Part shown: one piece after another, positions 1 through 64,000 of the stretch
How the letters are laid out: each line of letters opens with the position of its first letter
Position numbering within the stretch: the stretch's first letter is position 1
Assembly: GCA_001567355.1 (NCBI GenBank)
Contig: JYNZ01000006.1
Span: 18,109 to 82,108, forward strand
Direction of reading: 5' to 3'
Length of the DNA stretch: 64,000 bases
Origin: a candidate division WS6 bacterium OLB20
Lineage (GTDB): Bacteria; Patescibacteriota; Dojkabacteria; B142; OLB20
Made by a program: the position numbers and the translations under genes
Notes under the pieces: generated by a model
What the model was told of the DNA's origin: nothing
Seen by the model: only the letters and a program-made list of their open reading frames with translations
Database searches by the model: none

Positions 1-10
1 CGCACTCAGC

Positions 11-1030
11 ATGGCGAAGAAAGAAGAGTCCGGCGAACCCACGCAGGCCGGAAAAACCAAGGCGCTCAGTATGGCGGTAGCGCAGATTGAGAAACAGTTC
101 GGTAAGGGATCAATCATGAAGCTCGGCGACGGCGCAAAGCGCACCGATGTGGATTCGATTTCGACCGGCGCTCTGTCGCTTGATATCGCGCTTGGTATCG
201 GTGGTGTACCGAAAGGCAGGATTATCGAGATCTACGGCCCTGAATCATCCGGTAAAACCACCCTTGCGCTGCATATCGTGGCAGAGGCACAGGCAAAAGG
301 GGGAGTCGCTGCATTTATCGATGCAGAGCACGCCCTCGACCCCAAATATGCAGAGCAGATCGGGATCAATCTTGATGAGCTGCTCATCTCTCAACCTGAC
401 TACGGCGAGCAGGCGCTTGAGATTCTGGAGACACTGGTCCGGTCAGGTGCTGTTGATGTGATTGTCGTTGACTCGGTTGCAGCCTTGACTCCACGCGCCG
501 AGCTTGAGGGTGATATGGGAGACTCGCATATGGGTCTTCAGGCAAGGCTCATGAGTCAGGCACTCCGCAAGATTACTGCAATCAGTGCCAAGATGGGTAC
601 GACCATCATCTTTCTCAACCAGCTTCGTATGAAGATCGGCGTCATGTTTGGCAATCCCGAGACCACAACAGGCGGTAATGCGCTAAAGTTCTACGCATCT
701 GTGCGTATGGAGATCCGCCGCAAGGAAAAGATTGGTACTCTTGAGAATGTTGAAGGACACAAGGTCAGAGTAAAAGTTGTAAAAAACAAGATGGCCCCTC
801 CGTTTAAGGAGGCAATGTTTGACATCATCTACCCCAATGGAATTGACAAGGTCAGTTCACTGCTGGATGCAGCCACTCAGTTTAATGTGATCGAAAAAGC
901 AGGATCATGGTTCAAAATGGGTGACAACCAGCTGGGTCAGGGGGCTGAAGCAGTAAAAGAACTGCTCAAGAGTGATACGGATCTGCGCAAAAAGGTCTAT
1001 GCCGGAGTTAAAAAAGCTGCCGGTCTGTAA
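11..1030 (+). CDS. recA: Recombinase RecA
   Basis: Walker A '[13 protein letters not shown]', overall RecA architecture, 339 aa; typical RecA N-terminus '[19 protein letters not shown]'. Confidence 0.97.
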
Positions 1031-1053
1031 CGGTTATTTCTTACTGAGCGTTC

Positions 1054-1647
1054 ATGGCCAAACTTACGAAAAGTCTAAACTATCTCTTTATTTCCAAAGT
1101 AAGGATTAAGTGCATCAAATATTTCCTGTTTAATCCTGATGTCCCGATTCACCTGCGGGGTGCAGTCAGAGAACTGAAAGAAGAGATTAATGCGGTCCGT
1201 CGCGAGCTGACCAGGCTTGAGGAGATCAGCTATATAAAGGCTGAGGTTCGCGGTAACCGTAAGTACTTTTCACTCAACTACGAGTATGACTTTCTTAATG
1301 AGCTCCTGGGAATGTTCCACAAAACATTCGGACTGGGCGGAGCCTTGCGCAGCAATGAGGCAAAGCTTGGTGACATCCAGTTTGCTGTTCTGACAGATGC
1401 GTACATTAAAGGAAACAGACTTGGCGGTCAGGATGTGGATCTTGTTGTAGTCGGACAGGTTGACCTGAATGTACTTGGTGAGATCGTCGATGAGGCGGAG
1501 AAGAAGCTCGGACGTGAGATAAACTACACAGTCTTAAAAGGCAGCGAATTTGTGCTGCGCAAAAAGCGACGTGACGCATTTGTAACCGAGCTTCTGATCC
1601 GCGATAAGGTGGTAGTTATCGGAAACAGTTCAGACCTGGCAAACTGA
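1054..1647 (+). CDS. Winged-helix-like N-terminus plus Pol-beta-type nucleotidyltransferase-like C-terminus (motif degenerate: GG..x10..DIQ, second DVD)
   Basis: N-terminal 'KVRIKCIKYFLF...LRGAVRELKEEINAVRRELTRLEE...KAEVRGNRKYFSL' resembles wHTH; C-terminal 'GGALRSNEAKLGDIQFAVL...GQDVDLVVVG' resembles the minimal NTase hG[GS]..DxD. Stop overlaps the next start (TGATG at 1645-1649). Confidence 0.45.
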   Translation: MAKLTKSLNYLFISKVRIKCIKYFLFNPDVPIHLRGAVRELKEEINAVRRELTRLEEISYIKAEVRGNRKYFSLNYEYDFLNELLGMFHKTFGLGGALRSNEAKLGDIQFAVLTDAYIKGNRLGGQDVDLVVVGQVDLNVLGEIVDEAEKKLGREINYTVLKGSEFVLRKKRRDAFVTELLIRDKVVVIGNSSDLAN

Positions 1648-2477
1648 TGCGAGAGCAGCTGATCCCGCTTAAAAACAGACAGAGCAGTGAACGCTACAAG
1701 GTATGGCTTAAACAGGCGCATTACGATCTCAAGGCAGCCGAGTTCAGTCTGGAGCACGGTTTTAATGAGTGGGCCGCATACCAGTCAGAACAGGCTGTTG
1801 AAAAAGCACTCAAGGCTGTCATCATTCACGGTGGCTGGCGTGCACCCCGTATCCATAAACTCCAGGTGCTGATCGGACTTGCAAACGAAGTTAATGACGA
1901 ATTCAGAAACACAAGGCTGGAGTTCCGTCATCTGGAATCGTTCACCTTTATTTCCCGCTATCCGTTTCTGCTGCCCGATAAGGAGGGGACACCTCATGAG
2001 ATCATCCGCAAGGCTGATGCAGCAAAGGCTCTAGGTCAGGCACAGACACTTATTGACCAGATCAACATCATCCTCAAACATGATCCGCAGCCGACAACAG
2101 AGGTCGCGCACCCGGTTAGCGAGATGTATACACAGGCACGGGTAGAGGAACGTCTGGTTGAAGTGAAGGAAAACCTGGTCAGAGAGTTTGACCCTGAGCG
2201 GATCATCCTGTTCGGTCGTTTTGCCAGAACAATGGAGCCGAAACAACCATCCACGCTGGACATCCTGATTATTGCAGAGACTGAGGAGCCGTTTATTGAA
2301 CGGATCAAACGTGCACGAAAAGCGACAAAGGGTGGTGTGCCGGTAGTGGAGCCGCTAATCTACACTCCTGAAGAGTTTACTCTGATGACAGAACAAAAAG
2401 AGGAGACATTTCTGGAATCAGCAGTCGAAGAGGGGAAGGTGTTATACGAAAGATCAGCAGAACCTACTCAATCGTAA
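1647..2477 (+). CDS. HEPN-like domain fused to MNT-type nucleotidyltransferase-like domain
   Basis: N-terminal helical region carries R-x4-H ('RLEFRH') as in HEPN RNases. C-terminal 'ILFGRFARTMEPKQPSTLDILIIAE' resembles the MNT GS-x-ARG-x(5-6)-SDIDLL motif but keeps only one Asp. Confidence 0.5.
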   Translation: MREQLIPLKNRQSSERYKVWLKQAHYDLKAAEFSLEHGFNEWAAYQSEQAVEKALKAVIIHGGWRAPRIHKLQVLIGLANEVNDEFRNTRLEFRHLESFTFISRYPFLLPDKEGTPHEIIRKADAAKALGQAQTLIDQINIILKHDPQPTTEVAHPVSEMYTQARVEERLVEVKENLVREFDPERIILFGRFARTMEPKQPSTLDILIIAETEEPFIERIKRARKATKGGVPVVEPLIYTPEEFTLMTEQKEETFLESAVEEGKVLYERSAEPTQS

Positions 2478-3132
2478 CTGAAGCCAGCGTTTTGGCTATA
2501 GCCTGATCAAATGTCAGCTCGGGTTCTGCAGTTACATCTTCGTTCTTCATGAACAGAAATCCAACCTCATATTTCCCTGCAGGTAGAACATAGAGCTCTG
2601 ATGCCGGCATGCTTTCGTTCCCACGGTACATTGATGAGTCCTGCTGGGCTACTGTTATCTTGGCGCTCAGTTTCCAGCCTGTAACGTTGAGCTTTTCCTG
2701 CTGGCCGCTGCCGTTGATAACAGTCAGTGTGTAGTATTCACGAAGATCATCCTTGTAGACAAAAGTCTGGTGAGCTGCGGCGGGTGCTGTGGCAGTCGTT
2801 ACCGGGTCGCCGATCTCCATCAGTCCCGGCTGCAGATTAAAACTGACACCGGTAGCGTCATAACTGATTACACGCATTTCCTCGGCGAGGACTTCGGGAT
2901 TATTGCCCGAGCTTTCAATCGCTGCTGATGCCTCATCCCCCATTACAATCTGATTAAGCTGCTGCAGCTGATTGTTTACGCTTAAGAGTGTCCGCTGCTG
3001 CTCTGCGAGCTGCTGCTGCATGGAGATGATGGTATAAGACATGCCAATCAGCAACCCCAGAAGTATGACTGTCAGCGGGAAAACGACTCCCGGATAGGTC
3101 TTTCTCGGTGGCATTGCAATTGTGTCATGCAT
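2464..3132 (-). CDS. Hypothetical membrane-anchored protein (N-terminal TM helix, Gln-rich coiled segment)
   Basis: Long ORF with 'VFPLTVILLGLLIGMSYTII' TM helix; no recognisable catalytic motif. Confidence 0.4.
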   Translation of the reverse strand: MHDTIAMPPRKTYPGVVFPLTVILLGLLIGMSYTIISMQQQLAEQQRTLLSVNNQLQQLNQIVMGDEASAAIESSGNNPEVLAEEMRVISYDATGVSFNLQPGLMEIGDPVTTATAPAAAHQTFVYKDDLREYYTLTVINGSGQQEKLNVTGWKLSAKITVAQQDSSMYRGNESMPASELYVLPAGKYEVGFLFMKNEDVTAEPELTFDQAIAKTLASVTIE

Positions 3133-4156
3133 AATAGGCGGCAGAAACCAGTTCTGTCTGTGAAAGTTCTTCTAAAGTACGCGCTCCTGTAGAAAACATA
3201 GCAATTGTCAGCTCTTCGTGCAACTGCTTCAGCACTGATACGCAGGCATCGGTGCTTTCAAGTGACGGTGCCAGCAGTGGTTTAGCAGCTGTTGCGAGTT
3301 TTGCGCCCAGCGCTATGGCTTTTGCAATATGAATGCCGTTGCGGATACCTCCCCCGGCAATAAGGTTGAGACCGCTAATTCCGGCAGCGCCAATCAGCGC
3401 CTCTGCTGTCGGAATACCCTCTCCGCGAAACAGATGACCAATGGTGTCCTCGCGGCGGTAGGCTTCTACGCCGGCCCAGGATGTTCCTCCGGTGCCGGAT
3501 ACATCAATCCAGGTAATGCCTGCGTCAGCGAGTGCTTTGGCGGTGTCTTTATCGATGCCGGTCCCGACCTCTTTTATGACAACAGGTTTCTCGATTTTCG
3601 GGAGTACTTTTTCGAGCTTGGGTAGCAGATCCTTGAAGTTTGTATCACCCTCTGGCTGGATCGCTTCCTGCAGCGGATTGACATGCAGAAAGATACCATC
3701 CGCATTTACAGAATCGATGATTCTGTTGATCTCATCAGCGCCGTAACCGTAATTGAGCTGCACGAGCCCCATGTTTGCGAGCAGAGGAACGTCAGGACAG
3801 TATTTCTTTACATCAAAACTTTTGATCGATTCCGGTTTGCGCAGAATTACGCGCATTGAACCCAGACCCAGTGCAACGCCTGCCTCCTGTGCTGCCTCTG
3901 CCAGATGAGTGTTTATTCCGAGCCCCTTTTCAGGACCGCCGGTCATAGATGATATTACAAACGGAAACTTAAGCTTCTTTCCAAGAAACTCGGTACCCGT
4001 ATCAATCTCTGCCATGTCGATCTCAGGCAGTGCTTTAAAAGGCAACCGGAAATAGTCAAACGATGAGCGGTACGGCTCAACTTCTTCTTCAAGCACAATC
4101 CGGATGTGATCCAGTTTGCGTTCGTTGATTGTTTTGTCGTTGTCTGTACCGCTCAT
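3125..4156 (-). CDS. fni: Isopentenyl-diphosphate delta-isomerase, type 2 (FMN-dependent)
   Basis: 'FPFVISSMTGG', 'VVIKEVGTGI', TIM-barrel FMN-enzyme pattern typical of IDI-2; 343 aa. Confidence 0.85.
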   Translation of the reverse strand: MSGTDNDKTINERKLDHIRIVLEEEVEPYRSSFDYFRLPFKALPEIDMAEIDTGTEFLGKKLKFPFVISSMTGGPEKGLGINTHLAEAAQEAGVALGLGSMRVILRKPESIKSFDVKKYCPDVPLLANMGLVQLNYGYGADEINRIIDSVNADGIFLHVNPLQEAIQPEGDTNFKDLLPKLEKVLPKIEKPVVIKEVGTGIDKDTAKALADAGITWIDVSGTGGTSWAGVEAYRREDTIGHLFRGEGIPTAEALIGAAGISGLNLIAGGGIRNGIHIAKAIALGAKLATAAKPLLAPSLESTDACVSVLKQLHEELTIAMFSTGARTLEELSQTELVSAAYYA

Positions 4157-4170
4157 ACGTTAAGTGTATC

Positions 4171-5715
4171 TTATTTGGCTTCTTCGGTAACACGGAATTC
4201 ACGGATACCGGTGACTTTTACTGAGCCGGGATAGGATTGAGTCTCTTCGATCTCCTTGGCAATCTTCTGGCTGAGAACAGTAACATCGTCGTCCGAAGCC
4301 GAGTCTGGTCTGAAGATCACACGTACCTCGCGTCCTGCATGTACCGCATATGCCTCTTTAACTGCGTCATACTGTTTGGCGATATCCTCAAGAGCTTTAA
4401 CACGCTTGATGTAATCCTCATAGTTATCCCGTCTGGCTCCGGGTCGAGCCCCCGAGATCGCGTCTGCAATCTGAACCAGAACCGCCTCAAGAGTCTTGGG
4501 TTCAATATCACCGTGATGTGACTCTACGGCATTGGCAAGAGTTTCATTCTTCAGGTACTTGCGGACAATATCACCCGAAATGTGGTGATGCGGTTTACCT
4601 TCAATCTCGTGGGTAAGAACTTTACCGATATCATGCAGCAGACATGCCTTCTTGGTCAGTTCAACATTTGCTCCTACCTCTGAAGCAAGCTGTGCGCCAA
4701 GATTGACCATCTCCATGCTGTGTTTGACCAGGTTCTGACCGTAACTGTACCGGTATTTAAACCGTCCAAGCAGTTTGATAACCTCCTGCGGAAGATCGTT
4801 AAACCCTGCGTCGTAAGCCATCTTCTCGCCGGTGCGTTTGATCTCACGGGCGAGTTCGGTTTTGATGTTCTTGATTGTTTCTTCGATGCTTCCGGGGTGA
4901 ACGCGGCCATCCTTCAAAAGCTTCTGAAGAGCAAGAGCTGCTACCTCGCGTCTGATCGGGTCAAAGCAGGACAGCGTCACCTGATTGGGAGCTTCGTCAA
5001 CAATAATGTCTACTCCGGTAAGGCGCTCAAATGTCCGGATATTACGTCCCTCCTTGCCGATAATTTTACCCTTCAGTTCCTCGCTTTCGATGTCGATTGT
5101 GGTAGCGGTGCTTTCTGAGACATAGTCAGTTGCACTCTTCTGCATGACATCAATCAGGATCTCGCGTGCGCGGTCCTCCGACTGGCTCTGAATCTTAAAC
5201 TCGGCTTCACGGATGCTTTTTGCGACCCATTCCTTGAGTTCCTCCTCGGTCTGTGAGATAAGCTCCTTTTTCGCCTCTTCAACGGTCATACGGGCGACCG
5301 CCTCGAGTTCGGTGGCAATTTTGTCACGCATTGATTTGACATCACGTTTCGCCTGCTCCAGGGCGCGTTCTTTTTTCTCAAGCGAATTGAACCGTTCGTC
5401 GATGTCTTTTGAACGGGTCAGCAGTTGTTTTTCGCGTTCATCGAGTCGCTTTTCTTCTTTTTCGATCTCGATACGCAGTTCACGTGATTTGGCAATCGAG
5501 TTCTGTTTGATCTGGTTTGCCTCTTTTTCGGCTTCCAGGATCAGTACCTTTGCCTTTTCACTTGCTTTCTTGATTGCTTCCTCCTCGGAGAGATTTAGAG
5601 CGCCAGTCTTCCTGAGTTTTTCTTCCAGCTCAGTCTTCTGCCTGTTAAACAGGTACGTGCCTCCGGCTCCGAGAGTAGCAATGATGGAAAGCATAATCAG
5701 TATCACATTTTCCAT
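4171..5715 (-). CDS. rny: Ribonuclease Y
   Basis: N-terminal TM, long coiled coil, KH domain 'IIGKEGRNIRTFERLTGVDIIVD', HD domain 'LLHDIGK...H'; 514 aa. Confidence 0.9.
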   Translation of the reverse strand: MENVILIMLSIIATLGAGGTYLFNRQKTELEEKLRKTGALNLSEEEAIKKASEKAKVLILEAEKEANQIKQNSIAKSRELRIEIEKEEKRLDEREKQLLTRSKDIDERFNSLEKKERALEQAKRDVKSMRDKIATELEAVARMTVEEAKKELISQTEEELKEWVAKSIREAEFKIQSQSEDRAREILIDVMQKSATDYVSESTATTIDIESEELKGKIIGKEGRNIRTFERLTGVDIIVDEAPNQVTLSCFDPIRREVAALALQKLLKDGRVHPGSIEETIKNIKTELAREIKRTGEKMAYDAGFNDLPQEVIKLLGRFKYRYSYGQNLVKHSMEMVNLGAQLASEVGANVELTKKACLLHDIGKVLTHEIEGKPHHHISGDIVRKYLKNETLANAVESHHGDIEPKTLEAVLVQIADAISGARPGARRDNYEDYIKRVKALEDIAKQYDAVKEAYAVHAGREVRVIFRPDSASDDDVTVLSQKIAKEIEETQSYPGSVKVTGIREFRVTEEAK

Positions 5716-5992
5716 GATAGATACCCACTAAGTAAAATAGCGATCAACAATCAGCAGATAGAAGAAGAGGGAAGGTGAACGAAGACTCCGCCAGTAACCG
5801 GCGGGTGGTGCTACGTTCTGCTTTGTGGTAACGCCAGGTAGGCGGTGTCACCATTCATAAAGCGAGTATTTCGTCAAAGTAAAAGTAAGAGAAATGCAGT
5901 ATGTGTTCCTTCCTTCTTATCCCTGTGCAACATGGGTTTATGATAAACTGAACGCGATTCAGAGTCAAGTGGATCGGGCGAATTAACGTAAC

Positions 5993-7294
5993 ATGAAAAA
6001 ACCTCAAAAAACTTATCTGACAAGGATTCCGGCTGGATCTGCGGCAGCAGTTCATCTCGCGGTCGTGGTGGCCTGCATAGGCCTGTTTCTGCTTGTCGTA
6101 CGGCTGTTTCCGGTGCCGCCTGCTGTTGATCCACTGGAACACTGGCGCATAGCAGGGGATCTGTCACTCTATTCCAAGGGCGGGGTTATGATTACCGTGT
6201 ACTCTGTTCTGCAGGGATTAGAACCGCATATCGCTGCCGCTCTGGTTAATACCGCATCGTTTGCGGTAATAGGGATTCTCTTGCTGCTGCCTGCTGATGT
6301 CCGGAAAAAAACTCTACAAACCCAGTATCTGTTTACAGCGGTAACACTACTGCTCGGCTTATGGTTGAGCGGCTTTGCGCCTCTTGTCGCGACTGAGCTG
6401 CCGCATCTTGCTTTCGGACTGCTGGCCATCAGGATCATGATACACATTCTCCTCAATGGACCATCATGGCTTGCCGTAGTTGGTGCAGCAGCAGCCGGGG
6501 CAGCCTCGGTAAGCATTCGGCTGCAGACTATGCTGCCTGTACTGTTTATATTGACTGCAGTATCAGGGTATGTGGTACTGAAACGGATACGACTTACGCG
6601 GAGCGTGGTTGCCTGCATTGCAGTGCTGATTCTCTCGGTCACCGGAGGCCGGCTGATTGATGCTGTGTACAGGATGGGTTCACAGGTACCGGAGCGACTG
6701 GCCGCGCATGAGATGCAGGTTGCCCTGAATGGCGTTACACCGGGTCAGTGCGGTCTTAATACAAGGGCTGGAACAGCATATCTGGCCGAACCGCTTGAGA
6801 CAGGAAAAGGTGTTCCTCAAGCGTATGTCGAACTGTTCTCACAGCAGACTCCCAAGGATCTGGCTGCAAATTATGCATGCAAGCTTGACTACTGGCTGAG
6901 CCTGCGGGGGAGCAGCTGGATCATGGTTTCCAGACATCTGAACCCATTGTACTCAGAGGATTTTGAAGAGGTGCGCAATACAAACAGTTCCCCGATGATA
7001 CGGGCCGCACTTCATCTTGAGGCCGTCACAGGTACGATCTTATATCTCATCATGATTGTGCTTGCTGTTCTGCTGTTTAAAGAAAAACGCAGTTCGCTCG
7101 GCAGGCTGCTGCTGCTGGGTTCTCTGTTGCTGTTTTCCGGGTACACCATGCAGCATATGATTATCGAGATTAACACGCGCTATATCGTTCCGCCGATGGT
7201 GTTTTCGCTGTATTTACTGCTGTACGGTTATGCGTTGCGGGACAGATCAGTCAAAAAGATCGCTGAAGGCTCTGAAAAGTCTGTCAACAAATGA
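5993..7294 (+). CDS. Polytopic integral membrane protein, function unknown (possible GT-C-like glycosyltransferase)
   Basis: About 9 hydrophobic helices with a central ~130-aa soluble loop; no signature motif recognised. Confidence 0.4.
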   Translation: MKKPQKTYLTRIPAGSAAAVHLAVVVACIGLFLLVVRLFPVPPAVDPLEHWRIAGDLSLYSKGGVMITVYSVLQGLEPHIAAALVNTASFAVIGILLLLPADVRKKTLQTQYLFTAVTLLLGLWLSGFAPLVATELPHLAFGLLAIRIMIHILLNGPSWLAVVGAAAAGAASVSIRLQTMLPVLFILTAVSGYVVLKRIRLTRSVVACIAVLILSVTGGRLIDAVYRMGSQVPERLAAHEMQVALNGVTPGQCGLNTRAGTAYLAEPLETGKGVPQAYVELFSQQTPKDLAANYACKLDYWLSLRGSSWIMVSRHLNPLYSEDFEEVRNTNSSPMIRAALHLEAVTGTILYLIMIVLAVLLFKEKRSSLGRLLLLGSLLLFSGYTMQHMIIEINTRYIVPPMVFSLYLLLYGYALRDRSVKKIAEGSEKSVNK

Positions 7295-8509
7295 TCCTGT
7301 GTACTTCTGACTCCTGCCTCCCTCTGAAGCGCCGGACTGGGGTTTTGCAGCATTGATCCGTTCATATTGCGATATGCGTTGCTGCAGCTCTGCCAGACCG
7401 CGGTTTTTCTCCTGGATGGAATGCTGCAGATTGTTCAGGATCTGCTGATTGTCGTTGACCTGATTGCGAAGACGTATGAGCTCTGTCTGCTGGTCGTTGT
7501 AGTTCTTTTTAGCAGTTATCACTTCCTGTCTGGCTTTTACCAGGTCTGCATGCTCCTGTGAATCGACCATTTTTTTAAGCAGCTGGTCTTCGGTAATCCC
7601 GATGTTGAGAAAATAGTTTAGATCGTTCTGATTCGGCTCACGCCCCAGTATCTTAACGTAGGTCTTCGTTATCATCTCCTTTCGCTCTTCACGGCTGGGC
7701 ATCGGCGTAAACCCGCCACCGCCGGACTGCGGTGCTGCGGGACCGCCAAAACTGTTGCCGCCAAAACCGCCGGCTGCAGGACTGTTAAAACCTCCTGTAT
7801 TAAATCCTCCGCCTGCTGGAGGAAACACGGGGGCGCCTGCGTTGCCCGGATCAGGTCTTGCTGCCGGCTGGGGTGCTGGAGCAGGATCCCGCACGGGCGC
7901 AGTCACTGACTGTGGAACTGATGTGGCGGCCGGCCGCTGTGAACCTGCCTCACGGAATTCCATTCCGTAATACTGCAGAATGCCTTTAGCGATTCCTTTG
8001 CCGATTTTTTCAATATTCTCCTGCTGCTTCAGAAATGCGGCATCTTTTTCGTTATCAATGAAGCCGCATTCGATAAGCGCTGCAATTGGAAGAGTCTCAT
8101 GAAGAAAAGCGAGTGAGCCAAGCTCATGGTCATATTCGCTTTTTGAGCCCAGATTCTTTAGACCGGTCTCATCCGAGGTGGATCTCAGGACAGCATTAAC
8201 CAGCTTGCTTGAGCTGTTGTTTCCGTCTCCCTCAAACCAGCCCTCAAGGCCTGTGCCGCCGCCATCGTTAATGTGGACTTCGATGGTGATGTCGTTATTC
8301 TGTTCGCTATAGCCGCTCTTGTTGATCCAGAGGATGCGGTTCTGCATGTCCTGGTCTGGCGGGACGGATAAGGAGATGATGCCGTTCTGGCGAAGATAGG
8401 GGAGCGTTGCTTTGACAATGTCACGCGCCACATCGACCTCGCGGAGGCCGTTTGCTTCTGTGCCGGGGCTCCGCTCTGTATGTCCGGAAGATAAAATGAC
8501 TCGTGGCAT
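7247..8509 (-). CDS. N-acetylmuramoyl-L-alanine amidase (Amidase_3 family) with Gly/Pro/Phe-rich low-complexity linker and C-terminal coiled coil
   Basis: 'VILSSGHTERSPG...E.DV', 'IEVHIND', 'IECGFIDNEKD' match Amidase_3 zinc-site blocks. Linker 'GGGFNTGGFNSPAAGGFGGNSFGG'. Heptad-like Q/N/L-rich tail. Confidence 0.7.
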   Translation of the reverse strand: MPRVILSSGHTERSPGTEANGLREVDVARDIVKATLPYLRQNGIISLSVPPDQDMQNRILWINKSGYSEQNNDITIEVHINDGGGTGLEGWFEGDGNNSSSKLVNAVLRSTSDETGLKNLGSKSEYDHELGSLAFLHETLPIAALIECGFIDNEKDAAFLKQQENIEKIGKGIAKGILQYYGMEFREAGSQRPAATSVPQSVTAPVRDPAPAPQPAARPDPGNAGAPVFPPAGGGFNTGGFNSPAAGGFGGNSFGGPAAPQSGGGGFTPMPSREERKEMITKTYVKILGREPNQNDLNYFLNIGITEDQLLKKMVDSQEHADLVKARQEVITAKKNYNDQQTELIRLRNQVNDNQQILNNLQHSIQEKNRGLAELQQRISQYERINAAKPQSGASEGGRSQKYTGSFVDRLFRAFSDLFD

Positions 8510-8542
8510 GAATCTGCGTTGCTTTTGCTAATTATAGCACTG

Positions 8543-9391
8543 TCAGTCCGTCAGCAATGAGTAGATCCTATTGAGCTCTTCATCAGTCTTAAACGGGATC
8601 ACAATCTTGCCTCCGCGCCGTGACCGCTGCAGGCTCAGTTTTTTTCCGAACTTTGTCTGCAGAGTGGATTCCAGCTTCTGTGTGTACTCATCAATGAGAC
8701 GCTCATTTTTTCTGGGCGGTTTGTCTTTTTTGCCCTGGTTAAGTCTGCGGACAAGCTCTTCCACAGCTCGGACGCTGAGTTTGTCTCTGACCGTGATCCG
8801 GGCTGCCTCAACCATTGCCTCCTGTGACGTCAGTCCCAGGATAGCTCGGGCATGTCCCTCGCTCAGCTCTTCATTTAGAAGCATCTTTTTGACGTCAGTA
8901 GGGAGTGTAAGCAGTCTGATTTTATTCGCGATGGCAGGTCTGCTGTATCCGACCTTTTTGGCAATATCAAGATGTGACAGCTTGAACATTGAAACAAGCT
9001 GCTCAAATGCCATAGCTTCTTCAAGCGGGTTAAGGTCGCTGCGCTGTATGTTTTCGACAATCGCAAGCTCCAGCATCTGCTGCGGGGACGCTTCCTTGAC
9101 CACAACGGGAACGGTGGCCATCTTGGCAAGTTTTGCTGCCCGCCAGCGACGTTCTCCGGCGATCAGCTCGTACGTAGTTTCGTTTTTGCGCGTAACAATG
9201 AGCGGTTCGATAATTCCATGCTCACGGATCGAATCAGCAAGTTCAACGAGCGTCTCGGGCTTGATCTCTGCACGAGGCTGGTACGGGTTGGGAACAATAC
9301 GCTCGATTGGCAGGTTTGCGATGTATGCCTGCTTCATCTGCGACATTGTGTCCTCGGTAATCAGTGATGAAAGTCCTTTTCCTAATGCCAT
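8543..9391 (-). CDS. parB: Chromosome partitioning protein ParB/Spo0J
   Basis: 'ALGKGLSSLI' N-terminus and ParB box 'LIAGERRWRAAKLA...VPVVV'. ORF extends to 9442, but ATG at 9391 gives the canonical ParB N-terminus. Confidence 0.88.
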   Translation of the reverse strand: MALGKGLSSLITEDTMSQMKQAYIANLPIERIVPNPYQPRAEIKPETLVELADSIREHGIIEPLIVTRKNETTYELIAGERRWRAAKLAKMATVPVVVKEASPQQMLELAIVENIQRSDLNPLEEAMAFEQLVSMFKLSHLDIAKKVGYSRPAIANKIRLLTLPTDVKKMLLNEELSEGHARAILGLTSQEAMVEAARITVRDKLSVRAVEELVRRLNQGKKDKPPRKNERLIDEYTQKLESTLQTKFGKKLSLQRSRRGGKIVIPFKTDEELNRIYSLLTD

Positions 9392-9672
9392 GGTGGTGAT
9401 AGTTACTGTTCCTACTATAAAGGAGAATGCACGTTCGCTCAAGTTGATATCGCAACCGACTTCCCAGACCGTCTCTAATCTACAGGTTTACCCTACAGGT
9501 CTGCACTTTGCATTGCGGGACAATAGAACCTGGCCCGCGGGCAGACGCGCATACGGTAGAATATCTTCGATAAAAAAAAAAGATCCGGACGTGAATATAT
9601 CTGAGTATCCGTGCTCTGTAAGAAATCAGACCTGCAGATTACACCTGCGGAAGAAAGCTGATCTCGGGCTGC

Positions 9673-10254
9673 TCAGGCTGCAATCTCCTGGGCAATTACC
9701 GCAAAGTGTTTTTCCGGGTCGAGACGCCATTCAAGGACTTTGAATGTTCCCTCAAGCGCATGGCGCAATGCCGGCTCATTAAAGCGGAACGTATGCTCGG
9801 GAGCAGCTTCGTCAGAGATCTTCGATGGGACAACAAGAAACAACAGACCACCGGTTTTGAGCATGCGGTTTATCTCCTTGAGAGTATCAATAAACTCTCC
9901 GCTTGTCTGATAATGCAGGGAGTCAACTGCGATTGCCGCATCAAAAGATGCATCTCCAAATGCTTTAACCTCTTCGTGAATATCGGCAACACTTGCACGT
10001 CCGGGGAGGTTCTTCTCCATCAGCCACTTCTGAGCCAGATCGACTGCTGACGGGGAGAAATCAATACCCTGAACGTCAAAGCCCTCTTCCGCCAGCGGGA
10101 CAAGATGCCTGCCAGACCCGCAGCCCAGGTCAATCACGGTTTTTACATCGTGAGCTTTGAATACGTTTACGACAGAGGTAAGCATGGGATGCGGATCAAG
10201 ATGAAACCGCCCATGGTTGATGTAGTGTTGTTCCCAGGCAGTATATCTGTCCAT
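9673..10254 (-). CDS. Class I SAM-dependent methyltransferase
   Basis: Motif I 'VIDLGCGSGRHL', motif post-I 'VQGIDFS', 'LKTGGLLFLVV'. Confidence 0.7.
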   Translation of the reverse strand: MDRYTAWEQHYINHGRFHLDPHPMLTSVVNVFKAHDVKTVIDLGCGSGRHLVPLAEEGFDVQGIDFSPSAVDLAQKWLMEKNLPGRASVADIHEEVKAFGDASFDAAIAVDSLHYQTSGEFIDTLKEINRMLKTGGLLFLVVPSKISDEAAPEHTFRFNEPALRHALEGTFKVLEWRLDPEKHFAVIAQEIAA

Positions 10255-10472
10255 CAGAGCGAAGAAACAACAGCAATGATGATCATCGCAAGTATCGCAA
10301 CACCGAAGATAAAAATAAATCCGATCACCACATAATTGAAAAAAGGTGTCGGGTTAAGCTCTTTGTCCTCTTTTTTCTCTTCTGTTGCTGGTGGCGCGGG
10401 TACACCGGGGTCCGGCTGCAGATTTCCGTCTGCCGGCAAAGGCGGAAGGTTTTGTAAGGGATCGGTTGCCAT
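10254..10472 (-). CDS. Small Pro-rich membrane-anchored protein
   Basis: 72 aa, C-terminal TM 'FFNYVVIGFIFIFGVAILAMIIIAVV'. Its stop overlaps the methyltransferase start (TGATG). Confidence 0.35.
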   Translation of the reverse strand: MATDPLQNLPPLPADGNLQPDPGVPAPPATEEKKEDKELNPTPFFNYVVIGFIFIFGVAILAMIIIAVVSSL

Positions 10473-10548
10473 TGCTGTATATGTCTAACTGTGATCATTC
10501 TACACAATCGGGAGTTTTATTCATACCTGCAACGTATTATCATGAACT

Positions 10549-11562
10549 ATGCAGGGTTTACCGCTGATCATAATCTGTCTGCTTGGAATGCTCTCTCTGG
10601 GAGCATTGATCGTTCTTCGCTTCTGGTATCAGCGTGTACCGGTGCCAGAGCAGATCCGGGATCCTAAGCTGCTGCACATCCTGATCAGAGATACGGGAGA
10701 ATATTCGCTCGAACATACGCGTGAACTCTTTGACAGGCTTCACGATCTCATAAAGTGGCACAACAGTATCGTCAGTCTTGAGCTGATAGCGGGTGCCTAC
10801 GGGATGCATGTGATTGCAGTAACAGAGGAAAGGATTGCTGTCGAACTGCATGACCTGTTTGCTCAGTTTTATCCCGATGCGGCAATCGACAATGTCGGGG
10901 ACTACACGAGCAGTGTGCATACGACCCATAAACTCATGAGTACGGCAGAATTCGGACTGAAGCGTGAATTTGCCTATCCGGTCAGGCGTTTTGATGAATT
11001 CAGTCACGATCCCCTGGGAGCAGTTTTTGCCGTGCTGCAGAATGTAACGCTTCCTAATGAGTTCTGGCTGCAGCTTGTCCTGCGTCCTGCGCCAGATACC
11101 TGGAAACCGGCAGCCCGCAAGATGATCGGGAATACCGAGCTGGCGCATGAGCGCATGAACAGAGTGGAGCAGAAACTGCAGCAGAAAGGATTTCAGTTTA
11201 TCGTCCGCGGGCTGGTGAAATCCGACAACTTTAATGTGGCAGGCAGTTATTTTCAGGACCTGGCGGACGCATTTGGGATGTTTGATTCCCCTGACCTCAA
11301 CAGCATCGCGCAGAAGAAGCAGGGCAGGCCTGACATATCTGACCTGCTGCGTCACCTGCTGGTCGGCAGGACACTGTATGAACGGACTGACGAGGTTACC
11401 CGCTATGAACACCGCGTGCTGGATCACCTGAGTGAGGATGTGATCACACCTTCAGAGCTTGCAGGGCTCTGGCATGTGCCCGATATTGATAATCCTGTAG
11501 AACTTACACCTGGAGGGACCGAGCTTATGATCGCGCCGGGCCATGACCTGCAGGAATTATAG
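10549..11562 (+). CDS. Hypothetical N-terminally membrane-anchored protein
   Basis: 337 aa, TM 'LPLIIICLLGMLSLGALIVL'. Ends abruptly against convergent parA. Confidence 0.4.
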   Translation: MQGLPLIIICLLGMLSLGALIVLRFWYQRVPVPEQIRDPKLLHILIRDTGEYSLEHTRELFDRLHDLIKWHNSIVSLELIAGAYGMHVIAVTEERIAVELHDLFAQFYPDAAIDNVGDYTSSVHTTHKLMSTAEFGLKREFAYPVRRFDEFSHDPLGAVFAVLQNVTLPNEFWLQLVLRPAPDTWKPAARKMIGNTELAHERMNRVEQKLQQKGFQFIVRGLVKSDNFNVAGSYFQDLADAFGMFDSPDLNSIAQKKQGRPDISDLLRHLLVGRTLYERTDEVTRYEHRVLDHLSEDVITPSELAGLWHVPDIDNPVELTPGGTELMIAPGHDLQEL

Positions 11563-11587
11563 CCAGCTGTAGCAGTGACTGAAAAAA

Positions 11588-12366
11588 TCAGTCGTATCTG
11601 GAGAGAACTTCATCAGCAAGATCGCTGTATGCCTGGGCGCCTTGCGAGTTTGGGTCATACGCTTTGATGGATTTGCCGTGAGAAGGCGCTTCTGACAGAC
11701 GTACGTTGCGCGGAATAATGGTGTTGAACACTTTGTCCCCGAAGAACTTTCGCACTTCTTCGGTGACCTGTTTTGACAGGTTTGTGCGTGAGTCAAACAT
11801 CGTCAGTATCACACCTCCGATCTCAAGCCTTGAGTTGAGCCGGTTTTTAACCAGTTTGATTGTATTCATAAGCTGCCCGAGTCCCTCAAGAGCAAAGTAC
11901 TCTGCCTGCACAGGAATAAAGACCTGGTCACTTGCTGTCAGAGCATTGATGGTCAGAATACCGAGCGAGGAGGACAGTCAATCAGCACAAAATCAAAGCT
12001 TTCGCGAACGGCATCGAGCGCATTGCTTAGTATTGATTCGCGGGACATGGCAGATACAAGTTCGACCTCTGCTCCGGCAAGTTCTATCCCGGCTGGTGCA
12101 AGAAACAGATTTGGTGACGATGTAGCCAGAAATATCTCGTTGACAGTCATTGAACCGGTCAGAACGTCGTAGAGTGTATTGTCGATCTTCTTCTCCTGAC
12201 CCTCTTCTATAGTCATACCAAAACCGATGCCGGAGGTAAGATTTGACTGCGGGTCAAGATCGACAAGCAGCACCTTTTTACCTTTTTCAGCCAGAAACAC
12301 GCCAAGGTTGATCGCTGTTGTCGTTTTGCCCACGCCTCCTTTTTGGTTTGCTACTGCTATGATCAT
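11588..12366 (-). pseudogene. parA: ParA/Soj partition ATPase interrupted by 1-nt frameshift (ORFs 11953..12366 and 11588..11911)
   Basis: N-terminal part 'IAVANQKGGVGKTTTAINLG' (deviant Walker A) ends '...[10 protein letters not shown]'. An alternative frame continues '[32 protein letters not shown]...' into the second ORF. One base appears to be missing near 11966-11970. Confidence 0.8.
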
Positions 12367-13022
12367 TCTCTGGATGATAGTTCCTCGTATTCGCCCTGTC
12401 TTATGATACCAAATTTAGCTACGGGCCAGTATCTGAAGAATACACGGCCCTTAAGCATACTGCGGGGAACAAAACCTACTTCTGCAAATCTTGAATCTTT
12501 TGAGTTTTCGCGGTTATCTCCCATCAGAAAGTAATGACCTTCGGGTACTACAAGTTCTTCGCCTTCTTCCATAAAGGCCTGTCCCTGAAAGGGAACGCGT
12601 GTCCTTGTTGTCTTGGGGATGTATTTCTCGTCAAGTTCGCTGCCGTTTACAAATACGCCGTTATCTTCGATCCTGATTGTATCTCCGCCAACCGCAATGA
12701 TTCTTTTTATCAGGTCTGTCCCTTTGTTGTTGAAAATCACAACATCACCTCTGCGGTAGTTGTAGTCGACTCCCAGAGTGTTGGCCACCTGGCTGCCGCC
12801 AAACCACTCGATCACTTTGTTGGTAAGCAACAGCTCCTGATCCTGAAAGTTCGGTTCCATTGACTGACCGTCAACCTGATTCGGAATTGCAATCAGCATA
12901 TAAATGAACACGCTGATCAGCAGGGCAATGATGACTGTCTGGACTATGTCAACAAAGAATGCCCGGATCTTGTCTTCGGGCTTGTAGAATGATGGATTTA
13001 CGGTTGGTTGTGGTCCCAGCAT
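12363..13022 (-). CDS. lepB: Signal peptidase I
   Basis: Catalytic 'GQSMEPN' (Ser), 'IKRIIAVGGD' (Lys), 'GDNRENSKDSR' box; N-terminal TM. Confidence 0.9.
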   Translation of the reverse strand: MLGPQPTVNPSFYKPEDKIRAFFVDIVQTVIIALLISVFIYMLIAIPNQVDGQSMEPNFQDQELLLTNKVIEWFGGSQVANTLGVDYNYRRGDVVIFNNKGTDLIKRIIAVGGDTIRIEDNGVFVNGSELDEKYIPKTTRTRVPFQGQAFMEEGEELVVPEGHYFLMGDNRENSKDSRFAEVGFVPRSMLKGRVFFRYWPVAKFGIIRQGEYEELSSRE

Positions 13023-13058
13023 GATGCTTGCTAAGTATACCCGCTAATCAGGTGCCGA

Positions 13059-13718
13059 TCAATCAGGCGACACATTTGTCTTGCCGCGTCCTATAAGTCC
13101 AAAGCGGTCAGGTGGCCAGTAGCGGATAAACACACGACCAGACAGCTGTTCGCGTTTCAAAAAGCCGATATCAGCAAATCTCGAGTCCTTGCTGTTGGGA
13201 CGGTTATCGCCTAACACAAAATATGTGCCCTCTGGTACAACCGTATCCACCCCTTCAGGGAATGTTGCCTGCGAGAAGGGCATGGCGGTAGGCTTTTGCG
13301 AGGGATCAATATATTCCTCGTCGAGCAGGATGCCGTTCAGGTAGACACGACCCCCCTCGATCCTGACAGTATCGCCGCCGATTGCAACAATACGTTTGAT
13401 CAGTGATATCTCTCCAAAAGGAAACACAACCACATCGCCACGACCGTAGTCATAACCCTGGGCCTGACCGAAACCGGTTGTTCCGACCATGTTGATGATT
13501 TTGTCGGTAAACAGCTGCTCCTTGTCCAGAAAGTTGGGTTCCATTGACTGCCCGTCTACCTGGTTTGGCAACAGTATCACAAGATAAAGCAGTACAAAAA
13601 CCACCAGAACTACAGCGATTACCTGAAGGACACTGATTATTCTGCTGCCAGCTCCTGATTTTGCGGATTCCGTATAAAAGTATTCATTTGTTTTAACTTC
13701 TGTAGCCATGTTCTTCAT
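13059..13718 (-). CDS. lepB: Signal peptidase I (second, tandem paralog)
   Basis: 'GQSMEPN', 'IKRIVAIGGD', 'GDNRPNSKDSR'; same architecture as the neighbour, about 45% identical by eye. Confidence 0.9.
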   Translation of the reverse strand: MKNMATEVKTNEYFYTESAKSGAGSRIISVLQVIAVVLVVFVLLYLVILLPNQVDGQSMEPNFLDKEQLFTDKIINMVGTTGFGQAQGYDYGRGDVVVFPFGEISLIKRIVAIGGDTVRIEGGRVYLNGILLDEEYIDPSQKPTAMPFSQATFPEGVDTVVPEGTYFVLGDNRPNSKDSRFADIGFLKREQLSGRVFIRYWPPDRFGLIGRGKTNVSPD

Positions 13719-13883
13719 TGACCTTATTCAATCATGAACCATTATTACTGTATTATCAAGCGCACTCAGTCAGAAGCCAAAACGCGCCCGATACCAGTTT
13801 TGCAGCTGTGCTTCTCCTCCTGCTGCCAGCATGGCTCCGGGACCCGGATCTCTATTAAGATCAACGACCTGCTGCAGCCGGGC

Positions 13884-13904
13884 AAAAAAGACCCGGTCCG
13901 GGTC
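13884..13904 (-). terminator. Putative rho-independent terminator downstream of ileS (stem GACCCGG/CCGGGTC followed by T6 on the minus strand)
   Basis: Plus-strand 'aaaaaagacccggtccgggtc' reads on the minus strand as a perfect 7-bp inverted repeat followed by TTTTTT, about 110 nt after the ileS stop. Confidence 0.45.
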
Positions 13905-14015
13905 GTTCATCACGAATGATTGTAGTAAGTTTTGATCATGTTGATTTTGTGCTGCAGCCAATCTAACAGCTGTCCGGGATGGCTGTCAATCACATTGCGG
14001 TCGCGGATAGCAGGC

Positions 14016-17000
14016 TTACCTGCGAAGGTTTACGGAAACATGTGCGCCGTTTACTTCAATAGTTTTCCAGCCATCAGTGGAGTCCTTGCTGACGCTGACA
14101 ACAGCACCTGTACCAGCTTCGATATCTGCTTTCAGCAGGTCGAGGACAATCAGCATATCCCTGTCTTCAGTTGCAACGTCCATCTGCAGTGTCTCGCCCA
14201 TGTCAAAGCCTGATTTTTTACGCAGGTTCTGGACCAGACGCACAAATTCACGCATGGTGCCCTCACGCTTCAATTCTTCTGTGAGGTTGAAATCCATGGC
14301 TATCTGAATATTGCTCTGCTCATGTGCTGCTGTCTCCCAGCCCGGTGCGGCTGTGATCTCTTTTTCTTCGTCAACCGTTTTTACATTCAGCTCATCCTGA
14401 ACAAGTTCTTTCATCCAGGCTTCAAACTCATAGTCGCGTGACGGTTCGCTGTCAGACTTAACTTCCAGCTCGCTCAGCGGCTGACGGACCTTGACACCAT
14501 GCTTGACGCGTAAGGCCTGTCCGAGTGCGACTACATCCCGCACATGCTGCATCTGCATCATCAGTTTGTCTGATTGTTCCAGCAGTTCTACGTCAACCTC
14601 GGGATAATCAGTCAGGTGGACTGATTCGCTTGCATCAAGCACCTTGCCGGTGACCAGATTGCCGTACATGGCTTCGGCCAGAAATGGTGTAAACGGAGCG
14701 ATCAGTTTTGTAAATTCTGTCAGAACAAAGTAGAGCGTGTCCAGCGCCTGCTGATCGCCGTCTGCAAACCGGTCGCGCGATCTGCGGATATACCATTTTG
14801 AGAGATCAGAGAGAAACTCCGGCAGTTCACGCACCGCAGCCGGAAGATTGTACTCATCCATGCGGATGCGCACGTCACGGACTGCAAGCTGCAGCCGGGC
14901 GATTATCCACTGGTCCAGCTTGCTCTCGATAGTTTTAAACGGAACGGTGTCGGTTATCTCTTCATCAGAGTTCTCATCATCCACTGCCAGGTTGTCTGCC
15001 GGCACCCAGTTGTGCATGTTGGCATAGGTGACAAAGAACGAATAACTGTTCCAGAGCGGCAGGATAAAGCTTTTCATCTGTTCGACGAGTCCCTGCTCGT
15101 TGATCAGCATATCGTCGCCAACCATGATGGGAGAACCCATCAGGTAAAGTCGCAGGGATTCAGCCCCGTACTGCTCAAGAACGCCTCTCGGGTCGGGGTA
15201 ATTGCCATAGCTCTTGCTCATTTTGCGGCCATCGGTGCCAAAAATGATGCCGGTGGTAACCACGTTTTTGAATGAGGGTTTCTGCATCAGGGCCGTTGAG
15301 AGTACATGCATGACATAAAACCATGCACGCGTCTGACCGATATACTCAACAATGTAGTCAGCAGGGTAGGACGCTTCAAACTGTTCTTTATTCTCAAACG
15401 GATAATGCTTTTGAGCGTAGGGCATTGATGCGCTGTCCATCCATACATCAAGTACCTCGGCTACACGCTTCAGCTCGCCCTTTTCACCCTTGAGTGTGAT
15501 GTCATCGATCATGGGACGGTGCAGGTCTAGCATCCTGTCACCGACAAAGAACATTGTGACGGTGCCAGTGTACGGCACATCCATGGCAAGTGTCTCTTTA
15601 AGGTTTCTGCCCTCGACAATATGCCGGATTATTGCGATCCGTTCTCCATGGGTAGCAACAAGGATATATTTGCCCTCGTGTGCTTTTAGAAATTCGGACA
15701 GGCCATCCTCGGTCTGTTTGATTATCTGTTTGTAGGCGGCGCGGAGATCTTCTTCAGCAATGTCACTGATCCATTTTGCCTCAGGATGTTTTTCAAGCAG
15801 ATCCGCTTCGATGCGTTCGTACTCCTCGCGCATCGGAATAGTACCGAACACATCCTCAGTGAGCACTTCCTTCCCTTGCATCTGTGCCAGCTCCTCAACT
15901 GTCTGCTGTGCTCTCCGGGTGTCAGAGGCTACGATCAGATCAAACGCCTCATCTTTCATTGTTGTGTTGAATGATTCGACCTGCGCCCAGCCTTCATCAT
16001 TCAGTTTGCCGTCTGCAGCTGATTTGTCACGGGATGCATGCCGGACAAAAACCACCTTGGTGATCTTTTGTGTGGAATGTTCGCGCAGCTCATCACGCGA
16101 ACCGATAACCTTGCGTTCGACCACCGTGCCTTTTTCTTCAAGCTGCCAGACTGGCAGCGGTGTCCCCCAGAAACGTGTGCGGGAAATTCCCCAGTCGGGA
16201 GCGGTCTCGATACCTTTTGCAAACCGTCCGTACTTGAGGTGATCAGGTACCCAGTTGATCTGTTCGTTGAACCTGAGAAGATCGTCGCGGATGTCCTTGA
16301 TGCTGATAAACCATGAATGCTGTGCCTTGTGGATCAGCGGGACACCTGACCTCGGACTGAAAGGATAGCGGTGTGTGATCCGTTCTGACTTAAACAGCAG
16401 TGAACGTTCTTTCAGGTCGGCAAGAATCAGATCGTCAGCCTCTTTAATATAAATACCCTGCCAGCGCGGGACAGCCTCGGTGTATTTGCCTTCATCGCTG
16501 ATGACATCAGCAGCGATGTCGAGATTGTTTGCCAGTCCCATCTCTGTGTCAATGTCTCCAAAACCGGGAGCGGAGTGCACAATACCGACTCCTTCCTTCA
16601 TATGTACCATGCCCTCATACGCGTATACTTTATGGTCGTTTGGACCTGAAGCAATAAAATCAAATGGCGGTTCATAGCTGAGGCCGAGCAGTTTAGTGCC
16701 TTTGAATGTCTCAACCGCTTCGGCATCCATACCTGCAAGTACAGTTTCGGCACGTTTTTCTGCAAGGATGACTTCATCGACACGTGCTGCCTCTGTATAG
16801 TCGTGCGTTTTCTGAACATGTTTTTCGTTAATCGCATTGACCTGTTCGATGGTCATGTCGGCAATCTGCGGCGGATGAACACCCGGCGAGTCAGTAACTT
16901 CCTTGCCAAACCAGGCGGGAGCTGCAAACTCGTTGGCCATACGCGGGCTGGGGAATTCAACCTCTGCAACGATCAGTCCCTGCAGGTTGTTCTGGTAGAC

Positions 17001-18134
17001 ATCAATCTCGGCAGTCAGGTCGTTTTCGAGCGGGAGATAATAGCGTGTCTTTACAACTTTTTTCGTTGATTTTTTTATCAGCTCGACATATTCATCTTTG
17101 GTCAGTTCATCAGTCTTTTCGATCAGACTGCCTGTGGCCGATTTGTCTCCGGCGTAATACTTGCGGGTAAATGTATAACTGTCGTCAAGCTTGCGGATGC
17201 GAACGTCTTTAAGCTCAAGTCCTGACTCGTCACGGTAGTCCTCAAGATAGGCCTGGGTGATTTGCGACTTTTTAAGTTTTTTTGCATCCTCAGGCAGCTG
17301 TGATAGCAGCCAGGCGCGTTCGATTTCACTGTCGGAACGTGTCACACGATAGAGCGTATAGTCTTCCTGTGGATCTATTACCAGAGCCTTGTTTGCCGGC
17401 AGAGTCCAGGGGGTTGTTGTCCACGCAAGGATGCTTTTACCGTTAAACCGTCCCTCGGAGATGACCGGGAATCTGACGGTGATAGCCGGATCCTCAACAT
17501 CCATGTAGGAGTTATCCATGGCTATCTCGAAGTTGGAGATCGGCGTGCCGAGCACTGTGTCGTAAAGTGAAGTTCTGATGCCTTCGTAGATCAGGTTTTT
17601 GTCGTACAGCTGCTTGAAATTCCACATGACCGACTCCATATAGTCCTGATCCATCGTCTTGTAGCTGTTGTTGAAGTCGACCCAGCGACCGATCTTGTCA
17701 ATGTACCACTGCCATTCTGCTGACGTGTTTCGGGTGTACGTGTAGCACTGCTCGATAAACTTATCGATTCCAAATTCTTCAACCTCACGGCGGTTTTTTA
17801 TTCCAAGTTCTTTCTCGACTTTGGTTTCGATTGGCATGCCATGACAATCCCAGCCCCAGACACGTTCAACTCGCTTGCCGCGCATTGTCTGATACCGCGG
17901 AACGACATCCTTGGCAATGCTTCCGAGCAGATGTCCGTAATGTGGGAGACCGGTGATAAACGGAGGACCGTCATAAAAGACATAACTGTTTGCGGGGTCA
18001 CGCTGCTGAACCGATTTTTCAAAGATGTTGTGTTCCTTCCAGAATGCGGTAATGGAGTCTTCAAGTTCAGGAAAATTCTGTTTCGGATTTACTGGTTCAA
18101 ACATTTCGGTACAGCGATGTAAAAAACTGAACAA
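14016..18134 (-). CDS. ileS: Isoleucine--tRNA ligase with two large inserted domains (CYTH-like; histidine-phosphatase-like)
   Basis: HIGH 'PHYGHLL', editing-domain 'WTTTPWTLPAN', 'GRKMSKSYGNYPDP' KMSKS. 1372 aa, about 350 aa longer than typical IleS. Confidence 0.92.
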   Translation of the reverse strand: MFSFLHRCTEMFEPVNPKQNFPELEDSITAFWKEHNIFEKSVQQRDPANSYVFYDGPPFITGLPHYGHLLGSIAKDVVPRYQTMRGKRVERVWGWDCHGMPIETKVEKELGIKNRREVEEFGIDKFIEQCYTYTRNTSAEWQWYIDKIGRWVDFNNSYKTMDQDYMESVMWNFKQLYDKNLIYEGIRTSLYDTVLGTPISNFEIAMDNSYMDVEDPAITVRFPVISEGRFNGKSILAWTTTPWTLPANKALVIDPQEDYTLYRVTRSDSEIERAWLLSQLPEDAKKLKKSQITQAYLEDYRDESGLELKDVRIRKLDDSYTFTRKYYAGDKSATGSLIEKTDELTKDEYVELIKKSTKKVVKTRYYLPLENDLTAEIDVYQNNLQGLIVAEVEFPSPRMANEFAAPAWFGKEVTDSPGVHPPQIADMTIEQVNAINEKHVQKTHDYTEAARVDEVILAEKRAETVLAGMDAEAVETFKGTKLLGLSYEPPFDFIASGPNDHKVYAYEGMVHMKEGVGIVHSAPGFGDIDTEMGLANNLDIAADVISDEGKYTEAVPRWQGIYIKEADDLILADLKERSLLFKSERITHRYPFSPRSGVPLIHKAQHSWFISIKDIRDDLLRFNEQINWVPDHLKYGRFAKGIETAPDWGISRTRFWGTPLPVWQLEEKGTVVERKVIGSRDELREHSTQKITKVVFVRHASRDKSAADGKLNDEGWAQVESFNTTMKDEAFDLIVASDTRRAQQTVEELAQMQGKEVLTEDVFGTIPMREEYERIEADLLEKHPEAKWISDIAEEDLRAAYKQIIKQTEDGLSEFLKAHEGKYILVATHGERIAIIRHIVEGRNLKETLAMDVPYTGTVTMFFVGDRMLDLHRPMIDDITLKGEKGELKRVAEVLDVWMDSASMPYAQKHYPFENKEQFEASYPADYIVEYIGQTRAWFYVMHVLSTALMQKPSFKNVVTTGIIFGTDGRKMSKSYGNYPDPRGVLEQYGAESLRLYLMGSPIMVGDDMLINEQGLVEQMKSFILPLWNSYSFFVTYANMHNWVPADNLAVDDENSDEEITDTVPFKTIESKLDQWIIARLQLAVRDVRIRMDEYNLPAAVRELPEFLSDLSKWYIRRSRDRFADGDQQALDTLYFVLTEFTKLIAPFTPFLAEAMYGNLVTGKVLDASESVHLTDYPEVDVELLEQSDKLMMQMQHVRDVVALGQALRVKHGVKVRQPLSELEVKSDSEPSRDYEFEAWMKELVQDELNVKTVDEEKEITAAPGWETAAHEQSNIQIAMDFNLTEELKREGTMREFVRLVQNLRKKSGFDMGETLQMDVATEDRDMLIVLDLLKADIEAGTGAVVSVSKDSTDGWKTIEVNGAHVSVNLRR

Positions 18135-18139
18135 TTATA

Positions 18140-18331
18140 TCACCCGTTGCGATCCTTTGTGCCGCGTTCGCGCAGGTAGCGAACGACCTCTGCGATCACA
18201 GCAAGCAGTAGAACACCTGCATCGTCAATCAGGCCAATCGGACCAAACAGGTCAGGAAGAATGTCGATCGGCCAGATCAGATAAATCAGTGAGACGATCA
18301 GTACAAAATATCGTTTGAGAAATGACAGCAT
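18140..18331 (-). CDS. Small membrane protein, DUF1232/YkvA-like
   Basis: 'PIDILPDLFGPIGLIDD' matches the DUF1232 signature. Confidence 0.5.
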   Translation of the reverse strand: MLSFLKRYFVLIVSLIYLIWPIDILPDLFGPIGLIDDAGVLLLAVIAEVVRYLRERGTKDRNG

Positions 18332-18342
18332 AGCTGATTATA

Positions 18343-18528
18343 ATGCCGGTAGTGTATAGTAGCAAAACTGTAAATACCGACGAGATGATCGCCGGATACA
18401 AAAAGAGCTGGCTGATCGAGCAGAAAAAACAGCCCTGTCCCCAGTGCGGTGGTCTTATCGGTAACATCAACGGGACCAGGGATGCCGTCTGCAAAAATTG
18501 CGGTTTTAAAGATCCGTGTTGCGAGTAA
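18343..18528 (+). CDS. Small zinc-ribbon protein
   Basis: Two CxxC pairs ('CPQCGG', 'CKNCGF'). Confidence 0.4.
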   Translation: MPVVYSSKTVNTDEMIAGYKKSWLIEQKKQPCPQCGGLIGNINGTRDAVCKNCGFKDPCCE

Positions 18529-18549
18529 TTACTTATTAATCACACCTCC

Positions 18550-18828
18550 ATGGCAGATGACAAAAATCAGGACTTTGACGAGACATACGACGAAGACGCT
18601 GACCCCTCACAGGAGGAGGACGGTTTTTACGCTGACGATGTTCAGGCAGCTGCGATTGCAGATAACAATATGGACCCTGACGAGCTTGAAGAGGATGACG
18701 ATCTCGAGGTGACCAGTGGCGAGATGGAGATCGGGGATCTTGATGATGACAGCATGGTAGCAGAGGGTGACGATGATGAAAGTTACGATGAAGAGAGCGT
18801 ACCGGCAGGAGATAACGTACTGGGATAA
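18550..18828 (+). CDS. Highly acidic small protein (about 45% Asp/Glu)
   Basis: 92 aa 'MADDKNQDFDETYDEDADPSQEEDGFYADD...'; strong compositional bias, no motif. Confidence 0.4.
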   Translation: MADDKNQDFDETYDEDADPSQEEDGFYADDVQAAAIADNNMDPDELEEDDDLEVTSGEMEIGDLDDDSMVAEGDDDESYDEESVPAGDNVLG

Positions 18829-18830
18829 CT

Positions 18831-19526
18831 ATGGCAGTTAAAAATTATCAGGCAACCATTTCAGAAGTCGAAAAGGCGGCGCATGCCACATACCGGGTAC
18901 GGTTTGCGTTGCCCGAAGGTGAAACGATTGAGTTTCAGCCGGGGCAGTTTATGACCATCAAGGTGTCAGACTCTGCCAGGCGCAGTTATTCCATCGCCTC
19001 AGCCCCGGAGAATAATACGTACCTTGAGACATTTGCCGACACTGTCGCGGGAGGTCCGGGTTCACAGTTTTTTGCTCATGCCGAAGTGGGTGGAAAGGCT
19101 GAGTTCCTTGCCCCCCTTGGCAGATTTGTCTACCGCAGTACTGACCGGCCGGCATACTTTTTTGCAACCGGCACCGGACTGACACCGTTTCTGTCAATGG
19201 TACGCTTTGCGCTGGATACAGAAAAAACAACCCGCAAACTGCACCTGCTGTTCGGATTACGTCACGAAGGCGACATCTTCGCTGAAGATATTCTCAAAGC
19301 CTATGCCGAAAAATACAGCAACTTCAGCTACGAAATCTGTCTGTCCCGGCCTGATGCGGGGTGGACTGGCTTTACAGGCAGGGTGACGGCCAGGATTCCG
19401 GATATCGCGGAGACCGATATTGACCTGTACATTTGCGGTTCCCAGAAGATGATCAATGATGTGGAGTCGGCATTCCTCGCTAAAGGTGTCCCCGAAGCAC
19501 AGATATATTATGAACAGTTCTACTAG
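18831..19526 (+). CDS. FAD/NAD(P)-binding oxidoreductase, ferredoxin-NADP reductase family
   Basis: FAD motif 'RSYSIAS', NAD(P) motif 'GTGLTPF', 'LYICGSQKM'. Confidence 0.75.
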   Translation: MAVKNYQATISEVEKAAHATYRVRFALPEGETIEFQPGQFMTIKVSDSARRSYSIASAPENNTYLETFADTVAGGPGSQFFAHAEVGGKAEFLAPLGRFVYRSTDRPAYFFATGTGLTPFLSMVRFALDTEKTTRKLHLLFGLRHEGDIFAEDILKAYAEKYSNFSYEICLSRPDAGWTGFTGRVTARIPDIAETDIDLYICGSQKMINDVESAFLAKGVPEAQIYYEQFY

Positions 19527-20355
19527 TCTGCGTCTGCTTGTCTATACTGCAGCATCTGTGGCCATTGTTGCTGGTGTGATCCTGTTTGCAGCTGCATATG
19601 CGGGTGCGGTCGAGCTCCCCCGGGCAATTGAACTGGGACCGGTCAGTATCCGTCTGTATGCGATTATTATAATGACAGGAGTGGGCGTGTCCGCCTGGCT
19701 GCTCAGCCGGCATGCGCAGTATCATCCCGAACTTACCGGTTTCAGAGTTGACGATGCTCTGCTCTGGGCTGTGGTGCCGGCGATAATCGGAGCACGTCTG
19801 TGGCACTTTGTGGCTGAATATCCTCTCTATGCTGAAGATCCCATTACCGTTCTGTACATCTGGCAGGGAGGTGTGACCATCCTTGGTGCAATCGCCGGCG
19901 GTGCGCTGGGAGCTGTCATCTATGCACGCAGACAGGGACTGCCTGCACTCAAACTGCTGGAACTGGCATTTGTTTTTGTTCCACTGGCACAGATTATCGG
20001 CCGGTTCGGAAACTTTGTGAACCAGGAGCTGTACGGACCCCAGACAGATCTGCCGTGGGGGGTGTATATTAGCGATACGGGTATGCGGCACCATCCAGCT
20101 TTTCTGTATGAACAGATCGGCAACGCAATCCTGTTCTATATTCTGTACAGAATTTACCGGCGTTACGGTCTGGAGGGCAACGGCCGCCTTGTTGCATCCT
20201 ACCTGCTTGGGTATGCGGCAGTCAGATTTACAGTTGATCTGGTCCGCCTTGACCGGAAAATAGCATTCGGCCTGACCAGTCCGCAGCTGACAGCAGTTAT
20301 AATAGCAGTTGCTGCAGGGCTTTATCTGATACGTTTACGCGTACATCATGACTGA
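19510..20355 (+). CDS. lgt: Phosphatidylglycerol--prolipoprotein diacylglyceryl transferase
   Basis: Lgt signature 'GRFGNFVNQELYGPQTDLPWGV', multiple TM helices. ORF opens at 19456, but the ATG at 19510 is the likely start (overlaps the oxidoreductase end). Confidence 0.85.
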   Translation: MNSSTSLRLLVYTAASVAIVAGVILFAAAYAGAVELPRAIELGPVSIRLYAIIIMTGVGVSAWLLSRHAQYHPELTGFRVDDALLWAVVPAIIGARLWHFVAEYPLYAEDPITVLYIWQGGVTILGAIAGGALGAVIYARRQGLPALKLLELAFVFVPLAQIIGRFGNFVNQELYGPQTDLPWGVYISDTGMRHHPAFLYEQIGNAILFYILYRIYRRYGLEGNGRLVASYLLGYAAVRFTVDLVRLDRKIAFGLTSPQLTAVIIAVAAGLYLIRLRVHHD

Positions 20356-21505
20356 ACCAGTAAGCATCCTTTTTTTCGGTTCCGGCACGTTTGCGGTACC
20401 TGTGTTGCGTGCTCTGCTGCGGTCAGATAGTGTCACTGTTGCAGCGGTCGTGACCCAGCCGGACAAACCGGCAGGCCGTAAAAAACAGCTGCAACCGGTG
20501 CCCGTCAAGCAGATGCTTCTGAAAGAATTCCCCGACATATCCATCGTCCAGCCGGAGCGGTTTCGCGATGAATCGGACGGTATCCTTGCCAGGTTTGAGC
20601 CCGACCTGATCATCGTCGCCGACTACGGGCAGATTTTGCGTCAGGAAACCCTGGACGCGCCGCGGTACGGCAGCCTGAACGTGCATGCCTCGCTTCTGCC
20701 GCGCTGGAGAGGGGCAGTCCCCATACAGATGGCAATACTGCACGGTGACCGCATCAGCGGAGTCACTATTATGCGAATGACTGCAGGACTTGATGAAGGA
20801 CCGATAATCGCCCAGCGCGAGGTCGCGATAAATGATGATGACACAGCTGAGACTCTCGAAGCCAGACTCGCTGAGCAGGGCAGTCATCTTCTGCTCGAAG
20901 TGATACAGCCGTGGATAGATGGCGCTTTGCTGCCACGGGAGCAGGATGACAGTAATGCAACGGTTTGCAGCAAGGCGGACCTTGCCAAGGATAACGCAAT
21001 GATAACAATCGATGACAAACCTGATGAGATACAAAGAATGGTCAGAGCCTACTATCCATGGCCGGTGGCCTGGATGGAGGTGATTGTCCGTGGACAGCGA
21101 AAACGGCTGAAAATTTTTTCTGTCTCAGAAACAGCAAATGCAAGTGCCGGCGATCCTGGGGCTTTTATAAAGGAGGGCAGATCGCTGCTGCTTAATTTTA
21201 CATCCGGTACACTCAGGCTGGATGACATTCAGCTTGAGGGTCTGCGACGCATGCCCGGAAGCGATTATCTCTTTCTGGCGGATAGCCCGATACTTATGTT
21301 CCTGACTGATGTACGAGTACGATTTTTTTTAAATTTCTGGCAAAGTGGCGCGCCTCAGGCAGGTATCCTGAGGGGTACGCATGGCCGCAGACACTGGAGT
21401 TCGGACGCACATTCTGGGAGACGATCAAAACATTGCACAGATATACCGAAAAAGACGGGCATGAGTATGAGGCCAGCCTGTTTTATGAAGGTAATCAGAT
21501 CCTGA
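20348..21505 (+). CDS. fmt: Methionyl-tRNA formyltransferase (C-terminal ~60 aa likely read-through past a T8 homopolymer)
   Basis: 'ILFFGSGTFAVPVL', 'SLNVHASLLPRWRGAVPIQMAIL', 'RMTAGLDEGPI'. Fmt homology ends near 21330; the tail is Arg/His/Ser-rich low complexity. One T fewer at 21323-21330 would give a stop. Confidence 0.85.
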   Translation: MTEPVSILFFGSGTFAVPVLRALLRSDSVTVAAVVTQPDKPAGRKKQLQPVPVKQMLLKEFPDISIVQPERFRDESDGILARFEPDLIIVADYGQILRQETLDAPRYGSLNVHASLLPRWRGAVPIQMAILHGDRISGVTIMRMTAGLDEGPIIAQREVAINDDDTAETLEARLAEQGSHLLLEVIQPWIDGALLPREQDDSNATVCSKADLAKDNAMITIDDKPDEIQRMVRAYYPWPVAWMEVIVRGQRKRLKIFSVSETANASAGDPGAFIKEGRSLLLNFTSGTLRLDDIQLEGLRRMPGSDYLFLADSPILMFLTDVRVRFFLNFWQSGAPQAGILRGTHGRRHWSSDAHSGRRSKHCTDIPKKTGMSMRPACFMKVIRS

Positions 21506-21659
21506 CAACAAAACCTCTGCGTGGAACTGAAAAACAAACGTAACAGCCAACCATTCACTGCAGGTTAAGTTTGTACCCGACAATCACCGTCAGATCTACC
21601 AGAAGCAGATTATTCTTGACGGCTCGGTTATCTCGCGGCAGACAGTCCGCCCGGATCAG

Positions 21660-22010
21660 TTGCCTGACAGGATCGAGTCCGGCTTTCTGTTTAATGTGCA
21701 TACGCATCCGGATCATACTAATTCAAGCGGAGAGAAAACATACGGTTTCTTTTCTGATGTTGATATCACAAGTCTGCTTGGCTCAAATGCGTATCTGATG
21801 GGACTGGTCACTGATGAATTCTGGCTGGCATGCAAAACCTCGTCAGTAATCAAACAGATCGGTGGTGTGGGCCAGGAGATGCTGATGCGTATTACTGAAG
21901 AAACATACGAGAGCCGTGAGTTTCTTGCTGACGTGGTGCGGCGCGAGATGAAAAACTGGGGGCTCGTATTTTACCGCGGGACCTTTTCGGGCAGGCTTGA
22001 GAAGATCTGA
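21660..22010 (+). CDS. Hypothetical protein with HxH...SxxD motif (possible JAB/MPN-like metalloenzyme; weak)
   Basis: 'HTHPDHTNSSGEKTYGFFSDVD'. Only a TTG start is available; the frame is open upstream to 21531 without an ATG. Confidence 0.3.
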   Translation: MPDRIESGFLFNVHTHPDHTNSSGEKTYGFFSDVDITSLLGSNAYLMGLVTDEFWLACKTSSVIKQIGGVGQEMLMRITEETYESREFLADVVRREMKNWGLVFYRGTFSGRLEKI

Positions 22011-22054
22011 AGATTTTGCCGCCTGCTCCTGGTCAGTTATAATAGCCTGATTCT

Positions 22055-22840
22055 ATGAAACAGACTCTGCCAAAACTGAAACGTAATCAGATTGACCTGC
22101 TCAAAGAGCTGATACGCAGCAACCTGAAGTTGCGCTACAGTGATTCCATCCTGGGCGTGCTCTGGGTACTTATGAAGCCGCTCCTCAACTTCCTGACACT
22201 GTTTTTCGTCTTCGGGGCGTTCCGTCAGGGCTTTTCTGATGATAATTTTGCTGCGCGCCTGATGGTTGGACTGATCGTGTATACGTATTTTCAGGAGGGT
22301 ATAACCATCGGTATGAACTCTCTGATCAACATGAGCAACATCATTCTCAAGGTAAACTTCCCGCGCAATCTCGCCGTTCTTGGATCTCTGCTTGTCTCGC
22401 TGGTTAATTTTTTTATCAACCTCCTGATCATTCTTGTCCTGACGCTGACGATCAGTTTTGTTCCCGATCCGGTCGGGACTGTGTACTTTTTTGCCATCAT
22501 GTTTGTCCTGTTTATCTTTATGTACAGTGTGTCACTGATCAGCTCAATACTCGTGATTCGGATCAGGGACCTTCAGAATATTGTGCCGGTGATGTTTCAG
22601 CTCCTGTTCTGGGGATCAGCGATCTTTTACGACATTGATGAGCTTGATGGAACGATCGGTGATATTGTCAGGGCCAACCCCATTGCGATTATTATTGATG
22701 CCTGCAGAAACGCGGTTGTTGACGGTCAGATTACCTATCTGCCGCAGTTTCTGGCATTGATTGCGATTACGCTTGTCATGTTTGTACTCGCGCGTATCTA
22801 CTTCTCTCATCAGGTAAAACTTGTTGCAGAACACATCTAA
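22055..22840 (+). CDS. wzm: ABC-2 type polysaccharide export permease (Wzm/TagG-like)
   Basis: 6-TM ABC-2 pattern, 'LKLRYSDSILGVLWVLMKPLL'. Stop is adjacent to the ATG of the following ATPase. Confidence 0.85.
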   Translation: MKQTLPKLKRNQIDLLKELIRSNLKLRYSDSILGVLWVLMKPLLNFLTLFFVFGAFRQGFSDDNFAARLMVGLIVYTYFQEGITIGMNSLINMSNIILKVNFPRNLAVLGSLLVSLVNFFINLLIILVLTLTISFVPDPVGTVYFFAIMFVLFIFMYSVSLISSILVIRIRDLQNIVPVMFQLLFWGSAIFYDIDELDGTIGDIVRANPIAIIIDACRNAVVDGQITYLPQFLALIAITLVMFVLARIYFSHQVKLVAEHI

Positions 22841-24205
22841 ATGAATACACCGATAATCGAAGTTAACAATCTGACCAAGTACTTCAGTATTCCGCACGAA
22901 CGGCGCGATACGTTGAAGAGTGTTGTAATCAATCCCTTCAAACGCATTAAGAAGGAGACCTTCAGAGCGCTCGAAAATGTCAGTTTTACGATCAACAAGG
23001 GTGAGTTTGTCGGCCTTATCGGTCGTAACGGAAGCGGAAAAAGCACGCTGCTGCAGGTACTTGCCGGTATCTATGCTCCGAGTTCAGGCACCGCGGACGT
23101 GAACGGTACAGTCATCCCGTTTCTTCAGCTGGGCGTAGGCTTTAATGACGAACTGTCGGGTCGCGAGAATGTCTTTCTCAACGGAACAATCCTGGGCATG
23201 ACGCGCGAGTATCTTGAAAAACGCTATGAAGACATTGTCGACTTCGCCGAGATCGGTGACTTTATGGATCTGCAGCTGAAAAACTATTCCAGCGGAATGC
23301 GGATACGTCTTGCGCTGGCGATTGCGGTTCAGGCTCATGCGGACATCTATCTGCTGGACGAGGTGCTGTCTGTCGGCGATGATGCGTTCCGCCAGAAGAG
23401 TCTGGCAAAAATGCAGGAATTTCTCCGTAATGGAGCCACGGTTATTTATGTGTCGCACGGGATGGATACGATCAGACAGATGTGCAGCAGGGTGCTCCTT
23501 CTTGAGGACGGCAAGCTGACATTTGACGGTGATGTGGATGAAGGTCTGACACGCTATCAGCTCTCGTATCTCAATAACAGGCAGGATTCGTCAAAACGGT
23601 TTGGCAAAGCACCTGACGAGCGGGTGATAGATTTCGTTAATCCCTACCGCTCCTCATACGGTGAGGTAAAACTGACGGATGTGAGTCTTAACGGACAGAG
23701 CGACCAGAACACGTTTCACCTTGCTACAGACCAGGAGTACACAATGAGCTTTGAGCTGGAACTTGTCTCTGAAGAGCTGCAGGATCCATGGGTCGGACTG
23801 AGCGCAACCCGGGTGCAGAATCCGGAACTTGATATTTACTATGTCGTAAAGCCTCATGTGCTCGAGGATATAAAAAAACTGAAGAAAGGTGAGAGGCTGA
23901 CGCTTACGTTTAAGGATCGCATGCCGCTAAATCCAGGTGAATATGTCTTCAGGCTGCGAATGGGATCACACGTCGGAGCAGAAGAACGTCAGAAGCACAA
24001 CGCCATGGTTGAAGCCAAGGGACTTAAAAATTATGACCGTTCGAACATGATCTTTCAGCAGGCGTTCATCATCAAAGTAGGACTGTCTGATACTGAACAG
24101 AACGCAGCAGAAAAACGTCCGCGTCAGGGTATGCTGTCCAATAGCGGTACCGTGACTGTTGAACCTGAGGCTGTTGTTTTACAGGCAGTGAATGTTGTAC
24201 TATAA
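22841..24205 (+). CDS. wzt: ABC polysaccharide export ATP-binding protein (Wzt/TagH-like) with extra ~200-aa C-terminal domain
   Basis: Walker A 'GRNGSGKST', signature 'YSSGMRIRLALA', Walker B 'IYLLDEVLSVGDD'. The C-terminal extension is consistent with a substrate-recognition domain. Confidence 0.85.
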   Translation: MNTPIIEVNNLTKYFSIPHERRDTLKSVVINPFKRIKKETFRALENVSFTINKGEFVGLIGRNGSGKSTLLQVLAGIYAPSSGTADVNGTVIPFLQLGVGFNDELSGRENVFLNGTILGMTREYLEKRYEDIVDFAEIGDFMDLQLKNYSSGMRIRLALAIAVQAHADIYLLDEVLSVGDDAFRQKSLAKMQEFLRNGATVIYVSHGMDTIRQMCSRVLLLEDGKLTFDGDVDEGLTRYQLSYLNNRQDSSKRFGKAPDERVIDFVNPYRSSYGEVKLTDVSLNGQSDQNTFHLATDQEYTMSFELELVSEELQDPWVGLSATRVQNPELDIYYVVKPHVLEDIKKLKKGERLTLTFKDRMPLNPGEYVFRLRMGSHVGAEERQKHNAMVEAKGLKNYDRSNMIFQQAFIIKVGLSDTEQNAAEKRPRQGMLSNSGTVTVEPEAVVLQAVNVVL

Positions 24206-24238
24206 TCCCGTAATTCTACTAAGTTACTAGACAATGTC

Positions 24239-25387
24239 ATGAACGAGCCACACGGCGGTAAACTTATCAACCGGATCATCCCGAAAGAGGAGCTTGATCT
24301 GGATAATATCGATCTTGAACTCACACTCGACAGCGACCAGGTGAGTGAGGTGAAAAATATTGCGACTGGTATCTACAGCCCCCTCACGGGATACATGAAT
24401 CAGGATGATCTGGAAAGTGTGATTGCAAAGTCACGACTTGCTGACGGGACACCCTGGACCATCCCGGTGTTTCTCCCGCTGAGCAAGGCAGATTTTGACA
24501 AGGTCAAGCCCGGCTCGCAGATTCTGCTCAAACGCACTGAAGGTGACAGTGATGTCCCGTTCGCTGTTCTGATTGTGTCCAGCACCTTCACGTATGACCA
24601 GGAGGAGTACGTTCAGAGTGTCTATGGCACAAAAGATAGCGACCATCCGGGAGTTGCGATGGTAAAAAGCAGGGAACCCCGTGCCGCAGGAGGAGACATC
24701 TGGGTATTCGGCGAACTGCCCCGGCTGCATGACCAGTATGACATGACACCCGAAGAGACACGTGCACTGTTTGCCAGCAAAGGCTGGAAGACCATCACCG
24801 GTTTTCAGACCCGCAACGCCGCTCACCGGGCGCATGAATTTATCCAGAAACTCTGTCTCGAGTTTGTAGACGGGTTGTTCGTCAATCCGATCATCGGAAA
24901 AAAGAAATCGGGCGACTTCAAGGACGAGGTCATCCTCGCAGTATACAGTATGCTCATCCGCGACTTCTATCCCGATAACTCGACTGCTCTGGGTATTTAC
25001 ACCTCGCGTATGAACTACGCCGGTCCCAAAGAGGCGATCTTTCATGCGATTGCCCGTAAAAACTTTGGCTGTACACACTTCATTGTTGGAAGGGATCATG
25101 CGGGAGTAGGAAATTACTATGACAAGCTTGCCTCTCACAGAATCTTTGACGAATTCGAGGATCTGGGAATAACACCGATGCGTGTAAGTAACGCATTTTT
25201 TGATAAAAAGTCGGACATGTACACAACCCAGAAGACATCACCGTTTGGACCCGAGCACTGGATTGCACCAAGCGGAACCGAGGTTAGGCGTCTTATCAAG
25301 GAAAAGGATTATGACGGGCTGTTCTACATTCTCCGCAAGGAAGTGCTTGACGAGATTTTGAAATTCGACAATCCTTTTGTAGAATAA
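24239..25387 (+). CDS. sat: Sulfate adenylyltransferase (ATP sulfurylase)
   Basis: 'PHGGKLI', 'QTRNAAHRAHE', 'GRDHAGVG'. Confidence 0.9.
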   Translation: MNEPHGGKLINRIIPKEELDLDNIDLELTLDSDQVSEVKNIATGIYSPLTGYMNQDDLESVIAKSRLADGTPWTIPVFLPLSKADFDKVKPGSQILLKRTEGDSDVPFAVLIVSSTFTYDQEEYVQSVYGTKDSDHPGVAMVKSREPRAAGGDIWVFGELPRLHDQYDMTPEETRALFASKGWKTITGFQTRNAAHRAHEFIQKLCLEFVDGLFVNPIIGKKKSGDFKDEVILAVYSMLIRDFYPDNSTALGIYTSRMNYAGPKEAIFHAIARKNFGCTHFIVGRDHAGVGNYYDKLASHRIFDEFEDLGITPMRVSNAFFDKKSDMYTTQKTSPFGPEHWIAPSGTEVRRLIKEKDYDGLFYILRKEVLDEILKFDNPFVE

Positions 25388-25410
25388 ACGTTCATTTTTC
25401 AACTATCAGC

Positions 25411-25956
25411 ATGAAAGTAAAAAACTCGTTTTGCATGTGGTTTACCGGCCTCCCGTCATCCGGTAAAACGACAACAGCTGCAGCACTCAGGCAGCGTCTG
25501 TACGATGAAGGGGTAACCGTGATCCATCTCGATGGTGACGTCGTGCGCAAGGGACTTAACTCTGATCTCGGACTTTCCGAGAAGGACCGTGAAGAAAACA
25601 ACCGCCGTATCATCCATGTCAGTGAGATCGTAGTCAGTGGGGGTGTCCCTGTCTTAAGTTCTTTTATTTCGCCGTTCAAAAAGACGCGTGATTTCGCCAA
25701 AGAGATCATCCCCAATTATATCGAAGTGTACGTCAGTACTCCGGTTGAAGTCTGTATGGAGCGTGATGTTAAGGGACTCTATGCCAAAGCTAAAAAGGGC
25801 GAGATAACCGGAATGACCGGACTGGACGCACCGTACGAAGTCCCCGAGTCGCCGGAGATTGTGCTGGAAACAACAGAGCACTCGCTGAAGGACAATATCG
25901 ACTCCATCGTGCGTTATCTGACAGAGAACGACTATCTGGAGGAGACTGACAGGTAG
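25411..25956 (+). CDS. cysC: Adenylyl-sulfate kinase (APS kinase)
   Basis: 'CMWFTGLPSSGKTT' P-loop, 'SFISPF', 181 aa. Confidence 0.9.
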   Translation: MKVKNSFCMWFTGLPSSGKTTTAAALRQRLYDEGVTVIHLDGDVVRKGLNSDLGLSEKDREENNRRIIHVSEIVVSGGVPVLSSFISPFKKTRDFAKEIIPNYIEVYVSTPVEVCMERDVKGLYAKAKKGEITGMTGLDAPYEVPESPEIVLETTEHSLKDNIDSIVRYLTENDYLEETDR

Positions 25957-26049
25957 CGACCGAATGCTCCTGGTTACAGTGTAACCTGCGGGTTTGCCAT
26001 ACGGACACCCTCTGGTACAATCATATGTACCTGAAACCTGAAGTGTCGC

Positions 26050-26946
26050 ATGAAGAAAATACGTGAGCTTATCCCGGCGCTGTCCCCAAAAGACATCGTA
26101 TTGTTTGGTGTGGGCCGCAGCGGAACAACCTGGCTGGGACAGCTGCTGGCGAGTGCCGGACTTGAATATGTGTTTGAACCCGAAGCCTACTGGAACTTTC
26201 TCCCGCACGAAGAAACCCGCGACCGCAAGCGCTACCCGATGCCGCATCACTACCTGCGCGCAGGTCAGAAGACCCCCTACGATCACTTCTTCACAAAGGC
26301 ATTACGTGGAGAGTACAAGAACGAAGAAACAGTTCGAGCCAATCCCGGAGCAAAGCGCAAGGTAATCAAGGTTATCAGGATGAACCTCATGATCCCCTGG
26401 ATTCTTGAACGGGTGAATGTCCAGCCTGTGTATCTGATGCGTGATCCGATGGCCACAATCGCGTCACAGGTTTCATGCGACTTCGAGACAACTGTCCCGC
26501 GTCTAACCAGCTATTTTTATCAGGATGAGCTGTTTGAGGACCACCTCGAGCCGTTTCGTGACCTTATAGAACAGGCAGATTCAAGCAAAGGCAGAACATC
26601 TTACATTGAGTACCTGACCATTCTCTGGTGTGTTCAGACTTACGTAGCCAGACGACAGGGGGTATTTGATACTGTTCATACCATCAGGTACAGAATGCTG
26701 CTGCTTCAGCCGTATAAGCTGCTCTGGGATATTGCAAACAGATTTTCGCTCGACTTCAATTTTGAGGCTCTGGATCGTGAGATTGCGAAAAAATCATTTA
26801 CCACACACTCGCTCGACGAGAATCACGATCCCCTGAATAACTGGCGGAATGTGTTTTCTGATGACGAAGTAAAGCTGATTGTAGATATCATTAAGGTATT
26901 TGGACTTGCCGAATACATCGGATCAGATGACCTGAAGCAACAGTAA
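26050..26946 (+). CDS. PAPS-dependent sulfotransferase
   Basis: 5'-PSB 'VGRSGTTWLG' and 3'-PB 'YLMRDPMATIAS' motifs. Confidence 0.75.
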   Translation: MKKIRELIPALSPKDIVLFGVGRSGTTWLGQLLASAGLEYVFEPEAYWNFLPHEETRDRKRYPMPHHYLRAGQKTPYDHFFTKALRGEYKNEETVRANPGAKRKVIKVIRMNLMIPWILERVNVQPVYLMRDPMATIASQVSCDFETTVPRLTSYFYQDELFEDHLEPFRDLIEQADSSKGRTSYIEYLTILWCVQTYVARRQGVFDTVHTIRYRMLLLQPYKLLWDIANRFSLDFNFEALDREIAKKSFTTHSLDENHDPLNNWRNVFSDDEVKLIVDIIKVFGLAEYIGSDDLKQQ

Positions 26947-26995
26947 AGCTTTGCCTGTGTATCTGCTATAATTCCCCAAATACTACAAAATCGCT

Positions 26996-28150
26996 ATGAA
27001 GCAAGCACAACCGGCGCTGCCTCCTGTTTTCATTATCGGTGCGGAACGTTCGGGAACAACACTGCTTCGTCTGATGCTCAATGCCCACCCTGACCTTGCA
27101 ATACCCCCGGAGTCTCTGTTCGTTGATGAGCTGTACAGGACGTTTTCCGGTAAGGATCTGACCCGACAAGACATTCCGGTTATTGTTGATGCCATGTTTG
27201 CAGACCTCAAATTCCCGGACTGGGGGCTGGACCGTGCTGAGGTTACAGAAGCGCTGGGACAGCTTTCGACACTTGATCTCAGCTCTGTAGCAGCGGTACC
27301 GTACCGGCTCTACGCGAAGAGGAACAAAGCGAAATTCTGGGGTGACAAGAACCCGTATTATTCCCTCAGGACGGACATGCTGCGTGAGCTGTTCCCTGAT
27401 GCATTGTTTGTTCATCTCAAACGTGATGGCAGGGATAATGTGATCTCGCTGCTTGAGGTAAACTGGGACTTCGGCCCGAAGTCAGTGGCTGATGCGACTA
27501 TCCGCTGGAGAGACTATATTGTGGCTGCCCACAACGCTGCGCAGGAGCATCCTGACAGCTTCATAGAGCTTTCCTATGAGGATCTTGTCTCTCAACCTGA
27601 AGCAGAGATCAAGCGCATCTGTAAGTTCCTCGGACTCGGATTTGATCCGGCTATGCTGGAATTTCATAAAGAGAACGAGGGAGGAAAACTCATTCCCGAC
27701 AGTCAGAAACGCTTTCAGGAGAGTACATTTAAGCCGGTAAACACATCTCGGCTTGGCAGAGGGCTCAGTAAAATGTCTGCATCTGATGTGTTCACTTTCC
27801 AGGCGCTGTCTGTGGATACGCTTCTGGCAAACGGATATGAGTTTCTCGATCCTGTGACAAGAAAACCTGCAGATGCTGCAGCAAACTATGCGCAGTATCG
27901 GACTGCCGGACTGGTGCTCGAGATGGAATCAGAGCTTAAGCGTCAGCTTGCCGATATGCTTGACGAGAGAACCGAGCAGATGCGTCAGGAAAAAGAGATT
28001 GCCGTAAAACGTCAGAACGAATTTATCACAAAAGAGCTTGAACGCATGCACAATCTCATGAAGGATTATGTAGCGGAACGTACCAGCTTTAAACATAAAA
28101 TTGATTACGCACTATCGCGACTTATCCCATGGCGAAGAAAACGCAGATAA
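26996..28150 (+). CDS. PAPS-dependent sulfotransferase (second) with C-terminal coiled-coil tail
   Basis: 5'-PSB 'GAERSGTTLL', 3'-PB 'LKRDGRDNVIS'. C-terminal 'ELKRQLADMLDERTEQMRQEKEIAVKRQNEF'. Confidence 0.75.
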   Translation: MKQAQPALPPVFIIGAERSGTTLLRLMLNAHPDLAIPPESLFVDELYRTFSGKDLTRQDIPVIVDAMFADLKFPDWGLDRAEVTEALGQLSTLDLSSVAAVPYRLYAKRNKAKFWGDKNPYYSLRTDMLRELFPDALFVHLKRDGRDNVISLLEVNWDFGPKSVADATIRWRDYIVAAHNAAQEHPDSFIELSYEDLVSQPEAEIKRICKFLGLGFDPAMLEFHKENEGGKLIPDSQKRFQESTFKPVNTSRLGRGLSKMSASDVFTFQALSVDTLLANGYEFLDPVTRKPADAAANYAQYRTAGLVLEMESELKRQLADMLDERTEQMRQEKEIAVKRQNEFITKELERMHNLMKDYVAERTSFKHKIDYALSRLIPWRRKRR

Positions 28151-28953
28151 ATTTCAGTGTCGTCATCCCGTATTACAATATGGGAGCATATGTCGACGAA
28201 GCGATTGCAGCTGTCGACGCACAGACTCTGGATGGAGTCGAACTGATCATCGTCAATGACGGCTCGACAGAACCCGAGTCTCTTGCAGTGCTTGATCGTA
28301 TCCGTCGTGAACGCACTGATATCAAAATTATCGACCAGCAAAACAAAAAACTCCCCGGCGCCCGCAATACAGGTGTAAAAGAAGCCTCAGGGCGATATGT
28401 AGCCTGCCTTGATGCGGACGATTCATGGGATCCGGAGTATCTGAAGAAGGCATTTGAGGTCTACGAACGCGATACACAGAACATGATTGCAATAGTCACA
28501 AGCTGGGTGCAGTTTTTTGGTGAGCGCAATGATATCTGGCAGGTTCCTGATTTTGATCTCCCGCAGATGTTCATTGCCAACCCGCTGCAGAGTTCAAGCA
28601 CATTCCGCAGGTCTGTCTGGCAGGAGCTCGGAGGGTTTGATGAGACCATGGTGCACGGATATGAGGACTGGGATTTCTGGATGAGAGCTGTAGCAAAGGG
28701 GTACGAATGGCGTTCCATACCTGAGACGCTGATCAGATATCGGAGCAGGTCGGATTCAATGGTGGTTGATTCTGATAAACGGCGCTACGAACTGTACGAG
28801 TACATTCTCACTAAAAACAGTAAAATGCTGGCGGAATCCGCTGTGCCAGTACTGGTGCAGGCACTCAGGAGGTATGATGATTTACACCGGCGGTATAATG
28901 ATGCGAAGGGCCGGTCACTGGTCTCGCGTATTGCCAATCTTATAAAGCCATAA
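28129..28953 (+). CDS. Family 2 glycosyltransferase
   Basis: 'FSVVIPYYN', 'LIIVNDGSTEP', 'ACLDADD'. Confidence 0.8.
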   Translation: MAKKTQINFSVVIPYYNMGAYVDEAIAAVDAQTLDGVELIIVNDGSTEPESLAVLDRIRRERTDIKIIDQQNKKLPGARNTGVKEASGRYVACLDADDSWDPEYLKKAFEVYERDTQNMIAIVTSWVQFFGERNDIWQVPDFDLPQMFIANPLQSSSTFRRSVWQELGGFDETMVHGYEDWDFWMRAVAKGYEWRSIPETLIRYRSRSDSMVVDSDKRRYELYEYILTKNSKMLAESAVPVLVQALRRYDDLHRRYNDAKGRSLVSRIANLIKP

Positions 28954-28958
28954 CAGTT

Positions 28959-31900
28959 ATGAAAAAGGCCAAGACAACCGGACGTATCGGCTGGCTGATC
29001 GACTTTCCGATCAAACGGTCCGGCGGTCACAAGACATTTATTGATTATGCCAACGCCCTGATAGAACATGGCTTTGAGGTTGATCTCTATGTCCGTCAGG
29101 AGGGCAGTCACTCCGCTGCCGAGCTGTTGGACATTATTGCCGACTACCTGGTCCCCACCACTGCAAACGTCATTCCCGGCTGGAATGTGACCGGACGGTA
29201 CGACATGCTGATTGCGACCTGGTTCAAGAATGCGCAGATTGTAGCTGACTACCCGTTTGCAGCGCACAAGCTCTACTTCGTTCAGGACTATGACCCGTAT
29301 CTGCAGATGATGGGTGACGATTATATTCTTGCGGAGCATTCATACAGTCTGGGACTGCCTTCGTTTACGATGGGCAGATGGCTGGGCCATAAACTGCAGA
29401 GCGAGTTTGATGCACAGGTAATTCCGTCGTTTCTCGGTGCTGATCTGGAAACCTATTCGGATCTAGGACAGACTCGTGAACATGCGGTCTGTATTCTGTT
29501 TCAACCCGAAAAAGCACGCCGGCTTGCCGGACTGGCTGTAAAAACCATGGAGACTATCCGCAGGGTACGACCTGATCTGACGGTCTATTCATACGGGTCA
29601 TGGGTTGATCCTAATATTGAAGGAGTTGAACATCTGGGACTGTTAGAACTTAACGAGCTGAACGCGCTTTACAACCGATGCAGGGCGGGTATCGGATTCA
29701 GTCCGACAAACCCGTCACGTACACCGTTCGAGATGATGGCAGCAGGTCTTCCGGTTGTCGAGCTTTACCGTGATAACAACCTGTTTGACATGCCTGAGAA
29801 GGGTGTTGTTCTCGCGGATGCGGATCCGATTGATGTCGCAGCTGCTGTCGTCCGCCTGATTGATGATGAAGCATTCTGGTTTACGCACCATCAGGGTGGC
29901 AAGGAGTTTATGCAGACCAGATCTCTGTCCACTGCCACAAAGGAATTTGTAACAGCGGTCAGTGCGCAGATAGCTGGAAAGAAGCCGGGCGCAAAGACGC
30001 TCAAACAATCATATACCCTGCAACCGTTTACCGCAGAGAGCGACTTTCTGGTTAAAGACCGTGTCATGAGTGATTACCGCAGCGAGGTAGAAAAAGCTGC
30101 AGTACTTGAACGTTCCGGGCTGGACAGTTTTCTCGAACGCAGACGCAGATTTGAGACTCTGTTCAAGCCGCTGATCAAGCTTGCAAAAATAAGTATCAGA
30201 GCACTTCAGATCTCTGTTGCAACCGTCTATCTGGCGATCCGTGATCTGACAGCCGGTATCGCGGGTTTCATTGCGGCCAGGGTATCTGCAGCGTGGCGCA
30301 CTGCCCGGACACAGTTTCAGACCGCAGTTGCGTTTCAGCGGTCATGGAAGCTAGTGAGTTTTGACATTTTTGACACATTACTCAGGCGCGTCTGTCATCC
30401 GGAGGTATCAAATATAAAACCGCGCTTCTGATCTATCTTCGTTTCTATGAGCATCTCCGTGAGATGAGCGTTGCAGGGATATACTGGGAACGACGCAGAA
30501 TCGAGGACAGTCTCGGACGCCTCAGCTCTGCAGCCGGTAAAGATCATGAGTACGTTCTGCAGGAGGTGTTGGAACAGCTGCTGAGAGCACTTCTGCCTGA
30601 TACGGGAACAGACTTCGCGGCTGAGGCGGACCGCTTCACTGACCTTGAGATCGAACATGAGCAGCTAGTCACATATCCCGATTCGCGGGCCTTGCGGCTG
30701 CTCGGTAAGGTAAAGGCGGAGACGTGTATTCTGCTGTCAGACTTCTATATGACTTCACAGCAGCTCGCGAGGATTGTCCAGAAACACATTGATTCTGATC
30801 TTTACAATACACTGATCACATCTGCAGATTCGCTCAGAAATAAAGTAAGCGGCGAAGCGTTCCGGCAGGTGATGGATACGTATAAAGTTAAACCGCACGA
30901 GTATCTGCATATCGGCGACAGTCTGCCTGCTGATATCGAGGGAGCGGCGAAGGCAGGTGTACGCTCACTCAGATTCAGCAATGAGGGACCTGACCGGCGA
31001 AAACACATTCTGGGGGATAAGTTTAATAAACGTATCAATCGTGAGTTTGCCTACAGAGACGAATTTGCCCGCGCACTTGCTACAGTTAAACCGTCAAAAC
31101 CATTGAGCAGTGAGCAGCGCAGGCTGTATGACGCCGGCGTCAGGTATGCACCGCTGTTTTATTTTTACGTACAGTCAACGATCGAGACTGCACTCAGATA
31201 CGGCATTGACGCGGTCTACTACTTTACCCGCGAGGGAGTCTTCTTTAAAAACGTACATCACGAAATACAGAAGAACAATCCACTGGGTCTGGAGCTTCCG
31301 GAGGCGCGTCTGCTCGAAGTCAGCAGAGTAGCAACGTTTGGTGCTTCAGTCACAGAGGTCAGTACAAAAGAATTGATGCGGATCTGGAACCTGTATAAGC
31401 AGCAGTCATGGAAGGGGTTATTTAAATCACTTGATGTGCCTGTTGCAGATTATAAGGAACACTTTGCCAGACATCTGATTGACCCGGATGAAGTAATCGA
31501 GATCGCCCGTCACGAAAAAAGCCTTACTCTGCTCAAGGACAAGGCGTTTATTACACAGCTTCAGTCGGCACTGTCAGAAAAAGCACGCCTGCTTAAGGTA
31601 TATCTGACAAGTAAAGGTATTGATACCAGCGCAGATGGACGGCTGCTGATCAGTGACATCGGCTGGCGCGGGTCGATCCAGGACAACCTCTCGTATCTGA
31701 TGCCGCAGAAAGAGATCTTCGGATCATATCTCGGCCTGCTGCCGCTGCTTAATCCACAGCCTCTGCAAGTGTTTAAAGCTGCATATGGTCCAAACTACAT
31801 GACAGAAAAGGGCAGAATGTGGGAGATGCTGACCGGTATTACCTTTCTTGAACTGATTACCAACACCGATACCGGCAGCGCGCTGGGTTACCGTGAGCAT

Positions 31901-32392
31901 GACGGGAAGATTACCGTACTGAAAAAAGACCTGCCCGAGGAAAACGACGTGTACCGCACATTTACGACATACTTCCAGCAGGGTGTGCTGGAGGCTGTTC
32001 CTGCAATAGCTCAGGTTGTCAGTGCTTTCGGGATCTCGAGTCTGGAGGCTCGACCATACGCGCTGGAACTTACAGAAGCAATGATGCTGCGCCCCGAACG
32101 TATACTGACAAGAGCCTACTTCAGCCTGGTTCACAATGACACCTTTGGAGATGCACGAGAACTGGATATGAAAAAACTTTCAGGACTGCCGTTGTGGCAG
32201 ATGCTGCTGGCACCTCTTGTACCGGCCGTGTTCAGGTCCGTTATGCACAAAGCTGACAGATCAATGTGGCATAACGGCTTTTTTATTTATAATGATCCGA
32301 CAGGTCTGTTTAACAGGTACATTCTGCTGCGCAAACAGATCCGTCGCAAACTTACTGCTTTGCGCATCAAGGTCTCTACATACCGGGGCTGA
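28959..32392 (+). pseudogene. Large multidomain protein (GT4 glycosyltransferase + HAD-like phosphatase + unknown C-terminal domain) split by 1-nt frameshift (ORFs 28959..30431 and 30464..32392)
   Basis: GT4 'FSPTNPSRTPFEMMAAGLPVVE'. HAD motif I 'FDIFDTLL' sits at the end of ORF1, and HAD motifs II-IV ('ILLSDFYMTS', 'LHIGDSLPADIEGAAKAG') sit at the start of ORF2. ORF2's frame is open upstream to 30374. Adding one A to the A4 run at 30416-30419 fuses them. Confidence 0.6.
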
Positions 32393-32424
32393 TCGCAGGC
32401 ATTATATGCTAAGATTTCTGTACC

Positions 32425-33399
32425 ATGAAGATCACCGTAATAGTAAATACGCTTAACCGTCCCGAGTCACTTGCTCTGTGCCTTGAATCTCTCCGCAAAC
32501 AGACATACAAGGATTTTGAAGTTGTGGTCGTCGATCAGAGCCGCAACAGACGAAGCAAGGCAGTCTGCAAACCGTATAATCTCAAGTATTACCGTATTCG
32601 TAAACGGAACAATCTTTCTGTCTCGCGTAATTACGGTATCAACATGGCAGCAGGAGATGTGCTTGCATTCATCGATGATGATGCACAGGCGCGAGAGGAT
32701 TGGATAGAACGTATCGCTGCAGCTTTCAGCTCCGAAGAGGCACCTGATCTGATCGCCGGACGGGTAATTGACGTATCGGATCCCGAAAATCCCGTCACGC
32801 AGTTTCAGAATGGAATAGTGTCATCATTCGGTTACACAGAGGATATCCGTCCATCTGACGAGCGCCGCTACGGCAAAGGTCATGCAGGCTGGTATCTGCG
32901 ACCCATGGGGGCAAACATGATTCTTCGCAAGCAGGCCGCTGTCGCGGCTGGCGGTTTTGACGAGTTTTACGAATACATCCATGACGAGACCGACATTGCC
33001 GTCAGGTTGATAAAAAACGGCGGCACTGCTGTCTACGATGACCAGCTGATTGTAGAACACAATCCGGCACTTGGAAGAAACCGAAAAAAGCGTGGCGGCA
33101 CCAACTGGTTTGCACTTGCCAAAAACAATCTCTACTTTGCACTCAAAAACGGAACCGGTCCTGCACCGCTTAAGATACTGCGCGCGCTCTGGCGTGTGCT
33201 TGGCGGCAGGGGGCCTTACGCAACACTTCTGCAGATGTTTGTCCACCGCAGGATCTGGCTTGTGGCGTTTGTGTTTAATGTACTCAAGGTTACTGCCGGT
33301 ATTGCAAAAGGATTTAATGGCGGCCTGCTGAAACGAAGACGTACAAGAACATTTGGCGAGCCCACAGAATATGTGTTATTCGCAAAACGTCATGAGTAG
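32425..33399 (+). CDS. Family 2 glycosyltransferase
   Basis: 'KITVIVNTLNRPESL', 'AFIDDDA'. Confidence 0.8.
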   Translation: MKITVIVNTLNRPESLALCLESLRKQTYKDFEVVVVDQSRNRRSKAVCKPYNLKYYRIRKRNNLSVSRNYGINMAAGDVLAFIDDDAQAREDWIERIAAAFSSEEAPDLIAGRVIDVSDPENPVTQFQNGIVSSFGYTEDIRPSDERRYGKGHAGWYLRPMGANMILRKQAAVAAGGFDEFYEYIHDETDIAVRLIKNGGTAVYDDQLIVEHNPALGRNRKKRGGTNWFALAKNNLYFALKNGTGPAPLKILRALWRVLGGRGPYATLLQMFVHRRIWLVAFVFNVLKVTAGIAKGFNGGLLKRRRTRTFGEPTEYVLFAKRHE

Positions 33400-33679
33400 C
33401 ATGCCTCCCAAACCCGAAGAACTGCTAAGTCGTCTTCGTGATCTTCTTGAACAGGAGGGGATTTCCACTCCGGCCGGAGCTGCGGCTGATGACCGTATTA
33501 TCGCAGAGTATGTTCTGCCTGCTCTAGAACACAGTCAGAATGTTCTTGCCGATCTGTACTCATCCGTCAGTGGAGGCAGCGGAAGTCTTAAATCTCTCAA
33601 GCAGAAAATAATCGGCAAGGTTGCAAGTGTGTCCCGCAATACCGTTGAAAAAAAGTCTGATGCGACAGCAGCGCTATAA
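33392..33679 (+). CDS. Small hypothetical protein inside the glycan locus
   Basis: 96-aa ORF (from second ATG) overlapping the preceding stop by 8 nt; no motif. Confidence 0.3.
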   Translation: MSSMPPKPEELLSRLRDLLEQEGISTPAGAAADDRIIAEYVLPALEHSQNVLADLYSSVSGGSGSLKSLKQKIIGKVASVSRNTVEKKSDATAAL

Positions 33680-33745
33680 CGAGATGATGCTGACCCTTGT
33701 CAGGTATCTTTACGAACAGCAGCGAGCAAAAGAAACTAAAGACTA

Positions 33746-35953
33746 ATGCATATTCAGATAGTCGGCCCGGCAGTATCGGAGTATTCCCTTGCCCGGGTAA
33801 ACAGACTCCTTGCCCGGCACCTTGCTTTGATTCCGGATACAAAGGTAACACTATACGCACCGGAGCTGCTTGCGGGCAGGGATGTACGGCCGGCCGATCT
33901 TGATCGCTATCCCTGGCTCCGTGAGATGTACGTGACAGAACAGGGACGTCCCGATGTTCAGATCTTCTGCGCGTTTCCTAAAAGCACCGGGGATTCACTG
34001 GGCTTGCAGGCTCTTACTGCACCGCACAGGATGATCTATCTTGCCTGGGAGGAAACGGGGTTTCCGTCAGAGTGGGTGGACGAGATCAACCGTCACATCA
34101 CTGTTGTGCTGGCTCCCAGCGTTCATGTCGCCCGGGTGCTTGAGCGGGCAGGTGTTAACCGTCCTGTCAGCGTGATACCGCTGGGCATTGAAAAAGTTAC
34201 TCCCGATAAGGCCTATCAGACAGTAACGGATGCAGAATGCACATTCCTCCATATCAGTTCGGGTCATGCCCGCAAGGGGCTTGATGTACTGCTGGATGCC
34301 TATGAGCAGGCGTTTACCGGCGGGGACAACACTCTGCTTGTACTTAAGCTGTTTCCAAACCCCAACCTTGACCTTGATGCGATACGGTCACGGTTTGCAA
34401 CGACGGGTAAGCCCCGTCTGCAACTGATTGATGATCCTGAACTCACAGACAGTCAGATCGCCGCACTGTATCAGCAGGCAGACTGCGTTGTTCTGCCTAC
34501 ACGTGCTGAGGGCTTCGGTTTGCCTATGGCAGAGGCAATGCAGACCGGTGCTCTGCTGATTACAACAGGATACAGCGGCCAGATGGATTTCTGTGATGAG
34601 CGTTCGGCTCTGCTTCTTCCGTACAAACTGGTCCCGGCAGTAGAATCACATCACGGGCTGCCCGGATCAATGTGGGCACAACCGGATACAGATGCTCTGG
34701 CAAAGCTTATGAAACGGGTTTACAAAAACCCTGATGGAGCAGAATTCTCTGCCATGCGCGAGCAGGCAAAAAAGAACGTTGCAGATCTGACATGGGAGAA
34801 TACAGCTTCCGCCGTTGCTGCTGTTGCCGCCCAGCTGCCGCGTCTGTCGTCTCTGTCGGTTAAGCGTGCTGCTGTTGTGAGTCCGATTCATACACCTGGC
34901 GGAGTAGCGGAGTATACCCGTGAGCTCTACCAGCCGTTACGCAGTGTTTTTTCGGAACTTCGTTTCTTTGCAGATATTGCAGTCCCGGTGACTGAAGATC
35001 CTGCTGTTGACCGGTGCTGGAACGGCAGAGACACGCAAACACTGACTGACCGACTCAAAGAGTATGCGCCTGATATCCTGCATATCCAGTACCACACCGA
35101 CTTCTTTACACCCGAGCAGCTGGGTATGCTGCTGGCTGAGTCCGCCGGTCATACCGATATGTATGTGACACTGCATATTGTGCCGGAGGGACTTCCCGTA
35201 GCAGCACTGGAGCAGTGCAGAACAGTCTGGGTTCATTCTGTCGCAGATCAGTCCAGGATGCATGCGGCTGGACTTGAAAACGTGAGGATTGCACCACACG
35301 GGATTCCTGATGCCCTGCCGCGACCCGCTGATCAGCTCAGGGACAGGCTTGGAATCCCGCATCAGCCGGTTGTGGCGACCCACGGCCTGCTGCATGACCG
35401 TAAAGGTGTGCTGGAGCTGGTCGACAGTCTGCCAATGCTGCTGAATACATTCCCCGATATGCTCTTGCTGCTGGTTAGTGCTGTCAGCTCTGCAAACAGT
35501 ACATCGCAGGGTGTAAGTGCTCAATTACATCACAAAATCAAAGACCTGCAGCTGGAGCACCATGTCGTTCATATCTCTGACTTCCTGTCGTTCCCCGAAG
35601 TTGTAACGATGCTGCAGCTTGCTGACCTGATTGTACTCCCGTACCACGAGCTTGGAGAGGGTACAAGCGGTGCTGCCCGGACTGCCATGGCTGCAGTAAG
35701 ACCAATGGTGACGAGCGATATCGGAATGTTCGCGGAAGTACCTGCGCACAGAATCTCAGACAGCACGCCGGTTTCTATAGCAGGAGCGGTTGCTGAGGTT
35801 CTAAATGACAAATCATTGCTTGATGATCTGCGCAGGCAGGTCCGTGACAAACTGGAGCTGCAGGCGTGGAGACGTGTGAGTTACGAGTACGCAATCTCGC
35901 TGTCCGAGAGTTCTGCGTCATCATCTGCAACTTTAAATACCCAGACCTTGTAG
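33746..35953 (+). CDS. Two-module GT4 glycosyltransferase (tandem GT-B domains, WbdA-like)
   Basis: Two GT4 C-terminal cores: 'VVLPTRAEGFGLPMAEAMQTGALLITT' and 'IVLPYHELGEGTSGAARTAMAAVRPMVTSD'; 735 aa. Confidence 0.8.
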   Translation: MHIQIVGPAVSEYSLARVNRLLARHLALIPDTKVTLYAPELLAGRDVRPADLDRYPWLREMYVTEQGRPDVQIFCAFPKSTGDSLGLQALTAPHRMIYLAWEETGFPSEWVDEINRHITVVLAPSVHVARVLERAGVNRPVSVIPLGIEKVTPDKAYQTVTDAECTFLHISSGHARKGLDVLLDAYEQAFTGGDNTLLVLKLFPNPNLDLDAIRSRFATTGKPRLQLIDDPELTDSQIAALYQQADCVVLPTRAEGFGLPMAEAMQTGALLITTGYSGQMDFCDERSALLLPYKLVPAVESHHGLPGSMWAQPDTDALAKLMKRVYKNPDGAEFSAMREQAKKNVADLTWENTASAVAAVAAQLPRLSSLSVKRAAVVSPIHTPGGVAEYTRELYQPLRSVFSELRFFADIAVPVTEDPAVDRCWNGRDTQTLTDRLKEYAPDILHIQYHTDFFTPEQLGMLLAESAGHTDMYVTLHIVPEGLPVAALEQCRTVWVHSVADQSRMHAAGLENVRIAPHGIPDALPRPADQLRDRLGIPHQPVVATHGLLHDRKGVLELVDSLPMLLNTFPDMLLLLVSAVSSANSTSQGVSAQLHHKIKDLQLEHHVVHISDFLSFPEVVTMLQLADLIVLPYHELGEGTSGAARTAMAAVRPMVTSDIGMFAEVPAHRISDSTPVSIAGAVAEVLNDKSLLDDLRRQVRDKLELQAWRRVSYEYAISLSESSASSSATLNTQTL

Positions 35954-36399
35954 ATCAGAAAAGTCCAGATAGTCTGCAGGCCGGTGACAATTATTTTTGC
36001 CACAACCGGATTGATTCGCAAGTGTTCCACCTGCACAGACAGGATCAGATTGTTAAACAGGAAATTGAATGCAGAAATCGCCGCATACTTCATCAGTTTA
36101 CTGCGTTTTCTGCCGCCGCCTGCTTTAAAGGTCCAGTAGTTGGATGCTGTAAAGTTGAAACTGAGTGATGTCAGCAGCGAAATAACATTGGAGGCAAGAA
36201 CCAGAACAGCTTCCGGCGAGAGGCTGACTGCGGTACCGACTGCAAATGCCCAGTCAGGCGTAGGCTGAGAGCGGAAAAAGTTAAGAAGAAAGTTATACAA
36301 GAGAAAGTCGATGGCAAATGACGTCACACCGACCAGCAGATAGCGGAAGTAACTGCGCATAAGAATCTGTCTGGCTGTTGCTTTAATTCGCTTTTTCAT
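35881..36399 (-). CDS. gtrA: GtrA-family membrane protein (polyprenyl-phosphate-sugar translocation)
   Basis: 4-TM, 'YFRYLLVGVTSFAIDFLLY', 'NYWTF'. Its 3' end overlaps the convergent GT4 gene by 73 nt. Confidence 0.75.
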   Translation of the reverse strand: MKKRIKATARQILMRSYFRYLLVGVTSFAIDFLLYNFLLNFFRSQPTPDWAFAVGTAVSLSPEAVLVLASNVISLLTSLSFNFTASNYWTFKAGGGRKRSKLMKYAAISAFNFLFNNLILSVQVEHLRINPVVAKIIVTGLQTIWTFLIYKVWVFKVADDDAELSDSEIAYS

Positions 36400-37466
36400 C
36401 AGGATTCAATTATTGACAGCAGTCTGTCTGCGGTTACGTCCCAGTTATACCGTTCTGTTACAAACGTTCTGGCATCGGGCGGCGTTGTATTCAGAAGTGA
36501 CGTAAGTGCAGAACTGATTATAGCCGGATCGGTCGGGTTAGTGAAGAGCGCATGGCCTGCAAGCGTCTCCCGAAATACCGGTATATCAGATACCAGAACG
36601 GGGACGTTATTATACAGAGCTTCAACAGGTGGCATCCCGAATCCCTCGTAGAAGCTGATATAGACAAAACCTGCGGCCCGTTTATACAGTCCTGCCAGGT
36701 CTTCGTTGCGGACATAGCCAAGGAAGATGACATCCTTTTCCAGCCCCAGCCTGCTTACTGTTTCAAATATGTCTTTATAAAACCAGCCCTTCTTGCCAAC
36801 AACCACAAGAGGCATTCCGGCTGATTCACGGATTTTCGCATATGCCTCGATCATATTGATATGGTTCTTGCGAGGTTCAAGGGTTGACACGCTCAACAGG
36901 AAACGATTAGGCAGCTGCTGCAGTATCTCAGATGATTCGTCACTGTGATTGCTTACGATCCACGGATTGAGACCCGGATAGAGCACACTGATGTCAGGAG
37001 TTTTCCTGCCGGCAAATGTTTCAAGTTCCGTTCTGACTGCCTCGGAGACGGTTGCGACCTTCCATGCATGTTTCAGCAGTTTTGCGGCTGATCGTTTATA
37101 GGTGAATGCTGCTTTGCGACTGAAGTATTGCGGGTATATAACCGGCGCGAGATCGTGGATAAACTGTATAGTCTTGGGGAAAAGCCACGCAAATGAGTGA
37201 TTTGATGGAGAGATAAACAGATCAAGGTTTTTGCGCTTTGCATCACGGACAACTGCACCTATCCAGCGTCTGCCTGATAGCGGCAGGCTCCTGTTGACCC
37301 GGATTACAATGTTTTCAGCCTGGGGCAGAAACCGCGGAGCCGATGTATATATGTAATACCTGTTTCGCTTATCACGTTCGACAAGGCGTGAGATCAGACT
37401 GATGGTGTACTGCCCGATACCAGCAGGGGACAGTTCAACCGGTGACAGATCAACACCTATCTTCAT
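36399..37466 (-). CDS. Family 4 glycosyltransferase
   Basis: 'SFYEGFGMPPVEALYNNVPVLVSDIPVFRE' (E-x7-E). Confidence 0.8.
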   Translation of the reverse strand: MKIGVDLSPVELSPAGIGQYTISLISRLVERDKRNRYYIYTSAPRFLPQAENIVIRVNRSLPLSGRRWIGAVVRDAKRKNLDLFISPSNHSFAWLFPKTIQFIHDLAPVIYPQYFSRKAAFTYKRSAAKLLKHAWKVATVSEAVRTELETFAGRKTPDISVLYPGLNPWIVSNHSDESSEILQQLPNRFLLSVSTLEPRKNHINMIEAYAKIRESAGMPLVVVGKKGWFYKDIFETVSRLGLEKDVIFLGYVRNEDLAGLYKRAAGFVYISFYEGFGMPPVEALYNNVPVLVSDIPVFRETLAGHALFTNPTDPAIISSALTSLLNTTPPDARTFVTERYNWDVTADRLLSIIES

Positions 37467-38154
37467 GGTTCAAATCGTAAGCGGATTACCTGAAGAATAA
37501 TATCCAGTCCGTCCTTCATGTTAATTTTTTTCCCTTCTTTTTTATCGCGGGGAAAGTAGGCAACTTCAAATTCGCGGAATGACCACTTCTTCCGGAGTGC
37601 CTTGACCACCCATTCTATCTCAAGCCCGAAGCGTTCGGCTTTGATGTGCAGTGTTTTAAACTTGTTCAGCTTACAGAGCTTGTACGCGCAGAGAGGATCG
37701 GCAATGCTGCGGCCATAGAGGACTTTTAAAAGAAGTGTAGTGGTAAATTTGCCCAGCCTTGTAACAGTATTCACCTTTTCCTTCAGAACCCGCTTGCCGA
37801 AGATGATGTCGACCGGTTCGCGTTCGATCAGCTCAAGCATTCTAAGAATATCATCCGGATCCAGTTCTGAATCTGCATCTTCCACGATCATATACTCTCC
37901 TTTAGCGTGGGATGCACCATTCTGAACGCTGCGCCTTTTCCTTTATTGTGTGCATGCAGTATTAGCTTGAGTCGAAGCTCAGGTTGCAGTTTTTTCAGAA
38001 TCTCACGGCTGCCATCGGTGGAGTAGTCGTCGATAACGATAATTTCCTTATCGACAGGCAGAGCATGGATGCGCCTGACAGCGGTTTCAACTGTTTTACG
38101 TTCATTCCAGACCGGCATAATGACGGTAAGTTTAGGCCGGCGGATCTCAGGCAT
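37463..38154 (-). pseudogene. gtrB: Polyprenyl-phosphate glycosyltransferase (GT2, GtrB/DPM1-like) split by 1-nt frameshift (ORFs 37888..38208 and 37463..37891)
   Basis: 'LTVIMPVWNE', 'IIVIDDYSTDGS', 'HNKGKGAAFR' then a frame change. The alternative frame reads '...NGASHAKGEYMIVEDADSELDP', matching the GT2 consensus. The deletion is in a T/A run near 37905-37912. Confidence 0.7.
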
Positions 38155-39147
38155 AGTCGGCATCGGTTCTTTTCTGTTCCCATTCCCAGGCGCTGGAAAT
38201 GATGTCATCTAATGTATATCTGGCTTCCCAGCCCATTGCCTCTTTGATCCTGGAGGGATTAGCAACAAGTCTGGCAGAGTCACCTTCGCGTCTGGGGGCT
38301 GTATCATATTCCACTTTTTTACCCGTGACTTTCTCGGTCGTTTTGATTACATCAAGAATGCTCGACCCGGTACCGTCCCGACATTAAAAGCGCTAAAACC
38401 TTTATGGTGCTGCAGATAGTCGATGCATGCAGCATGTGCATCAGCCAGATCCATGACATGGATGTAGTCTCTGAGCGCGGTGCCGTCCGGCGTGTCATAG
38501 TCTGTCCCGAAAACTTTGAGTCTGAAGTCATCAGCAAGCAGGCCATGCAGCAGTCTTGGTATCAGATGTGTCTCGGGGCGGTGACGTTCTCCCATGACAC
38601 CTTTGTATGAGCCTGCGGGATTAAAATAGCGCAGTGCCACAACGTTAATACCTGCAAACTTTGTGTAGGACTCCAGAATCTGCTCTGTGATGTGTTTTGT
38701 CAGTGCGTAGGGGTTTTCGGGGTGCAGCGGGTCGTCCTCTTTAATCGGTACACGTTCCGGTGTTCCGTAGACTGCGGCAGAACTGCTGAAGACGAAGTTT
38801 TTCACCCCGTTTGTAATGAGGATATCAAACAGATGCTGACTTCCGACTACATTGTTGTTTACAAACTGTACAGGTTCCTGTGTGGAAATACCGACCTCTA
38901 TTGATGCGGCAAAGTGAATAACTGCATCAAATGTCCGGCCTGCAAGTTTTGTTCTGACCTCAGCCAGGGATTTAAGTTCTGTCTGCAGCAGCTCAAATTC
39001 GCCGCCGTGTGTTCTGACAGCATTGAGGATCTCCTCCTTGTCTTTTTCGAGGTGGTCGAGAATGGTGACTGTGTGTCCCTGCTGCAACAGGACGAGGGCA
39101 GTATGAGACCCGATGTAGCCCGCACCACCGGTGATAAGAATATGCAT
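38147..39147 (-). pseudogene. galE: UDP-glucose 4-epimerase with 1-nt frameshift near 38370-38378
   Basis: 'MHILITGGAGYIGSH', 'YxxxK' region. The ORF stops at '...FNVGTVPGRAFLM*', but the -1 frame continues 'GTGSSILDVIKTTEKVTGKKVEYDTAPRREGDSARLVANPSRIKEAMGWEARYTLDDIISSAWEWEQ' (canonical GalE C-terminus) down to a stop at 38147. Confidence 0.8.
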
Positions 39148-39158
39148 GTCAGTTCAGT

Positions 39159-40969
39159 TTATAAGTAGAGTATATCATCCCATGGGTGACGATACAGACC
39201 TTCGTTCATACGCTTCTGGTCAAGAATGTGACCTATCATGCCGATGCTCCGGGACAGAGCGAACAGACCGTTTAACGCGCCGGCGTCGATTATCGTTCGG
39301 ACCTCCTCATCGCTGAAGCGTCCCTGTTTAAGAATATCAAGAAAGATAACTGCTACAGCACCATCGACGTTCAAAATCAGGTTGTTTTTCTTTTTTAATG
39401 TCTCTGACTCTACGGCAAGAGCAAAATCAAGATACGGTGTTTTTTTCAGTTCACGACCTGCAAACTTTTTCAGCAGTTCTACACGTTTGTCCGGATTCTG
39501 CACAGTCTTGATCCGGTGACCGATTCCCATGATCAGTTCGCCTTTGCGCTTCATCTGTAATACAAAATCGCGTGCGGAAAGCCCGGCTGCCACTGATTCA
39601 AATGCCCATCTGGCAGCCCCGTCAACGGCACCGCCATGTCTGGGGCCGATGGTAAGCAGCCCGGCTGCAAGCGAGTCAACCAGATCTTTACCTGCGCGTG
39701 CAGTGACGATTGCGTTATGTGCGGTTGCAACCGCAGGACCGTGGTCGGCCATGATTTTAACGGCGTATTCCAGAAAATCCTCGCCGGTTTTTGGAAGCGG
39801 CCCTGGAACCAGAGCTGGTTGAGCAGATGTCCAAACGGTTTATTCAGAAACGTGCTGATCTCTTTTTTGTTGTAGGTGGGCTCCTCACCACGGTCGTCGG
39901 AAACTGAACTGACAATCGATGTCGGGCGGCGGACCTTGTTCTGCTTCAGAGCGTCTGCAAACTCAAGTGGTGGCAGCCTGTACCCGTTATCTGCGGGCTC
40001 TCTATAGTTTCTCTTTGCTGACACATGTTCACTGAAGACTTTACCGATAAGCTTTCCCAGGTCGTTAAACGATGCTGGTACGTAAGCACCGGCATCCTTG
40101 AGAGCTTTGTTTTTGGCCTGTGCTGACTCGTCATCGGCCCCTGATTTTGCTCCGGCATGGCCAAACTGCACTTCGGTCGCGAACTGCCTGGCTACTGTCC
40201 CGGTTACCCAGATCACAAGCGGCTTTTTGATCCGTCCATCTTTGAGAGCCTTTGCGATTTCGTATTCTGCCGTTCCGCCTATCTCGCCAAGGACGACATG
40301 CATTTTTACACCCTGGTCAGCCTCCAGTCGGAGAATGTTATCAAGAAGGGTGGAGCCGGGCCAGGTATCTCCGCCGATAGCGATACCTTCGTAGACGCCG
40401 TCTGTCTGCTGAGCAACGATATGATAGATTTCTAGTGACATTCCGCCAGAGATGGTTACAACACCGACGCTGCCGGGACGGTACAGCCTGGCTTCGATAA
40501 TACTCTCGATTGAACCTGCTGTGTTGCCGATCCGAAATGCACCGGGTTTGATTCCACCCACTGTCGCAGGGCCGATAAGCCAGGTGTCGTTTTCGGCGGA
40601 TGCCCGGATAAGATCCCTTGTCTGATTTTCGGGCATGCCCTCTGCTGTTATGGCGACCGTTCTGATTGATTTCGTCATGATCGCTTCCAGACTTGTTGCG
40701 TATGCTGAGCGCATTGATGCAAAACTCACCATGACATCGGCATCAGGATGTGCTGCTGCTGCCTCTGTTATGGTCGTATATACAGGTATCAGAATCTCGG
40801 CTGATCCGAAAAATGTCTTGTGCATTCCGCTGCGGTTGGGGTTGACGATTGCAGCAATGCTTGGTTTCTCCCTGTTGCAGAGCCAGTCATAATCAAGCAT
40901 ACGCTGTATCGGGAGCGGATGTTCATTGTAAAAAATCGCCTGTGTATCTGTGGAAAAAAGCTGTTTCAT
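39159..40969 (-). pseudogene. aclA: ATP-citrate lyase large subunit (CoA-binding/SucD-like + citrate-synthase-like) with 1-nt frameshift near 39785-39792
   Basis: 'ATVGGIKPG', catalytic 'EVQFGHAGA', then '...LLNQLWFQ' goes out of frame. The -1 frame gives 'RLPKTGEDFLEYAVKIMADHGPAV...GIGHRIK...LYRHPWDDI', collinear with eukaryotic ACLY. Confidence 0.8.
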
Positions 40970-42249
40970 GAAAGTGCCTGTGTTGCTTTAGCTAGAATTG
41001 CGGTCATATATGTCTCCGGACCGTAGACTTCGATCGGCAGTCCCATGGCAGTAACTGCATTTCTGATCAGTGATAGTCCAGCCTCATAGTTGGGGCCGCC
41101 ACGCCTGACAAAGATTTTCACTTTGTCCTTCTTAAGCATCGATTCATGTTTTTTAAGAGCGCTGATGACTCCGGTAAACGTTTTCTTTACGTCAGTAAAG
41201 TTTGCTATACCACCCCCAATAATCAGAACTTTCTTTTTGGCGCTGCTCTTAGCCATCTCGGTAAGAACAATATCCGCATAGGCTTCGGTCTCGTCCGTTG
41301 TCGGATTGCCACTGTACTCACCATAGTTGGCAAGTCTGTCAGCAAATCCGAGATCACCTACTGTATCAGCAAAGATGACACTTCCACCGCCACCCGATGT
41401 CAGCATCCAGATGCTGCCGTTGGGGTTTAGGATCTTTAGCTTTAGCGATGCCCCTGACTTTGCATCAAGTTTCTCGATCTTACGCTCCGCCTCACTGTCA
41501 CTGGTCCCGAACGGTTTTGGAAAGTCAACCTGTGCTGGTGCCCACTTAGTCTCGTTCATGTATTCTGCAGTGTCATCAAGCCGTGCGACACAGTCAAGCA
41601 GGTGATACTGCCCGTCCTCGATCACAAGGGGGTTGATCTCAAGATAGGTAAAATCAAGAAAGCTGAACACCTGATGCAGTGCAGAAGCAAAATCAATCAG
41701 TAAGTCACGGTTGTCTGACTGCAGTCTGCCCCACAGCTCTTTACGGATATCCTCTGACAGAGGCTTAGCCTCAAGCGAAAACGGGATCTGTACCGTAATC
41801 ACTTTGTCCCAGTTATCTTCCACGTCAACACCACCGGATTCTGACAGGTAAAGTTCGTTGTGCGTGCGTTTTGCTGAAATGGCAACGTAGTACTCCCCGG
41901 TATGTGCAACTTTTGGTTCGACAAGGAAGGTTTTCAGTTTGCCGCTGATGCCGCGGTCGCCCCTGCCGCGCAGAACGGTTACGGTCTGGGCTGATTTGTC
42001 GCGTATCCAGCGCAGTATGTCGTCAGCATTATCAGAAAGATAGATCAGATTGTTTTTGCCGCGTTTGCCGAACAGTTCATCCGGTTTTGCAACGTAGCCG
42101 TTTTGAAATCCGGGGAGGCTGTACCGGTGTACATCATCGGCATCGATGGCGATACCCTGATATTTCTGATTGAAGCCGTTCAGATACAGCGGGAGGTAAT
42201 GGTAAAGCAGCTGTTTAGCAGTAAACTCACGGATTGCTTTTTGCGCCAT
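40966..42249 (-). CDS. aclB: ATP-citrate lyase small subunit (ATP-grasp/SucC-like)
   Basis: Collinear with the ACLY N-terminus: 'DAKSGASLKLKILNPNGSIWMLTSGGGGSV', 'ANYGEYSGNPT', 'IIGGGIANFTDV', 'IFVRRGGPNY'. 4-nt overlap with aclA. Confidence 0.85.
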   Translation of the reverse strand: MAQKAIREFTAKQLLYHYLPLYLNGFNQKYQGIAIDADDVHRYSLPGFQNGYVAKPDELFGKRGKNNLIYLSDNADDILRWIRDKSAQTVTVLRGRGDRGISGKLKTFLVEPKVAHTGEYYVAISAKRTHNELYLSESGGVDVEDNWDKVITVQIPFSLEAKPLSEDIRKELWGRLQSDNRDLLIDFASALHQVFSFLDFTYLEINPLVIEDGQYHLLDCVARLDDTAEYMNETKWAPAQVDFPKPFGTSDSEAERKIEKLDAKSGASLKLKILNPNGSIWMLTSGGGGSVIFADTVGDLGFADRLANYGEYSGNPTTDETEAYADIVLTEMAKSSAKKKVLIIGGGIANFTDVKKTFTGVISALKKHESMLKKDKVKIFVRRGGPNYEAGLSLIRNAVTAMGLPIEVYGPETYMTAILAKATQALS

Positions 42250-43130
42250 TTAAAGTGAATGCATCAATTAACATAGCTTTGGCAGCATCAAACCTGCGAG
42301 CGGGCAGCAGACCGTATTCACTGCTGTCCGTATCGGTTTCGTGATGAGTCAGTTTGAAAAAATCTTCAAGCTGCTGCCTGAAGCTGTCGTTGTACTCGGC
42401 GGCGATACATGCCGCTTCACGAAGATGCAGATATGAAATACCCTTCCAGTCCTGGATCGCATTAACTATGTTTATAGCATCTTTTGCTTCACTGAGTCTA
42501 TAAAACGGAGATGACACTATATGTTCCATCAGATCCGGCTGAGCAATCCCGACAAGAAACTGCTCCAGTTTGCTGATTACTGCTTTGCGCTTTGCCGGGA
42601 ACAGTCTCGCGAGGTTAATGTAAACCGAATAGACAACCCCCTTACGGTCATTGTGTGTAAGCATCCGGATGTCATAAAACGGTCCTGATATCTCAGGCAC
42701 CTCCTGTGTGTAGTGTCCCCGGTAAAATACCTTCGGCGGCATAAAATCGACGTAGCAGAATTCACCATCACGGATGCGGTAGACAAAGTTACGCACGGAG
42801 GTATCAATCCCGACCGGCAGCAGATCACGGTCGGTAGAGGTAAGCAGGGGTTTGTAAATATCCTGCAACATGCGCTCCACATACATCTCAAAATTTGATT
42901 CGTCGACAACATCTACAAAATCCAGCCCTTCAAACCGCTCTACTACAACCAGACTGAAGTCGTTGTCGTTTTTTGATGATCTCAATGGTTTTCAGCTCAG
43001 ACGTAGGAATGTGCATGTCCTCAAATGCGTTTCTCTGCAGGACAATGCGTTGTCTCAGGTCATCAATTTCATTCCGGCTTAAAAACGTAAGCGGATATTT
43101 TTTTTTCGATAAGTTTATTACCGTTGTCAT
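42227..43130 (-). pseudogene. Hypothetical protein; two ORFs (42930..43130, 42227..42985) joined if the T6 run at 42969-42974 is T5
   Basis: The downstream part starts only at TTG. Removing one base from the homopolymer yields a continuous ~300-aa ORF '...TIEIIKNDNDFSLVVVERFEG...'. No motif recognised. Confidence 0.35.
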
Positions 43131-43177
43131 GATATATCCTGATTTCGGAGTAGTACTTGGTCTGAGTGCTCATATGT

Positions 43178-44266
43178 TCAGAGGAATTTTTCCAGCTCGG
43201 TGCCGTCAAACTCCTTCAGCATTTTTTTAATGGTCGGGATCTGGTTCTTATGACAGACCAGGATTGCATCAGGAGTGTTTACAACAATAAAGCCGTCCAG
43301 GCCGATTGTGGTAACCAGCTGTTTTTTGACAAAGTTATAGACAAGTGAGTCACGGGTGTCGTGGTTATAGACGAGTCCTTTGCTGACATTATCCCCGTCA
43401 CTCTCCTGCAGAAACTGTTTGAGAGCGTAGAGCGTTCCAGGATCAGCCCATTCATAATCACCTCCCAGAACGAGATTGCGATCATTATCCATCAGTTCGA
43501 GGATCGCATCATCAAACGAGATGCTTTCCATTTCCGGATAGATTTTTTCTATGGCATCATTTTCGTGGTCAGTATCAAGGGCTTTCTGTATCTGCATCAG
43601 CTGCTCGTACATTGCCGGCTGAAGCTGTCTGTACTGGTCGAGGACAAAATCAGGCGTTGTAACAAAGTATCCCGGATTCCAGAGATGGGTGCCTGCCTCA
43701 AACCACTCCTGCGCTTTCTTGAGTTCCGGCCGGTAGGTAAAGCTTTTTTTGCGGAATATCTTCAGTCCGTTACGCTCCTCAACCTCTTCGCCTTTTTCAA
43801 TCCAGCCAAGGTTTTCGTTGGGATACTGCGGCTGCTCACCCAGAAACAGCAGACGCTCGGGATCATCTTTGATGAACTGCTCAGCAGTAGTCAGAGCTTT
43901 GTGAAAGTTGTCTGTGTTACCGATAACGCTGTCACTCCAGAGAATCGCTACCGGTTCGCTGCCTGAGCCCATCTTGGCGAGCTTAACCATCGACAGTCCC
44001 ACGGCCGGGGCCAGATCGCGTCTCTCGGGCTCGGTAACAATATGGGTAAGCGGCAGAGCAGGAAAGGTGTTTTTGACCAGAGCAGCAAGAAGCTCTGTGG
44101 TTGATACGAATATACTGTTCCAGCCGTACCACTCTGACAGCTTTCCAAGCTGCATTTCAATAGTAGACTGGTTGTTGATCAGAGGTATAAACTGCTTGGG
44201 GAATTTGTTCCGGCTGATCGGCCAGAATCTTGTGCCTGAGCCACCTGCGAATACGATTATCTTCAT
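43178..44266 (-). CDS. manC: Mannose-1-phosphate guanylyltransferase-like sugar nucleotidyltransferase
   Basis: 'IVFAGGSGTRFWPISRNKFPKQF' signature; 362 aa (no isomerase domain). Confidence 0.75.
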   Translation of the reverse strand: MKIIVFAGGSGTRFWPISRNKFPKQFIPLINNQSTIEMQLGKLSEWYGWNSIFVSTTELLAALVKNTFPALPLTHIVTEPERRDLAPAVGLSMVKLAKMGSGSEPVAILWSDSVIGNTDNFHKALTTAEQFIKDDPERLLFLGEQPQYPNENLGWIEKGEEVEERNGLKIFRKKSFTYRPELKKAQEWFEAGTHLWNPGYFVTTPDFVLDQYRQLQPAMYEQLMQIQKALDTDHENDAIEKIYPEMESISFDDAILELMDNDRNLVLGGDYEWADPGTLYALKQFLQESDGDNVSKGLVYNHDTRDSLVYNFVKKQLVTTIGLDGFIVVNTPDAILVCHKNQIPTIKKMLKEFDGTELEKFL

Positions 44267-44351
44267 AAGGTTTATCCAACTCTAATGACTGGATTCTAGC
44301 ACATCCGAGGCTGTTCTGTACCTGCACGCAGCTGTCTGGTTGATATACAAG

Positions 44352-45362
44352 CTATATCGGGATATGTATGATGTGCTCGGCAATCCTTGCAGGATCATGC
44401 CTGATGAAGCTGCGTGGAACCACATCGCTTGATACACGCTTAAATTCCTGACCCTCAAGCCAGAGCTTGTCGCGGATGACTTTGTAACCGCTGTCGTCTC
44501 CAAGATCGTCATTGACCATTTCCCATTTTTCCTCCTCATATTTTTTGTTGATGTCTTCAGGAAGATCCGAGTCGTTTACGATCACATAATCGATCGGGCT
44601 TTTAAGGTAGTTCTGGACTTCGTGAACAAAGTCTGAAGCCCGCCATCCGTGTGTCTGGTTGAATTTTGTCATCAGGTTGCAGACGTAAACCACCTGTGCG
44701 TTTGATTCGGCAATCGCATCAGCAATACCCTCGACAAGAAGGTTGGCAACGATGTTTGAGTAGATATCACCCGGACCGAGCACGATCTTGTCGGCATTTC
44801 GCAAAACATCCAGAGCCTGATCGTATGCCTTTGGTGATGGTTTCAGATACGCACGCACCACTTTACGGCCGTTCATAAGCGGCAGGTTGTCAATCTCGTG
44901 CTGACTCTCAAGCACTGTGCCGTCATCGTATTCGCATCCCAGTTTGATACTTTCGGTTGTTGAAGGGTACACCTCGCCGCGAACTCGCAGGATTTTATGT
45001 GCGATCTTAAGCGCTTCGGGGATATCTCCTTTGGTAGCCTCAAACAGTCCCAGCAGAATGATGTTTCCGACACTGTGACCCTTAAGATCGGATCCGTGCT
45101 CAAATCTGTGCATGAAAACGCGTGCAAGTTCTTCGTTTTCTGCCAGTCCGACCAGCGCATCCCTGAAGTCGCCCCCGAAACTGGGCATGTTGTACTCCTC
45201 ACGCATGCGTCCGGTACTGCCTCCGTCATCAGCCATCGCGAGGATGGTTGCAACCTCCGCCTGGGCATAATCGCGCAGTCCGGTAAGAATCATCAGTGAT
45301 CCTGTGCCGCCGCCAAGTGTCACAATCTTCTGTTTCATAATTTGGTCAGTCAGATATGTCAC
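44352..45362 (-). CDS. YvcK/CofD-family (UPF0052) protein
   Basis: 'TLGGGTGS', 'ADDGGSTG'. Confidence 0.75.
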   Translation of the reverse strand: MTYLTDQIMKQKIVTLGGGTGSLMILTGLRDYAQAEVATILAMADDGGSTGRMREEYNMPSFGGDFRDALVGLAENEELARVFMHRFEHGSDLKGHSVGNIILLGLFEATKGDIPEALKIAHKILRVRGEVYPSTTESIKLGCEYDDGTVLESQHEIDNLPLMNGRKVVRAYLKPSPKAYDQALDVLRNADKIVLGPGDIYSNIVANLLVEGIADAIAESNAQVVYVCNLMTKFNQTHGWRASDFVHEVQNYLKSPIDYVIVNDSDLPEDINKKYEEEKWEMVNDDLGDDSGYKVIRDKLWLEGQEFKRVSSDVVPRSFIRHDPARIAEHIIHIPI

Positions 45363-45377
45363 CGTGATTGTACATAA

Positions 45378-46322
45378 TTATGTCAGCAGAGAGAACCCCC
45401 GGCTTGAATGCACTGAGCCGTCCGAGCTGATGAGCATCCCCTCGATATCATTCTCTTTTTCCAGAAGACGGATGCCATCGCTTCCTGTCACAAACAGAGC
45501 AGTCGACCACAGATCAGCAGCAGTTGCTGATGCGGCTGTAACATAGCTCTGGCTGGATGTGTTATCGGGCAGTCCGCTTTTCGGGTTAAGCAGATGATGA
45601 AACCAGGCGACACGTCGCACCCAACCACCTGACCCTGCCAGCGCAGCTGCCTCGGTTTCGATGTAGCCGAGCAGCTCGGGGTCACTGATCGCCTTGTTGG
45701 GCAGGCCGAGTTTGACCACGCCAAGCTTCCACGGAGATCCGTCAGCATGTGTACCGCCGGCACGGAGGTCGCCGCCGGCATTGATTTTGAAGCCCGTGTG
45801 CCCGGACAGTTTCTCAGCCGCAAGATCGATGGCATACCCCTTGCCGATGCTGCCCAGATCGAGTCTTTGTCCCCGGACAAGTCTGACTGTCATTGCATCG
45901 CGGTCAAGCTCGATCTCACGAAAAGAAGGCCGGTCCTTCACGTACGAACGGATGTTGCCAAGAAAGTCAGGGTCATTCATCCTCGTGTAATCCTGTTCTT
46001 TTGAGAATCCGTACATCTCAAGCAGGTCAATGATTGTCGGGTCAAACGCCCCATCTGTTTTTTCCGCCACAGAGAGCATGGTCTCGATCAGGCTGAACAG
46101 GTCTTCTGATACAGGGAATATCTGACCGGAGGATGCATTGAGTCTGGACAGCTCGCTCGACGGTTCAAAACGGGTAAAACGTTTTACTACGTTATCAAAC
46201 TGGGTGTAAGCATCATTAATGGCGGTGCGGGCTGCAACCGTACCGCGGTCTGATATCAGGGTGATCTGTATCCGGGTGTTCATAAACACCCGCTCGTCAG
46301 TGAATTCTGTTGCGGCGGGCAT
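45378..46322 (-). CDS. apbE: FAD:protein FMN transferase (ApbE family)
   Basis: 'RFEPSSELSRLN', 'GAFDPT', 'LDLGSIGKGYAID', 'INAGGDL'. Confidence 0.8.
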   Translation of the reverse strand: MPAATEFTDERVFMNTRIQITLISDRGTVAARTAINDAYTQFDNVVKRFTRFEPSSELSRLNASSGQIFPVSEDLFSLIETMLSVAEKTDGAFDPTIIDLLEMYGFSKEQDYTRMNDPDFLGNIRSYVKDRPSFREIELDRDAMTVRLVRGQRLDLGSIGKGYAIDLAAEKLSGHTGFKINAGGDLRAGGTHADGSPWKLGVVKLGLPNKAISDPELLGYIETEAAALAGSGGWVRRVAWFHHLLNPKSGLPDNTSSQSYVTAASATAADLWSTALFVTGSDGIRLLEKENDIEGMLISSDGSVHSSRGFSLLT

Positions 46323-47028
46323 AGGCTATCTTTCTGATAAGCAGGATGCCGAAACTGATAAACAGCGCACCCAGAAACAGTCCCGCGCCGCCTCCAAGAT
46401 CGCTCGCGAGATCGTTTTTCGGCAGCTGCGTCGGAAAGAGGGTGCCGCCTCCTCCTGTTGGCAGGGGTGTTACGGTACCGGTGCTGTCGCTGACCGTAAT
46501 ACTGACACTGTTTACAGACTGCAGGATGTCGGTATTGTTGCTGCTGACGAGAGAACTGTTGTTTTTGATGATCTCGACCTGTCCCAGACCTTCCTGCACA
46601 GCACGAAACTCAATTGTAGCCACACTTCGTCCCGAAATACTGGCTGCTCCCTGATCGCTGGCGCCCTTCAGGTTGATGATGCCGCTTGCCGTGCTTGCCT
46701 GGTTGGTTTCGGCAATGAAAAATGTATCGAGGTAACTGATCTGTGTGTTTGGGGTGCCGGGTTCGGCATCAACAACCTCCAGCAGTTGCGGGTTGTAGGT
46801 TATCTGCACATTAAACTCCTGCACCTCCTGACCGCGTGTGTCGATAACAATGTCTACTTCAATGGTCTGGCCGGTAGCTATGCCGAACTGATCGGTGCTC
46901 AGTGAGATCGATGGACCCGAAACAGCCGTCGGCGTTGGTGAGCCTGTCCCGCCTGGCGGATTGAACGGTATGGTCGGGACAGCAACATCATCCAGACCCT
47001 GTGCTTGTACAGCGGGAAAAAGATCCAT
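46297..47028 (-). CDS. Cell-surface protein with cohesin-like beta domain and C-terminal hydrophobic anchor + basic tail
   Basis: 'IEVDIVIDTRGQEVQEFNVQITYNPQLLEVVD' resembles cohesin/Ig-like folds. Ends '...LPKND...GGGAGLFLGALFISFGILLIRKIAYARRNRIH'. Confidence 0.4.
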   Translation of the reverse strand: MDLFPAVQAQGLDDVAVPTIPFNPPGGTGSPTPTAVSGPSISLSTDQFGIATGQTIEVDIVIDTRGQEVQEFNVQITYNPQLLEVVDAEPGTPNTQISYLDTFFIAETNQASTASGIINLKGASDQGAASISGRSVATIEFRAVQEGLGQVEIIKNNSSLVSSNNTDILQSVNSVSITVSDSTGTVTPLPTGGGGTLFPTQLPKNDLASDLGGGAGLFLGALFISFGILLIRKIAYARRNRIH

Positions 47029-47292
47029 GCTATCAGTTTTACACGCCCGACAACCTTTGTAAAGTCATGAATCACGCGGTGATTGCCTTTCAACTGTATC
47101 GGCTATCTGACCGGTAAGTCTGTCCAGTTTCTGATTCAGTTTCCAGATGTCGCTTCTGATCGCTGCTTCTGTCCTGCGCAGTTCGGATAGTATTTTTTCT
47201 GCGGCAGTGCATGTGTTCTTTCTGATAATTTTTGGCATATGTGCTAGTATTCATGCGAATGTAGCATCTAGTTCTTAACTCCTCACTAAATC

Positions 47293-48003
47293 ATGGAAAA
47301 GGTCTCCGTAATCAAACTGGGCGGATCAATGGTCTCCAAGGGAATGGATAACCTGTTCGACTTCGCTTATCTGGCAAGACTTAAAGACGTACTTCTCAAG
47401 CGAACACAGGATGGTGAGAAATTCTTTATTGTGCTCGGCGGCGGATACCTGATGAGGATGTATCGTGACATGGCCCGCGAGGCTGGCGTCAGTGACCACA
47501 CGCAGCTGCACTGGATCGGTACAACAGTCAATGTGCTGCACGGAGAGATCGTCCGCGCATATCTTAGTGATCACGCCGATGATGGTGTGTACAAATATGA
47601 TGAATATTACTCGGACGAGCCCTTGCGAATAGAAAAATCATTTAAAATAGGCGGTGGCGGCAGACCCGGACACAGCGGAGATGTCGATGCAATCCTTGCA
47701 GCAAAAAAGCTTGGTGCCGATCGTATCTACAGTCTTAAAAATGTAGATGCGGTCTATGATAAAGATCCTTCAAAGTTTGACGACGCAATACGTGTCCCCG
47801 AGGCAACATGGGATGATTACTTTGCGATTATCGGCAACAAAAAAGAGCATGAACCGGGCGGTAATTATCCGATTGACCCCGTTGCTGCAGGTATGGCTCA
47901 GGAATCTGGGCTGGAATTTGTTATCTTGGATGGAAAAGATCTGCCAAACTTCGAGCATGCTTTGAATGGCGAGCAATTTACGGGTACAATTGTGTCAGAT
48001 TAA
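47293..48003 (+). CDS. Amino-acid-kinase family protein (UMP kinase-like; isopentenyl phosphate kinase not excluded)
   Basis: 'VIKLGGSMVS', 'FIVLGGG', 'GGGGRPGHSGD', 'VDAVYDKDP'. Confidence 0.55.
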   Translation: MEKVSVIKLGGSMVSKGMDNLFDFAYLARLKDVLLKRTQDGEKFFIVLGGGYLMRMYRDMAREAGVSDHTQLHWIGTTVNVLHGEIVRAYLSDHADDGVYKYDEYYSDEPLRIEKSFKIGGGGRPGHSGDVDAILAAKKLGADRIYSLKNVDAVYDKDPSKFDDAIRVPEATWDDYFAIIGNKKEHEPGGNYPIDPVAAGMAQESGLEFVILDGKDLPNFEHALNGEQFTGTIVSD

Positions 48004-48014
48004 CACTACCCGCT

Positions 48015-48425
48015 ATGAATAATATGTTCCGTATCGTACTTAACATAATGCTGTTTATCACCTTCATGGTGATAATGCCCGGTATCAGCTCGCCAAAGGG
48101 GCCCGTAGCTGCAATCATTGCAGGCTTCGGCTTTGCTCTGATCATGACGCTGCTTGCCAATATTCTCAACTTTTTCAAATTTCCTGATAACTTCTGGGGT
48201 AATTTTCTGATCGGCACACTACTGACGCTGCTGTACTTTGTGCTGCTGCAGTTCCTGATCAGGGGGATTATCGAGTTCGGAGCCGGGTATATCGGCGGCA
48301 GCGACTTTATTATTTTCACACTGCCTAAACTAGTCACTCTTGCTGATCCGCTTTTTGTTCTGGTATTCAGTGCTGTAGCACTCGTCCTGTGTAGTATAAT
48401 ACTCGACAAGCTGTCCGACAGTTAA
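48015..48425 (+). CDS. Small 4-TM membrane protein (holin-like/DUF360-like)
   Basis: Four hydrophobic helices; no motif. Confidence 0.35.
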   Translation: MNNMFRIVLNIMLFITFMVIMPGISSPKGPVAAIIAGFGFALIMTLLANILNFFKFPDNFWGNFLIGTLLTLLYFVLLQFLIRGIIEFGAGYIGGSDFIIFTLPKLVTLADPLFVLVFSAVALVLCSIILDKLSDS

Positions 48426-48441
48426 TTATTTCTTTGTACAC

Positions 48442-48672
48442 ATGCTCAACGCACTTAATCTTGCAGAAATCATCATCAGTGTTGCGCTGATAATCGTCAT
48501 TCTGCTGCAGCAGCAGGGTTCCGGTCTGGGTACAATGTTCGGTGGTGCAGGAGGCGAAAGCTATCGTTCCAAACGCGGAGCGGAGGCGGTCCTGTTCAAT
48601 CTGACGATTGTTCTCGTAACCCTTTTCATCGTCGTCGGAGTAGCTATCGCTGTAGTCAGCGCAAACGCCTGA
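48442..48672 (+). CDS. secG: Preprotein translocase subunit SecG
   Basis: 76 aa, two TM helices flanking Gly-rich 'QQQGSGLGTMFGGAGGES'. Confidence 0.6.
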   Translation: MLNALNLAEIIISVALIIVILLQQQGSGLGTMFGGAGGESYRSKRGAEAVLFNLTIVLVTLFIVVGVAIAVVSANA

Positions 48673-48682
48673 TCCGTTCAAC

Positions 48683-50506
48683 ATGTTCATACTCAGACAA
48701 CTGGAAAAGCTCGTCTATTCGCTGCGCGATTCGTTGTGGATCTATCCCGAGCTGGTTTTTGTCGATAAAAATTCATTCTGGTTTCAGCTGAGATCTCTCT
48801 ACCATACTGCCCGCCCGGTCAGTCATTATCTGTTTTACGGACTGCTGACTGTCGTATTCTTTGCATATGCCAGTTCTCATGTGTCCGCTGTCCTGCGGGT
48901 CAATACAGACATTCTTCATGAGGGCGTAATTGTGGGTGTGGACGAGAACGGTCAGCTGCAGCGGCTGAGCAGGATCAATCCGCTTATTAATACAAACATT
49001 CAGCTGGAGCAGGATCTGATTGAACTGATCTATGACGATCTCATCATCGTAAACCAGGATGGTGAGAGCATAGGCGGACTTGCCGACTACGGAGAACTTG
49101 AGAAGGGCAAGCTGTACCGCTTCCGCCTCTACCCGGATCGTTACTGGCATGACGGACAGAAAGTGACGACTGCTGATGTCGAAGCCACATTTAACCTCCT
49201 GCAGATGCTCGAAGAAGATCCTGTGACGAGTACGCTGCATTCGCGTGCGGTAAGCAAGATGGAGATGAATGTTCTTGATGAGTATTCGTTTGAGCTGAAA
49301 CTCAACTCTGTCATCCCCGGTTTCTTCGAGGCTGTGGGATTTAAGGTTCTGCCTGCTCATCTGATTGCCGAGCTCGACACCCGAAATATCGTTACCTCTG
49401 ATCCGGTTATTAACAGAAACCCTGTCGGTACAGGTCCGTTCAGATTCGGTATCGTCGATGATGACTCAATCACGCTGACAGCAAATCCGGATTATCCTTC
49501 AGATACCGGTTCGATCAGAGAGATTCATTTTCACCTCTATCCTGATGAAAACAGCGCAATATCCGCTCTACGCGGAGGAAAGATCCATACATTGCCTGGT
49601 GTGTCACTGAATAAGCTTCGCGAACTTGAACAGGTGCCGAATCTGCAGATTTACGAGAGTTCTGTTATATACAATCAGTACTGGGGAATGTACTTTAATC
49701 TGAACGACGAAGGGCCTGCAGCGTTCGACGATATCAATGTACGTCGTGCAATCTCCAGCGCCATTAACCGTGAACGTATCATCGAAACATTGCTTGGTTA
49801 TGCAGTAGAGGCAAAGGGGGCAATTCCTCCGGACTCGTGGGCACATGTAGTCACATCGGGCTATCTCTACGACGCGGCCAAGGCACGCGAACTGCTCGAG
49901 GAAGCCGGCTGGAAGATACCGGATGGTGATACGGTAAGACAGAAGGACGGAACCAGACTCAGCTTTAAACTGCTGCTTGTCGACAATGCCGACAGATCTC
50001 AACTGGCCAGGAGTATTCAGCAGGATCTTGCTGATGTCGGTATTGAGGTGACAATTGAGGCAAAACCAAAAGAGCAGGTCGTGTCTGAGCATATTGTCCC
50101 GCGTGTCTTTGATGCGCTTCTGTATGGTGTCGAAACATTCGATGATCCTGACCGCTACGAGCTCTTTCACAGTTCTCAGATTGAGCATCCCGGAATCAAT
50201 ATTTCGTCGTATGCATCAATCGAAAAGGTGCTGACAGTCCGCGAGGGTAAGCAGGAACGTATACCTGAAGTTGACGATCTTCTTGATGATGCCCGCAGTC
50301 TGATCGAGCAGGACGAACGCAAACAGAAGTACGAAATCTTCCAGACTATTATCGCCCGGGAGGTGCCTGTTGTGTTTCTGTTTCATCCAAAAGAGGTCTA
50401 TATGGCAAATAAGCGGGTGAACGGTATCCGGCTGGATAATATTGAGACAGTAGAGGAACGGTTCCGCAACATCAGCGAGTGGACAATAAAGGCTGGCTCG
50501 ACCTGA
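48683..50506 (+). CDS. ABC transporter substrate-binding protein, family 5 (peptide/nickel type), membrane-anchored
   Basis: 'GTGPFRF', 'YRFRLYPDRYWHDG', overall SBP_bac_5 architecture; N-terminal TM. Confidence 0.7.
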   Translation: MFILRQLEKLVYSLRDSLWIYPELVFVDKNSFWFQLRSLYHTARPVSHYLFYGLLTVVFFAYASSHVSAVLRVNTDILHEGVIVGVDENGQLQRLSRINPLINTNIQLEQDLIELIYDDLIIVNQDGESIGGLADYGELEKGKLYRFRLYPDRYWHDGQKVTTADVEATFNLLQMLEEDPVTSTLHSRAVSKMEMNVLDEYSFELKLNSVIPGFFEAVGFKVLPAHLIAELDTRNIVTSDPVINRNPVGTGPFRFGIVDDDSITLTANPDYPSDTGSIREIHFHLYPDENSAISALRGGKIHTLPGVSLNKLRELEQVPNLQIYESSVIYNQYWGMYFNLNDEGPAAFDDINVRRAISSAINRERIIETLLGYAVEAKGAIPPDSWAHVVTSGYLYDAAKARELLEEAGWKIPDGDTVRQKDGTRLSFKLLLVDNADRSQLARSIQQDLADVGIEVTIEAKPKEQVVSEHIVPRVFDALLYGVETFDDPDRYELFHSSQIEHPGINISSYASIEKVLTVREGKQERIPEVDDLLDDARSLIEQDERKQKYEIFQTIIAREVPVVFLFHPKEVYMANKRVNGIRLDNIETVEERFRNISEWTIKAGST

Positions 50507-50564
50507 AGCAGCAATTGCGCTACAATGTGCGGGTAATGAACTGATTATTTTTTAGTGAGTTTGC

Positions 50565-51140
50565 ATGCCAATTCTTATCATTCTGTGTCTTATCGGTTTG
50601 CCCCTTACCGTCATAATCGGTGGACTTCTGTTTATTGTCGGCCTCTATAACGGTCTTGTCCGTGCCAAGGTTCTTGTCGACGAGGCCTGGAGCGGTATTG
50701 ATGTGCAGCTTAAGCGCCGGTATGACCTGATCCCGAATCTTGTAGAGACAGTTAAGGGATATGCTTCGCACGAAAAATCAACATTCGAAGAGGTCACCAA
50801 GTTGCGCTCCATGGCAATGCAGGCAACTGATGTCGCAGAAAAAAGCAAGCTTGAGAATCAGCTGACAAATACACTTAAGAGTCTGTTCGCTGTCGCAGAA
50901 AACTACCCTGAACTTAAGGCCAACGAGAATTTTCTCAACCTGCAGGGGACGCTGAACGAGATCGAAACAGAGATTCAGGGTGCACGCAGATACTACAATG
51001 GTGCTGTTCGCGATTTCAACACAAAGATCATGGTCTTCCCGAATAATCTGATTGCCGGAATGCTCGGCTTTACTGCCCGTGAGTTCTTTGAGGCAGAAGA
51101 GGGGGAACGGGAAAACGTAAAAGTAGACTTCAAATCTTAA
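50565..51140 (+). CDS. lemA: LemA family protein
   Basis: N-terminal TM, 'AWSGIDVQLKRRYDLIPNLVE', 'YPELKANENF', 'RRYYNGAVRDFN'. Confidence 0.85.
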   Translation: MPILIILCLIGLPLTVIIGGLLFIVGLYNGLVRAKVLVDEAWSGIDVQLKRRYDLIPNLVETVKGYASHEKSTFEEVTKLRSMAMQATDVAEKSKLENQLTNTLKSLFAVAENYPELKANENFLNLQGTLNEIETEIQGARRYYNGAVRDFNTKIMVFPNNLIAGMLGFTAREFFEAEEGERENVKVDFKS

Positions 51141-51146
51141 ACAACT

Positions 51147-53180
51147 GTGAACTACCTGGCTACATGGTTGCGGCTTGTGCCGGCAGGAATTGCTGCTGCA
51201 TTTCTTCTGCTGCTTGCGCCTCATGCAGTGTCAGCCCAGGAACGCACATACGTATACGACTCCATTGATGTAACGATTGACGTTCATGAGGACTCAACGG
51301 TTGATGTCACCGAGCGGATAACGCAGCGTTTTGATGGTACTTTCCGTGGTGTGCGACGTGATATCGCTCTTACGGACCCGGCTGCGCTTGCGCGCTGTCA
51401 GACAAATCCCGCGCTGCAGTGCGGAGGATTCTCGTACATGGAGATCACCGGGGTCTATGATAACGAAGGCCGGCTGATTTCACCGAGCCGCTACTCGGTG
51501 GAGCCCATTGTTTCGGGTGGTGAACAACGACTTGAGGTTGTCTGGGTATTCTCGGAAAACGGCAGAGTATTTGAGGACGAACTGTTCACCTGGACTGTGA
51601 CATATCGTGTTTACGGCAGTCTCGGCTTTTTTGATGACTACGATCTGCTTTACTGGGATGCCATCTTCTCTGACAGGGATGTGAATGTCGAGGATGCATC
51701 GGTGACTGTTCTCTTCCCCGGCGATGTAAAACTCGAGAGAGATGATGTCAGCGTTCCATCACAGGGATTTGACTACAGCTTTGAGTACGTACCTGCTGAA
51801 TCGCGCCTCCGGCTGGAGACAGGACTGCTTCGTCCCTATGAGGACTTCACGGTGCTCGTGCAGTTTCCCAAGGATATTGTAACGCCGCCCGCTACGCTGC
51901 TGCTGAACACTGATCCGGATCCGATCGATGTAAGTGTTGACGGAATAATGCTCCGGGGAATCAGCGATAAACTGACCGGTCTTACAGCCGGCGAGCATAC
52001 ACTGATATTCAGTGCGGACGGCTACCAGTCAAAAGAGGTGAAGGTAAATGTTGAGGCGGGTACCAGCTCGGGTCCGCTGACTGTTGAGCTGGATCGTTCA
52101 CCCCTGGCCATGCTGATCCTGATTGCGCTTGTACTTTGCAACTGTCTGGGAATTCTTATACTACCATTCGGTATTCTGCTTCTATACAGGCAGTACAGAG
52201 CAAGTGGTGTGGACATCGGCAGAGCAAAGGTGATAGTCCCTGAGTTCGCTCCACCTGAGGGGATACGACCCTATCTGCTGGGATCGCTCAAGGATGAGAG
52301 TGTTGATCTGGTGGATGTTACCGCAACGCTGATTGATGTCGCATACAGAGGGTACATCAAGATACGGGAGTTTGAAGCTAAAACGGTACTTGGCATTAAA
52401 CTATCATCACGCGAGTATGAGTTCATCAAACAGAAGGAATTTGGAGACCTGACTCCGGTTGAACAAAAGATTCTTAATGGAATTTTCTCCGGCAAGGACA
52501 GGGTGACTACAGACACGCTGAAAAACAGCTTCTATACAAAACTTCCTGGTATCCGGGACGCAATCTATGCCGAGATGGTCAGTCGTGACTACTTCCCGCG
52601 CCGGCCTGACAAAGTACGTTCCCGCTATCAGACTATGGGCGGATTTATGATTGCAGCCGGTTTCGGGATGGCGGCTGTTTTCGTTTTCCTGCCGGTGCTG
52701 ATCGGCACTGCTGTATCGCTTGGTGTGCTCGGAATCATCACACTGGTTGCTGCGGGAAGTATGCCCGCCAAGACAGCGCTTGGATCAAAAGTCTTTGACA
52801 AGGTTCTCGGCTTTAAAATGTATATGGAGACCGCCGAACGCTTCCGGGTCCAGGATCTTACGCCTGAGACGTTTGAAAAGTATCTTTCGTATGCAATGGT
52901 GTTCGGTATCGAGAATGAATGGGCTGAACGTTTTATGGATATCTATAAAGAAGCTCCGGAATGGTTTGAGGGCAGTTCTGCAGACAGAATGCTCAATACA
53001 ATTTACATCGCTAATGCGCTGTCAAACTTCAACTCGGTTGCTGCGCAATCAATCTCTTCATCTCCATCAAGCAGCAGCAGTAGCAGCGGCTGGAGTGGTG
53101 GCGGCTGGAGCGGTGGTGGCGGTTTTTCCGGGGGATTCTCCGGTGGCGGCGGAGGAGGAGGAGGCGGGGGCGCCTTTTAG
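51147..53180 (+). CDS. DUF2207-family membrane protein with poly-Gly C-terminus
   Basis: Signal/TM, central TM pair, C-terminal 'SSSGWSGGGWSGGGGFSGGFSGGGGGGGGGGAF'. Canonical LemA partner. Confidence 0.7.
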   Translation: MNYLATWLRLVPAGIAAAFLLLLAPHAVSAQERTYVYDSIDVTIDVHEDSTVDVTERITQRFDGTFRGVRRDIALTDPAALARCQTNPALQCGGFSYMEITGVYDNEGRLISPSRYSVEPIVSGGEQRLEVVWVFSENGRVFEDELFTWTVTYRVYGSLGFFDDYDLLYWDAIFSDRDVNVEDASVTVLFPGDVKLERDDVSVPSQGFDYSFEYVPAESRLRLETGLLRPYEDFTVLVQFPKDIVTPPATLLLNTDPDPIDVSVDGIMLRGISDKLTGLTAGEHTLIFSADGYQSKEVKVNVEAGTSSGPLTVELDRSPLAMLILIALVLCNCLGILILPFGILLLYRQYRASGVDIGRAKVIVPEFAPPEGIRPYLLGSLKDESVDLVDVTATLIDVAYRGYIKIREFEAKTVLGIKLSSREYEFIKQKEFGDLTPVEQKILNGIFSGKDRVTTDTLKNSFYTKLPGIRDAIYAEMVSRDYFPRRPDKVRSRYQTMGGFMIAAGFGMAAVFVFLPVLIGTAVSLGVLGIITLVAAGSMPAKTALGSKVFDKVLGFKMYMETAERFRVQDLTPETFEKYLSYAMVFGIENEWAERFMDIYKEAPEWFEGSSADRMLNTIYIANALSNFNSVAAQSISSSPSSSSSSSGWSGGGWSGGGGFSGGFSGGGGGGGGGGAF

Positions 53181-53252
53181 TATTGCCCAGATTGCGCTGT
53201 TTCCTGTATGATACAATCATCTTCGTAACATTTACTTAAGCACGCAGAAGGC

Positions 53253-54638
53253 TTGAAACGCTCAACTATCCGACTGATCTTCACTGCTCTTGTTACTATT
53301 GTCGCATTCCTGATTGCAATACCGACGATCACCTTCAGTACAGGCGAGGGGTATACACGCATCCGCGGTCTCAACCCCGAAGACTTAAATTCCAGCTTTC
53401 TGACCCGTGAGTTCGGCTTCCGTCCGTCACTTGATTTTCAGGAGGGACAGGAGACCGAGTTCACTGTCGATCTGTCAGTCGTTCCACCGCGTGATCGTGA
53501 GTCTACACTGACCAGGATCAGAAACATTTTCTACCGCAGACTTCAGATATCAGGACTTGGTGATTTTGAGCTGGATTCACTCCAGAACCACCAGACTGAA
53601 TCATACAAGCTGATTCTGCACACGTCAGAACGACTCAACCCGCTGCTGCTCGAGCTGTTGGGTAGCAGAGGGCAGATTTCGGCCTGGATCGATGACGCCA
53701 CAGTCGATAGAAACGAAGCCACTGACGAACAGTTACAGGACCCGTTTTTCGGACGGCTGCAGACAGGAATTACTAACGAGGATATCGAATCAGCAGCTGT
53801 AATCTCGGATTCACGAATATACCTGTTTGATCCTTCTGCACCGCAGAACTTCGGCATCCGGCTCACATTCCGCCCTGAAGCAGCATCTTCCTATGTGACT
53901 GCAGCTCAGCAGAGCATCGGCAGCTCGCCTATACTCTATGCAATAGACAGCGATCCGATCGCGTTTCAGTCGCCCGGGCAGACCTTTGATTACCTTAATC
54001 CTGGCAGAACATCACTGCTTGCAACACTTTCAGAGGACAGTCGCGAGACTAATGCGGTTATTGCCTCGATCTTCTCAACACCGACAATTGATTTTCCTGT
54101 CAATCTGACCGAGCAGCAGACGCTTCATCCACGCTACGGTCAGGTAACTATCACTGTCCTGCAGCTTGGGGCACTTGTCGCGTTCCTTCTCGTTCAGGGA
54201 GCGTTCTGGATCTACTTCCGCAGGCAAGCAGTGTTTTCGTTTGCAGTCCAGCTGCTGTTTGCTATCTGGGGTGTGGCTCTACTGAAGATGTTCAACGTGA
54301 CGCTCAGTCTCGGAACGCTGCTTGGCTTCATGAGCGGGCTGGCAATGTTTATGATATTTATGGCTTTTATGCTGTTCCGTCTGCGGGACTTTGCCAAAGA
54401 AGGCTACAGCAAGGATGAGCTTAAGCAGGTGTACGAAGAATCATTCGGCAGCTACAGAATGTTTGCCATTGCAGCGTTGTTTCTGGTTCTTGTCGCACAG
54501 ACTCTCGGTTTCCTCTCGCTTGCACAATTTGGTAACGGTATCGGGTTTGCTCTCGTTACCGGAATCCTGATAATACTGATCGCTGTCCGCGCGTTGCTGC
54601 CACAGTTCTACCTAAGCAGAAATAAGAAGAAATCATGA
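53253..54638 (+). CDS. secD: SecD-like protein-export membrane protein
   Basis: N-terminal TM, periplasmic domain, C-terminal helix bundle with 'LSLGTLLGFMSGLAMFMIFMAFMLFRLRDF' resembling the SecD TM4-6 block. Confidence 0.5.
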   Translation: MKRSTIRLIFTALVTIVAFLIAIPTITFSTGEGYTRIRGLNPEDLNSSFLTREFGFRPSLDFQEGQETEFTVDLSVVPPRDRESTLTRIRNIFYRRLQISGLGDFELDSLQNHQTESYKLILHTSERLNPLLLELLGSRGQISAWIDDATVDRNEATDEQLQDPFFGRLQTGITNEDIESAAVISDSRIYLFDPSAPQNFGIRLTFRPEAASSYVTAAQQSIGSSPILYAIDSDPIAFQSPGQTFDYLNPGRTSLLATLSEDSRETNAVIASIFSTPTIDFPVNLTEQQTLHPRYGQVTITVLQLGALVAFLLVQGAFWIYFRRQAVFSFAVQLLFAIWGVALLKMFNVTLSLGTLLGFMSGLAMFMIFMAFMLFRLRDFAKEGYSKDELKQVYEESFGSYRMFAIAALFLVLVAQTLGFLSLAQFGNGIGFALVTGILIILIAVRALLPQFYLSRNKKKS

Positions 54639-55551
54639 AGCTTCTGAGGTCCAATACAGCCCGTTTACTGGCACTTCTGATCGTAATAGCCGCTGGCGCC
54701 GGTCTTCAGCTTGCCTATGACTTCCGTCAGGGAGTAGATCTGGATAACGCGACAGTACTTGAGGTAACCTTTGATCATCCCGAGACAGTGCAGACCGTGA
54801 CAAGGGCGGCAAATGAAGCGCATGTACCGGTCCGCATGGACAGGACAGGCGATGCCTCGTTCAGGCTTTATTATCAGAACAGATCACCGGAAGAGATTGA
54901 ATCGGTTCGCCAGCGCCTGGAAGAGAATCTGGGTACGATAACACAGCATTCTGTCTACCAGAGCATTCCCGGCACATCCTTTGTTGTATCTCAGAGTCGC
55001 TGCAGAACGCTGTCGGGTTTTCTGCTGCCACGGTCGTCCTGTTTCTGCTGATTGCCTTCAGGGGTAAAAACTTCCGCCTGATTGATGTCCTGACATTTAT
55101 CCTGGCTCTGCTTGTCGTTATGCTTTTGTGGCATACATCTGTTCTGCTTATTGCAATGGCTGCAATCAGTGCAGCAGGTTTTGGATTATCACTCTGGATG
55201 CTGCCTGTAATCGCCATCTGGTTCGGAATCTTCGCCACTGTCTTTGTGTTCTCGCTCTACCGTTTTCTGTTTATGCTTAAAGATGCGCGGCCGGACAGGA
55301 TTGCTCTGCACTGGAATACTTTTGCTTCGGAGAACTTCCAGACTGCTGCCTTTGCGGCTGTTGTCAGCGCCGTACCGTTTCTGATCTTCATTATCATGCC
55401 GCTGCCGCAATCACTGCTCGTTGCAATGATTGCAGGATCAGCTGCTGCATCGCTTGTTGGAGTCTATTACATCTTTGGTGCATTCCTGCACCTGCTTGTG
55501 TCCGGATCACGTAAACTCAAGCTTCACAAGCGTGTCAGCCGCAGATGGTAA
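54635..55551 (+). pseudogene. secF: SecF-like protein split by 1-nt frameshift (ORFs 54635..55051 and 55120..55551)
   Basis: The -1 frame is open from about 54990 ('...LQNAVGFSAATVVLFLLIAFRGKNFRLIDVLTFILALLVVMLLWHTSVLL...') and runs straight into the second ORF. 4-nt overlap with upstream secD-like. Confidence 0.5.
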
Positions 55552-56051
55552 TAGCAGATCTTCAGGCGCAGTCGTTCCCGGAGTTCTACAAAGTGTTTTC
55601 TGATCTGATGCATGAGGGGTATGCAGGGTTTCCAAAGCGCCTGCAGGATCATTTCCTCCGGTATGACTACTCAGCCAGCGCCATGCAGAACTGGTTGGAA
55701 CTCGGCCTGCGCAAATTTCTCATAGCATTCGACGATGACGGCATCTCAGGGTTTCTTGTCGGCGACAACAGCTACGGGGGAGTGGCATTTGTCAGCTGGA
55801 TAGGCGTCGCCAGGGAAAAGCGCAATGCGGGGGTTGGCAGTTCGCTGCTTGAAGCGTATGAGCAGTTTGCGAAATCTCGTGCCGCACACTTGATAGAACT
55901 CTTCACATTTGATACAGTCAAGCCGTTTTATATAGCCCGGGGATATAAAGAGGCTGGCAGGCGTGAATCAGGGTATTACGGAAGACAGAACGTGATCATG
56001 AATAAAACGATCGGCTCCTGGTCAGAAAAAAACCTCCCCGCGCTGACGTAA
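55545..56051 (+). CDS. GNAT family N-acetyltransferase
   Basis: Motif A 'VAREKRNAGVGSSLLEAYEQFA', 'ARGYKEAG'. Confidence 0.65.
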   Translation: MVIADLQAQSFPEFYKVFSDLMHEGYAGFPKRLQDHFLRYDYSASAMQNWLELGLRKFLIAFDDDGISGFLVGDNSYGGVAFVSWIGVAREKRNAGVGSSLLEAYEQFAKSRAAHLIELFTFDTVKPFYIARGYKEAGRRESGYYGRQNVIMNKTIGSWSEKNLPALT

Positions 56052-56087
56052 CAATTATTTGAACTGATCGTATGGAAGAATGAGCCC

Positions 56088-57497
56088 TTGTGGCTCTTGT
56101 TTTTTATCATGGCAGAAGCACAGACAAACCAGACAAGACCGATCGTATTCCCTCAAGGAGTAGGCATGACCCGATCTGTAGATAGCGGCATGACGCCGCG
56201 TCTGCAGCCGCGTGCTACTCAGGTAATCAATCCCGATAGTCTGCACGGCATAACATTTACCGGCGAAACAGGGACCGTGGAGATCAACGGACATGAACCG
56301 CTGTTTGTCACGGGAGACAGTATCGGATACGTTCTTGACGGACAACGACTGCTGAAGATCGCTCTGCAGCCTACACCTGAGAACGATCCATTCAGGCTGC
56401 CCGACGAGGCAGGTATTGTCTCGGGTATACACGGGCAGATGGATACTGAGCGGCGTGTAGGAGAGAATGTTGAACATCCGTATCTGCGCAGAGTAACCAC
56501 GCTGCATATGCTGACACATCCTGAGCTGACGCCGCGAGGCTTTGTAACACTCGCTTTAGAGGCTGACTACATTCCCGGCTCGTCCGTGGCAGAAATCCTT
56601 GATCAGATCCGTCTGCAGGAAGAGGATGCAGAACTGAGACAAAACGCCGCCAGAACACGGCGAAATCTGGCACAGTCTATGGTGACTGCGGCGAGTGCAA
56701 ATCAGCAGATGCTTCGCAAGGGTCTGTTGCACAGAGATATAAAGCCTTCAAACATGATTGTGCCCGAAGGGCATGTAGAAGAGATTGCAGTACACGCCGG
56801 TGTCACACATCTGATCGATACTGGTTGTGCTCAGGGAGTAGATGATGCAATACCTGCAGATCGCGATGGGACAGAGGACTACAAGGATCCGCTGCTGACT
56901 GAAATAGGGGCACGCGCTGTTGGCATCGGCAATGATGTCTATTCTCATGGTGCAGCAGCTGCGGAAATGCTTACAGACATAAAAGGTCAGAGCAACTTTG
57001 CAGGTCCGCTGCTTGAGCGCCATGGTGGCAGCATCAGATCGCTGTATGCGGTAAACCGTCTGCTGAATGCTGCGATGGATTCTGTTTATGAAAAACGCAT
57101 CAGTTCACCGCTTCTGTTCAGTCTTCTTCTGCGCGAGCTGTTGCGCGATGATGCAGATGCACGACCTGATTTTGCCGAGATGCTGATTAACTATGCAACA
57201 GAAGTCCGCCGTCCTGACCAGCCGCAGTATGCTGTCCATGCAGAACGTGATTTCGTTGAGGTTCTTGAGTTTGCGACCAATGATGACATGCGTGAAGAGC
57301 TGCTCGTTAAACTGAGACGTAACCCCTTACGCACCAGACAGTATCTGGTCGATCTTGAGCTTATCAGTCATGGTGACAGTCATCACGGGACCGATTATGC
57401 TGAAATGCTGGTTCGCGAACTTGAAAAGACGCCCTCTCAGAAAGAGGCTGAACTCACGGGCAGAAGCACGATTGAATTTCCTGTAACCTCTGACTGA
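56088..57497 (+). CDS. Divergent eukaryotic-like Ser/Thr protein kinase domain protein
   Basis: Catalytic loop 'LLHRDIKPSNMIV', 'DTG' in place of DFG, subdomain IX-like 'DVYSHGAAAAEMLTD', candidate beta3 Lys 'RLLKIAL'. Confidence 0.55.
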   Translation: MWLLFFIMAEAQTNQTRPIVFPQGVGMTRSVDSGMTPRLQPRATQVINPDSLHGITFTGETGTVEINGHEPLFVTGDSIGYVLDGQRLLKIALQPTPENDPFRLPDEAGIVSGIHGQMDTERRVGENVEHPYLRRVTTLHMLTHPELTPRGFVTLALEADYIPGSSVAEILDQIRLQEEDAELRQNAARTRRNLAQSMVTAASANQQMLRKGLLHRDIKPSNMIVPEGHVEEIAVHAGVTHLIDTGCAQGVDDAIPADRDGTEDYKDPLLTEIGARAVGIGNDVYSHGAAAAEMLTDIKGQSNFAGPLLERHGGSIRSLYAVNRLLNAAMDSVYEKRISSPLLFSLLLRELLRDDADARPDFAEMLINYATEVRRPDQPQYAVHAERDFVEVLEFATNDDMREELLVKLRRNPLRTRQYLVDLELISHGDSHHGTDYAEMLVRELEKTPSQKEAELTGRSTIEFPVTSD

Positions 57498-57509
57498 TCA
57501 GGGATCCTG

Positions 57510-57956
57510 TCAGTTATACTCCTGGCTGTAAAATCCGGAGATGACCTTGGCACGTTCGTCGTAAACCTGGATATATATTCTGAAGGGGCGGGGAATTGAT
57601 TCCATGTCCGGTATTACAAACGCCTCGTTATCTGCGGCTGTGATATTGATCTCTTTGCCTTCGAGTCTCAACCACTGTCCATCCTGCAGCACCTCCACGC
57701 TGCCGATGCAGGTGTGTTCGGCACAGACAATATATGCATCATCGTCAAGATCCGGCTCCAGTCGAACACCGTCTCCATCCTCATTAAGACTGCGAATATC
57801 CACATTTGATGTGTCTTCGGACAGGGCACGGACTTCCGGATAGGAGAGCGGTTCTCTGGAAGTGCTGTTGCCTGGCTGCATCGCATTGTAAAGAGACAGT
57901 GCAAATACAAACAAAACGGTGGCGACTGTCAGAACAATGAGTGTCCGACGGTTCAT
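57510..57956 (-). CDS. Small secreted/anchored hypothetical protein
   Basis: Signal-like 'MNRRTLIVLTVATVLFVFALSLYNA'. Confidence 0.35.
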   Translation of the reverse strand: MNRRTLIVLTVATVLFVFALSLYNAMQPGNSTSREPLSYPEVRALSEDTSNVDIRSLNEDGDGVRLEPDLDDDAYIVCAEHTCIGSVEVLQDGQWLRLEGKEINITAADNEAFVIPDMESIPRPFRIYIQVYDERAKVISGFYSQEYN

Positions 57957-58681
57957 CAGTCAAATACCCGCTCAATCTTGCGGGCGATGTAATAGGTATT
58001 ACCGTTACCGTTTCTGCCGTCTGCGGTATATATGCTTACAATTTCAAGTCCTGCGTTTGTACAAAGCTGACGTACTTCATCCTGTGTGTAGGCATGAGCA
58101 TAGCGGAGTAATCGTGGATCACCTTTCCAGTCAAGCAGAAAATCACCCTGATCTACATCTTCAGGGCTGAGGCCGATCTCCGCCCAGGAGTGCTGTCTGC
58201 GGATAAGCCAGGGCTGGTCTTTAAAGTTCCAGGTAGTGAAGATTGTATATCCCTGAAGATCTATGTGCTTGCTCAGCTCGGAAAAGAACACCTGACGGGT
58301 TGAGATACCAGGCAGATGATGGGTAATCCCGAATGCGGCAACCAGGTCAAAATGTCCGACGGGCCAGGGGTATTCCAGAATATCATGTTTAAACAGTTTA
58401 AGATCCGGGTTGCGCAGTGCTGCGATCGAGAGCAGTTCTTCTGATGTATCCATGCCGCGGTAGTCGACCTTGAACTTGCTTCTGAGAAAATCATAAAAGC
58501 GCGCATTGCCGCAGGCGACATCGAGGACATGCAGCGGCTGGAATTTAAGCTTTTTAAATTCCTCCAGCATCAGCACCCACCCGTCCCACGGCTCCGACCT
58601 GCTGTCTGAGAAGTCCTGGGAGGCATTACGGTACATTCTGATATTGAGGCTGTTAAGTTTTTGAATGGTATCGGGGGTCAT
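57956..58681 (-). CDS. Class I SAM methyltransferase, Trm9/ALKBH8-like
   Basis: 'LDVACGNARFYDFL' (GCGNGKY-like), 'FDLVAAFGITHHL' (AVIHHF-like), 'YTIFTTWNFK'. Divergent from ELP3. Confidence 0.6.
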   Translation of the reverse strand: MTPDTIQKLNSLNIRMYRNASQDFSDSRSEPWDGWVLMLEEFKKLKFQPLHVLDVACGNARFYDFLRSKFKVDYRGMDTSEELLSIAALRNPDLKLFKHDILEYPWPVGHFDLVAAFGITHHLPGISTRQVFFSELSKHIDLQGYTIFTTWNFKDQPWLIRRQHSWAEIGLSPEDVDQGDFLLDWKGDPRLLRYAHAYTQDEVRQLCTNAGLEIVSIYTADGRNGNGNTYYIARKIERVFD

Positions 58682-58708
58682 AATGATACAATTATACCGC
58701 TTAGAACG

Positions 58709-60463
58709 ATGAATAAATACGCCTTTGATCCAAAACCATACCGTGACGATATTCTTGCTATCGTCAATGAAGTCGCCGCAGTAAAGCGCTGGACACCAAA
58801 ATCTCTGCAGAAGATTCTACCGCGGCATCCGCGTGACGGCAATGCCATATTCAGCAGGGATCAGCTTGTGATGGGTTACCGCCTGCTGGTATCCGAAAAG
58901 CTTGCAGATGAGAACCCGCTTGTACTTGAGCGCATCCGGATGAAGCCGACACGGACGGTGTCGGGCGTGGCACCTGTAACCGTTCTGACAAAGCCATTCC
59001 CGTGTCCCGGTAAATGTATCTTCTGTCCAAACGACGTACGTATGCCGAAGAGCTATCTGGCCGATGAGCCGGGGGCACAGCGGGCAGAGCGCAACATGTT
59101 TGATCCTTACCTGCAGGTGTTTAACCGTCTGCGTGCTTTCATGAACACCGGACACAGCACCGACAAGGTTGAGCTGATTGTGCTTGGAGGGACCTGGTCG
59201 TTCTATCCTGAGGAGTATCAGATCTGGTTTATCAAGCGCTGCTTTGATGCTTTGAACGATTTTGGCGTGCGTGACCGTCGTGACGAGGTAAAGTCAGTTA
59301 ACATGTTTGAGGAGGCAAACCGTATTCCCCGCAAAACAGCTGACGGTCGGACGCGATCGTACAACGAGATCGTGCATGCTGTATCGCGCGGTGCTACAAG
59401 GGATCTGTTAACTGCTTCCGAACTGTCGTCATGGTCGGAACTTGAAGAGGCCCAGGTGGCAAATGAATCGGCTTCTTCGCGCTGCGTTGGTCTGGTAATC
59501 GAAACCAGGCCCGACTATATTGACGAACATGAGGTCATCAAGATCCGCCGTCTTGGCGCCACCAAGGTGCAGATCGGGATTCAGAGTCTTAATGACCGTG
59601 TGATGGAGTTGAACAGGCGCGGACATGGTGCAAAAGAGACAGCTGCCGCAATCCATCTGCTCCGCAGGGCAGGCTTTAAGATACATGCCCACTGGATGCC
59701 TAATCTCTATGGGTCCACACCCGATTCGGATATTGATGACTACAAAAAACTCTGGCAGCCAGAGTTTTCCCCGGATGAGCTGAAGATATATCCGACATCA
59801 GTTATTGCCAATACCGTCCTGCATGAAAAGTACAAACAGGGAGAGTACAGCCCCTACACTTACGAAGAACTGCTGCAGGTTCTGACAGGAACAATGCCGC
59901 TCACACCCCGCTATTGCAGGCTGACAAGAGTTGTGCGCGATATTCCTTCTACCGATATAGTCGCCGGAAACAAACGTACCAACTTCCGTCAGATTGCCGA
60001 AGAGGAACTTAACAAAATGGGCAGTCCGTGTCAGTGTATTCGCTGTCGTGAGATCAGAGGCAGAAAGATCAGCCCTGAAGATCTGCAGGAAGAGCGGATA
60101 GAATACAAAACTTCAGCAGGCACAGAGCATTTTCTGTCATGGAAAACCCGATCGGATGACAGGATTGTCGGTTTTCTGCGCTTGCTTCTGCCTGATGATG
60201 GCGACCATTTTATTCCCGAGCTTGCCGGTAATGCTGTCATCCGTGAAGTTCACGTATACGGACAGGTAGTAGCACTTGGTGAGCGGCAGGAAGGTCGGAC
60301 GCAGCATCTTGGTATCGGCAGCCGGCTCATCCGGACCGCAGAAGATATCGCGCGTTCGGGCGGGTTTTCTGCAATCAGCGTCATATCAGCCATCGGTACG
60401 CGAAAGTATTATTACCGGCTGGGCTTCAGACTGCACAGTCTCTACATGCACAAACCCCTCTGA
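58709..60463 (+). CDS. elp3: Elongator Elp3-like radical-SAM / GNAT tRNA wobble-uridine modification enzyme
   Basis: Radical SAM 'CPGKCIFCPND', Elp3-collinear core, C-terminal GNAT 'HLGIGSRLIRTAEDIA'. ORF opens at a TTG at 58661; ATG at 58709 preferred. Confidence 0.85.
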   Translation: MNKYAFDPKPYRDDILAIVNEVAAVKRWTPKSLQKILPRHPRDGNAIFSRDQLVMGYRLLVSEKLADENPLVLERIRMKPTRTVSGVAPVTVLTKPFPCPGKCIFCPNDVRMPKSYLADEPGAQRAERNMFDPYLQVFNRLRAFMNTGHSTDKVELIVLGGTWSFYPEEYQIWFIKRCFDALNDFGVRDRRDEVKSVNMFEEANRIPRKTADGRTRSYNEIVHAVSRGATRDLLTASELSSWSELEEAQVANESASSRCVGLVIETRPDYIDEHEVIKIRRLGATKVQIGIQSLNDRVMELNRRGHGAKETAAAIHLLRRAGFKIHAHWMPNLYGSTPDSDIDDYKKLWQPEFSPDELKIYPTSVIANTVLHEKYKQGEYSPYTYEELLQVLTGTMPLTPRYCRLTRVVRDIPSTDIVAGNKRTNFRQIAEEELNKMGSPCQCIRCREIRGRKISPEDLQEERIEYKTSAGTEHFLSWKTRSDDRIVGFLRLLLPDDGDHFIPELAGNAVIREVHVYGQVVALGERQEGRTQHLGIGSRLIRTAEDIARSGGFSAISVISAIGTRKYYYRLGFRLHSLYMHKPL

Positions 60464-60517
60464 CTTGCGCATCAGGCAGAATTGAGAGAAACTGAAGACA
60501 GGTAACCTTCAATAAAT

Positions 60518-61474
60518 ATGACCACCACCAAAACAGCAGTTGCGGGGATCTCACTCGGTGTCGGGGCGTTTGTTGTTGTCGTATTCGGAATGCTTCTGTG
60601 TTTCTGCTGCATGTGCTGCATGCTGCTCTTGCTGCCGTTTGCAACTGTACCCGGTCCAACTGATTATCCGTATCTTACAGCAACTCCAACACCATACGAT
60701 CAGGGTGGTACACCAACCCCGCCAGAAAGCGGACAGGCACAACCTCTTCCCGTGCCGGACAGCGGTCAGTTCTTATGGGAGAACTTCGCCGAGCAGGGTG
60801 AGGACTACAGACGCTCGGTTATTCGCGAACAGGATACAATTGTTGTCAGGTTTACAGAACTGGTTGCTTCTGGCGCATGCACTGCGTATCTCACAGACAA
60901 TGCTCACCTGGCACAGAATCGCGGTCAGAGGATCAGCTGCTATTCCTATGCGGTTTCTGACGGCAGGGTCTATTCGCTTGAATCCAGGAGCGGTCAGTCA
61001 CTGTTTGTTGTATACGATACAGATAGAGAACGCACACAGACATATACTATTGGATCCGAGGCCTTTTACTCCGGCCTGACATTTGACCGCGGATCAGTCT
61101 ATTTTGTTTCGTACGAATGTCCCTTCCCGCAAGGTCCGCAGGCATGTCTTACCGGTATCAACCTGCAGGAGGATCAGATCTTCCGGGTTCGTCTGCAGGA
61201 CGTTGCATACCTTCCTGGTGCACGGGGATTATACGAACTGCCGGTTGTGTCACCATCAGGGGAATTTATTGCTGTGCCTCTGATCAACCACGAGCGCAAT
61301 CGTGCAGGTGCAACAATAGTTTCAAGCGAAGGTCTTATTGTCAGAGAGTATACGTATGACCTGTCGCTGCTGTCTGCTGATATATCAGAAGGCCTGAATG
61401 TCGAGTGGATTGATGTTCATTCTCTCAGGATAATCGCCGAAGACGGGCAGACAGTGAGTACGATTAATTTTTAA
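60518..61474 (+). CDS. Membrane-anchored protein with Cys-rich TM helix and Pro/Thr-rich stalk
   Basis: 'LLCFCCMCCMLLLLPF', then 'PTPYDQGGTPTPPESGQAQPLP', then a ~230-aa beta-rich domain. Confidence 0.4.
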   Translation: MTTTKTAVAGISLGVGAFVVVVFGMLLCFCCMCCMLLLLPFATVPGPTDYPYLTATPTPYDQGGTPTPPESGQAQPLPVPDSGQFLWENFAEQGEDYRRSVIREQDTIVVRFTELVASGACTAYLTDNAHLAQNRGQRISCYSYAVSDGRVYSLESRSGQSLFVVYDTDRERTQTYTIGSEAFYSGLTFDRGSVYFVSYECPFPQGPQACLTGINLQEDQIFRVRLQDVAYLPGARGLYELPVVSPSGEFIAVPLINHERNRAGATIVSSEGLIVREYTYDLSLLSADISEGLNVEWIDVHSLRIIAEDGQTVSTINF

Positions 61475-61483
61475 GTTCAGAGA

Positions 61484-61927
61484 ATGATTTACCTGGCAGC
61501 AGATCACCGGGGATTTGAGTCTAAAGCTAAAATTGCGGCTTTTCTGGAATCAGCAGGTCATGAGGTCAGTGATCTTGGTCCGCACAGTTATGACAAGGAT
61601 GATGATTATCCTGACTATGCAATCCCTCTCGCAGAGACGGTTGCAGGAGAAGACGGAGCCAGAGGTATCCTGATCTGCGGTTCCGGGGTCGGGGTTACTA
61701 TTGCGGCCAACAAAGTTAAGGGAGCACGTGCCGGTTATATCGAATCGGTCAGACATGCAGAGGCCGCCCGGACGGATGATGACATCAATATACTTGTTCT
61801 TGACGAGTTTACATTCAGTCCTGAAACAGACTTCCCGATCATTGAAGCCTTTCTGGGTACGCCGTTTTCTGATGAGGACCGTCACAATCGCCGCCTGCAG
61901 AAGATATCTGATTACGAACAGTCATGA
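61484..61927 (+). CDS. rpiB: Ribose-5-phosphate isomerase B
   Basis: 'IYLAADHRGFESK', 'ILICGSGVGVTIAANK'. Confidence 0.9.
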   Translation: MIYLAADHRGFESKAKIAAFLESAGHEVSDLGPHSYDKDDDYPDYAIPLAETVAGEDGARGILICGSGVGVTIAANKVKGARAGYIESVRHAEAARTDDDINILVLDEFTFSPETDFPIIEAFLGTPFSDEDRHNRRLQKISDYEQS

Positions 61928-62559
61928 ACGTACATCCTGCAATTCTTGAAGACACAAGGACCGGTTTTGAGCAGCAGCTGAGCAGAGTCAGGGGATTTGC
62001 GCTCGATATTGATATTGATGTAATTGACTGGGAACGCACACCCGGCAAAACCATCTCTGCTGCAATCGCCCTTGAGTCAGACTTTGGAGATGCCGGACTG
62101 CATTTTGACCTGATGATGGACCGGCCCGCGGATACAGTCGCAACACTGATCAGTGATGCACGTGTCAGGACTGTGATCGTAAACCTTGAATCTGCCGATG
62201 ACGTCTGGCTGCTGCTGAAGCGTATTTCTGCCGAAGGTAAACTCGCAGGCATCTCGGTAAATCCCGAGACGGGTATTGAAACGGTACGTCAGTATTATGA
62301 GCAGGCGGGACTGATCCAGGTTATGACCATTGAACCCGGTGTTCAGGGCAACCCATTCATGGAGGAACGCCTCCAGCTGCTCAGGGATGTGCGTGAGGAC
62401 GGATATACCGGTCTGCTTGGTGTTGACGGGCACATAACCCCGGACACCATTGCTGCTGCACATGCAGCAGGCGCATCACGGTTCAGTGTCGGATCGGCAA
62501 TACTCAAAGCCCCGGATCCTGAAGCTGTGTATATGTCTCTGGTGGCAAAAGTATCCTGA
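61924..62559 (+). CDS. rpe: Ribulose-phosphate 3-epimerase (divergent)
   Basis: 'HFDLMMDR', 'VMTIEPGVQGNPF', 'LGVDGHI'. 4-nt overlap with rpiB. Confidence 0.7.
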   Translation: MNVHPAILEDTRTGFEQQLSRVRGFALDIDIDVIDWERTPGKTISAAIALESDFGDAGLHFDLMMDRPADTVATLISDARVRTVIVNLESADDVWLLLKRISAEGKLAGISVNPETGIETVRQYYEQAGLIQVMTIEPGVQGNPFMEERLQLLRDVREDGYTGLLGVDGHITPDTIAAAHAAGASRFSVGSAILKAPDPEAVYMSLVAKVS

Positions 62560-62583
62560 GAGGCAGTTGGATTTCAGACAGGG

Positions 62584-63441
62584 GTGTACTATACTAAACC
62601 AACTGACCTGCCCATGGACGTTAAAGATCTTCAACTCAAAGCCAACAGTATTCGCAAAAGCATTGTTACGATGCTTAATGCGGCCGGTTCCGGACACCCC
62701 GGGGGCGCAATGGGTATTGCTGATGTACTCACGTTTCTGTACTTCTCCGAGATGCGGGTTAATCCTAAAGATCCGCATATGAGTGACCGCGACCGCTTTG
62801 TACTTTCCGCCGCGCATATGGTCCCGGGTCTCTACGCAACGCTTGCAGAAGCGGGATTTTTTCCAAAGGAAGAGCTGACTACATTGCGCAAATTCGGTTC
62901 TCGCCTTGAGGGTCATACCGTCCGCAATCTTGATATCGGGGTTGAGACAACCGGCGGATCGCTAGGGCAGGGTGTATCGATAGCATGCGGTATGGCTGCT
63001 GCTGCCAAGGTGGACGGAGCATCATGGAGAACGTACTGTATAGTCGGTGACGGCGAATCCAATGAGGGTTCCGTCTGGGAGGCGGCGCTCTTCGGATCCA
63101 AGTTTGAGCTTGATAATCTTGTCTTCATCATTGACCGTAATAACATTCAACTCTCCGGAACGGGACAGGAGGTAATGCCGCTTGACCCGGTTGCAGACAA
63201 GTGGAGGGCTTTCAACTGGAACGTAATTGAAATTGACGGCAACAGCTTTGATGATATCGCAGGAGCATTCCGCACGGCACGCGAGGTTAAACACAGGCCT
63301 ACATGCATAGTTGCAAATACGGTGCCCGGCAAAGGTGTCAGTTTTATGGAAAACAAGGCGGAATGGCACGGAAAAACTCCTGATGATGAACAGACAAAAC
63401 AGGCTTTAGCTGAACTGGACTCACTCAATGCAAACGGTTAA
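62584..63441 (+). CDS. tkt: Transketolase, N-terminal (TPP-binding) subunit
   Basis: 'AAGSGHPGGAMGIADV', 'GDGESNEGSVWEAALFG', 'DRNNIQLSG'. Confidence 0.9.
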   Translation: MYYTKPTDLPMDVKDLQLKANSIRKSIVTMLNAAGSGHPGGAMGIADVLTFLYFSEMRVNPKDPHMSDRDRFVLSAAHMVPGLYATLAEAGFFPKEELTTLRKFGSRLEGHTVRNLDIGVETTGGSLGQGVSIACGMAAAAKVDGASWRTYCIVGDGESNEGSVWEAALFGSKFELDNLVFIIDRNNIQLSGTGQEVMPLDPVADKWRAFNWNVIEIDGNSFDDIAGAFRTAREVKHRPTCIVANTVPGKGVSFMENKAEWHGKTPDDEQTKQALAELDSLNANG

Positions 63442-64000
63442 TCTGCGCAATCTGTCGGAACTTGAACTTAAACCCATCCGTGACGGTTTCGGGGAGGGAT
63501 TTCTCAATATCGGTGCTGCAATCCCTGATGTTATCGGTCTTAACGCTGACCTGACCGAGTCAGTCAGGATGCATCTGTTTGAAGAAAAGTATCCTGAGCG
63601 TTTCTTCCAGGTCGGAATCTGTGAGCAGAATATGGCAGGAGTCGCCGCAGGTATGGCTCTTTCAGGTAAGATCCCGTATATGGGCAGCTTTGCCAACTTC
63701 TCTCCGGGGCGTAATTATGATCAGATCAGAACGTCTATCTGTATGATGAATGCCAACGTGAAGATTGTCTCTTCGCATGCCGGATTCAGTCATGGATCTG
63801 ATGGTATTACAGTGCAGATGCTCGAAGACATTGCCATGATGCGTTCGCTTCCAAACATGACTGTACTTGTTCCCGCGGATGCCTATCAGGCCATGCAGAT
63901 GGCAGAAGCTGCCGCTACAATCGAGGGACCTGTCTATCTGCGGCTCGGCCGTTCTGAAACACCGCTGTTATTTGCCGAGGGGACGCCGTTTGTTCCCGGA
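63428..64000 (+). CDS. tkt: Transketolase, C-terminal subunit (partial, runs off window end)
   Basis: Frame open from ATG 63428: 'GICEQNMAGVAAGMAL', 'SHAGFSHGSDGITVQ'. Overlaps the N-subunit stop by 14 nt. Confidence 0.85.
   Translation, partial: MQTVNLRNLSELELKPIRDGFGEGFLNIGAAIPDVIGLNADLTESVRMHLFEEKYPERFFQVGICEQNMAGVAAGMALSGKIPYMGSFANFSPGRNYDQIRTSICMMNANVKIVSSHAGFSHGSDGITVQMLEDIAMMRSLPNMTVLVPADAYQAMQMAEAAATIEGPVYLRLGRSETPLLFAEGTPFVPG

Follow-up and report, generated by a model that had tools for sequence, protein, structure and literature searches.

A HEPN-MNT fusion protein and a winged-helix protein encoded downstream of recA in Dojkabacteria: probable relatives of a known toxin-antitoxin type of module

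The two genes that follow recA in candidate division WS6 bacterium OLB20 raise the question of whether a HEPN domain and two nucleotidyltransferase (NTase)-like domains have been assembled there into a new toxin-antitoxin (TA) or defence module. This had been proposed in an earlier note, in which the second gene (ORF2) was read as joining a HEPN domain to a minimal nucleotidyltransferase (MNT) domain, and the first (ORF1) as a DNA-binding protein with a further NTase-like core. We analysed the whole 64-kb stretch of DNA (the window) together with related loci. Our results revealed that the observation was correct at the level of domains and that the architecture is uncharacterised but already catalogued, and not a new kind of system. 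The locus is most likely an eroded, vertically inherited relative of a known RNase-toxin/NTase-antitoxin module and not a new defence system.

The recA-ORF1-ORF2 operon

recA, ORF1 and ORF2 appear to form one operon (Table 1), which is embedded in core genes (recA, fni and the RNase Y gene rny). The gap between recA and ORF1 is 23 nt, and the stop codon of ORF1 (TGA, 1645-1647) has one base in common with the start codon of ORF2 (ATG, 1647-1649), so that both ORFs and their TGATG overlap stood as first described. No promoter- or terminator-like sites were found between the three genes. A Pfam search of the convergent ORF at the 3' end gave no match; furthermore, neither paralogues of ORF1 or ORF2 elsewhere in the window nor Rfam families or tRNAs anywhere in it were found.

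In related loci the recA orthologues contain the RecA Pfam domains, and the synteny of recA and ORF1 is kept in about 31 of 33 Dojkabacteria loci. The spacer between ORF1 and ORF2 was compared across 53 related loci, all belonging to one of the two ORF2 clades (clade A). Its median is 17 nt and its range -4 to 248 nt, with one outlier of 809 nt; because the spacer varies in this way, it is the predicted co-transcription of ORF1 and ORF2 that is conserved and not the 1-base overlap. In related Dojkabacteria the recA promoter is also conserved (TTGACA-17-TGnTAxxxT), and downstream of it lies an imperfect inverted repeat that begins TTGAGTAA; the position of both lies outside the window. The repeat was considered as a shared operator of ORF1 and rejected, since the Microgenomates ORF1 operons lack this motif.

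Table 1. Coordinates of genes, domains and motifs at the locus (positions in the window)
Feature	Position	Strand	Description
recA	11..1030	+	339-aa ORF; first gene of the apparent recA-ORF1-ORF2 operon
ORF1	1054..1647	+	197 aa; ArsR-like winged helix and MNT-like domain with eroded NTase site; PDC-M05A-like
ORF1 winged helix-turn-helix	1087..1278	+	residues ~12-75; includes the invariant recognition helix EEINAVRRE
ORF1 MNT-like domain	1369..1620	+	residues ~106-189; from hhalign to the ORF2 MNT domain
TGATG overlap	1645..1649	+	ORF1 stop and ORF2 start, read directly from the sequence
ORF2	1647..2477	+	276 aa; HEPN-T (PF05168) then MNT in one fusion protein
ORF2 HEPN domain	1677..2075	+	residues 11-143; Pfam PF05168, PDB profile matches, residue conservation
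'RLEFRH'	1914..1931	+	ORF2 residues 90-95; formerly proposed Rx4H
ORF2 variable linker	2076..2132	+	residues 144-162; gene split point in other lineages
ORF2 MNT domain	2133..2450	+	residues 163-268; Foldseek, family profile match, residue conservation
Convergent ORF	2464..3132	-	222 aa; 14-nt overlap with the 3' end of ORF2; closes the operon

Domains and conserved residues

The order HEPN then MNT in ORF2 was borne out by profile and structure searches, which found both folds in the protein. Residues 17-137 matched the Pfam HEPN family PF05168 (E=2.8e-23, 82.7 bits, cut-off 22) and the profiles of PDB entries 1wol, 1o3u and 1ufb (E ~1e-10). The AlphaFold model of ORF2 (pLDDT 88, pTM 0.83) has helices at 11-36, 40-61, 72-82, 94-104 and 122-143 in this part, of which the first two and the last two make up the four-helix up-down bundle of HEPN domains, with an insert at 62-90. 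Foldseek matched it to 1ufb, 1wol, 3o10, 1o3u and 2hsb with a probability of 1.0 and TM-scores to target of 0.68-0.84.

The proposed active site did not hold. 'RLEFRH' had been taken as the R-x4-H motif, and the reading had been made to depend on the conservation of an Rx4H. Among 120 ORF2 homologues, position 90 is Lys in 100 and Arg in 8 and position 95 is His in 65, Lys in 17 and Phe in 14, and the stretch aligns to non-conserved positions in TM0613, TT1696 and ST0689; it was thus rejected as the HEPN motif. R104 and H70 are conserved instead: H70 (1854-1856), R104-Y105-P106 (1956-1964) and P116-H117 are invariant in the 120 homologues. The segment R104-YPFL-L109 is homologous to 'RYPDAH' of TT1696 with the Arg kept and the His lost, the canonical His position (R104 +5) being occupied by Leu in 66, Ile in 40 and Tyr in 9 of the 120, and the canonical Rx4-6H at the end of helix 3 is absent from the family. 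H70 lies in the loop 62-71, between helices 40-61 and 72-82 of the model, and aligns with the His of 'RGHS' in ST0689. [quoted passage not shown] R104 and H70 of ORF2 correspond to such an alternative site, of AF0298-like or AbiV-like type, and would be a candidate RNase site. AbiV was dropped as direct support for an alternative-His site, since the AbiV preprint places the activity at an Rx5H in a flexible loop; all that it supports is the broader notion that RNase activity can occur in atypical HEPN-T-like proteins. Because the canonical His is lost, the HEPN domain of ORF2 could also be inactive.

The linker behind the HEPN domain consists of poorly conserved, gapped alignment columns and has a lower pLDDT (74-85). 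For the C-terminal part the match to the Pfam Polbeta NTase family was weak (residues 173-271, E=3.5e-4, 21.1 bits, cut-off 26.9). The model nevertheless points to the Pol-beta-like NTase fold of MNT domains, backed by Foldseek matches to 2rff, HI0073 (1no5), MNT 8xeo and MntA 7bxo (probability 0.99-1.0), by a match of the ORF2 family profile to 9xbd_E (E=5e-5) and by precomputed PF18765/PF01909 matches on many homologues. The signature hG[GS]x9-13DxD with a third carboxylate is not found in its usual form. ORF2 has G[S/R]..TxD, made up of G190-R191 (2214-2219) and T203-L-D205 (2253-2261), with E235 (2349-2351) as third carboxylate. T203 aligns with the first DxD Asp of 'SDIDFLIV' in 9xbd_E, and G190, T203, D205 and E235 are invariant in the 120 homologues; the description of 'STLDIL' as a DxD reduced to a single Asp was therefore accurate. 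Position 191 is Ser in 57 and Arg in 56 of the 120 and Arg in this protein, and R194, R219 and R224 vary little or not at all. The TxD substitution would argue against AMPylation by ORF2. Catalysis by TxD and E235, in combination with the conserved residues G190 and R194, is conceivable.

For ORF1, the winged-helix-like region and the atypical NTase-like core were both recovered. Its AlphaFold model (pLDDT 90.7) has an N-terminal ArsR/SmtB winged-helix fold with Foldseek matches to HlyU (4k2e), SmtB, CzrA, NolR and SqrR, of which HlyU, SmtB, CzrA and NolR gave TM-scores to target of 0.65-0.76; none of the Pfam HTH families reached its cut-off. The modelled recognition helix and wing are those of ArsR/SmtB-type regulators, and DNA binding is predicted. 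The invariant residues are S14, K15, V16, R17, K19, H33, L34, R35, R39, E43-A47, R49-E51, R54 and N68. The C-terminal region aligned with the ORF2 MNT domain by hhalign (E=2e-4), and weak NTP_transf_2/Polbeta matches were present in 8-9 of 35 ORF1 homologues. Furthermore, residues 6-196 of the 197 matched the PADLOC family PDC-M05A (PDLC04368) with E=4.3e-31. When the MNT-like region was aligned with 'FVFGSVAKG..SDIDVLIIG' of the Legionella PDC-M05A, 'LTDAY' stood where hGS is expected ('TDA' for xGS), and 'DVD' (D127-V-D129; 1432-1440) occupied the DxD position; E155 is conserved. Of the two motifs formerly suggested for this core, 'DVD' was thus correctly placed, whereas 'DIQ' lies before the first MNT strand and is no motif. 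The first acidic residue of the DxD is kept in 42 of 47 Microgenomates proteins versus 8 of 36 Dojkabacteria proteins. AMPylation by ORF1 seems unlikely because the GS motif is lost here and the first Asp is lost in most Dojkabacteria ORF1s.

Distribution and inheritance

ORF1 has 794 homologues, and matches were located at at least 574 places in species-representative Patescibacteria genomes. Most of these loci have no ORF2 (scored within ~5 kb of ORF1) and no adjoining HEPN gene of any kind. For example, 47 Microgenomates-type loci show the order DUF4446-DUF3048-ORF1-SecD-SecF-CCA-RecJ without ORF2, and in Dojkabacteria ORF2 follows ORF1 in about 13 of 31 evaluable species loci. ORF2 itself is confined to Dojkabacteria, where its homologues are 43-77% identical. 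Clade A is always found as recA-ORF1-ORF2(-fni)-rny, with ORF1 and ORF2 adjoining in all 53 loci; clade B occupies other sites without ORF1 (after rpoD in L004-6). ORF1 is mostly found with no ORF2, and clade B of ORF2 with no ORF1; the pair is thus no obligate module, and ORF1 is independent of ORF2. The coupled pair of the earlier note is borne out in part only. A true two-gene system would show equally tight linkage of ORF1 and ORF2 in all clade A loci.

The fusion in ORF2 is not fixed. About 19 loci from both clades carry separate HEPN and MNT genes, in which the order HEPN then MNT is kept, the end of the HEPN gene overlaps the beginning of the MNT gene within the linker region, and the split MNT genes have a conserved start 'MYK..' and [ST]xD. 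Fusion and separation of the HEPN and MNT genes has thus recurred in the ORF2 family.

Pairwise identities correlated with those of recA (Spearman 0.51 for the HEPN part, 0.55 for the MNT part and 0.49 for ORF1), and these correlations, together with locus synteny, suggest that ORF2 is vertically inherited. No matches were found in the phage collection searched, and plasmid matches were confined to distant, separate or differently built modules. Matches on Thermus and Thermomicrobium plasmids looked like HEPN>MNT dyads because match pieces had been joined regardless of order; they were rejected as such, the Thermus brockianus annotation being NTase then HEPN. The core-gene surroundings, the divergence that tracks recA and the lack of matches in the phage collection favour domestication over a mobile defence island. 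The idea of a TA or defence module holds for the ancestry, which is of TA/defence type in view of the homology of ORF1 to PDC-M05A, but not for the present context. In fact, ORF1-type proteins are near-universal and have housekeeping surroundings in Dojkabacteria and Microgenomates, yet they match a subunit of a PADLOC candidate defence system; lone PDC-M05A matches in these groups are therefore not evidence of defence.

Possible functions and relation to known systems

With moderate confidence, we favour the reading that the locus is a domesticated TA-type module in which HEPN is restrained in cis by an impaired MNT domain and which is co-expressed with RecA. ORF1 would descend from the NTase/antitoxin subunit of NTase + HEPN modules of the PDC-M05A type and would now serve as a domesticated regulator that binds DNA and whose occurrence does not depend on ORF2. 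The HEPN domain of ORF2 would be an RNA-cleaving or RNA-binding effector, held in check by the catalytically impaired MNT domain of the same chain through steric or dimerisation control, possibly with ATP binding, and not through oligoAMPylation. The module may have been taken over by the chromosome for use in a stress response, with expression alongside RecA, and not kept as a mobile TA or defence system; ORF1 could autoregulate the operon and might also contact the HEPN domain. Restraint of HEPN by an AMPylation-incompetent MNT domain is plausible because the TxD is invariant and because AMPylation-independent inhibition has been described for FhepTA (PMC13000451), and domestication of MNT-HEPN fusions was proposed previously (PMC3710099). 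The distinct neutralising arrangement suggested in the earlier note is plausible to this extent, but the fusion itself is not new. If the mechanism were true, it would mean that a HEPN/MNT conflict module was domesticated and long kept in the reduced genomes of Patescibacteria, and that an antitoxin-type enzyme domain was turned into a pseudo-enzyme; it would also extend the AMPylation-independent control lately shown for fused MNT-HEPN proteins. A bolder form, which we regard as rather unlikely, would have ORF2 as a vertically inherited, CPR-specific HEPN RNase controlled in cis by an MNT domain (TxD) that binds ATP but no longer transfers, co-expressed with RecA and accompanied by a domesticated PDC-M05A-type regulator. 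The TA/defence module would then have become an RNA-control device responding to DNA damage or energy state in minimal-genome bacteria, and ORF1 would be an antitoxin-derived transcription factor belonging to the Patescibacteria core.

An active two-gene TA or abortive-infection system, with the ORF2 HEPN as RNase toxin, ORF1 as antitoxin and autoregulator and the fused MNT domain as second layer of control, is the reading closest to the earlier note, and we think it improbable. The PDC-M05A match of ORF1 (E=4e-31) speaks for it, as PDC-M05 is TA-like (PMC12988326), and on plasmids of Legionella and Comamonas the genuine PDC-M05 pairs likewise have the order wHTH-MNT then HEPN. ORF1 followed by HEPN is also the canonical order with MNT 5' and HEPN 3' (PMC3710099), and the adjacency in 53 of 53 clade A loci at a median spacer of 17 nt and the invariance of R104 and H70 in ORF2 are in line with it. 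However, most ORF1 loci lack an adjoining HEPN gene, clade B ORF2 occurs without ORF1, and the ORF2 HEPN has no PDC-M05B match at E<=0.1. ORF1, with its GS lost and the first Asp gone in most Dojkabacteria ORF1s, is unlikely to AMPylate, the context is one of core genes and not a defence island, with divergence that tracks recA, and the searches gave no phage matches and only distant modules on plasmids.

[quoted passage not shown] The (near-)invariance of G190, D205, E235, R194, R219 and R224 is as expected for a selected nucleotide-binding pocket, the pTM of 0.83 for the two-domain protein suggests a fixed inter-domain arrangement, KNTase (1kny), ANT(4'') and AAD(9) are among the weak Foldseek matches, and fused HEPN domains were proposed to have become substrate-binding domains of NTases (PMC3710099). 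Against this, Thr or Ser replaces the first DxD Asp in every member of the ORF2 family, whereas 54 of 56 MNT>HEPN fusions keep the DxD; the Foldseek-matched MntA structures include a D39E/D41E double mutant of the DxD pair (6m6u). In HepT/MntA both Asp of the DxD are required for AMPylation. The GS Ser is Arg in about half of the family, this protein included, and R104, H70 and H117, conserved polar residues that could form an RNase site, would be needless in a passive binding domain. We give similarly little weight to the view that both proteins are non-catalytic, ORF1 being a transcription factor that dimerises through its MNT fold, ORF2 an RNA- or nucleotide-binding scaffold, and their adjacency a matter of a shared operon only. 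Canonical catalytic residues are indeed missing from all three enzyme-like domains, MNT-fused HEPN domains are as a rule regarded as inactive (PMC3710099) and ORF1 is independent of ORF2. Yet R104, H70, H117, T203, D205 and E235 are invariant at 43-77% identity, which suggests a specific chemical or ligand-binding role and not that of a scaffold, and both the fused and the split forms have been maintained in the two clades.

The favoured reading, a domesticated and restrained module, can be set against the systems already described. HEPN and MNT do normally occur as separate proteins in broad terms, but HEPN-MNT fusions in both orders are already in databases and literature (PMC3710099), and our 150 best representatives included 56 MNT>HEPN and 10 HEPN>MNT fusions. 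The ORF2 HEPN is a clear member of HEPN-T PF05168, AF0298-like (ST0689 1wol, TT1696 1ufb, TM0613 1o3u, AF0298 2hsb, sacsin HEPN 3o10), with which it has in common the kept RYP Arg, the missing motif His, the alternative His in the insert and the association with MNT. It differs in its fusion upstream of MNT, as opposed to a position behind a stand-alone MNT gene, in the additional invariant P116-H117 and in its vertical inheritance in a Patescibacteria lineage.

In kanamycin nucleotidyltransferase and HI0073/HI0074, too, one functional unit contains an NTase and a HEPN-like helical domain, and 1kny and 1no5 are weak structural matches to ORF2; their order is the reverse, their DxD is intact, and no resistance-gene context exists at ORF2. 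In PADLOC PDC-M05, an NTase + HEPN pair of TA-like architecture listed as a candidate defence system (PMC12988326), A is a wHTH-nucleotidyltransferase and B a HEPN protein. ORF1 fits subunit A, being 27-30% identical to A subunits from plasmids of Legionella and Comamonas, and a HEPN-containing gene follows it. However, those A subunits have 'FGS..DIDVL' where the ORF1 motif is eroded, ORF2 bears an extra MNT domain, ORF1 mostly has no HEPN neighbour, and neither ORF2 nor its HEPN part matched PDC-M05B at E<=0.1, whereas the plasmid B subunits scored 1e-62 to 1e-70. The assignment of ORF1-ORF2 as a PDC-M05 system was therefore rejected.

HepT/MntA and ORF2 share the two folds (MNT matches 7bxo, 6m6w, 8xeo and 5yep), the pairing of HEPN with MNT and the proposed logic that MNT restrains HEPN. 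HepT is of the DUF86 type with Rx4HxY, in which the Tyr is AMPylated, whereas the ORF2 HEPN is of the PF05168 type without Rx4HxY, and HepT-type chains were weak structural matches only (7ae9_G, E=0.04). AMPylation by MntA needs GSx10DxD, against G[S/R]..TxD in ORF2; the MNT gene of HepT/MntA lies 5' of HEPN and is patchy and often mobile, in contrast to HEPN then MNT in a chromosomal, vertically inherited core context. FhepTA (SO_1440, from the Shewanella prophage CP4So) is, like ORF2, a single polypeptide of 276 aa with MNT and HEPN, and its fused MNT domain inhibits HEPN in part by keeping it from dimerising, also when the GS..DxD region is missing (PMC13000451). FhepTA has MNT at the N-terminus and HEPN at the C-terminus, resides on mobile elements, and oligoAMPylates with an intact DxD and R-phi-xxxH + Tyr (PMC13000451), whereas ORF2 has the opposite order, degenerate motifs and chromosomal core genes as neighbours.

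Gene layout and inheritance at the recA locus

Features at the recA locus and upstream of recA in related loci (L numbers: loci found by scans with ORF1 or ORF2)
Feature	Position	Strand	Remark
recA	11..1030	+	window starts 10 nt before the ATG
ORF1	1054..1647	+	197 aa
ORF2	1647..2477	+	276 aa
convergent ORF	2464..3132	-	222 aa; overlaps last 14 nt of ORF2
promoter and repeat upstream of recA	L001:6147, L007:3829, L014:3740, L034:3878, L037:3825

The ORF1 and ORF2 proteins were identical to entries of 'candidate division WS6 bacterium OLB20', a member of the Dojkabacteria (Patescibacteria). The stop-start overlap described in the earlier note was confirmed: base 1647 is shared by the ORF1 TGA and the ORF2 ATG. 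No promoter- or terminator-like site was found between recA, ORF1 and ORF2. The window neighbours were all housekeeping genes (FMN-dependent IPP-isomerase-like gene, RNase Y, amidase). The convergent ORF has a hydrophobic segment at its N-terminus; it had no Pfam match, and as a tblastn query it matched none of the related loci of the ORF1 and ORF2 scans. ARAGORN found no tRNA or tmRNA genes in the whole 64-kb window, and no Rfam family reached the gathering threshold in 1..64000.

Upstream of recA in related loci, outside the window, a conserved promoter was observed (TTAAATTGACAG, 17 nt, TGnTAxxxT), and immediately behind it an imperfect inverted repeat beginning with TTGAGTAA (e.g. GAGTAAAACTTTTATACTC). 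The repeat looks like a putative operator of the recA-ORF1(-ORF2) operon, or else an element of its 5'-UTR. Promoter and repeat (TTGAGTAA) were not found at the Microgenomates ORF1 operons.

Pairwise identities at 30 loci followed those of recA, with Spearman coefficients of 0.51 for the HEPN part, 0.55 for the MNT part and 0.49 for ORF1; p-values were inflated by non-independence, so effect sizes alone were used. Neither protein matched any of 50,697 phage records. Plasmid matches were distant, namely PDC-M05A proteins for ORF1 and, for ORF2, separate canonical MNT-then-HEPN pairs in Thermus. Together with the housekeeping neighbours, these results argue for long vertical retention and against a mobile defence island.

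Domain architecture and conserved residues

Residues 17-137 of ORF2 correspond to Pfam HEPN PF05168 (E=2.8e-23), and this part has sequence matches to the solved HEPN proteins TM0613, TT1696 and ST0689, which were matched by a 43-homologue profile at E ~1e-10. The AlphaFold model built with these homologues as input had pLDDT 88.3 and pTM 0.83. In Foldseek searches its N-terminal half matched 1ufb, 1wol, sacsin HEPN 3o10, 1o3u and AF0298 2hsb, and its C-terminal half the MNTs 2rff, HI0073 1no5, Legionella MNT 8xeo and MntA 7bxo/6m6w. The Pfam NTase match (Polbeta) of the window ORF2 was under the cut-off (E=3.5e-4); many homologues carry precomputed PF18765/PF01909 matches, and the family profile matched NTase chain 9xbd_E (E=5e-5). 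Therefore, the proposed order of HEPN then MNT in one polypeptide is real.

The ORF1 model (pLDDT 90.7) bore out the winged-helix-like region suspected earlier: its N-terminal ~90 residues match the ArsR/SmtB repressors HlyU, SmtB, CzrA and NolR, and the invariant positions include the recognition helix EEINAVRRE and a number of basic residues. No Pfam family was above the cut-off in ORF1; the whole protein matched the PADLOC PDC-M05A model (E=4e-31). NTP_transf_2/Polbeta matches were weak and present in 8-9 of 35 homologues, and in an hhalign comparison residues 106-188 aligned to the MNT domain of ORF2 (E=2e-4), with D129 opposite D205. D127-V-D129 and E155 are retained in the window; the first acidic residue of the site is kept in 8/36 Dojkabacteria versus 42/47 Microgenomates proteins. 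At the domain level, these statements on both proteins are near certain.

Residue conservation was evaluated in 120 ORF2 homologues (43-100% identical). 'RLEFRH' (residues 90-95), which had been read as the HEPN Rx4H, was not conserved, with K at position 90 in 100 homologues and H at position 95 in just 65. The true counterpart is R104-Y-P-F-L-L109, equivalent to 'RYPDAH' of TT1696, in which R104, Y105 and P106 are invariant and the His position is L or I. Also invariant are P116-H117 and H70, the latter within P67-[KR]-x-H70-K-L in the loop that joins helix 40-61 to helix 72-82. Anantharaman et al. reported the same R104 and H70 pattern for AF0298-like HEPN-T proteins and AbiV, and proposed it as an alternative RNase site (PMC3710099). 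The corrected motif assignment is one half of the main value of this finding. In the MNT part, G190 and the third carboxylate E235 are invariant, and S (57) and R (56, as in the window) alternate at position 191. D205 is invariant, as is T203, which stands opposite the first DxD Asp in the alignment; the single Asp noticed earlier is therefore correct and a family trait. What had been observed from the sequence thus stood for the ORFs, their overlap, the domains and the single Asp, but not for RLEFRH.

At ~19 loci in both ORF2 clades, the HEPN (142-152 aa) and MNT (117-143 aa) parts are separate, overlapping genes in different frames, implying repeated fusion or fission events. Overlaps of ~40-60 nt were seen in L014, L019, L029, L065 and L124-L144 (e.g. 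L129:3998-4722, L134:2144-2727, L142:3926-4758). The split MNT genes begin with a conserved 'MYK..' and invariably carry [ST]xD (TLD, TID or SID); the window ORF2 linker (residues 144-162) is poorly conserved and of lower confidence. The two parts therefore act as one unit in either form.

Distribution of ORF1 and ORF2

Scanning species-representative genomes with an ORF1 alignment gave at least 574 confirmed relatives, of which 80 loci were examined. In the 33 Dojkabacteria loci the order recA-ORF1 was almost universal. ORF2 followed ORF1 in ~13 of 31 evaluable loci; in the remainder the next gene encoded a glycosyltransferase or an M23 peptidase, or was small and unknown. The other 47 loci were of Microgenomates type (including Curtiss-, Woese-, Gottesman- and Daviesbacteria); neither recA nor ORF2 was found close to ORF1 in them. 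There ORF1 lies in a strongly conserved array, DUF4446-DUF3048-ORF1-SecD-SecF-(CCA-adding enzyme, opposite strand)-RecJ-like DHH protein (L040-L086, e.g. L048:3292-10558), and the match to a PADLOC candidate-defence subunit is therefore a core, housekeeping-linked gene in these bacteria. That ORF1-type 'PDC-M05A' proteins are core Patescibacteria genes and not defence markers is the other half of the main value.

The ORF2 alignment gave 55 metagenome loci. Clade A (>=49% identity) always showed recA-ORF1-ORF2(-fni)-rny, whereas clade B (~45% identity) had no upstream ORF1 or recA; in L004-L006 its place is behind rpoD, with ftsA, ftsZ and rny close by. The ORF1-ORF2 spacer at 53 loci had a median of 17 nt (range -4 to 248, one outlier of 809), so operon linkage is conserved but the overlap is not. 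Thus ORF1 is a lineage-wide, ORF2-independent gene, and ORF2 is Dojkabacteria-restricted and stably placed behind ORF1 in one clade. The coupled pair proposed earlier holds for that placement; however, ORF1 mostly occurs without ORF2, and clade B lacks ORF1.

Many contigs that clearly resemble Dojkabacteria or Microgenomates (by a recA sharing 70-77% identity with that of the window, or by the conserved secDF array) bear other names: the titles of L008, L010, L013, L044, L045, L049-L051 and others read 'uncultured Candidatus Saccharibacteria', 'uncultured Gammaproteobacteria' or 'Pseudomonadales', and L026 is labelled Ignavibacteriaceae. Such names look like placeholders or the result of faulty binning, and they are no guide to the host range of the family.

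Possible function and comparison with known systems

We give about even weight to a composite reading, in which a HEPN effector using R104 and H70 would be restrained in cis by a non-AMPylating MNT, and ORF1 would be a regulator of antitoxin ancestry. The HEPN part is predicted to cleave or bind RNA through R104 with H70, possibly also H117. Nucleotide binding by the MNT is probable because G190, R194, D205 and E235 are conserved, and AMPylation is unlikely; the cis-gating itself is rather less likely than not. ORF1, a predicted DNA-binding protein, may autoregulate the recA operon. An active two-gene toxin-antitoxin or abortive-infection system is unlikely, and the earlier interpretation found partial support. 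Somewhat less probable still is a working, circularly permuted KNTase-like transferase. The same low weight goes to both proteins being fully non-catalytic.

When 1.84 billion representatives were searched with a profile, 8,749 matched, just 14 of them at E<=1e-30. The best 150 matches comprised 56 MNT>HEPN fusions (54 with DxD), 10 HEPN>MNT fusions, 58 MNT-only proteins (15 with [ST]xD) and 26 HEPN-only proteins. Five of the 10 HEPN>MNT fusions had TxD and belonged to the ORF2 family, and three unrelated ones (P0270, P0373, P0298) had an intact DxD. HEPN-T-MNT fusions have been on record since 2013, with domesticated toxin-antitoxin systems suggested (PMC3710099). A fused MNT-HEPN toxin-antitoxin, FhepTA, has been characterised since (2026); in it the MNT blocks HEPN via oligoAMPylation and also, independently of the GS..DxD region, by stopping HEPN dimerisation (PMC13000451). 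What sets the ORF2 family apart is its reversed domain order together with an invariant TxD and vertical inheritance, linked to recA, within a class of Patescibacteria.

PDC-M05 has been described as an NTase and a HEPN protein in a toxin-antitoxin-like architecture, and its antiviral role is unconfirmed (PMC12988326). A genuine A+B pair was seen on Legionella pneumophila plasmid NZ_CP021287.1 (L089:5924-6745), directly followed by a gene of the aminoglycoside adenylyltransferase family, whose product is likewise NTase+HEPN-like, with a RelE/ParE-Phd toxin-antitoxin pair in the vicinity. Legionella conjugative plasmids carry PDC-M05 in a mobile context, which ORF1 and ORF2 of the window lack. 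The A subunits of Legionella and Comamonas plasmids share 27-30% identity with ORF1, and their genes are followed by that of a 127-145-aa PDC-M05B protein. These plasmid A subunits have an intact 'FGS...DIDVL', whereas ORF1 of the window has 'TDA' in place of xGS.

What the first reader, a model, noticed from the sequence alone, without database searches (positions are those of the whole stretch)
14016..18134. Isoleucyl-tRNA synthetase carrying two inserted enzymatic domains
The protein is 1372 aa, against a typical ~940-1050 aa.

Insertion 1 (~aa 262-425, nt ~16860-17351) lies inside the CP1 editing domain right after 'WTTTPWTLPAN'. It matches the CYTH/triphosphate-tunnel fold:
- 'SEIERAWLL', i.e. 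ExExK with K replaced by A.
- 'TRYYLPLENDLTAEIDVYQNNLQGLIVAEVEFPS...WFGKEVTDSPGVH', cf. CYTH 'TRY...EID.F.G...GL.IAEIE...E...PEWIG.EVT'.

Insertion 2 (~aa 690-880, nt ~15495-16067) lies between the 'WGxP' block and 'DVWMDS'. It matches the histidine-phosphatase (PGAM) fold:
- 'VVFVRHASRD', the RHG-type His.
- 'DLIVASDTRRAQQT'.
- 'ILVATHGERIAII', the second His.

I do not recall a described IleS with either domain.
Basis: partly seen in the sequence, partly recalled or inferred. Interest (0 to 1): 0.68.

Follow-up and report, generated by a model that had tools for sequence, protein, structure and literature searches.

The report
Isoleucyl-tRNA synthetase with nested hydrolase domains
The isoleucyl-tRNA synthetase of this tiny-genome Dojkabacteria (CPR) bacterium has two complete extra enzyme domains spliced into its middle (a triphosphate-tunnel phosphohydrolase and a histidine phosphatase), and relatives swap in other hydrolases at the same spots, an arrangement I could not find described anywhere.

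Summary
ORF 14016-18134(-) is the ileS gene of "candidate division WS6 bacterium OLB20" (Dojkabacteria); the real start is probably the ATG at 18104, giving 1362 aa. It is a type-2 (eukaryote-like) IleRS with HIGH, KMSKS and CP1 editing motifs intact.

Insert A (aa 265-451) is a CYTH/triphosphate-tunnel barrel with a 33-aa tail, set in a CP1 beta-hairpin. Insert B (aa 686-869) is a branch-1 histidine phosphatase sitting where the zinc knuckle normally is.

About 70 Dojkabacteria IleRS carry modules at four recurrent sites: CYTH or an Ap4A-hydrolase/RppH-like NUDIX at the same hairpin, His-phosphatase (often catalytically dead and shrunken) at the knuckle, and Ser_hydrolase elsewhere.

The CYTH barrel is as conserved as the host core. 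All tunnel residues are invariant except the ExExK lysine, which is always a small residue. The phosphatase evolves fast and has replaced the zinc-binding cysteines.

Best reading: the CYTH module is an active polyphosphate-chain hydrolase tethered to the editing domain, possibly clearing Ap4A, p4A or PPPi side-products. That substrate is inferred, not shown. No prior description was found. I rate this a new variant of a known kind.

The parts
14016..18104 (-). ileS gene: type-2 (eukaryote-like) isoleucyl-tRNA synthetase, 1362 aa from the ATG at 18104 (the ORF as listed starts at a TTG at 18134)
   Evidence: TIGR00392 ileS scores 767.7 bits against a cutoff of 621.4. It is 100% identical to the NCBI OLB20 IleS, P0001. 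Best solved relatives are IleRS2 and eukaryotic IleRS: 9w01, 8wnd, 8c8v, 1ile. TATAAT then ATG upstream.
17931..17942 (-). HIGH signature (HYGH, aa 65-68)
   Evidence: Invariant P54/H55 and near-invariant G57 in the 120-sequence alignment A1; coordinates.
17391..17423 (-). CP1 editing-site Thr-rich peptide WTTTPWTLPAN (aa 238-248)
   Evidence: W228-T234 and N238 are invariant in A1. The editing motif is therefore intact despite the insertion 17 aa downstream.
16881..17330 (-). Insert A, CYTH / triphosphate-tunnel metalloenzyme barrel (aa 269-418); its ExExA motif (EIERA) is at 17313-17327
   Evidence: NeuTTM 2fbl/3typ at E=2.5e-9. 2776 relatives, mostly free-standing 150-170-aa CYTH proteins. 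AF2 and Foldseek return only TTM structures at the top. Tunnel residues are invariant in about 45 homologs.
16782..16880 (-). Insert A tail (aa 419-451, VHPPQIADMTIEQVNAINEKHVQKTHDYTEAAR), two short helices; a signature of this CYTH subfamily
   Evidence: The same tail occurs in free-standing 179-254-aa relatives P0122, P0123 and P0270-P0273. Most tail blocks have pLDDT 96-97 in the AF2 model.
16548..16586 (-). Second editing-site block GIVHSAPGFGDID (aa 517-529)
   Evidence: H510, G516 and D519 are invariant in A1.
16146..16169 (-). WGTPLPVW block bordering site B (aa 656-663)
   Evidence: Junction alignment.
15528..16079 (-). Insert B, branch-1 histidine phosphatase domain (aa 686-869). Core residues: RH at 16032-16046, second Arg in TRRAQQT at 15900-15920, second His in ATHGE at 15642-15656
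   Evidence: Pfam His_Phos_1 at E=3.9e-16 over aa 695-860. NCBIfam CobC, PspA and dPGM hits, all below their cutoffs. Alignment to 4ij5 phosphoserine phosphatase. pLDDT 91-98 in the AF2 model.
15432..15527 (-). DLHRP...DVWMDS host segment that resumes after insert B; this is the former zinc knuckle, with no cysteines left
   Evidence: Junction alignment and Cys counts.
15210..15224 (-). KMSKS signature (aa 971-975)
   Evidence: K961-K964 are invariant in A1.

Best explanation
SHOWN. This is the orthologous housekeeping ileS of a Dojkabacteria bacterium. It is a type-2 IleRS with intact synthetic (HIGH, KMSKS) and CP1 editing motifs, and two complete foreign enzyme domains are nested in its surface loops. 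(A) A triphosphate-tunnel (CYTH/TTM) barrel plus a helical tail sits in a beta-hairpin of the editing domain. (B) A branch-1 histidine phosphatase sits in the loop of the former CxxC...CxxC zinc knuckle. Both fold as discrete, confident domains. The arrangement is old, mostly vertically inherited, and part of a modular system in Dojkabacteria IleRS. The same CP1 hairpin holds either this TTM or an Ap4A-hydrolase/RppH-like NUDIX domain with a perfect Nudix box. The knuckle holds the phosphatase, either active-looking or decayed. Ser_hydrolase domains occupy two further sites.

INFERRED (about 0.7). The TTM module is a working metal-dependent phosphoanhydride hydrolase. Its barrel is as constrained as the host core. 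Every acidic and basic tunnel residue is invariant. Only the ExExK lysine is systematically a small residue, which probably changes which substrate end fits the tunnel.

INFERRED (about 0.3). Two unrelated folds that both cut linear polyphosphate chains alternate at one hairpin of an adenylate-forming enzyme. The shared job is therefore most likely to destroy polyphosphate side-products or precursors of Ile-AMP chemistry (Ap4A/Ap3A, adenosine tetraphosphate, PPPi) at the place where they arise.

INFERRED for the phosphatase. In the window's enzyme it keeps its nucleophile His, both Arg and the second His, and may be an active phosphomonoesterase. Across the clade its lasting role is structural: it replaced the zinc knuckle and persists even when catalytically dead.
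For: - Identity and intact host motifs.
- Discrete, confident domains: AF2 of aa 11-1075 gives pLDDT 90.3 and pTM 0.82, with blocks of 82-96 in the CYTH region and 91-98 in the phosphatase region.
- TTM fold.
- TTM constraint: E4, E6, Y28, R39, R41, K52, E63, K85, R87, E99, D101, E114 and E116 (NeuTTM numbering) are invariant in about 45 IleRS that are only 50-64% identical overall. K8 is always A, G, S, C or V. Mean pairwise identity is 0.65 for the CYTH barrel, against 0.64-0.77 for host core regions and 0.31 for the phosphatase.
- Same-site alternation: CYTH (184 aa) or NUDIX (about 160 aa) at reference position 255. 14 NUDIX modules have a perfect Nudix box and Pfam NUDIX scores 50 bits. 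The NUDIX profile aligns full-length to Aquifex Ap4A hydrolase at 2.3e-13, followed by CT771, Dcp2, RppH and lupin Ap4A hydrolase. RppH/YtkD are the best NCBIfam families in 12-13 of 13 members.
- Chemistry: aaRSs are a main Ap4A source through ATP attack on aa-AMP, and Nudix enzymes degrade it (PMC10148737). TTMs hydrolyse triphosphate-type substrates by a two-metal mechanism (PMC4641920 and PMC8233210).
- Real and ancient: about 70 homologs from independent assemblies; a closed 1.17-Mb genome with a 65%-identical ortholog in the same gene order; CYTH and core distances correlated at r=0.58, Mantel 0/2000; no flanking repeats.
- Phosphatase as knuckle replacement: all 62 enzymes with a site-B insert have 0-1 knuckle Cys, while most without it keep 3-4. 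Catalytic residues were lost in about 20 lineages, with shrinkage to 111-165 aa but never clean deletion.
Against: - No biochemical data exist. The substrate is inferred from family resemblance only.
- IleRS is classed as a low Ap4A producer, unlike LysRS, PheRS and HisRS (Goerlich 1982, cited in PMC10148737). It is therefore unclear why IleRS, and only IleRS, would need a clean-up module.
- No TTM that I know of hydrolyses Ap4A itself. The closest characterised relative, NeuTTM, is a specific inorganic triphosphatase (PMC3440374).
- The ExExK lysine, part of the family hallmark for metal and substrate binding (PMC8233210), is missing.
- Modules occur in every combination and are absent from some Dojkabacteria IleRS (P0059, P0063), so none is obligatory for IleRS function.
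- Free-standing relatives of the CYTH module are not encoded next to ileS.
- I could not obtain model coordinates, so the distance and orientation of the tunnel relative to the synthetic and editing sites is unknown.
- The canonical general-acid Glu of the phosphatase aligns to Thr and is not conserved in the family.
Confidence: 0.45

Rival explanations
1. Hitch-hiking enzymes. The modules are autonomous housekeeping hydrolases that became embedded in permissive surface loops of a large, essential, constitutively expressed gene in a tiny genome. They work independently of IleRS, and the fusion only guarantees expression and inheritance.
For: - Modules combine freely: CYTH only, HP only, NUDIX only, CYTH+HP, NUDIX+HP, NUDIX+Ser_hydrolase, or none.
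- Four unrelated hydrolase folds occupy four sites.
- Free-standing versions of the same CYTH subfamily exist in ordinary gene contexts unrelated to ileS.
- The phosphatase decays repeatedly.
- IleRS is a poor Ap4A maker.
- aaRSs are among the preferred hosts for domain insertions in general (PMC13114784).
Against: - Two analogous polyphosphate hydrolases (TTM, and Ap4A-hydrolase-like Nudix) occupy exactly the same hairpin, which looks like functional replacement rather than random capture.
- Among the top 150 representatives related to the CYTH module, the only full-length aaRS host is IleRS.
- The CYTH barrel is as constrained as the IleRS core. This shows it matters, although it would also fit an autonomous enzyme.
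Confidence: 0.25
2. tRNA or RNA end processing in cis. The TTM or RppH-like Nudix removes 5'-tri/diphosphate, or a cap-like Np4, from the tRNA(Ile) bound to the enzyme. The histidine phosphatase removes a 2'/3'-phosphate from the acceptor end, so that only repaired or mature tRNA is charged.
For: - The NUDIX modules' best NCBIfam families are RNA pyrophosphohydrolases RppH and YtkD, and Dcp2 decapping enzymes and RppH rank high in the PDB search.
- The TTM superfamily includes RNA triphosphatases (PMC8233210).
- Site A lies on CP1, the domain that handles the acceptor end.
- LysRS can Np4-cap RNA in vitro and RppH decaps (PMC10148737).
Against: - The closest TTMs are inorganic or nucleotide triphosphatases. 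Cet1/Pct1-type RNA triphosphatases appear only at E>0.02.
- There is no evidence that tRNAs in these organisms carry 5'-triphosphates or 3'-phosphates.
- The top PDB hits for the NUDIX module are Ap4A hydrolases rather than RppH.
- The tRNA 5' end is not known to approach CP1 (my knowledge of the IleRS-tRNA complexes, not tested here).
Confidence: 0.12
3. Non-catalytic modules. The CYTH and phosphatase domains are pseudo-enzymes used as structural braces or as ligand sensors (for example of polyphosphate, ApnA or (p)ppGpp-like nucleotides) that allosterically tune editing or aminoacylation.
For: - The hallmark ExExK lysine is missing in every IleRS copy.
- The phosphatase general acid is not conserved.
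- Dead phosphatase remnants are retained and have replaced the zinc knuckle. This proves a structural role for at least that module.
Against: Invariance of all six acidic metal ligands and five basic tunnel residues over 50-64% overall identity is what catalysis, not mere scaffolding, predicts. Close free-standing relatives (P0125, P0127) also lack the Lys, so its loss is a subfamily trait rather than decay after insertion. The NUDIX alternative keeps a perfect catalytic Nudix box.
Confidence: 0.1
4. In-cis immunity. The swappable hydrolase modules (esterase-type Ser_hydrolase, Nudix, TTM, phosphatase) inactivate IleRS-directed natural inhibitors at the target itself. Candidate inhibitors are the ester antibiotic mupirocin and aminoacyl-adenylate mimics. 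The modules would be gained, swapped and lost in an arms race.
For: - The mosaic distribution, with repeated gain, loss, swap and decay, resembles defence or resistance genes.
- The host is the IleRS2 type, whose nearest named NCBIfam models after ileS are the mupirocin-resistance MupA and MupB.
- NCBIfam curates an IleRS carrying a GNAT acetyltransferase domain (NF040702). GNATs such as MccE and RimL detoxify aminoacyl-nucleotides (my knowledge, not tested).
Against: - No PADLOC hit for the window's modules.
- The CYTH module is stably conserved and mostly vertically inherited, unlike typical arms-race cargo.
- No inhibitor with a triphosphate-like moiety directed at IleRS is known to me.
Confidence: 0.07
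5. Artefact: a chimeric assembly or mis-called ORF joins unrelated genes.
For: The same MAG carries at least one frameshifted gene nearby (parA), so the assembly is not error-free.
Against: - The frame is uninterrupted across 4.1 kb.
- The same architecture occurs in about 70 independent assemblies, including a closed chromosome.
- Gene order is conserved.
- There are no flanking repeats or compositional breaks.
- Host segments on both sides of each insert align perfectly to insert-free IleRS.
Confidence: 0.01

Closest known systems
Type-2 (eukaryote-like) isoleucyl-tRNA synthetase, e.g. Priestia megaterium IleRS2 (8c8v), Thermus thermophilus IleRS (1ile), yeast cytosolic IleRS (8wnd)
   Same: Whole host scaffold: Rossmann core with HIGH and KMSKS, CP1 editing domain with the Thr-rich peptide, Anticodon_1 and a DUF5915-type C-terminus. 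Best sequence and structure matches are E about 1e-190 and Foldseek E about 1e-57.
   Different: About 370 extra residues in two nested enzyme domains. Both CxxC...CxxC zinc sites of the catalytic body are lost in the window's enzyme.
NeuTTM (NE1496) inorganic triphosphatase and other bacterial CYTH/TTM proteins
   Same: Eight-stranded tunnel fold. Acidic metal ligands (ExE on strand 1, ExD, ExE), the basic tunnel residues, and the residues aligning with Y28 and K52 are all present.
   Different: It is embedded in another protein's hairpin rather than free-standing. The ExExK lysine is replaced by a small residue and the next residue is W (ExExAW). There is an extra 33-aa helical tail. Pfam's CYTH model does not score it.
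Branch-1 histidine phosphatases (His_Phos_1: PspA-type phosphoserine phosphatase 4ij5, CobC alpha-ribazole phosphatase, dPGM)
   Same: The Pfam domain scores above its cutoff. An RH(A) nucleophile motif as in active 4ij5, the second Arg in SxxxRAxxT, and the second His are present.
   Different: It is nested in an aaRS loop, reaches no equivalog cutoff, has an unconserved canonical general-acid Glu, evolves fast and is catalytically dead in many sister lineages.
Nudix Ap4A hydrolases / RppH (Aquifex aq_158 3i7u, Chlamydia CT771, E. coli RppH): relevant to the module that replaces CYTH in sister lineages
   Same: Perfect Nudix box and a full-length alignment to Aquifex Ap4A hydrolase at E=2.3e-13.
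   Different: Not present in the window's own protein. It is embedded in CP1, and its substrate is untested.
NCBIfam NF040702 'ileS_w_GNAT' (IleRS containing an N-acetyltransferase domain)
   Same: A curated precedent for an IleRS that carries an additional enzymatic domain.
   Different: Different added fold. The window's protein scores 246 bits against a cutoff of 1999, so it is not a member. I could not determine where the GNAT sits.
CP1 editing domain of Ile/Leu/Val-tRNA synthetases as a nested hydrolytic insertion
   Same: The same architectural principle: a hydrolase domain inserted into a loop of the host, with returning strands (PMC13114784).
   Different: Here a second tier of insertion occurs inside CP1 itself. 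The inserted folds are general phosphohydrolases, not aminoacyl-tRNA deacylases.

Membership tests
Isoleucine--tRNA ligase (TIGR00392 ileS) | Score above the curated equivalog cutoff | tested here: met
   767.7 bits against 621.4.
Isoleucine--tRNA ligase (TIGR00392 ileS) | Class I signatures HIGH and KMSKS | tested here: met
   HYGH at aa 65-68 and KMSKS at aa 971-975, invariant columns in A1.
Isoleucine--tRNA ligase (TIGR00392 ileS) | CP1 editing site (Thr-rich WTTTPWT peptide; conserved His and Asp in GxVHxAPGxGxxD) | tested here: met
   W228-T234, H510 and D519 are invariant in 120 sequences.
Isoleucine--tRNA ligase (TIGR00392 ileS) | Isoleucylation and editing activity | not testable with these tools
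   Needs enzymology.
Type-2 IleRS (IleRS2 / eukaryote-like) | Closest in sequence and structure to IleRS2 and eukaryotic enzymes rather than IleRS1 | tested here: met
   IleRS2 and eukaryotic enzymes score E about 1e-185 to 1e-192, against 1e-55 to 1e-77 for IleRS1. Foldseek gives 1e-57 against 1e-39.
MupA / MupB mupirocin-resistant IleRS (NF000257, NF000258) | Score above the curated cutoff | tested here: not met
   597 and 587 bits against a cutoff of 1900.
CYTH / triphosphate tunnel metalloenzyme | Eight-stranded beta-barrel tunnel fold | tested here: met
   AF2 pLDDT 93.4. The top 24 Foldseek PDB hits are all TTM/CYTH; NeuTTM has TM 0.73 and E=4e-11.
CYTH / triphosphate tunnel metalloenzyme | N-terminal ExExK hallmark motif | tested here: not met
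   E270-x-E272 are present but the Lys is Ala (EIERA). In all IleRS copies it is A, G, S, C or V. By this criterion the module is a divergent member.
CYTH / triphosphate tunnel metalloenzyme | Opposing acidic (ExD, ExE) and basic (RxR, K, KxR) tunnel residues | tested here: met
   All are invariant in about 45 homologs and in the 57-sequence alignment A2.
CYTH / triphosphate tunnel metalloenzyme | Pfam PF01928 gathering score | tested here: not met
   No Pfam CYTH hit at E<=1 for the insert, although more distant free-standing relatives carry a precomputed PF01928 annotation.
CYTH / triphosphate tunnel metalloenzyme | Metal-dependent triphosphate hydrolysis or cyclase activity | not testable with these tools
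   Needs an assay.
Histidine phosphatase superfamily, branch 1 (PF00300) | Pfam gathering score | tested here: met
   59.7 bits in the whole protein and 64.1 bits for the isolated insert, against 21.7.
Histidine phosphatase superfamily, branch 1 (PF00300) | RHG-type nucleophile His with its Arg, the second Arg, and the second His | tested here: met
   R697-H698-A (RHA also occurs in active 4ij5), R in TRRAQQT, and H829 in ATHGE. These are conserved in about 40 homologs.
Histidine phosphatase superfamily, branch 1 (PF00300) | General acid Glu/Asp | tested here: inconclusive
   The canonical Glu aligns to Thr. An acidic residue at LTED is only moderately conserved. A Glu two residues after the second His (TH-x-E) and a Glu in IAEEDL are conserved.
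Specific phosphatase equivalogs (CobC TIGR03162, PspA, SixA, dPGM) | Score above the curated cutoff | tested here: not met
   The best is CobC at 48 bits against 162.9.
IleRS with GNAT domain (NF040702) | Score above the curated cutoff and presence of a GNAT domain | tested here: not met
   246 bits against 1999, and no acetyltransferase domain in Pfam.
Intein or mobile-element insertion | Hint/intein splicing blocks or a homing endonuclease; flanking repeats | tested here: not met
   Pfam finds only the aaRS and His_Phos_1 families. No flanking repeats. Insert ends lack Cys/Ser...His-Asn junctions.
Known anti-phage defence proteins (PADLOC) | Match to a defence-system model | tested here: not met
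   No hit for the CYTH or phosphatase modules.

The most novel reading that the evidence does not exclude
Dojkabacteria IleRS is a scaffold with interchangeable hydrolase modules. The CP1-hairpin module, either a TTM or an Ap4A-hydrolase-like Nudix, is functionally coupled to the synthetase and degrades adenylate-derived polyphosphate nucleotides (Ap4A, Ap3A, p4A) or PPPi as they form. This would be the first aminoacyl-tRNA synthetase with a built-in activity to police its own alarmone and side-product chemistry. It would also be a natural example of non-orthologous module replacement at a single loop.
Probability: 0.3. Interest if true: 0.8.

Novelty: new variant of a known kind. Interest (0 to 1): 0.66.

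Why it matters
aaRSs are textbook examples of modular evolution, but their known accretions are editing, RNA-binding or protein-interaction domains. Here an essential synthetase has taken up general phosphohydrolase and esterase folds with intact catalytic residues inside its editing domain and catalytic body. It has done so repeatedly, with different folds at the same loop.

If the CP1-hairpin module is coupled to IleRS chemistry, it gives a direct experimental handle on a long-standing question: whether ApnA/Np4 products of aaRSs are signals or damage that cells must remove. It would also point to a physiological role for bacterial triphosphate-tunnel enzymes, whose cellular substrates remain unclear.

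Independently of function, the system is a clean natural experiment in domain insertion:

- precise permissive sites;
- a zinc knuckle replaced by an inserted domain that then decays catalytically yet cannot be lost;
- swaps between analogous modules.

It also flags a CYTH subfamily (ExExAW plus tail) that is invisible to Pfam.

Tried and rejected
- No tool returns model coordinates, so I could not measure where the tunnel mouth or phosphatase pocket lies relative to the synthetic and editing sites.
- Pfam and NCBIfam do not recognise insert A. Its identity rests on phmmer against the PDB, the representative library and the fold search.
- A search for free-standing relatives of the phosphatase insert found nothing, so its source family is unknown.
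- Genomic context of the free-standing CYTH relatives: none is near ileS. A nearby CYTH+NUDIX gene pair in L002/L003 looked suggestive. However, that CYTH is another subfamily and the NUDIX is only generically related (about 23 bits) to the IleRS modules, so I dropped it as evidence.
- Chimeric assembly or mobile-element insertion: no flanking repeats. The one 18-nt pair near insert A lies in host codons for '...ILA...' on both sides. There is no intein or endonuclease domain and no GC break.
- Defence-system membership: no PADLOC hit.
- Paralogs of the modules elsewhere in the 64-kb window: none.
- Nine literature searches and targeted reading found no description of an aaRS with CYTH, Nudix, histidine-phosphatase or Ser_hydrolase insertions. 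The library lacks most subscription journals, so absence is not proof.
- The tree is a quick NJ tree on 950 columns. I use it only for the qualitative mosaic pattern, not for counting events.

Full report
**1. Is it there?**

A single ORF runs from 18134 to 14016 on the minus strand, 1372 aa from a TTG. Upstream, a TATAAT box overlaps that TTG and an ATG follows at 18104. The public protein that is 100% identical (P0001, 'candidate division WS6 bacterium OLB20' IleS) is 1362 aa. The real start is therefore very probably aa 11 of the ORF. I keep the ORF (1372) numbering so it can be compared with the finding.

GC content is even across the gene.

The organism is a Dojkabacteria (WS6) member of the Patescibacteria/CPR.

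**2. The host.**

The protein passes the curated ileS equivalog (767.7 bits against 621.4). It has tRNA-synt_1 (split), Anticodon_1 and DUF5915.

Its best solved relatives are eukaryotic and type-2 bacterial IleRS (9w01, 8wnd, 8c8v, 1ile; E about 1e-183 to 1e-192). They score far ahead of type-1 IleRS, and Foldseek on the model agrees.

In a 120-sequence alignment the following are invariant: the HIGH region, KMSKS, the editing Thr-rich peptide WTTTPWT, and the His/Asp of GxVHSAPGFGxxD. Nothing suggests the synthetase or its editing site is disabled.

Gene order is conserved in a closed 1.17-Mb Dojkabacteria chromosome, CP129475.1, whose ortholog is 65% identical and 1350 aa. The order is parA, two signal peptidase I genes, ileS, an FNR-like reductase, lgt, fmt. 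This is the housekeeping ileS locus.

**3. The two inserts.**

I aligned 90 homologs and used insert-free Patescibacteria IleRS (about 950 aa) as reference. The extra sequence falls in two blocks:

- Insert A, aa 265-451, lies in a beta-hairpin of CP1, 17 residues after WTTTPWTLPAN.
- Insert B, aa 686-869, lies between GSRDELRE and DLHRP, which is inside the loop of the CxxC...CxxC zinc knuckle that ordinary relatives have between WxTPxPxW and DVWxDS.

Insert B is a branch-1 histidine phosphatase: Pfam His_Phos_1 scores E=3.9e-16 at 59.7 bits, or 64.1 bits for the isolated insert, against a cutoff of 21.7.

Insert A gets no Pfam or NCBIfam hit, but other evidence identifies it:

- It matches the solved inorganic triphosphatase NeuTTM (2fbl/3typ) at E=2.5e-9 over the whole barrel.
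- It has 2776 relatives (505 at E<=1e-10) among 1.84 billion representative proteins. These are overwhelmingly free-standing 150-170-aa proteins at 35-46% identity. Many of the relatives found in the larger collection carry Pfam CYTH.
- An AF2 model of aa 11-1075 is confident throughout (pLDDT 90.3, pTM 0.82), with blocks of 82-96 in the CYTH region and 91-98 in the phosphatase.
- The CYTH module modelled alone has pLDDT 93.4. Its top 24 Foldseek hits in the PDB are all triphosphate tunnel metalloenzymes, with NeuTTM first (E=4e-11, TM 0.73).

**4. Not an artefact and not a singleton.**

About 70 homologs from NCBI, JGI, ENA and Logan assemblies carry inserts at the same positions. These include the closed genome above. 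No repeats flank either insert.

**5. A modular system.**

Dojkabacteria IleRS have four recurrent insertion sites:

| Site (reference position) | Occupant |
|---|---|
| A (255, CP1 hairpin) | The 184-aa CYTH module (about 45 sequences), or a ~160-aa NUDIX domain (14 with a perfect GX5EX7REUXEEXGU box; Pfam 50 bits) |
| B (489) | The 176-aa phosphatase, or shrunken 111-165-aa remnants that no longer match Pfam |
| C (474) and D (220) | Ser_hydrolase (PF06821) domains; a few lineages have short unidentified inserts at or near site D |

All combinations occur, and two Dojkabacteria-type enzymes have no insert at all (P0059, P0063).

On a quick NJ tree of 950 core columns, CYTH, NUDIX and empty states of site A are interleaved among neighbouring lineages.

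CYTH and host-core distances are nevertheless correlated (r=0.58; 0 of 2000 Mantel permutations reach it), so inheritance is mainly vertical. Two exceptions (P0053, P0072) have a CYTH much closer to the main clade than their host backbone is.

**6. Constraint on the modules.**

In about 45 CYTH-bearing IleRS that are only 50-64% identical overall, the following tunnel residues are invariant (NeuTTM numbering): E4, E6, Y28, R39, R41, K52, E63, K85, R87, E99, D101, E114, E116. The lysine of the ExExK hallmark is always A, G, S, C or V.

Mean pairwise identity in a 36-sequence main-clade subset is:

| Region | Mean pairwise identity |
|---|---|
| CYTH barrel | 0.65 |
| Remainder of CP1 and core up to WGTP | 0.645 |
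| Other host catalytic segments | 0.72-0.77 |
| CYTH tail | 0.42 |
| Phosphatase | 0.31 |

The ExExAW variant and the 33-aa tail (GxxPPxIAxMxIEEVxxIN...HDF) are shared with rare free-standing proteins of 179-254 aa at 45-49% identity (P0122, P0123, P0270-P0273). These proteins have no Pfam annotation. Two of the next-closest free-standing relatives also lack the lysine (P0125 has V, P0127 has T). The missing lysine is therefore a subfamily trait, not decay after insertion.

According to the literature read here:

- ExExK takes part in metal coordination and substrate binding.
- TTMs use a two-metal mechanism with glutamate ligands.
- The two tunnel ends determine which substrate 'tail' is accepted (PMC8233210 and PMC4641920).

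I infer that this is an active phosphoanhydride hydrolase with an altered substrate entrance.

**7. The phosphatase.**

About 40 enzymes, including the window's, keep R-H(A/G), the second Arg (SxxxRxxxT) and T-H-x-E. RHA also occurs in the active phosphoserine phosphatase 4ij5. The canonical general-acid Glu aligns to Thr and is not conserved.

In about 20 lineages the catalytic residues are gone and the domain has shrunk. This includes P0002, the closest relative at 64% identity.

Every enzyme with any site-B insert has 0-1 cysteines left in the knuckle. Most enzymes without that insert keep 3-4.

The simplest reading is a ratchet. The inserted domain took over the knuckle's structural role, the cysteines were lost, and the domain can now decay catalytically but cannot be excised.

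The window's enzyme, with P0002 and P0012, has also lost the second CxxC...CxxC site (CCCC to DLSS).

**8. What does site A do?**

The NUDIX modules that replace CYTH at the same hairpin were compared as a profile.

- In the PDB they align end-to-end with Aquifex Ap4A hydrolase (E=2.3e-13). CT771 follows, then Dcp2, RppH and lupin Ap4A hydrolase.
- In NCBIfam they are closest to RppH/YtkD RNA pyrophosphohydrolases.

So two unrelated folds that both cleave linear polyphosphate chains alternate at one loop of an adenylate-forming enzyme.

aaRSs are a main source of Ap4A, made by ATP attacking aa-AMP, and Nudix hydrolases degrade it (PMC10148737). From my own knowledge, not tested here: aa-AMP plus PPPi gives adenosine tetraphosphate, and a bacterial TTM (CthTTM) has been reported to hydrolyse nucleoside tetraphosphates.

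My best mechanistic guess is on-site removal of such side-products or of PPPi.

The weaknesses of this reading are:

- IleRS is a 'low' Ap4A producer.
- The modules are dispensable in some lineages.
- I could not see the geometry.
- There are no biochemical data.

I put about 0.3 on this specific role, about 0.7 on the TTM being catalytically active, and more than 0.95 on the architecture.

**9. Rivals.**

- Autonomous hitch-hiking enzymes (0.25). This fits the free combination of modules and the unrelated contexts of the free-standing copies. It fits less well with the same-site alternation and with IleRS being the only full-length aaRS host among the top 150 CYTH relatives.
- tRNA or RNA end processing (0.12). 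This fits the RppH/Dcp2 resemblance, but the TTM is nearest to inorganic triphosphatases and RNA triphosphatases appear only at E>0.02.
- Non-catalytic sensor or brace (0.10). This is proven only for dead phosphatase remnants.
- In-cis immunity to IleRS inhibitors (0.07). The mosaic turnover, the esterase-type module and the curated 'ileS_w_GNAT' family make it attractive, but it is unsupported and there is no PADLOC hit.
- Artefact (0.01).

**10. Novelty.**

Nine full-text searches and targeted reading found no description of an aaRS with nested CYTH, Nudix, histidine-phosphatase or Ser_hydrolase domains. The closest curated precedent is NCBIfam's GNAT-containing IleRS.

Databases already annotate PF00300, PF00293 and PF06821 on these proteins automatically, so parts of this are visible but apparently undiscussed. 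The CYTH module is not annotated at all.

I class it as a new variant of a known kind: aaRS domain accretion, taken to nested catalytic hydrolase modules that are swappable at fixed loops.

Noticed in passing
window 11450-12366 (-): The ParA-like gene downstream of ileS is frameshifted. Frame 0 ends after '...LIDCPP' (137 aa) and the rest ('[15 protein letters not shown]...') continues in another frame. It matches the intact 259-aa ortholog of the closed genome (L005 9403-10182). This is either a pseudogene or an indel error in the MAG.
   Followed up: yes
window 17541-17570 and 16335-16367 (-): Besides the knuckle, the window's IleRS has lost the other near-universal CxxC...CxxC zinc site (SLYDTVLGTP and YPFSPRSGVPL; CCCC to DLSS). 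P0002 and P0012 share this state. Two other subclades lost the site independently (DSSW; SS-Y). The catalytic body therefore has no cysteine zinc site left.
   Followed up: partly
relatives P0036, P0057, P0058, P0060 (site ref474); P0052, P0068 (site ref220): A Ser_hydrolase (PF06821) alpha/beta-hydrolase domain is nested in IleRS at two different positions in different lineages. P0052 and P0068 carry three modules at once (Ser_hydrolase, NUDIX and His-phosphatase; 1511-1538 aa).
   Followed up: partly
relatives P0064/P0065 (67-aa insert at ref220) and P0044 (101-aa insert at ref218): Further short inserts with no Pfam match; their identity is unknown.
   Followed up: partly
P0053, P0072: Two IleRS with divergent backbones (44-50% core distance from the main clade; they group with insert-free Patescibacteria enzymes in the NJ tree) carry a CYTH module only 28-33% distant from main-clade modules. 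This hints at lateral transfer of the module or of a gene segment.
   Followed up: partly
P0122, P0123, P0270-P0273; loci L001-L004: A rare free-standing CYTH subfamily (179-254 aa) with an ExExAW motif and a conserved C-terminal tail. It has no precomputed Pfam annotation (P0270-P0273) and is the likely donor family of the IleRS module. P0123 has an extra ~75-aa N-terminal extension.
   Followed up: partly
L002 11520-12623 and L003 8965-10047: An adjacent CYTH (PF01928) and NUDIX gene pair lies about 1 kb downstream of a free-standing tail-bearing CYTH gene. The pair is only generically related to the IleRS modules.
   Followed up: yes
window 18550-18828 (+): A 92-aa, extremely acidic (D/E-rich) ORF lies immediately upstream of the FNR-like gene and matches no Pfam family.
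   Followed up: partly
window 20348-21505 (+): The fmt (methionyl-tRNA formyltransferase) ORF is 385 aa, but its Pfam domains end at aa 308. The last ~75 residues have an odd composition (Arg/His/Ser-rich), so this may be read-through or another frameshift in the assembly.
   Followed up: no
window 12363-13718 (-): Two tandem signal peptidase I (Peptidase_S26) paralogs of 219 aa each lie directly downstream of ileS. The arrangement is conserved in the closed Dojkabacteria genome.
   Followed up: partly

Follow-up and report, generated by a model that had tools for sequence, protein, structure and literature searches.

A conserved Dojkabacteria glycan locus predicted to make an exported sulfated polysaccharide

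In candidate division WS6 bacterium OLB20, a member of the Dojkabacteria (CPR) with a small genome, genes for the activation of sulfate lie between those for a glycan exporter and those for glycosyltransferases. What is the sulfate for? In the 64 kb stretch of DNA analyzed here (the window), profile searches identify a one-strand run (22055-35953, plus strand) encoding Wzm, Wzt, an ATP sulfurylase (Sat), an APS kinase (CysC), two sulfotransferases (ST1, ST2) and several glycosyltransferases. Of ten proteins compared with the sequence collection, the eight represented there (among them Wzt, Sat, ST1, the tandem GT4 and the HAD/ribofuranosyltransferase ORF) are each identical to a deposited OLB20 protein (KXK25831 to KXK25849), and so is ST2. 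Judged from its sequence, this is probably a conserved cell-surface glycan locus of the Dojkabacteria making an exported polysaccharide that would be sulfated. As genes for activated sulfate, sulfotransferases, glycosyltransferases and an ABC exporter are united in one operon, with relatives alike, a sulfated polysaccharide coat is very probable.

Gene content of the locus

The features of the locus are as follows.

21325..22010, plus: homologue of x232, a conserved unknown protein (231-232 aa ORF preceding wzm in relatives)
22055-22840, plus: wzm, ABC-2 type permease (Pfam ABC2_membrane, 51.6 bits)
22841-24205, plus: wzt, ABC ATPase (ABC_tran, 82 bits; Wzt_C, 31.1 bits)
24239-25387, plus: sat, homomeric-type ATP sulfurylase (Pfam PUA_2 and ATP-sulfurylase, 243.7 bits)
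25411-25956, plus: cysC, APS kinase (Pfam APS_kinase, 189.3 bits; TIGR00455, 210 bits)
26050-26946, plus: ST1, divergent PAPS-type sulfotransferase (Sulfotransfer_3, 34.4 bits; Sulfotransfer_1, 26.1 bits; both above cut-off)
26996-28150, plus: ST2, TPST-like Sulfotransfer_3 enzyme (Pfam, 141.6 bits)
28129-28953, plus: GT2 glycosyltransferase (Glycos_transf_2, 100.4 bits)
28959-30431, plus: WsaF_C-type GT-B ORF (WsaF_C, 37.5 bits)
30464-32392, plus: HAD domain and 450 aa without Pfam assignment
28959..32392, plus: the two preceding ORFs as a single ancestral gene (WsaF-like GT-B, HAD phosphatase, PRPP-dependent ribofuranosyltransferase), split by a 1-nt deletion at ~30402
32425-33399, plus: GT2 glycosyltransferase of the conserved core (Glycos_transf_2, 93.3 bits)
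33401..33743, plus: x119, small conserved unknown protein (119-124 aa in relatives), with a frameshift in an A7 run at ~33648-33654
33746-35953, plus: tandem (two-module) GT4 of the conserved core (Glycos_transf_1 and Glyco_trans_1_4, two stretches each)
35881-36399, minus: GtrA-family membrane protein, last gene of the convergent unit (GtrA_DPMS_TM, 75.2 bits)
36399-37466, minus: GT4 glycosyltransferase (Glycos_transf_1, 92 bits)
37463-38208, minus: DPM1/GtrB-like GT2 in two ORFs (Glycos_transf_2 profile positions 1-71 and 84-132)
38150..39147 (ORF 38347-39147), minus: UDP-hexose 4-epimerase-like protein, GalE (Epimerase, 185.9 bits)
43178..44266, minus: mannose-1-phosphate guanylyltransferase-like protein (NTP_transferase, 78.7 bits, and ManC_GMP_beta-helix)

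From wzm to the tandem GT4 gene, intergenic gaps range from -22 to 93 nt, and every plus-strand gap is free of terminator-like sites (scan total of 16 against 17.6 expected by chance). The exporter, ATP sulfurylase and APS kinase named in the initial annotation are borne out by Pfam and NCBIfam matches. Wzm has at least five hydrophobic segments and shares 42-65% identity with the wzm products of relatives, while the C-terminal domain of Wzt (residues ~270-382, nt ~23648-23986) is CBM-like. In relatives, Wzt_C is likewise recorded for the Wzt proteins of loci L088, L089, L090 and L091 and of the P0023 contig. Sat matches the NCBIfam sulfate adenylyltransferase model at 424.7 bits. Catalytic motifs are intact in both Sat (QTRNAAHRAHE, GRDHAGVG) and CysC (P-loop GLPSSGKTT, DGDVVR). 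The nearest homologues of Sat form a Dojkabacteria clade (50-71% identity), beyond which identity falls to 49%, and GC content is even across the whole locus. Both the specific clade and the uniform composition point to vertical inheritance rather than to a recently acquired island.

Sulfotransferases and their target

Two PAPS-type sulfotransferases had been proposed, and both are upheld by Pfam matches and by structure prediction. A PAPS-binding fold is confirmed in the AlphaFold (AF2) models of ST1 (pLDDT 80.6) and ST2 (pLDDT 90.6), whose top 50 PDB fold matches are in each case all PAP(S)-sulfotransferases. The motifs ascribed to both enzymes require one correction: RSGTT is found in both and RDGRD in ST2, but ST1 has no RDPRD. 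Its 3'-PB reads R131-D-P-M-A-T-I-A-S and its 5'-PSB G-V-G-R-S-G-T-T-W. Only six homologues of ST1 were found, among which GxGRSGTTWLG, FEP and R.P....S are invariant. Locus L090 encodes an orthologue (37% identity), and hhalign relates ST1 to the ST2 family with 97.4% probability. In ST2, the 5'-PSB (E-R-S-G-T-T), the 3'-PB (R143-D-G-R-D-N-V-I-S) and PPE are invariant across the family alignment. The modeled ST2 ends in a single 90-residue C-terminal helix (residues 294-383, nt 27875-28144) with a basic tail, PWRRKRR; ST1 is without a C-terminal extension. The best Foldseek matches of ST2 are TPST1/2 (6e-13), followed by the CurM sulfotransferase and Stf9. Within a large and mostly uncharacterized bacterial family, TPST is the closest member with a solved structure.

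We consider it possible, though doubtful, that ST2 is a chain terminator, its helix and basic tail serving as a ‘ruler’ and its sulfate cap being read by the Wzt CBM before export. In the literature, two features mark ABC-exported glycans that are capped, a Wzt CBM and a coiled-coil terminator (PMC11231755), and the helix of ST2 with its basic tail is likened here to the WbdD/WbbB ruler. In favor of a cap, Wzt_C is found in the Wzt of OLB20. Each of six loci also encodes one sulfotransferase bearing a C-terminal extension and basic tail, and these enzymes belong to three non-orthologous catalytic families. In four of the six, the extension runs for some 60-90 residues without P or G; in P0023 and L087, this stretch is shorter or interrupted. 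A Pfam search of the locus found no terminator of the methyltransferase, kinase or Kdo-transferase type. Against a cap, the Wzt_C score of OLB20 is marginal (gathering cut-off 30.4 bits), and the domain matches the Wzt CBM entries 6o14/8dky of the PDB weakly (E 0.06). The ST2 helix has an amphipathic periodicity of 3.65 residues, and the 3.5-residue heptad signal is not significant (p=0.85). Short basic C-tails are also common in the same sulfotransferase family outside Dojkabacteria, beside Wzt proteins that have no CBM, and the ST2 tail may therefore be a mere membrane tether.

It is also conceivable that the target is not a polysaccharide. The sulfotransferases could act on protein or peptide tyrosine, as in TPST and RaxST, or on a small ABC-2-exported glycolipid or lipo-oligosaccharide, as in Nod factors and NodIJ. 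We regard this as rather unlikely. ST2 does find its best PDB sequence and fold matches among tyrosylprotein sulfotransferases, but these are its nearest solved relatives, and both a precursor peptide and a peptidase-domain exporter are absent. Sub-threshold matches of Wzt to NodI models and the marginal CBM evidence also speak for such a target, and other CPR genomes carry triads of GT2, sulfotransferase and NodS-like methyltransferase that recall Nod-factor decoration. However, the locus encodes polymerase-like multi-module glycosyltransferases (the tandem GT4 and the WsaF-ribofuranosyltransferase fusion), and the end of ST2 overlaps the start of the following GT2 gene by 22 nt. In the closest relative, moreover, the slot after cysC is filled by a carbohydrate-type Sulfotransfer_2 enzyme (carbohydrate-sulfotransferase family, 87.7 bits).

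Conserved synteny and the role of activated sulfate

A search for sat, cysC and a sulfotransferase beside wzm/wzt, suggested in the initial annotation, was positive. Contiguous wzm-wzt-sat-cysC occurs in six other Dojkabacteria-type loci, namely the ERZ27297709 contig, L086/L087 (complete 1.17 Mb genome CP129475.1), L088, L089, L090 and L091; in the short contigs L093 and L094, wzt lies directly 5' of sat. Adjacency of wzt and sat is thus kept in nine loci, and gene ends are coupled, with wzt/sat overlaps of 4-8 nt in five loci and sat/cysC overlaps of 4 nt in four. Sat homologues of 45% identity or less have no wzt neighbor. A sulfotransferase directly follows cysC in five of the seven full-core loci, and the enzymes in this slot are non-orthologous across loci. 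Given this conserved order, the overlapping stop and start codons and the usual presence of a sulfotransferase next, Sat and CysC belong to a glycan operon rather than a cys regulon. As had been argued, their position within an operon for glycan assembly and export implies that PAPS is made for sulfation.

In many bacteria, assimilatory sulfate reduction starts with the two reactions that Sat and CysC catalyze. The two enzymes might accordingly serve cysteine synthesis through PAPS reduction, with adjacency to the glycan genes due to chance and the sulfotransferases incidental, but we hold this to be very unlikely. Genes for cysH, sulfite reductase, cysK/E and a sulfate transporter were not found in the window or the examined 10-kb flanks, and chance sits poorly with the wzt-sat adjacency and overlaps just described. 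L089 and L091 have no sulfotransferase directly after cysC, yet L089 has one ~9 kb downstream. The remaining point in favor is a strong sigma-70-like match (TTTACA-17-TATAAT, 24178-24206) immediately 5' of sat. A terminator or promoter at 24205-24239 had been named as a possible sign of a separate operon; there is no terminator-like site, and the promoter match does not mark the start of another operon, although it may act as a promoter within this one.

Glycosyltransferases, split genes and the predicted product

The plus strand carries five genes of glycosyltransferase type, not the four listed initially, of which the two GT2 enzymes and the two-module GT4 stand. The core GT2 (32425-33399) shares 46-68% identity with L087, L088 and L090, and the tandem GT4 37-43% with L087 and L091; the N-terminal 72 residues of a cut ORF in L088 match the latter at 42%. 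The supposed GT4-HAD fusion (30464-32392) is not a GT4. That identity was rejected on its match to PDB 7SHG (‘Ribofuranosyl transferase’, E=2.8e-23, residues 5-564), with Bcs3 also matched. By these matches, the ORF is an HAD phosphatase with a PRPP-dependent ribofuranosyltransferase, and ribofuranose is therefore probable in the polymer. The upstream ORF matches WsaF in the PDB (E 4e-4) and holds HAD motif I (SFDIFDTLLRR) at its 3' end. In L087 and L090, the two form one ORF of 1141-1143 aa.

The minus-strand genes for GtrA, GT4, a GtrB-like GT2 and GalE are present and convergent as described, with the qualification that the GtrB-like GT2 and galE are frameshifted. Co-transcription with the plus-strand operon, which had been raised, is impossible since the units converge; the 3' ends of gtrA and the tandem GT4 gene overlap by 73 nt, and L087 has the same layout with a 19-nt overlap. 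The minus-strand GT4 shares 54-55% identity with L087. The guanylyltransferase-like protein, encoded on the same strand, may be a source of GDP-mannose for the GT4 enzymes.

At least seven single-base frameshifts lie within 18.5 kb, in x232 (two), the WsaF/ribofuranosyltransferase gene, x119, the GtrB-like GT2, galE and aclA. The x232 homologue, which has no Pfam match, is broken at ~21325 and ~21535 in homopolymers by frame inspection; with L087 proteins as tblastn queries, x232 yields two HSPs in differing frames and x119 a match spread over two. One-nucleotide deletions split the GtrB-like GT2 at ~37925 (frame analysis joins GKGAAFR to NGASHAKGEYMIVEDAD) and galE at ~38375, where the C-terminal segment resumes in another frame. 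Short homopolymers (A7, A5, runs of T and of G) are the site of five or more of the seven shifts, and loss of one base from a pair of A or C would account for the other two. Such a pattern is typical of homopolymer sequencing error, and the shifts probably are sequencing errors. That the locus is instead non-functional in OLB20, its shifted genes true pseudogenes and no complete glycan made, is very unlikely: the density of shifts and an identical Logan assembly of SRR29904086 (0 mismatches over 21 kb) would fit decay, but one shift falls in aclA, which is of housekeeping type and not a glycan gene, and the affected genes are otherwise well conserved, free of further lesions and intact in relatives.

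In the sulfated polysaccharide pathway that we favor, a polyprenol-linked glycan would be assembled at the cytoplasmic face of the membrane by the GT2 and GT4 enzymes and the WsaF-like GT-ribofuranosyltransferase fusion with its HAD phosphatase. Sat and CysC, whose genes immediately follow wzt, would produce PAPS on site, with which cytoplasmic ST1 and ST2 would sulfate the nascent glycan. Export would follow through Wzm/Wzt, whose ATPase bears the CBM-like domain. Counting against this explanation, searches of the window revealed no initiating phosphoglycosyltransferase, LCP/ligase, PAP phosphatase or sulfate permease. The earlier framing as a WbdA-like O-antigen/LPS is unsafe: the host is a CPR bacterium, presumably without an outer membrane, and an LPS O-antigen therefore cannot be assumed. 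Most likely, the product is a polysaccharide anchored to the wall, S-layer or membrane.

The rhizobial NodPQ/NodH/NodIJ system is the classical analogue of such a gene set. To call the cluster unrecognized was too strong, as there is a precedent in Cobetia marina, whose ABC-transporter capsule locus includes genes for PAPS and sulfotransferases and has a product proven to be sulfated (PMC11766843). The type of pathway is already known; what is new is its predicted occurrence in an unexpected lineage, the CPR Dojkabacteria.

Gene content and genomic setting of the locus

The locus probably directs the synthesis of a sulfated glycan in Dojkabacteria. Sat and CysC would make PAPS, two sulfotransferases (ST1 and ST2) would sulfate the nascent glycan, and the ABC transporter Wzm/Wzt would export the product. 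ORF listing and profile searches bore out the gene list and coordinates of the initial annotation, as summarized in the table below.

Genes of the plus-strand unit, with profile-search scores
22055-22840, plus strand: wzm, ABC-2 permease (ABC2_membrane, 51.6 bits)
22841-24205, plus strand: wzt, ABC ATPase with C-terminal Wzt_C domain (ABC_tran, 82 bits; Wzt_C, 31.1 bits, cut-off 30.4)
24239-25387, plus strand: sat, PUA_2 plus ATP-sulfurylase (Pfam, 243.7 bits; NCBIfam, 424.7 bits)
25411-25956, plus strand: cysC, APS kinase (Pfam, 189.3 bits; TIGR00455, 210.2 bits, cut-off 138.7)
26050-26946, plus strand: ST1, sulfotransferase (Sulfotransfer_3, 34.4 bits)
26996-28150, plus strand: ST2, sulfotransferase (Sulfotransfer_3, 141.6 bits)
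28129-28953, plus strand: GT2 (100.4 bits)
28959-30431, plus strand: WsaF_C-type GT-B (WsaF_C, 37.5 bits)
30464-32392, plus strand: HAD-containing protein, 642 aa (PDB 7SHG match)
32425-33399, plus strand: GT2 (93.3 bits)
33746-35953, plus strand: two-module (tandem) GT4 (84.7 bits)

The transporter genes wzm and wzt abut with a gap of 0 nt. Catalytic motifs are present in both sulfate-activating enzymes: QTRNAAHRAHE (cf. QxRNxxHxxH) and GRDHAGVG (cf. GRDHAG) in Sat, and the P-loop GLPSSGKTT and DGDVVR (cf. DGDxxR) in CysC. According to profile searches, the putative polymerising glycosyltransferases of the unit are two GT2 enzymes, a WsaF-like GT fused to a ribofuranosyltransferase, and the tandem GT4. 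No initiating polyprenyl-phosphate sugar-phosphate transferase of the WecA/TagO/WbaP type was detected by Glycos_transf_4 or Bac_transf matches among the window ORFs searched, and this gene may lie elsewhere in the genome. Scans of the whole 64-kb window against Rfam (gathering threshold) and for tRNAs gave no match.

Two conserved ORFs, x232 before wzm and the small x119 before the tandem GT4, have no Pfam match. The former (window 21325-22010, plus strand; 7066-7764 in the closest relative, L087) encodes ~232 aa and, in Dojkabacteria, is invariably flanked by fmt and wzm; an 'HTHPxH...S..D'-like stretch in the protein is reminiscent of JAMM/MPN metalloenzymes. Elsewhere in the window, two multi-pass membrane proteins of 433 and 461 aa (5993-7294 and 53253-54638, both plus strand), with six or seven predicted TM segments, match no Pfam family even at E 0.1, and either might fill a missing GT-C, ligase or transporter role.

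The 642-aa protein, initially described as a GT4-HAD fusion, proved to combine a HAD phosphatase with a ribofuranosyltransferase. Its residues 5-564 align with residues 76-631 of PDB chain 7shg_A, 'Ribofuranosyl transferase' (phmmer, E 2.8e-23), and it also matches Bcs3, the H. influenzae b polymerase. Similarity spans both the phosphatase and the gPRT domain of polysaccharide ribofuranosyltransferases of the K. pneumoniae ORF5-O4 type. Enzymes with these two domains transfer ribofuranose-5-phosphate from PRPP and then remove the phosphate (PMC11231755). In L087 and another relative, L090, the ribofuranosyltransferase and the upstream WsaF-like GT form a single polypeptide (1141-1143 aa); in the window, only a 1-nt deletion at ~30402 keeps the two parts apart. 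HAD motif I (SFDIFDTLLRR) is found at the end of the 'WsaF' ORF, upstream of this frameshift, and is contiguous in the fused ORFs of both relatives.

This deletion is one of seven single-base frameshifts within 18.5 kb (~21325, ~21535, ~30402, ~33650, ~37925, ~38375, ~39805). The first two are in x232, the one at ~33650 is in an A7 run in x119, and the last three are in the minus-strand GT2, galE-like and aclA genes, respectively. At least five of the seven are in or at short homopolymer runs (A7, A5, T run, G runs), while the other two fit the loss of one base from an A or C pair. All frameshifted genes are otherwise well conserved. Over 21 kb, a Logan assembly of SRR29904086 matches this sequence with 0 mismatches, and the NCBI OLB20 MAG proteins agree with it as well. 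The frameshifts are probably homopolymer sequencing or assembly errors, rather than marks of pseudogenes.

By exact look-up, ST2 and eight other window proteins are 100% identical to proteins of WS6 OLB20 (KXK25831 to KXK25849, encoded on a 101,959-bp contig), an organism that NCBI classifies as Candidatus Dojkabacteria. The locus is chromosomal and not an island: it is flanked by housekeeping genes (recA, RNase Y, type-2 IDI, two signal peptidases, IleRS, lgt, fmt) and GC content is uniform at ~0.50. CPR bacteria are generally described as having no LPS or outer membrane, and for this reason the product is not termed an O-antigen here. Lipid A-core and WaaL ligase genes were not found in the window. 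The signal-peptidase-I genes are arranged in tandem (12363-13718, minus strand), and a cohesin-domain protein is encoded at 46297-47028 (minus strand) by an ORF that shares 26 nt with the beginning of the ApbE gene; these features fit a monoderm-type secretome and surface.

Two other window proteins have composite architectures. The IleRS (14016-18134, minus strand) is a 1372-aa protein with an inserted histidine-phosphatase (His_Phos_1) domain; this insertion is also present in the relatives L088 (1-3325) and L090 (627-4178), and is not recorded for CP129475.1, the complete genome of the closest relative. A 600-aa fusion of radical-SAM, Radical_SAM_C and GNAT acetyltransferase domains (58661-60463, plus strand) has an Elp3-like architecture, which to our knowledge is uncommon in bacteria.

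Membership of sat and cysC in the glycan unit

Between wzm and the tandem GT4, neighbouring genes are spaced by -22 to 93 nt, and a terminator scan found no site in any of the gaps. Across the scan, 16 terminator-like sites were found compared to 17.6 expected from shuffled sequence. If sat and cysC instead belonged to a separate cys unit, a boundary could be expected at 24205-24239. The scan shows no terminator-like site at this position, but a good sigma-70-type match does occur beside it (TTTACA-17-TATAAT, 11/12 positions, 24178-24206), which ends on the wzt stop codon and might be an internal promoter, bearing in mind that the CPR consensus may differ. Promoter-like matches are modestly enriched overall (29 versus 19.7 ± 4.2 expected). 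Sigma-70-like hexamer pairs are found on the plus strand within ~60 nt upstream of wzm, sat, cysC and ST1 (22016-22043, 24178-24206, 25358-25385 and 25994-26021, respectively); they might act as internal promoters, or might simply reflect AT-rich sequence at the junctions.

Comparative synteny provides the decisive evidence, and joins sat and cysC to the glycan unit. Sat and its nearest homologues (50-71% identity) group in a clade in which all named members are Dojkabacteria; beyond it, identity falls to 49%. The order wzm-wzt-sat-cysC is present in all six of the retrieved clade contexts besides the window: a contig of ERZ27297709, L086/L087 (the complete 1.17 Mb genome CP129475.1), L088, L089, L090 and L091. 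A metagenome search with Sat returned nine loci, of which two were informative; on two short metagenome contigs (L093, L094), wzt is directly upstream of sat. Sat homologues of 45% identity or less do not have wzt directly upstream. Stop and start codons overlap by 4-8 nt between wzt and sat in five loci, and by 4 nt between sat and cysC in four. Upstream synteny is also kept, with the order IleRS ... FAD-oxidoreductase-lgt-fmt-x232. No cysH, sulfite reductase (sir), cysK or sulfate permease gene was found in the window or in the 10-kb flanks of the relatives. We conclude that sat and cysC are an integral part of the glycan unit, in agreement with the initial annotation.

When the loci of relatives are compared, two conserved cores surround a variable middle. 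The first core is wzm-wzt-sat-cysC and the second is GT2-x119-tandem GT4. The middle contains one to four sulfotransferases, the WsaF-ribofuranosyltransferase, other GTs, and sugar-nucleotide genes. Such an arrangement is that of a glycan which varies in a serotype-like way, on a scaffold for export, activation and priming that is itself conserved.

The plus-strand unit converges on a second set of glycan genes:

Glycan genes of the convergent minus-strand unit
35881-36399, minus strand: GtrA (GtrA_DPMS_TM, 75.2 bits)
36399-37466, minus strand: GT4
37463-38208, minus strand: GT2, polyprenyl-phosphate type, frameshifted
38347-39147, minus strand: epimerase (galE-like)

Minus-strand genes are tightly packed from at least 42985 to 35881 (a gene of unknown function, aclB, aclA, galE-like, GT2, GT4, GtrA), and this group may extend upstream as far as manC, CofD and ApbE. 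It had been asked whether the neighbouring operon is co-transcribed; since the two units are on opposite strands, with 3' ends that overlap by 73 nt, a single mRNA cannot cover both. Even so, CP129475.1 keeps the convergent order GtrA-GT4-GT2 (overlap 19 nt). This conservation suggests a functional link between the units, for example a polyprenyl-phosphate-sugar branch for extracytoplasmic decoration. Two of the three Gtr-type components are present in the window, namely the GtrA-family protein and the polyprenyl-phosphate GT2; no GT-C, PMT or ArnT-type Pfam match was found there for the GT-C partner. The same packed unit contains ATP-citrate lyase genes (39159-42249, minus strand), comprising aclB (beta; Citrate_bind 241 bits, Citrate_synth_N 194 bits) and then the frameshifted alpha gene (CoA-ligase plus citrate-synthase C-terminal domain). 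ATP-citrate lyase is unexpected in a CPR organism thought to be without a TCA cycle.

Sulfotransferases and a candidate sulfate cap

Both sulfotransferases are of the PAPS type, as initially proposed. ST1 passes the Pfam cut-offs for Sulfotransfer_3 (34.4 bits, cut-off 27) and Sulfotransfer_1 (26.1 bits, cut-off 22), and ST2 scores 141.6 and 47.7 bits with Pfam sulfotransferase profiles, above the curated cut-offs. The 5'-PSB and 3'-PB motifs are invariant in the respective family alignments, being GRSGTTW and R131DPMATIAS139 in ST1 and ERSGTTL and R143DGRDNVIS151 in ST2. ST1 is divergent, with only six homologues among 5.8 billion proteins, and its family profile aligns with the ST2 family at 97.4% probability. 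Because a sequence search of ST1 against the PDB gave nothing significant, a fold search was needed. The top 50 Foldseek PDB matches are exclusively PAP(S) sulfotransferases for the AlphaFold models of both ST1 (pLDDT 80.6; best E 4e-6) and ST2 (pLDDT 90.6; best E 6e-13), in keeping with the P-loop alpha/beta fold of sulfotransferases. Those nearest to ST2 are tyrosylprotein sulfotransferases, followed by CurM ST and the mycobacterial Stf enzymes. Motifs, Pfam scores and fold matches thus all speak against the alternative that these proteins lack the PAPS-binding fold.

We infer the acceptor of ST1 and ST2, be it glycan, peptide or lipid, from context only. The first enzyme encoded after cysC differs between relatives. 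It is ST1-type in the window and in L090, where the ST1 orthologue has 37% identity, and ST2-type in the ERZ27297709 contig. L088 has a third Sulfotransfer_3 subfamily in this position, and L089 and L090 encode other members of it at a greater distance downstream. The enzyme of L087, the closest relative, belongs to Sulfotransfer_2 (87.7 bits), a family of carbohydrate sulfotransferases. This variation, including the carbohydrate-type enzyme of L087, favours a glycan rather than protein tyrosine as the predicted acceptor.

A search of genome contigs for the ST2 family returned 80 loci, mostly from Actinomycetota MAGs and without OLB20 itself, and only a few of these have Wzt, Sat or CysC nearby. 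The top homologues of ST2, with 615-665 aa, were considered as fusions of a sulfotransferase and a coiled coil, and this was rejected: each consists of two sulfotransferases in tandem, and their loci are high-GC and from Actinomycetota. Two glycan loci are rich in sulfotransferases, with up to eight in L084 (ERZ25039531, 6835-18624) and four in L085 (ERZ25071726, 6177-11851). They include 615-650 aa proteins with two tandem sulfotransferase domains, and there are adjacent sulfatases in L084. Both are high-GC and Actinomycetota-like by comparison with the named genome matches of the ST2-family search, and look like large uncharacterised sulfated-glycan systems. Within CPR, Dojkabacteria HKST-UBA09 (L002/L005, 2108-4606) and a Saccharibacteria MAG (L003/L004, 3391-5904) have a compact triad in which a sulfotransferase resembling ST2 (38-43% identity) is grouped with a GT2 and a NodS-like methyltransferase. 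These triads have no sat or cysC nearby and recall Nod-factor-type decoration of a small glycan.

Two hallmarks define capped glycans exported by ABC transporters: Wzt carries a CBM, and the terminator enzyme sits on a coiled-coil ruler and binds the membrane through its C-terminus (PMC11231755). Methyl, methylphosphate, Kdo and (non-regulatory) pyruvate are the caps known so far (PMC11231755). ST2 and Wzt recall these hallmarks and there is no other candidate terminator in the locus, so sulfate may be a chain-terminating cap, a reading by analogy that we regard as possible but rather unlikely. Residues 294-383 of ST2 form one uninterrupted predicted helix (AlphaFold), ~13 nm long if straight, which ends in the basic tail ...LIPWRRKRR. 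Six loci each have exactly one sulfotransferase with a C-terminal extension and basic tail, on catalytic domains that are non-orthologous. In the window, L088, L089 and L090, the extension is a long P/G-free stretch of ~60-90 residues. Prolines and glycines interrupt it in P0023, a contig of a relative, and in L087 it is short.

Other observations fit this reading less well. Heptad (3.5-residue) periodicity is significant only for the extension of L088 (p 0.001). For ST2, the 3.5-residue period has p 0.85 and the best period is 3.65; since the heptad signal is not significant, its extension is termed a long amphipathic helix here, rather than an established coiled coil. The Wzt_C match of the window Wzt is marginal (31.1 bits, cut-off 30.4); the domain is recorded in five relatives and is sub-threshold in L087 (21.6 bits). 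Searched by sequence in the PDB, the C-terminus of Wzt matched only weakly (E ~0.06), to the Wzt CBMs 6o14/8dky. Outside Dojkabacteria, the pairing of a long-tailed sulfotransferase with a CBM-bearing Wzt is not clean, as neighbours are mostly short Wzt proteins and the sulfotransferases have short, Arg-rich tails; in the family of ST2, such short basic tails occur commonly there, beside CBM-less Wzt.

Slightly less probable is a fuller scheme with sulfate as a new cap chemistry, in which the helical-stalk sulfotransferase, tethered to the membrane by its basic C-terminus, would serve as ruler and terminator, and the Wzt CBM would read the sulfated non-reducing end for export. The polymer would then be a class-wide core surface structure of presumed episymbionts with ~1.2 Mb genomes, with a role such as host attachment. 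We found no open-access literature that unites 'molecular ruler', 'sulfotransferase' and 'ABC transporter'; a 2019 terminator census (Mann, Kimber, Whitfield), outside that scope, may list sulfotransferase terminators. If a sulfotransferase on a stalk is a terminator, the repertoire of cap chemistry in ABC-transporter-dependent glycan synthesis would be wider.

Known systems and significance

The capped O-polysaccharide systems of Klebsiella pneumoniae O3/O4/O5/O7/O12 and E. coli O8/O9a (WbdA/WbdD, WbbB; PMC11231755) share with the window a Wzm/Wzt transporter, multi-module cytoplasmic GT polymerases and, by a marginal match in the window, a C-terminal CBM-like domain on Wzt. K. pneumoniae O4 and O7 also have a PRPP-dependent ribofuranosyltransferase with a phosphatase domain. 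The predicted architecture of ST2, a modifying enzyme with a long C-terminal helix and basic terminus, resembles that of their terminators, although the ST2 helix is shorter and its heptad signal is not significant. In contrast to these systems, the window is from a CPR host with no evidence of LPS, its candidate terminator is a sulfotransferase, its operon has PAPS synthesis genes, and no WecA-type initiator or WaaL was found. Bcs3 of Haemophilus influenzae b and the 7SHG enzyme (PMC10299916; PDB 7shg, 8a0c) have the same PRPP-dependent ribofuranosyltransferase and phosphatase domains fused to another transferase. Identity to the window protein is low (85 bits), and the fusion partner in the window is a WsaF-like GT-B instead of a ribitol-phosphate transferase.

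While the initial annotation did not recognise a cluster of this composition, single loci that join PAPS genes to sulfotransferases, GTs and an ABC exporter are known already. Precedents are a Cobetia capsule cluster and the rhizobial NodPQ/NodH/NodIJ system. The sulfated capsule cluster of Cobetia marina KMM 1449 likewise combines ABC export, its own PAPS genes, sulfotransferases and GTs; its sulfated product is chemically proven and the structure solved (PMC11766843), which demonstrates that the logic of a combined locus works. However, Cobetia is a Gram-negative gammaproteobacterium with KpsMTED/KpsSC group-III export, whereas the window has Wzm/Wzt with a putative CBM. It also uses a heterodimeric CysD/CysNC sulfurylase together with CysQ and a sulfate permease, whereas the window has a homomeric Sat and separate CysC right after wzt. 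No cysQ or sulfate permease was seen in the window.

In rhizobia, a dedicated second sulfate-activation copy, NodP/NodQ (PAPS), is found beside a glycan sulfotransferase (NodH) and an ABC-2 exporter (NodI/NodJ). The window Wzt has sub-threshold NodI matches and ST2 has a weak NoeE match. The Nod factor is a small lipo-chitooligosaccharide signal and not a polymer, and the system has CysDN-type enzymes, no CBM, and no polymerase-type GTs. The slg cluster of Geobacillus stearothermophilus NRS 2004/3a is from a monoderm-type host and encodes Wzm/Wzt export of a polyprenol-linked glycan with a non-reducing-end cap. This cap is a 2-O-methyl group on rhamnose, and the cluster is without sulfation or a PAPS module. 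It has a WsaF-like GT-B in common with the window (WsaF, PDB 2x0d), but rml genes and a WsaB-type oligosaccharyltransferase were not found in the window.

In the open-access literature, we found no paper that ties CPR, Patescibacteria or Dojkabacteria to sulfotransferases or PAPS, and only unrelated papers under the name 'OLB20'. What is new here is the lineage, the tight coupling of Sat/CysC to wzt across a Sat clade with named members all from Dojkabacteria, the combination with a PRPP-dependent ribofuranosyltransferase fusion, and a sulfotransferase on a predicted helical stalk.

CPR/Patescibacteria have stripped-down genomes, are thought to live attached to other cells, and have an almost uncharted surface chemistry. 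The coupled wzm-wzt-sat-cysC core in this Dojkabacteria clade, including a complete genome of only 1.17 Mb, implies from gene content that the costly PAPS pathway would be maintained only for sulfation of the exported glycan. This in turn points to a strongly anionic and functionally important surface polymer. The locus adds a monoderm-type, Sat/CysC-based case to the few genetically defined bacterial sulfated polysaccharides and offers candidate carbohydrate sulfotransferases of three families for glyco-engineering. It also provides a concrete handle on the envelope of an uncultured phylum.
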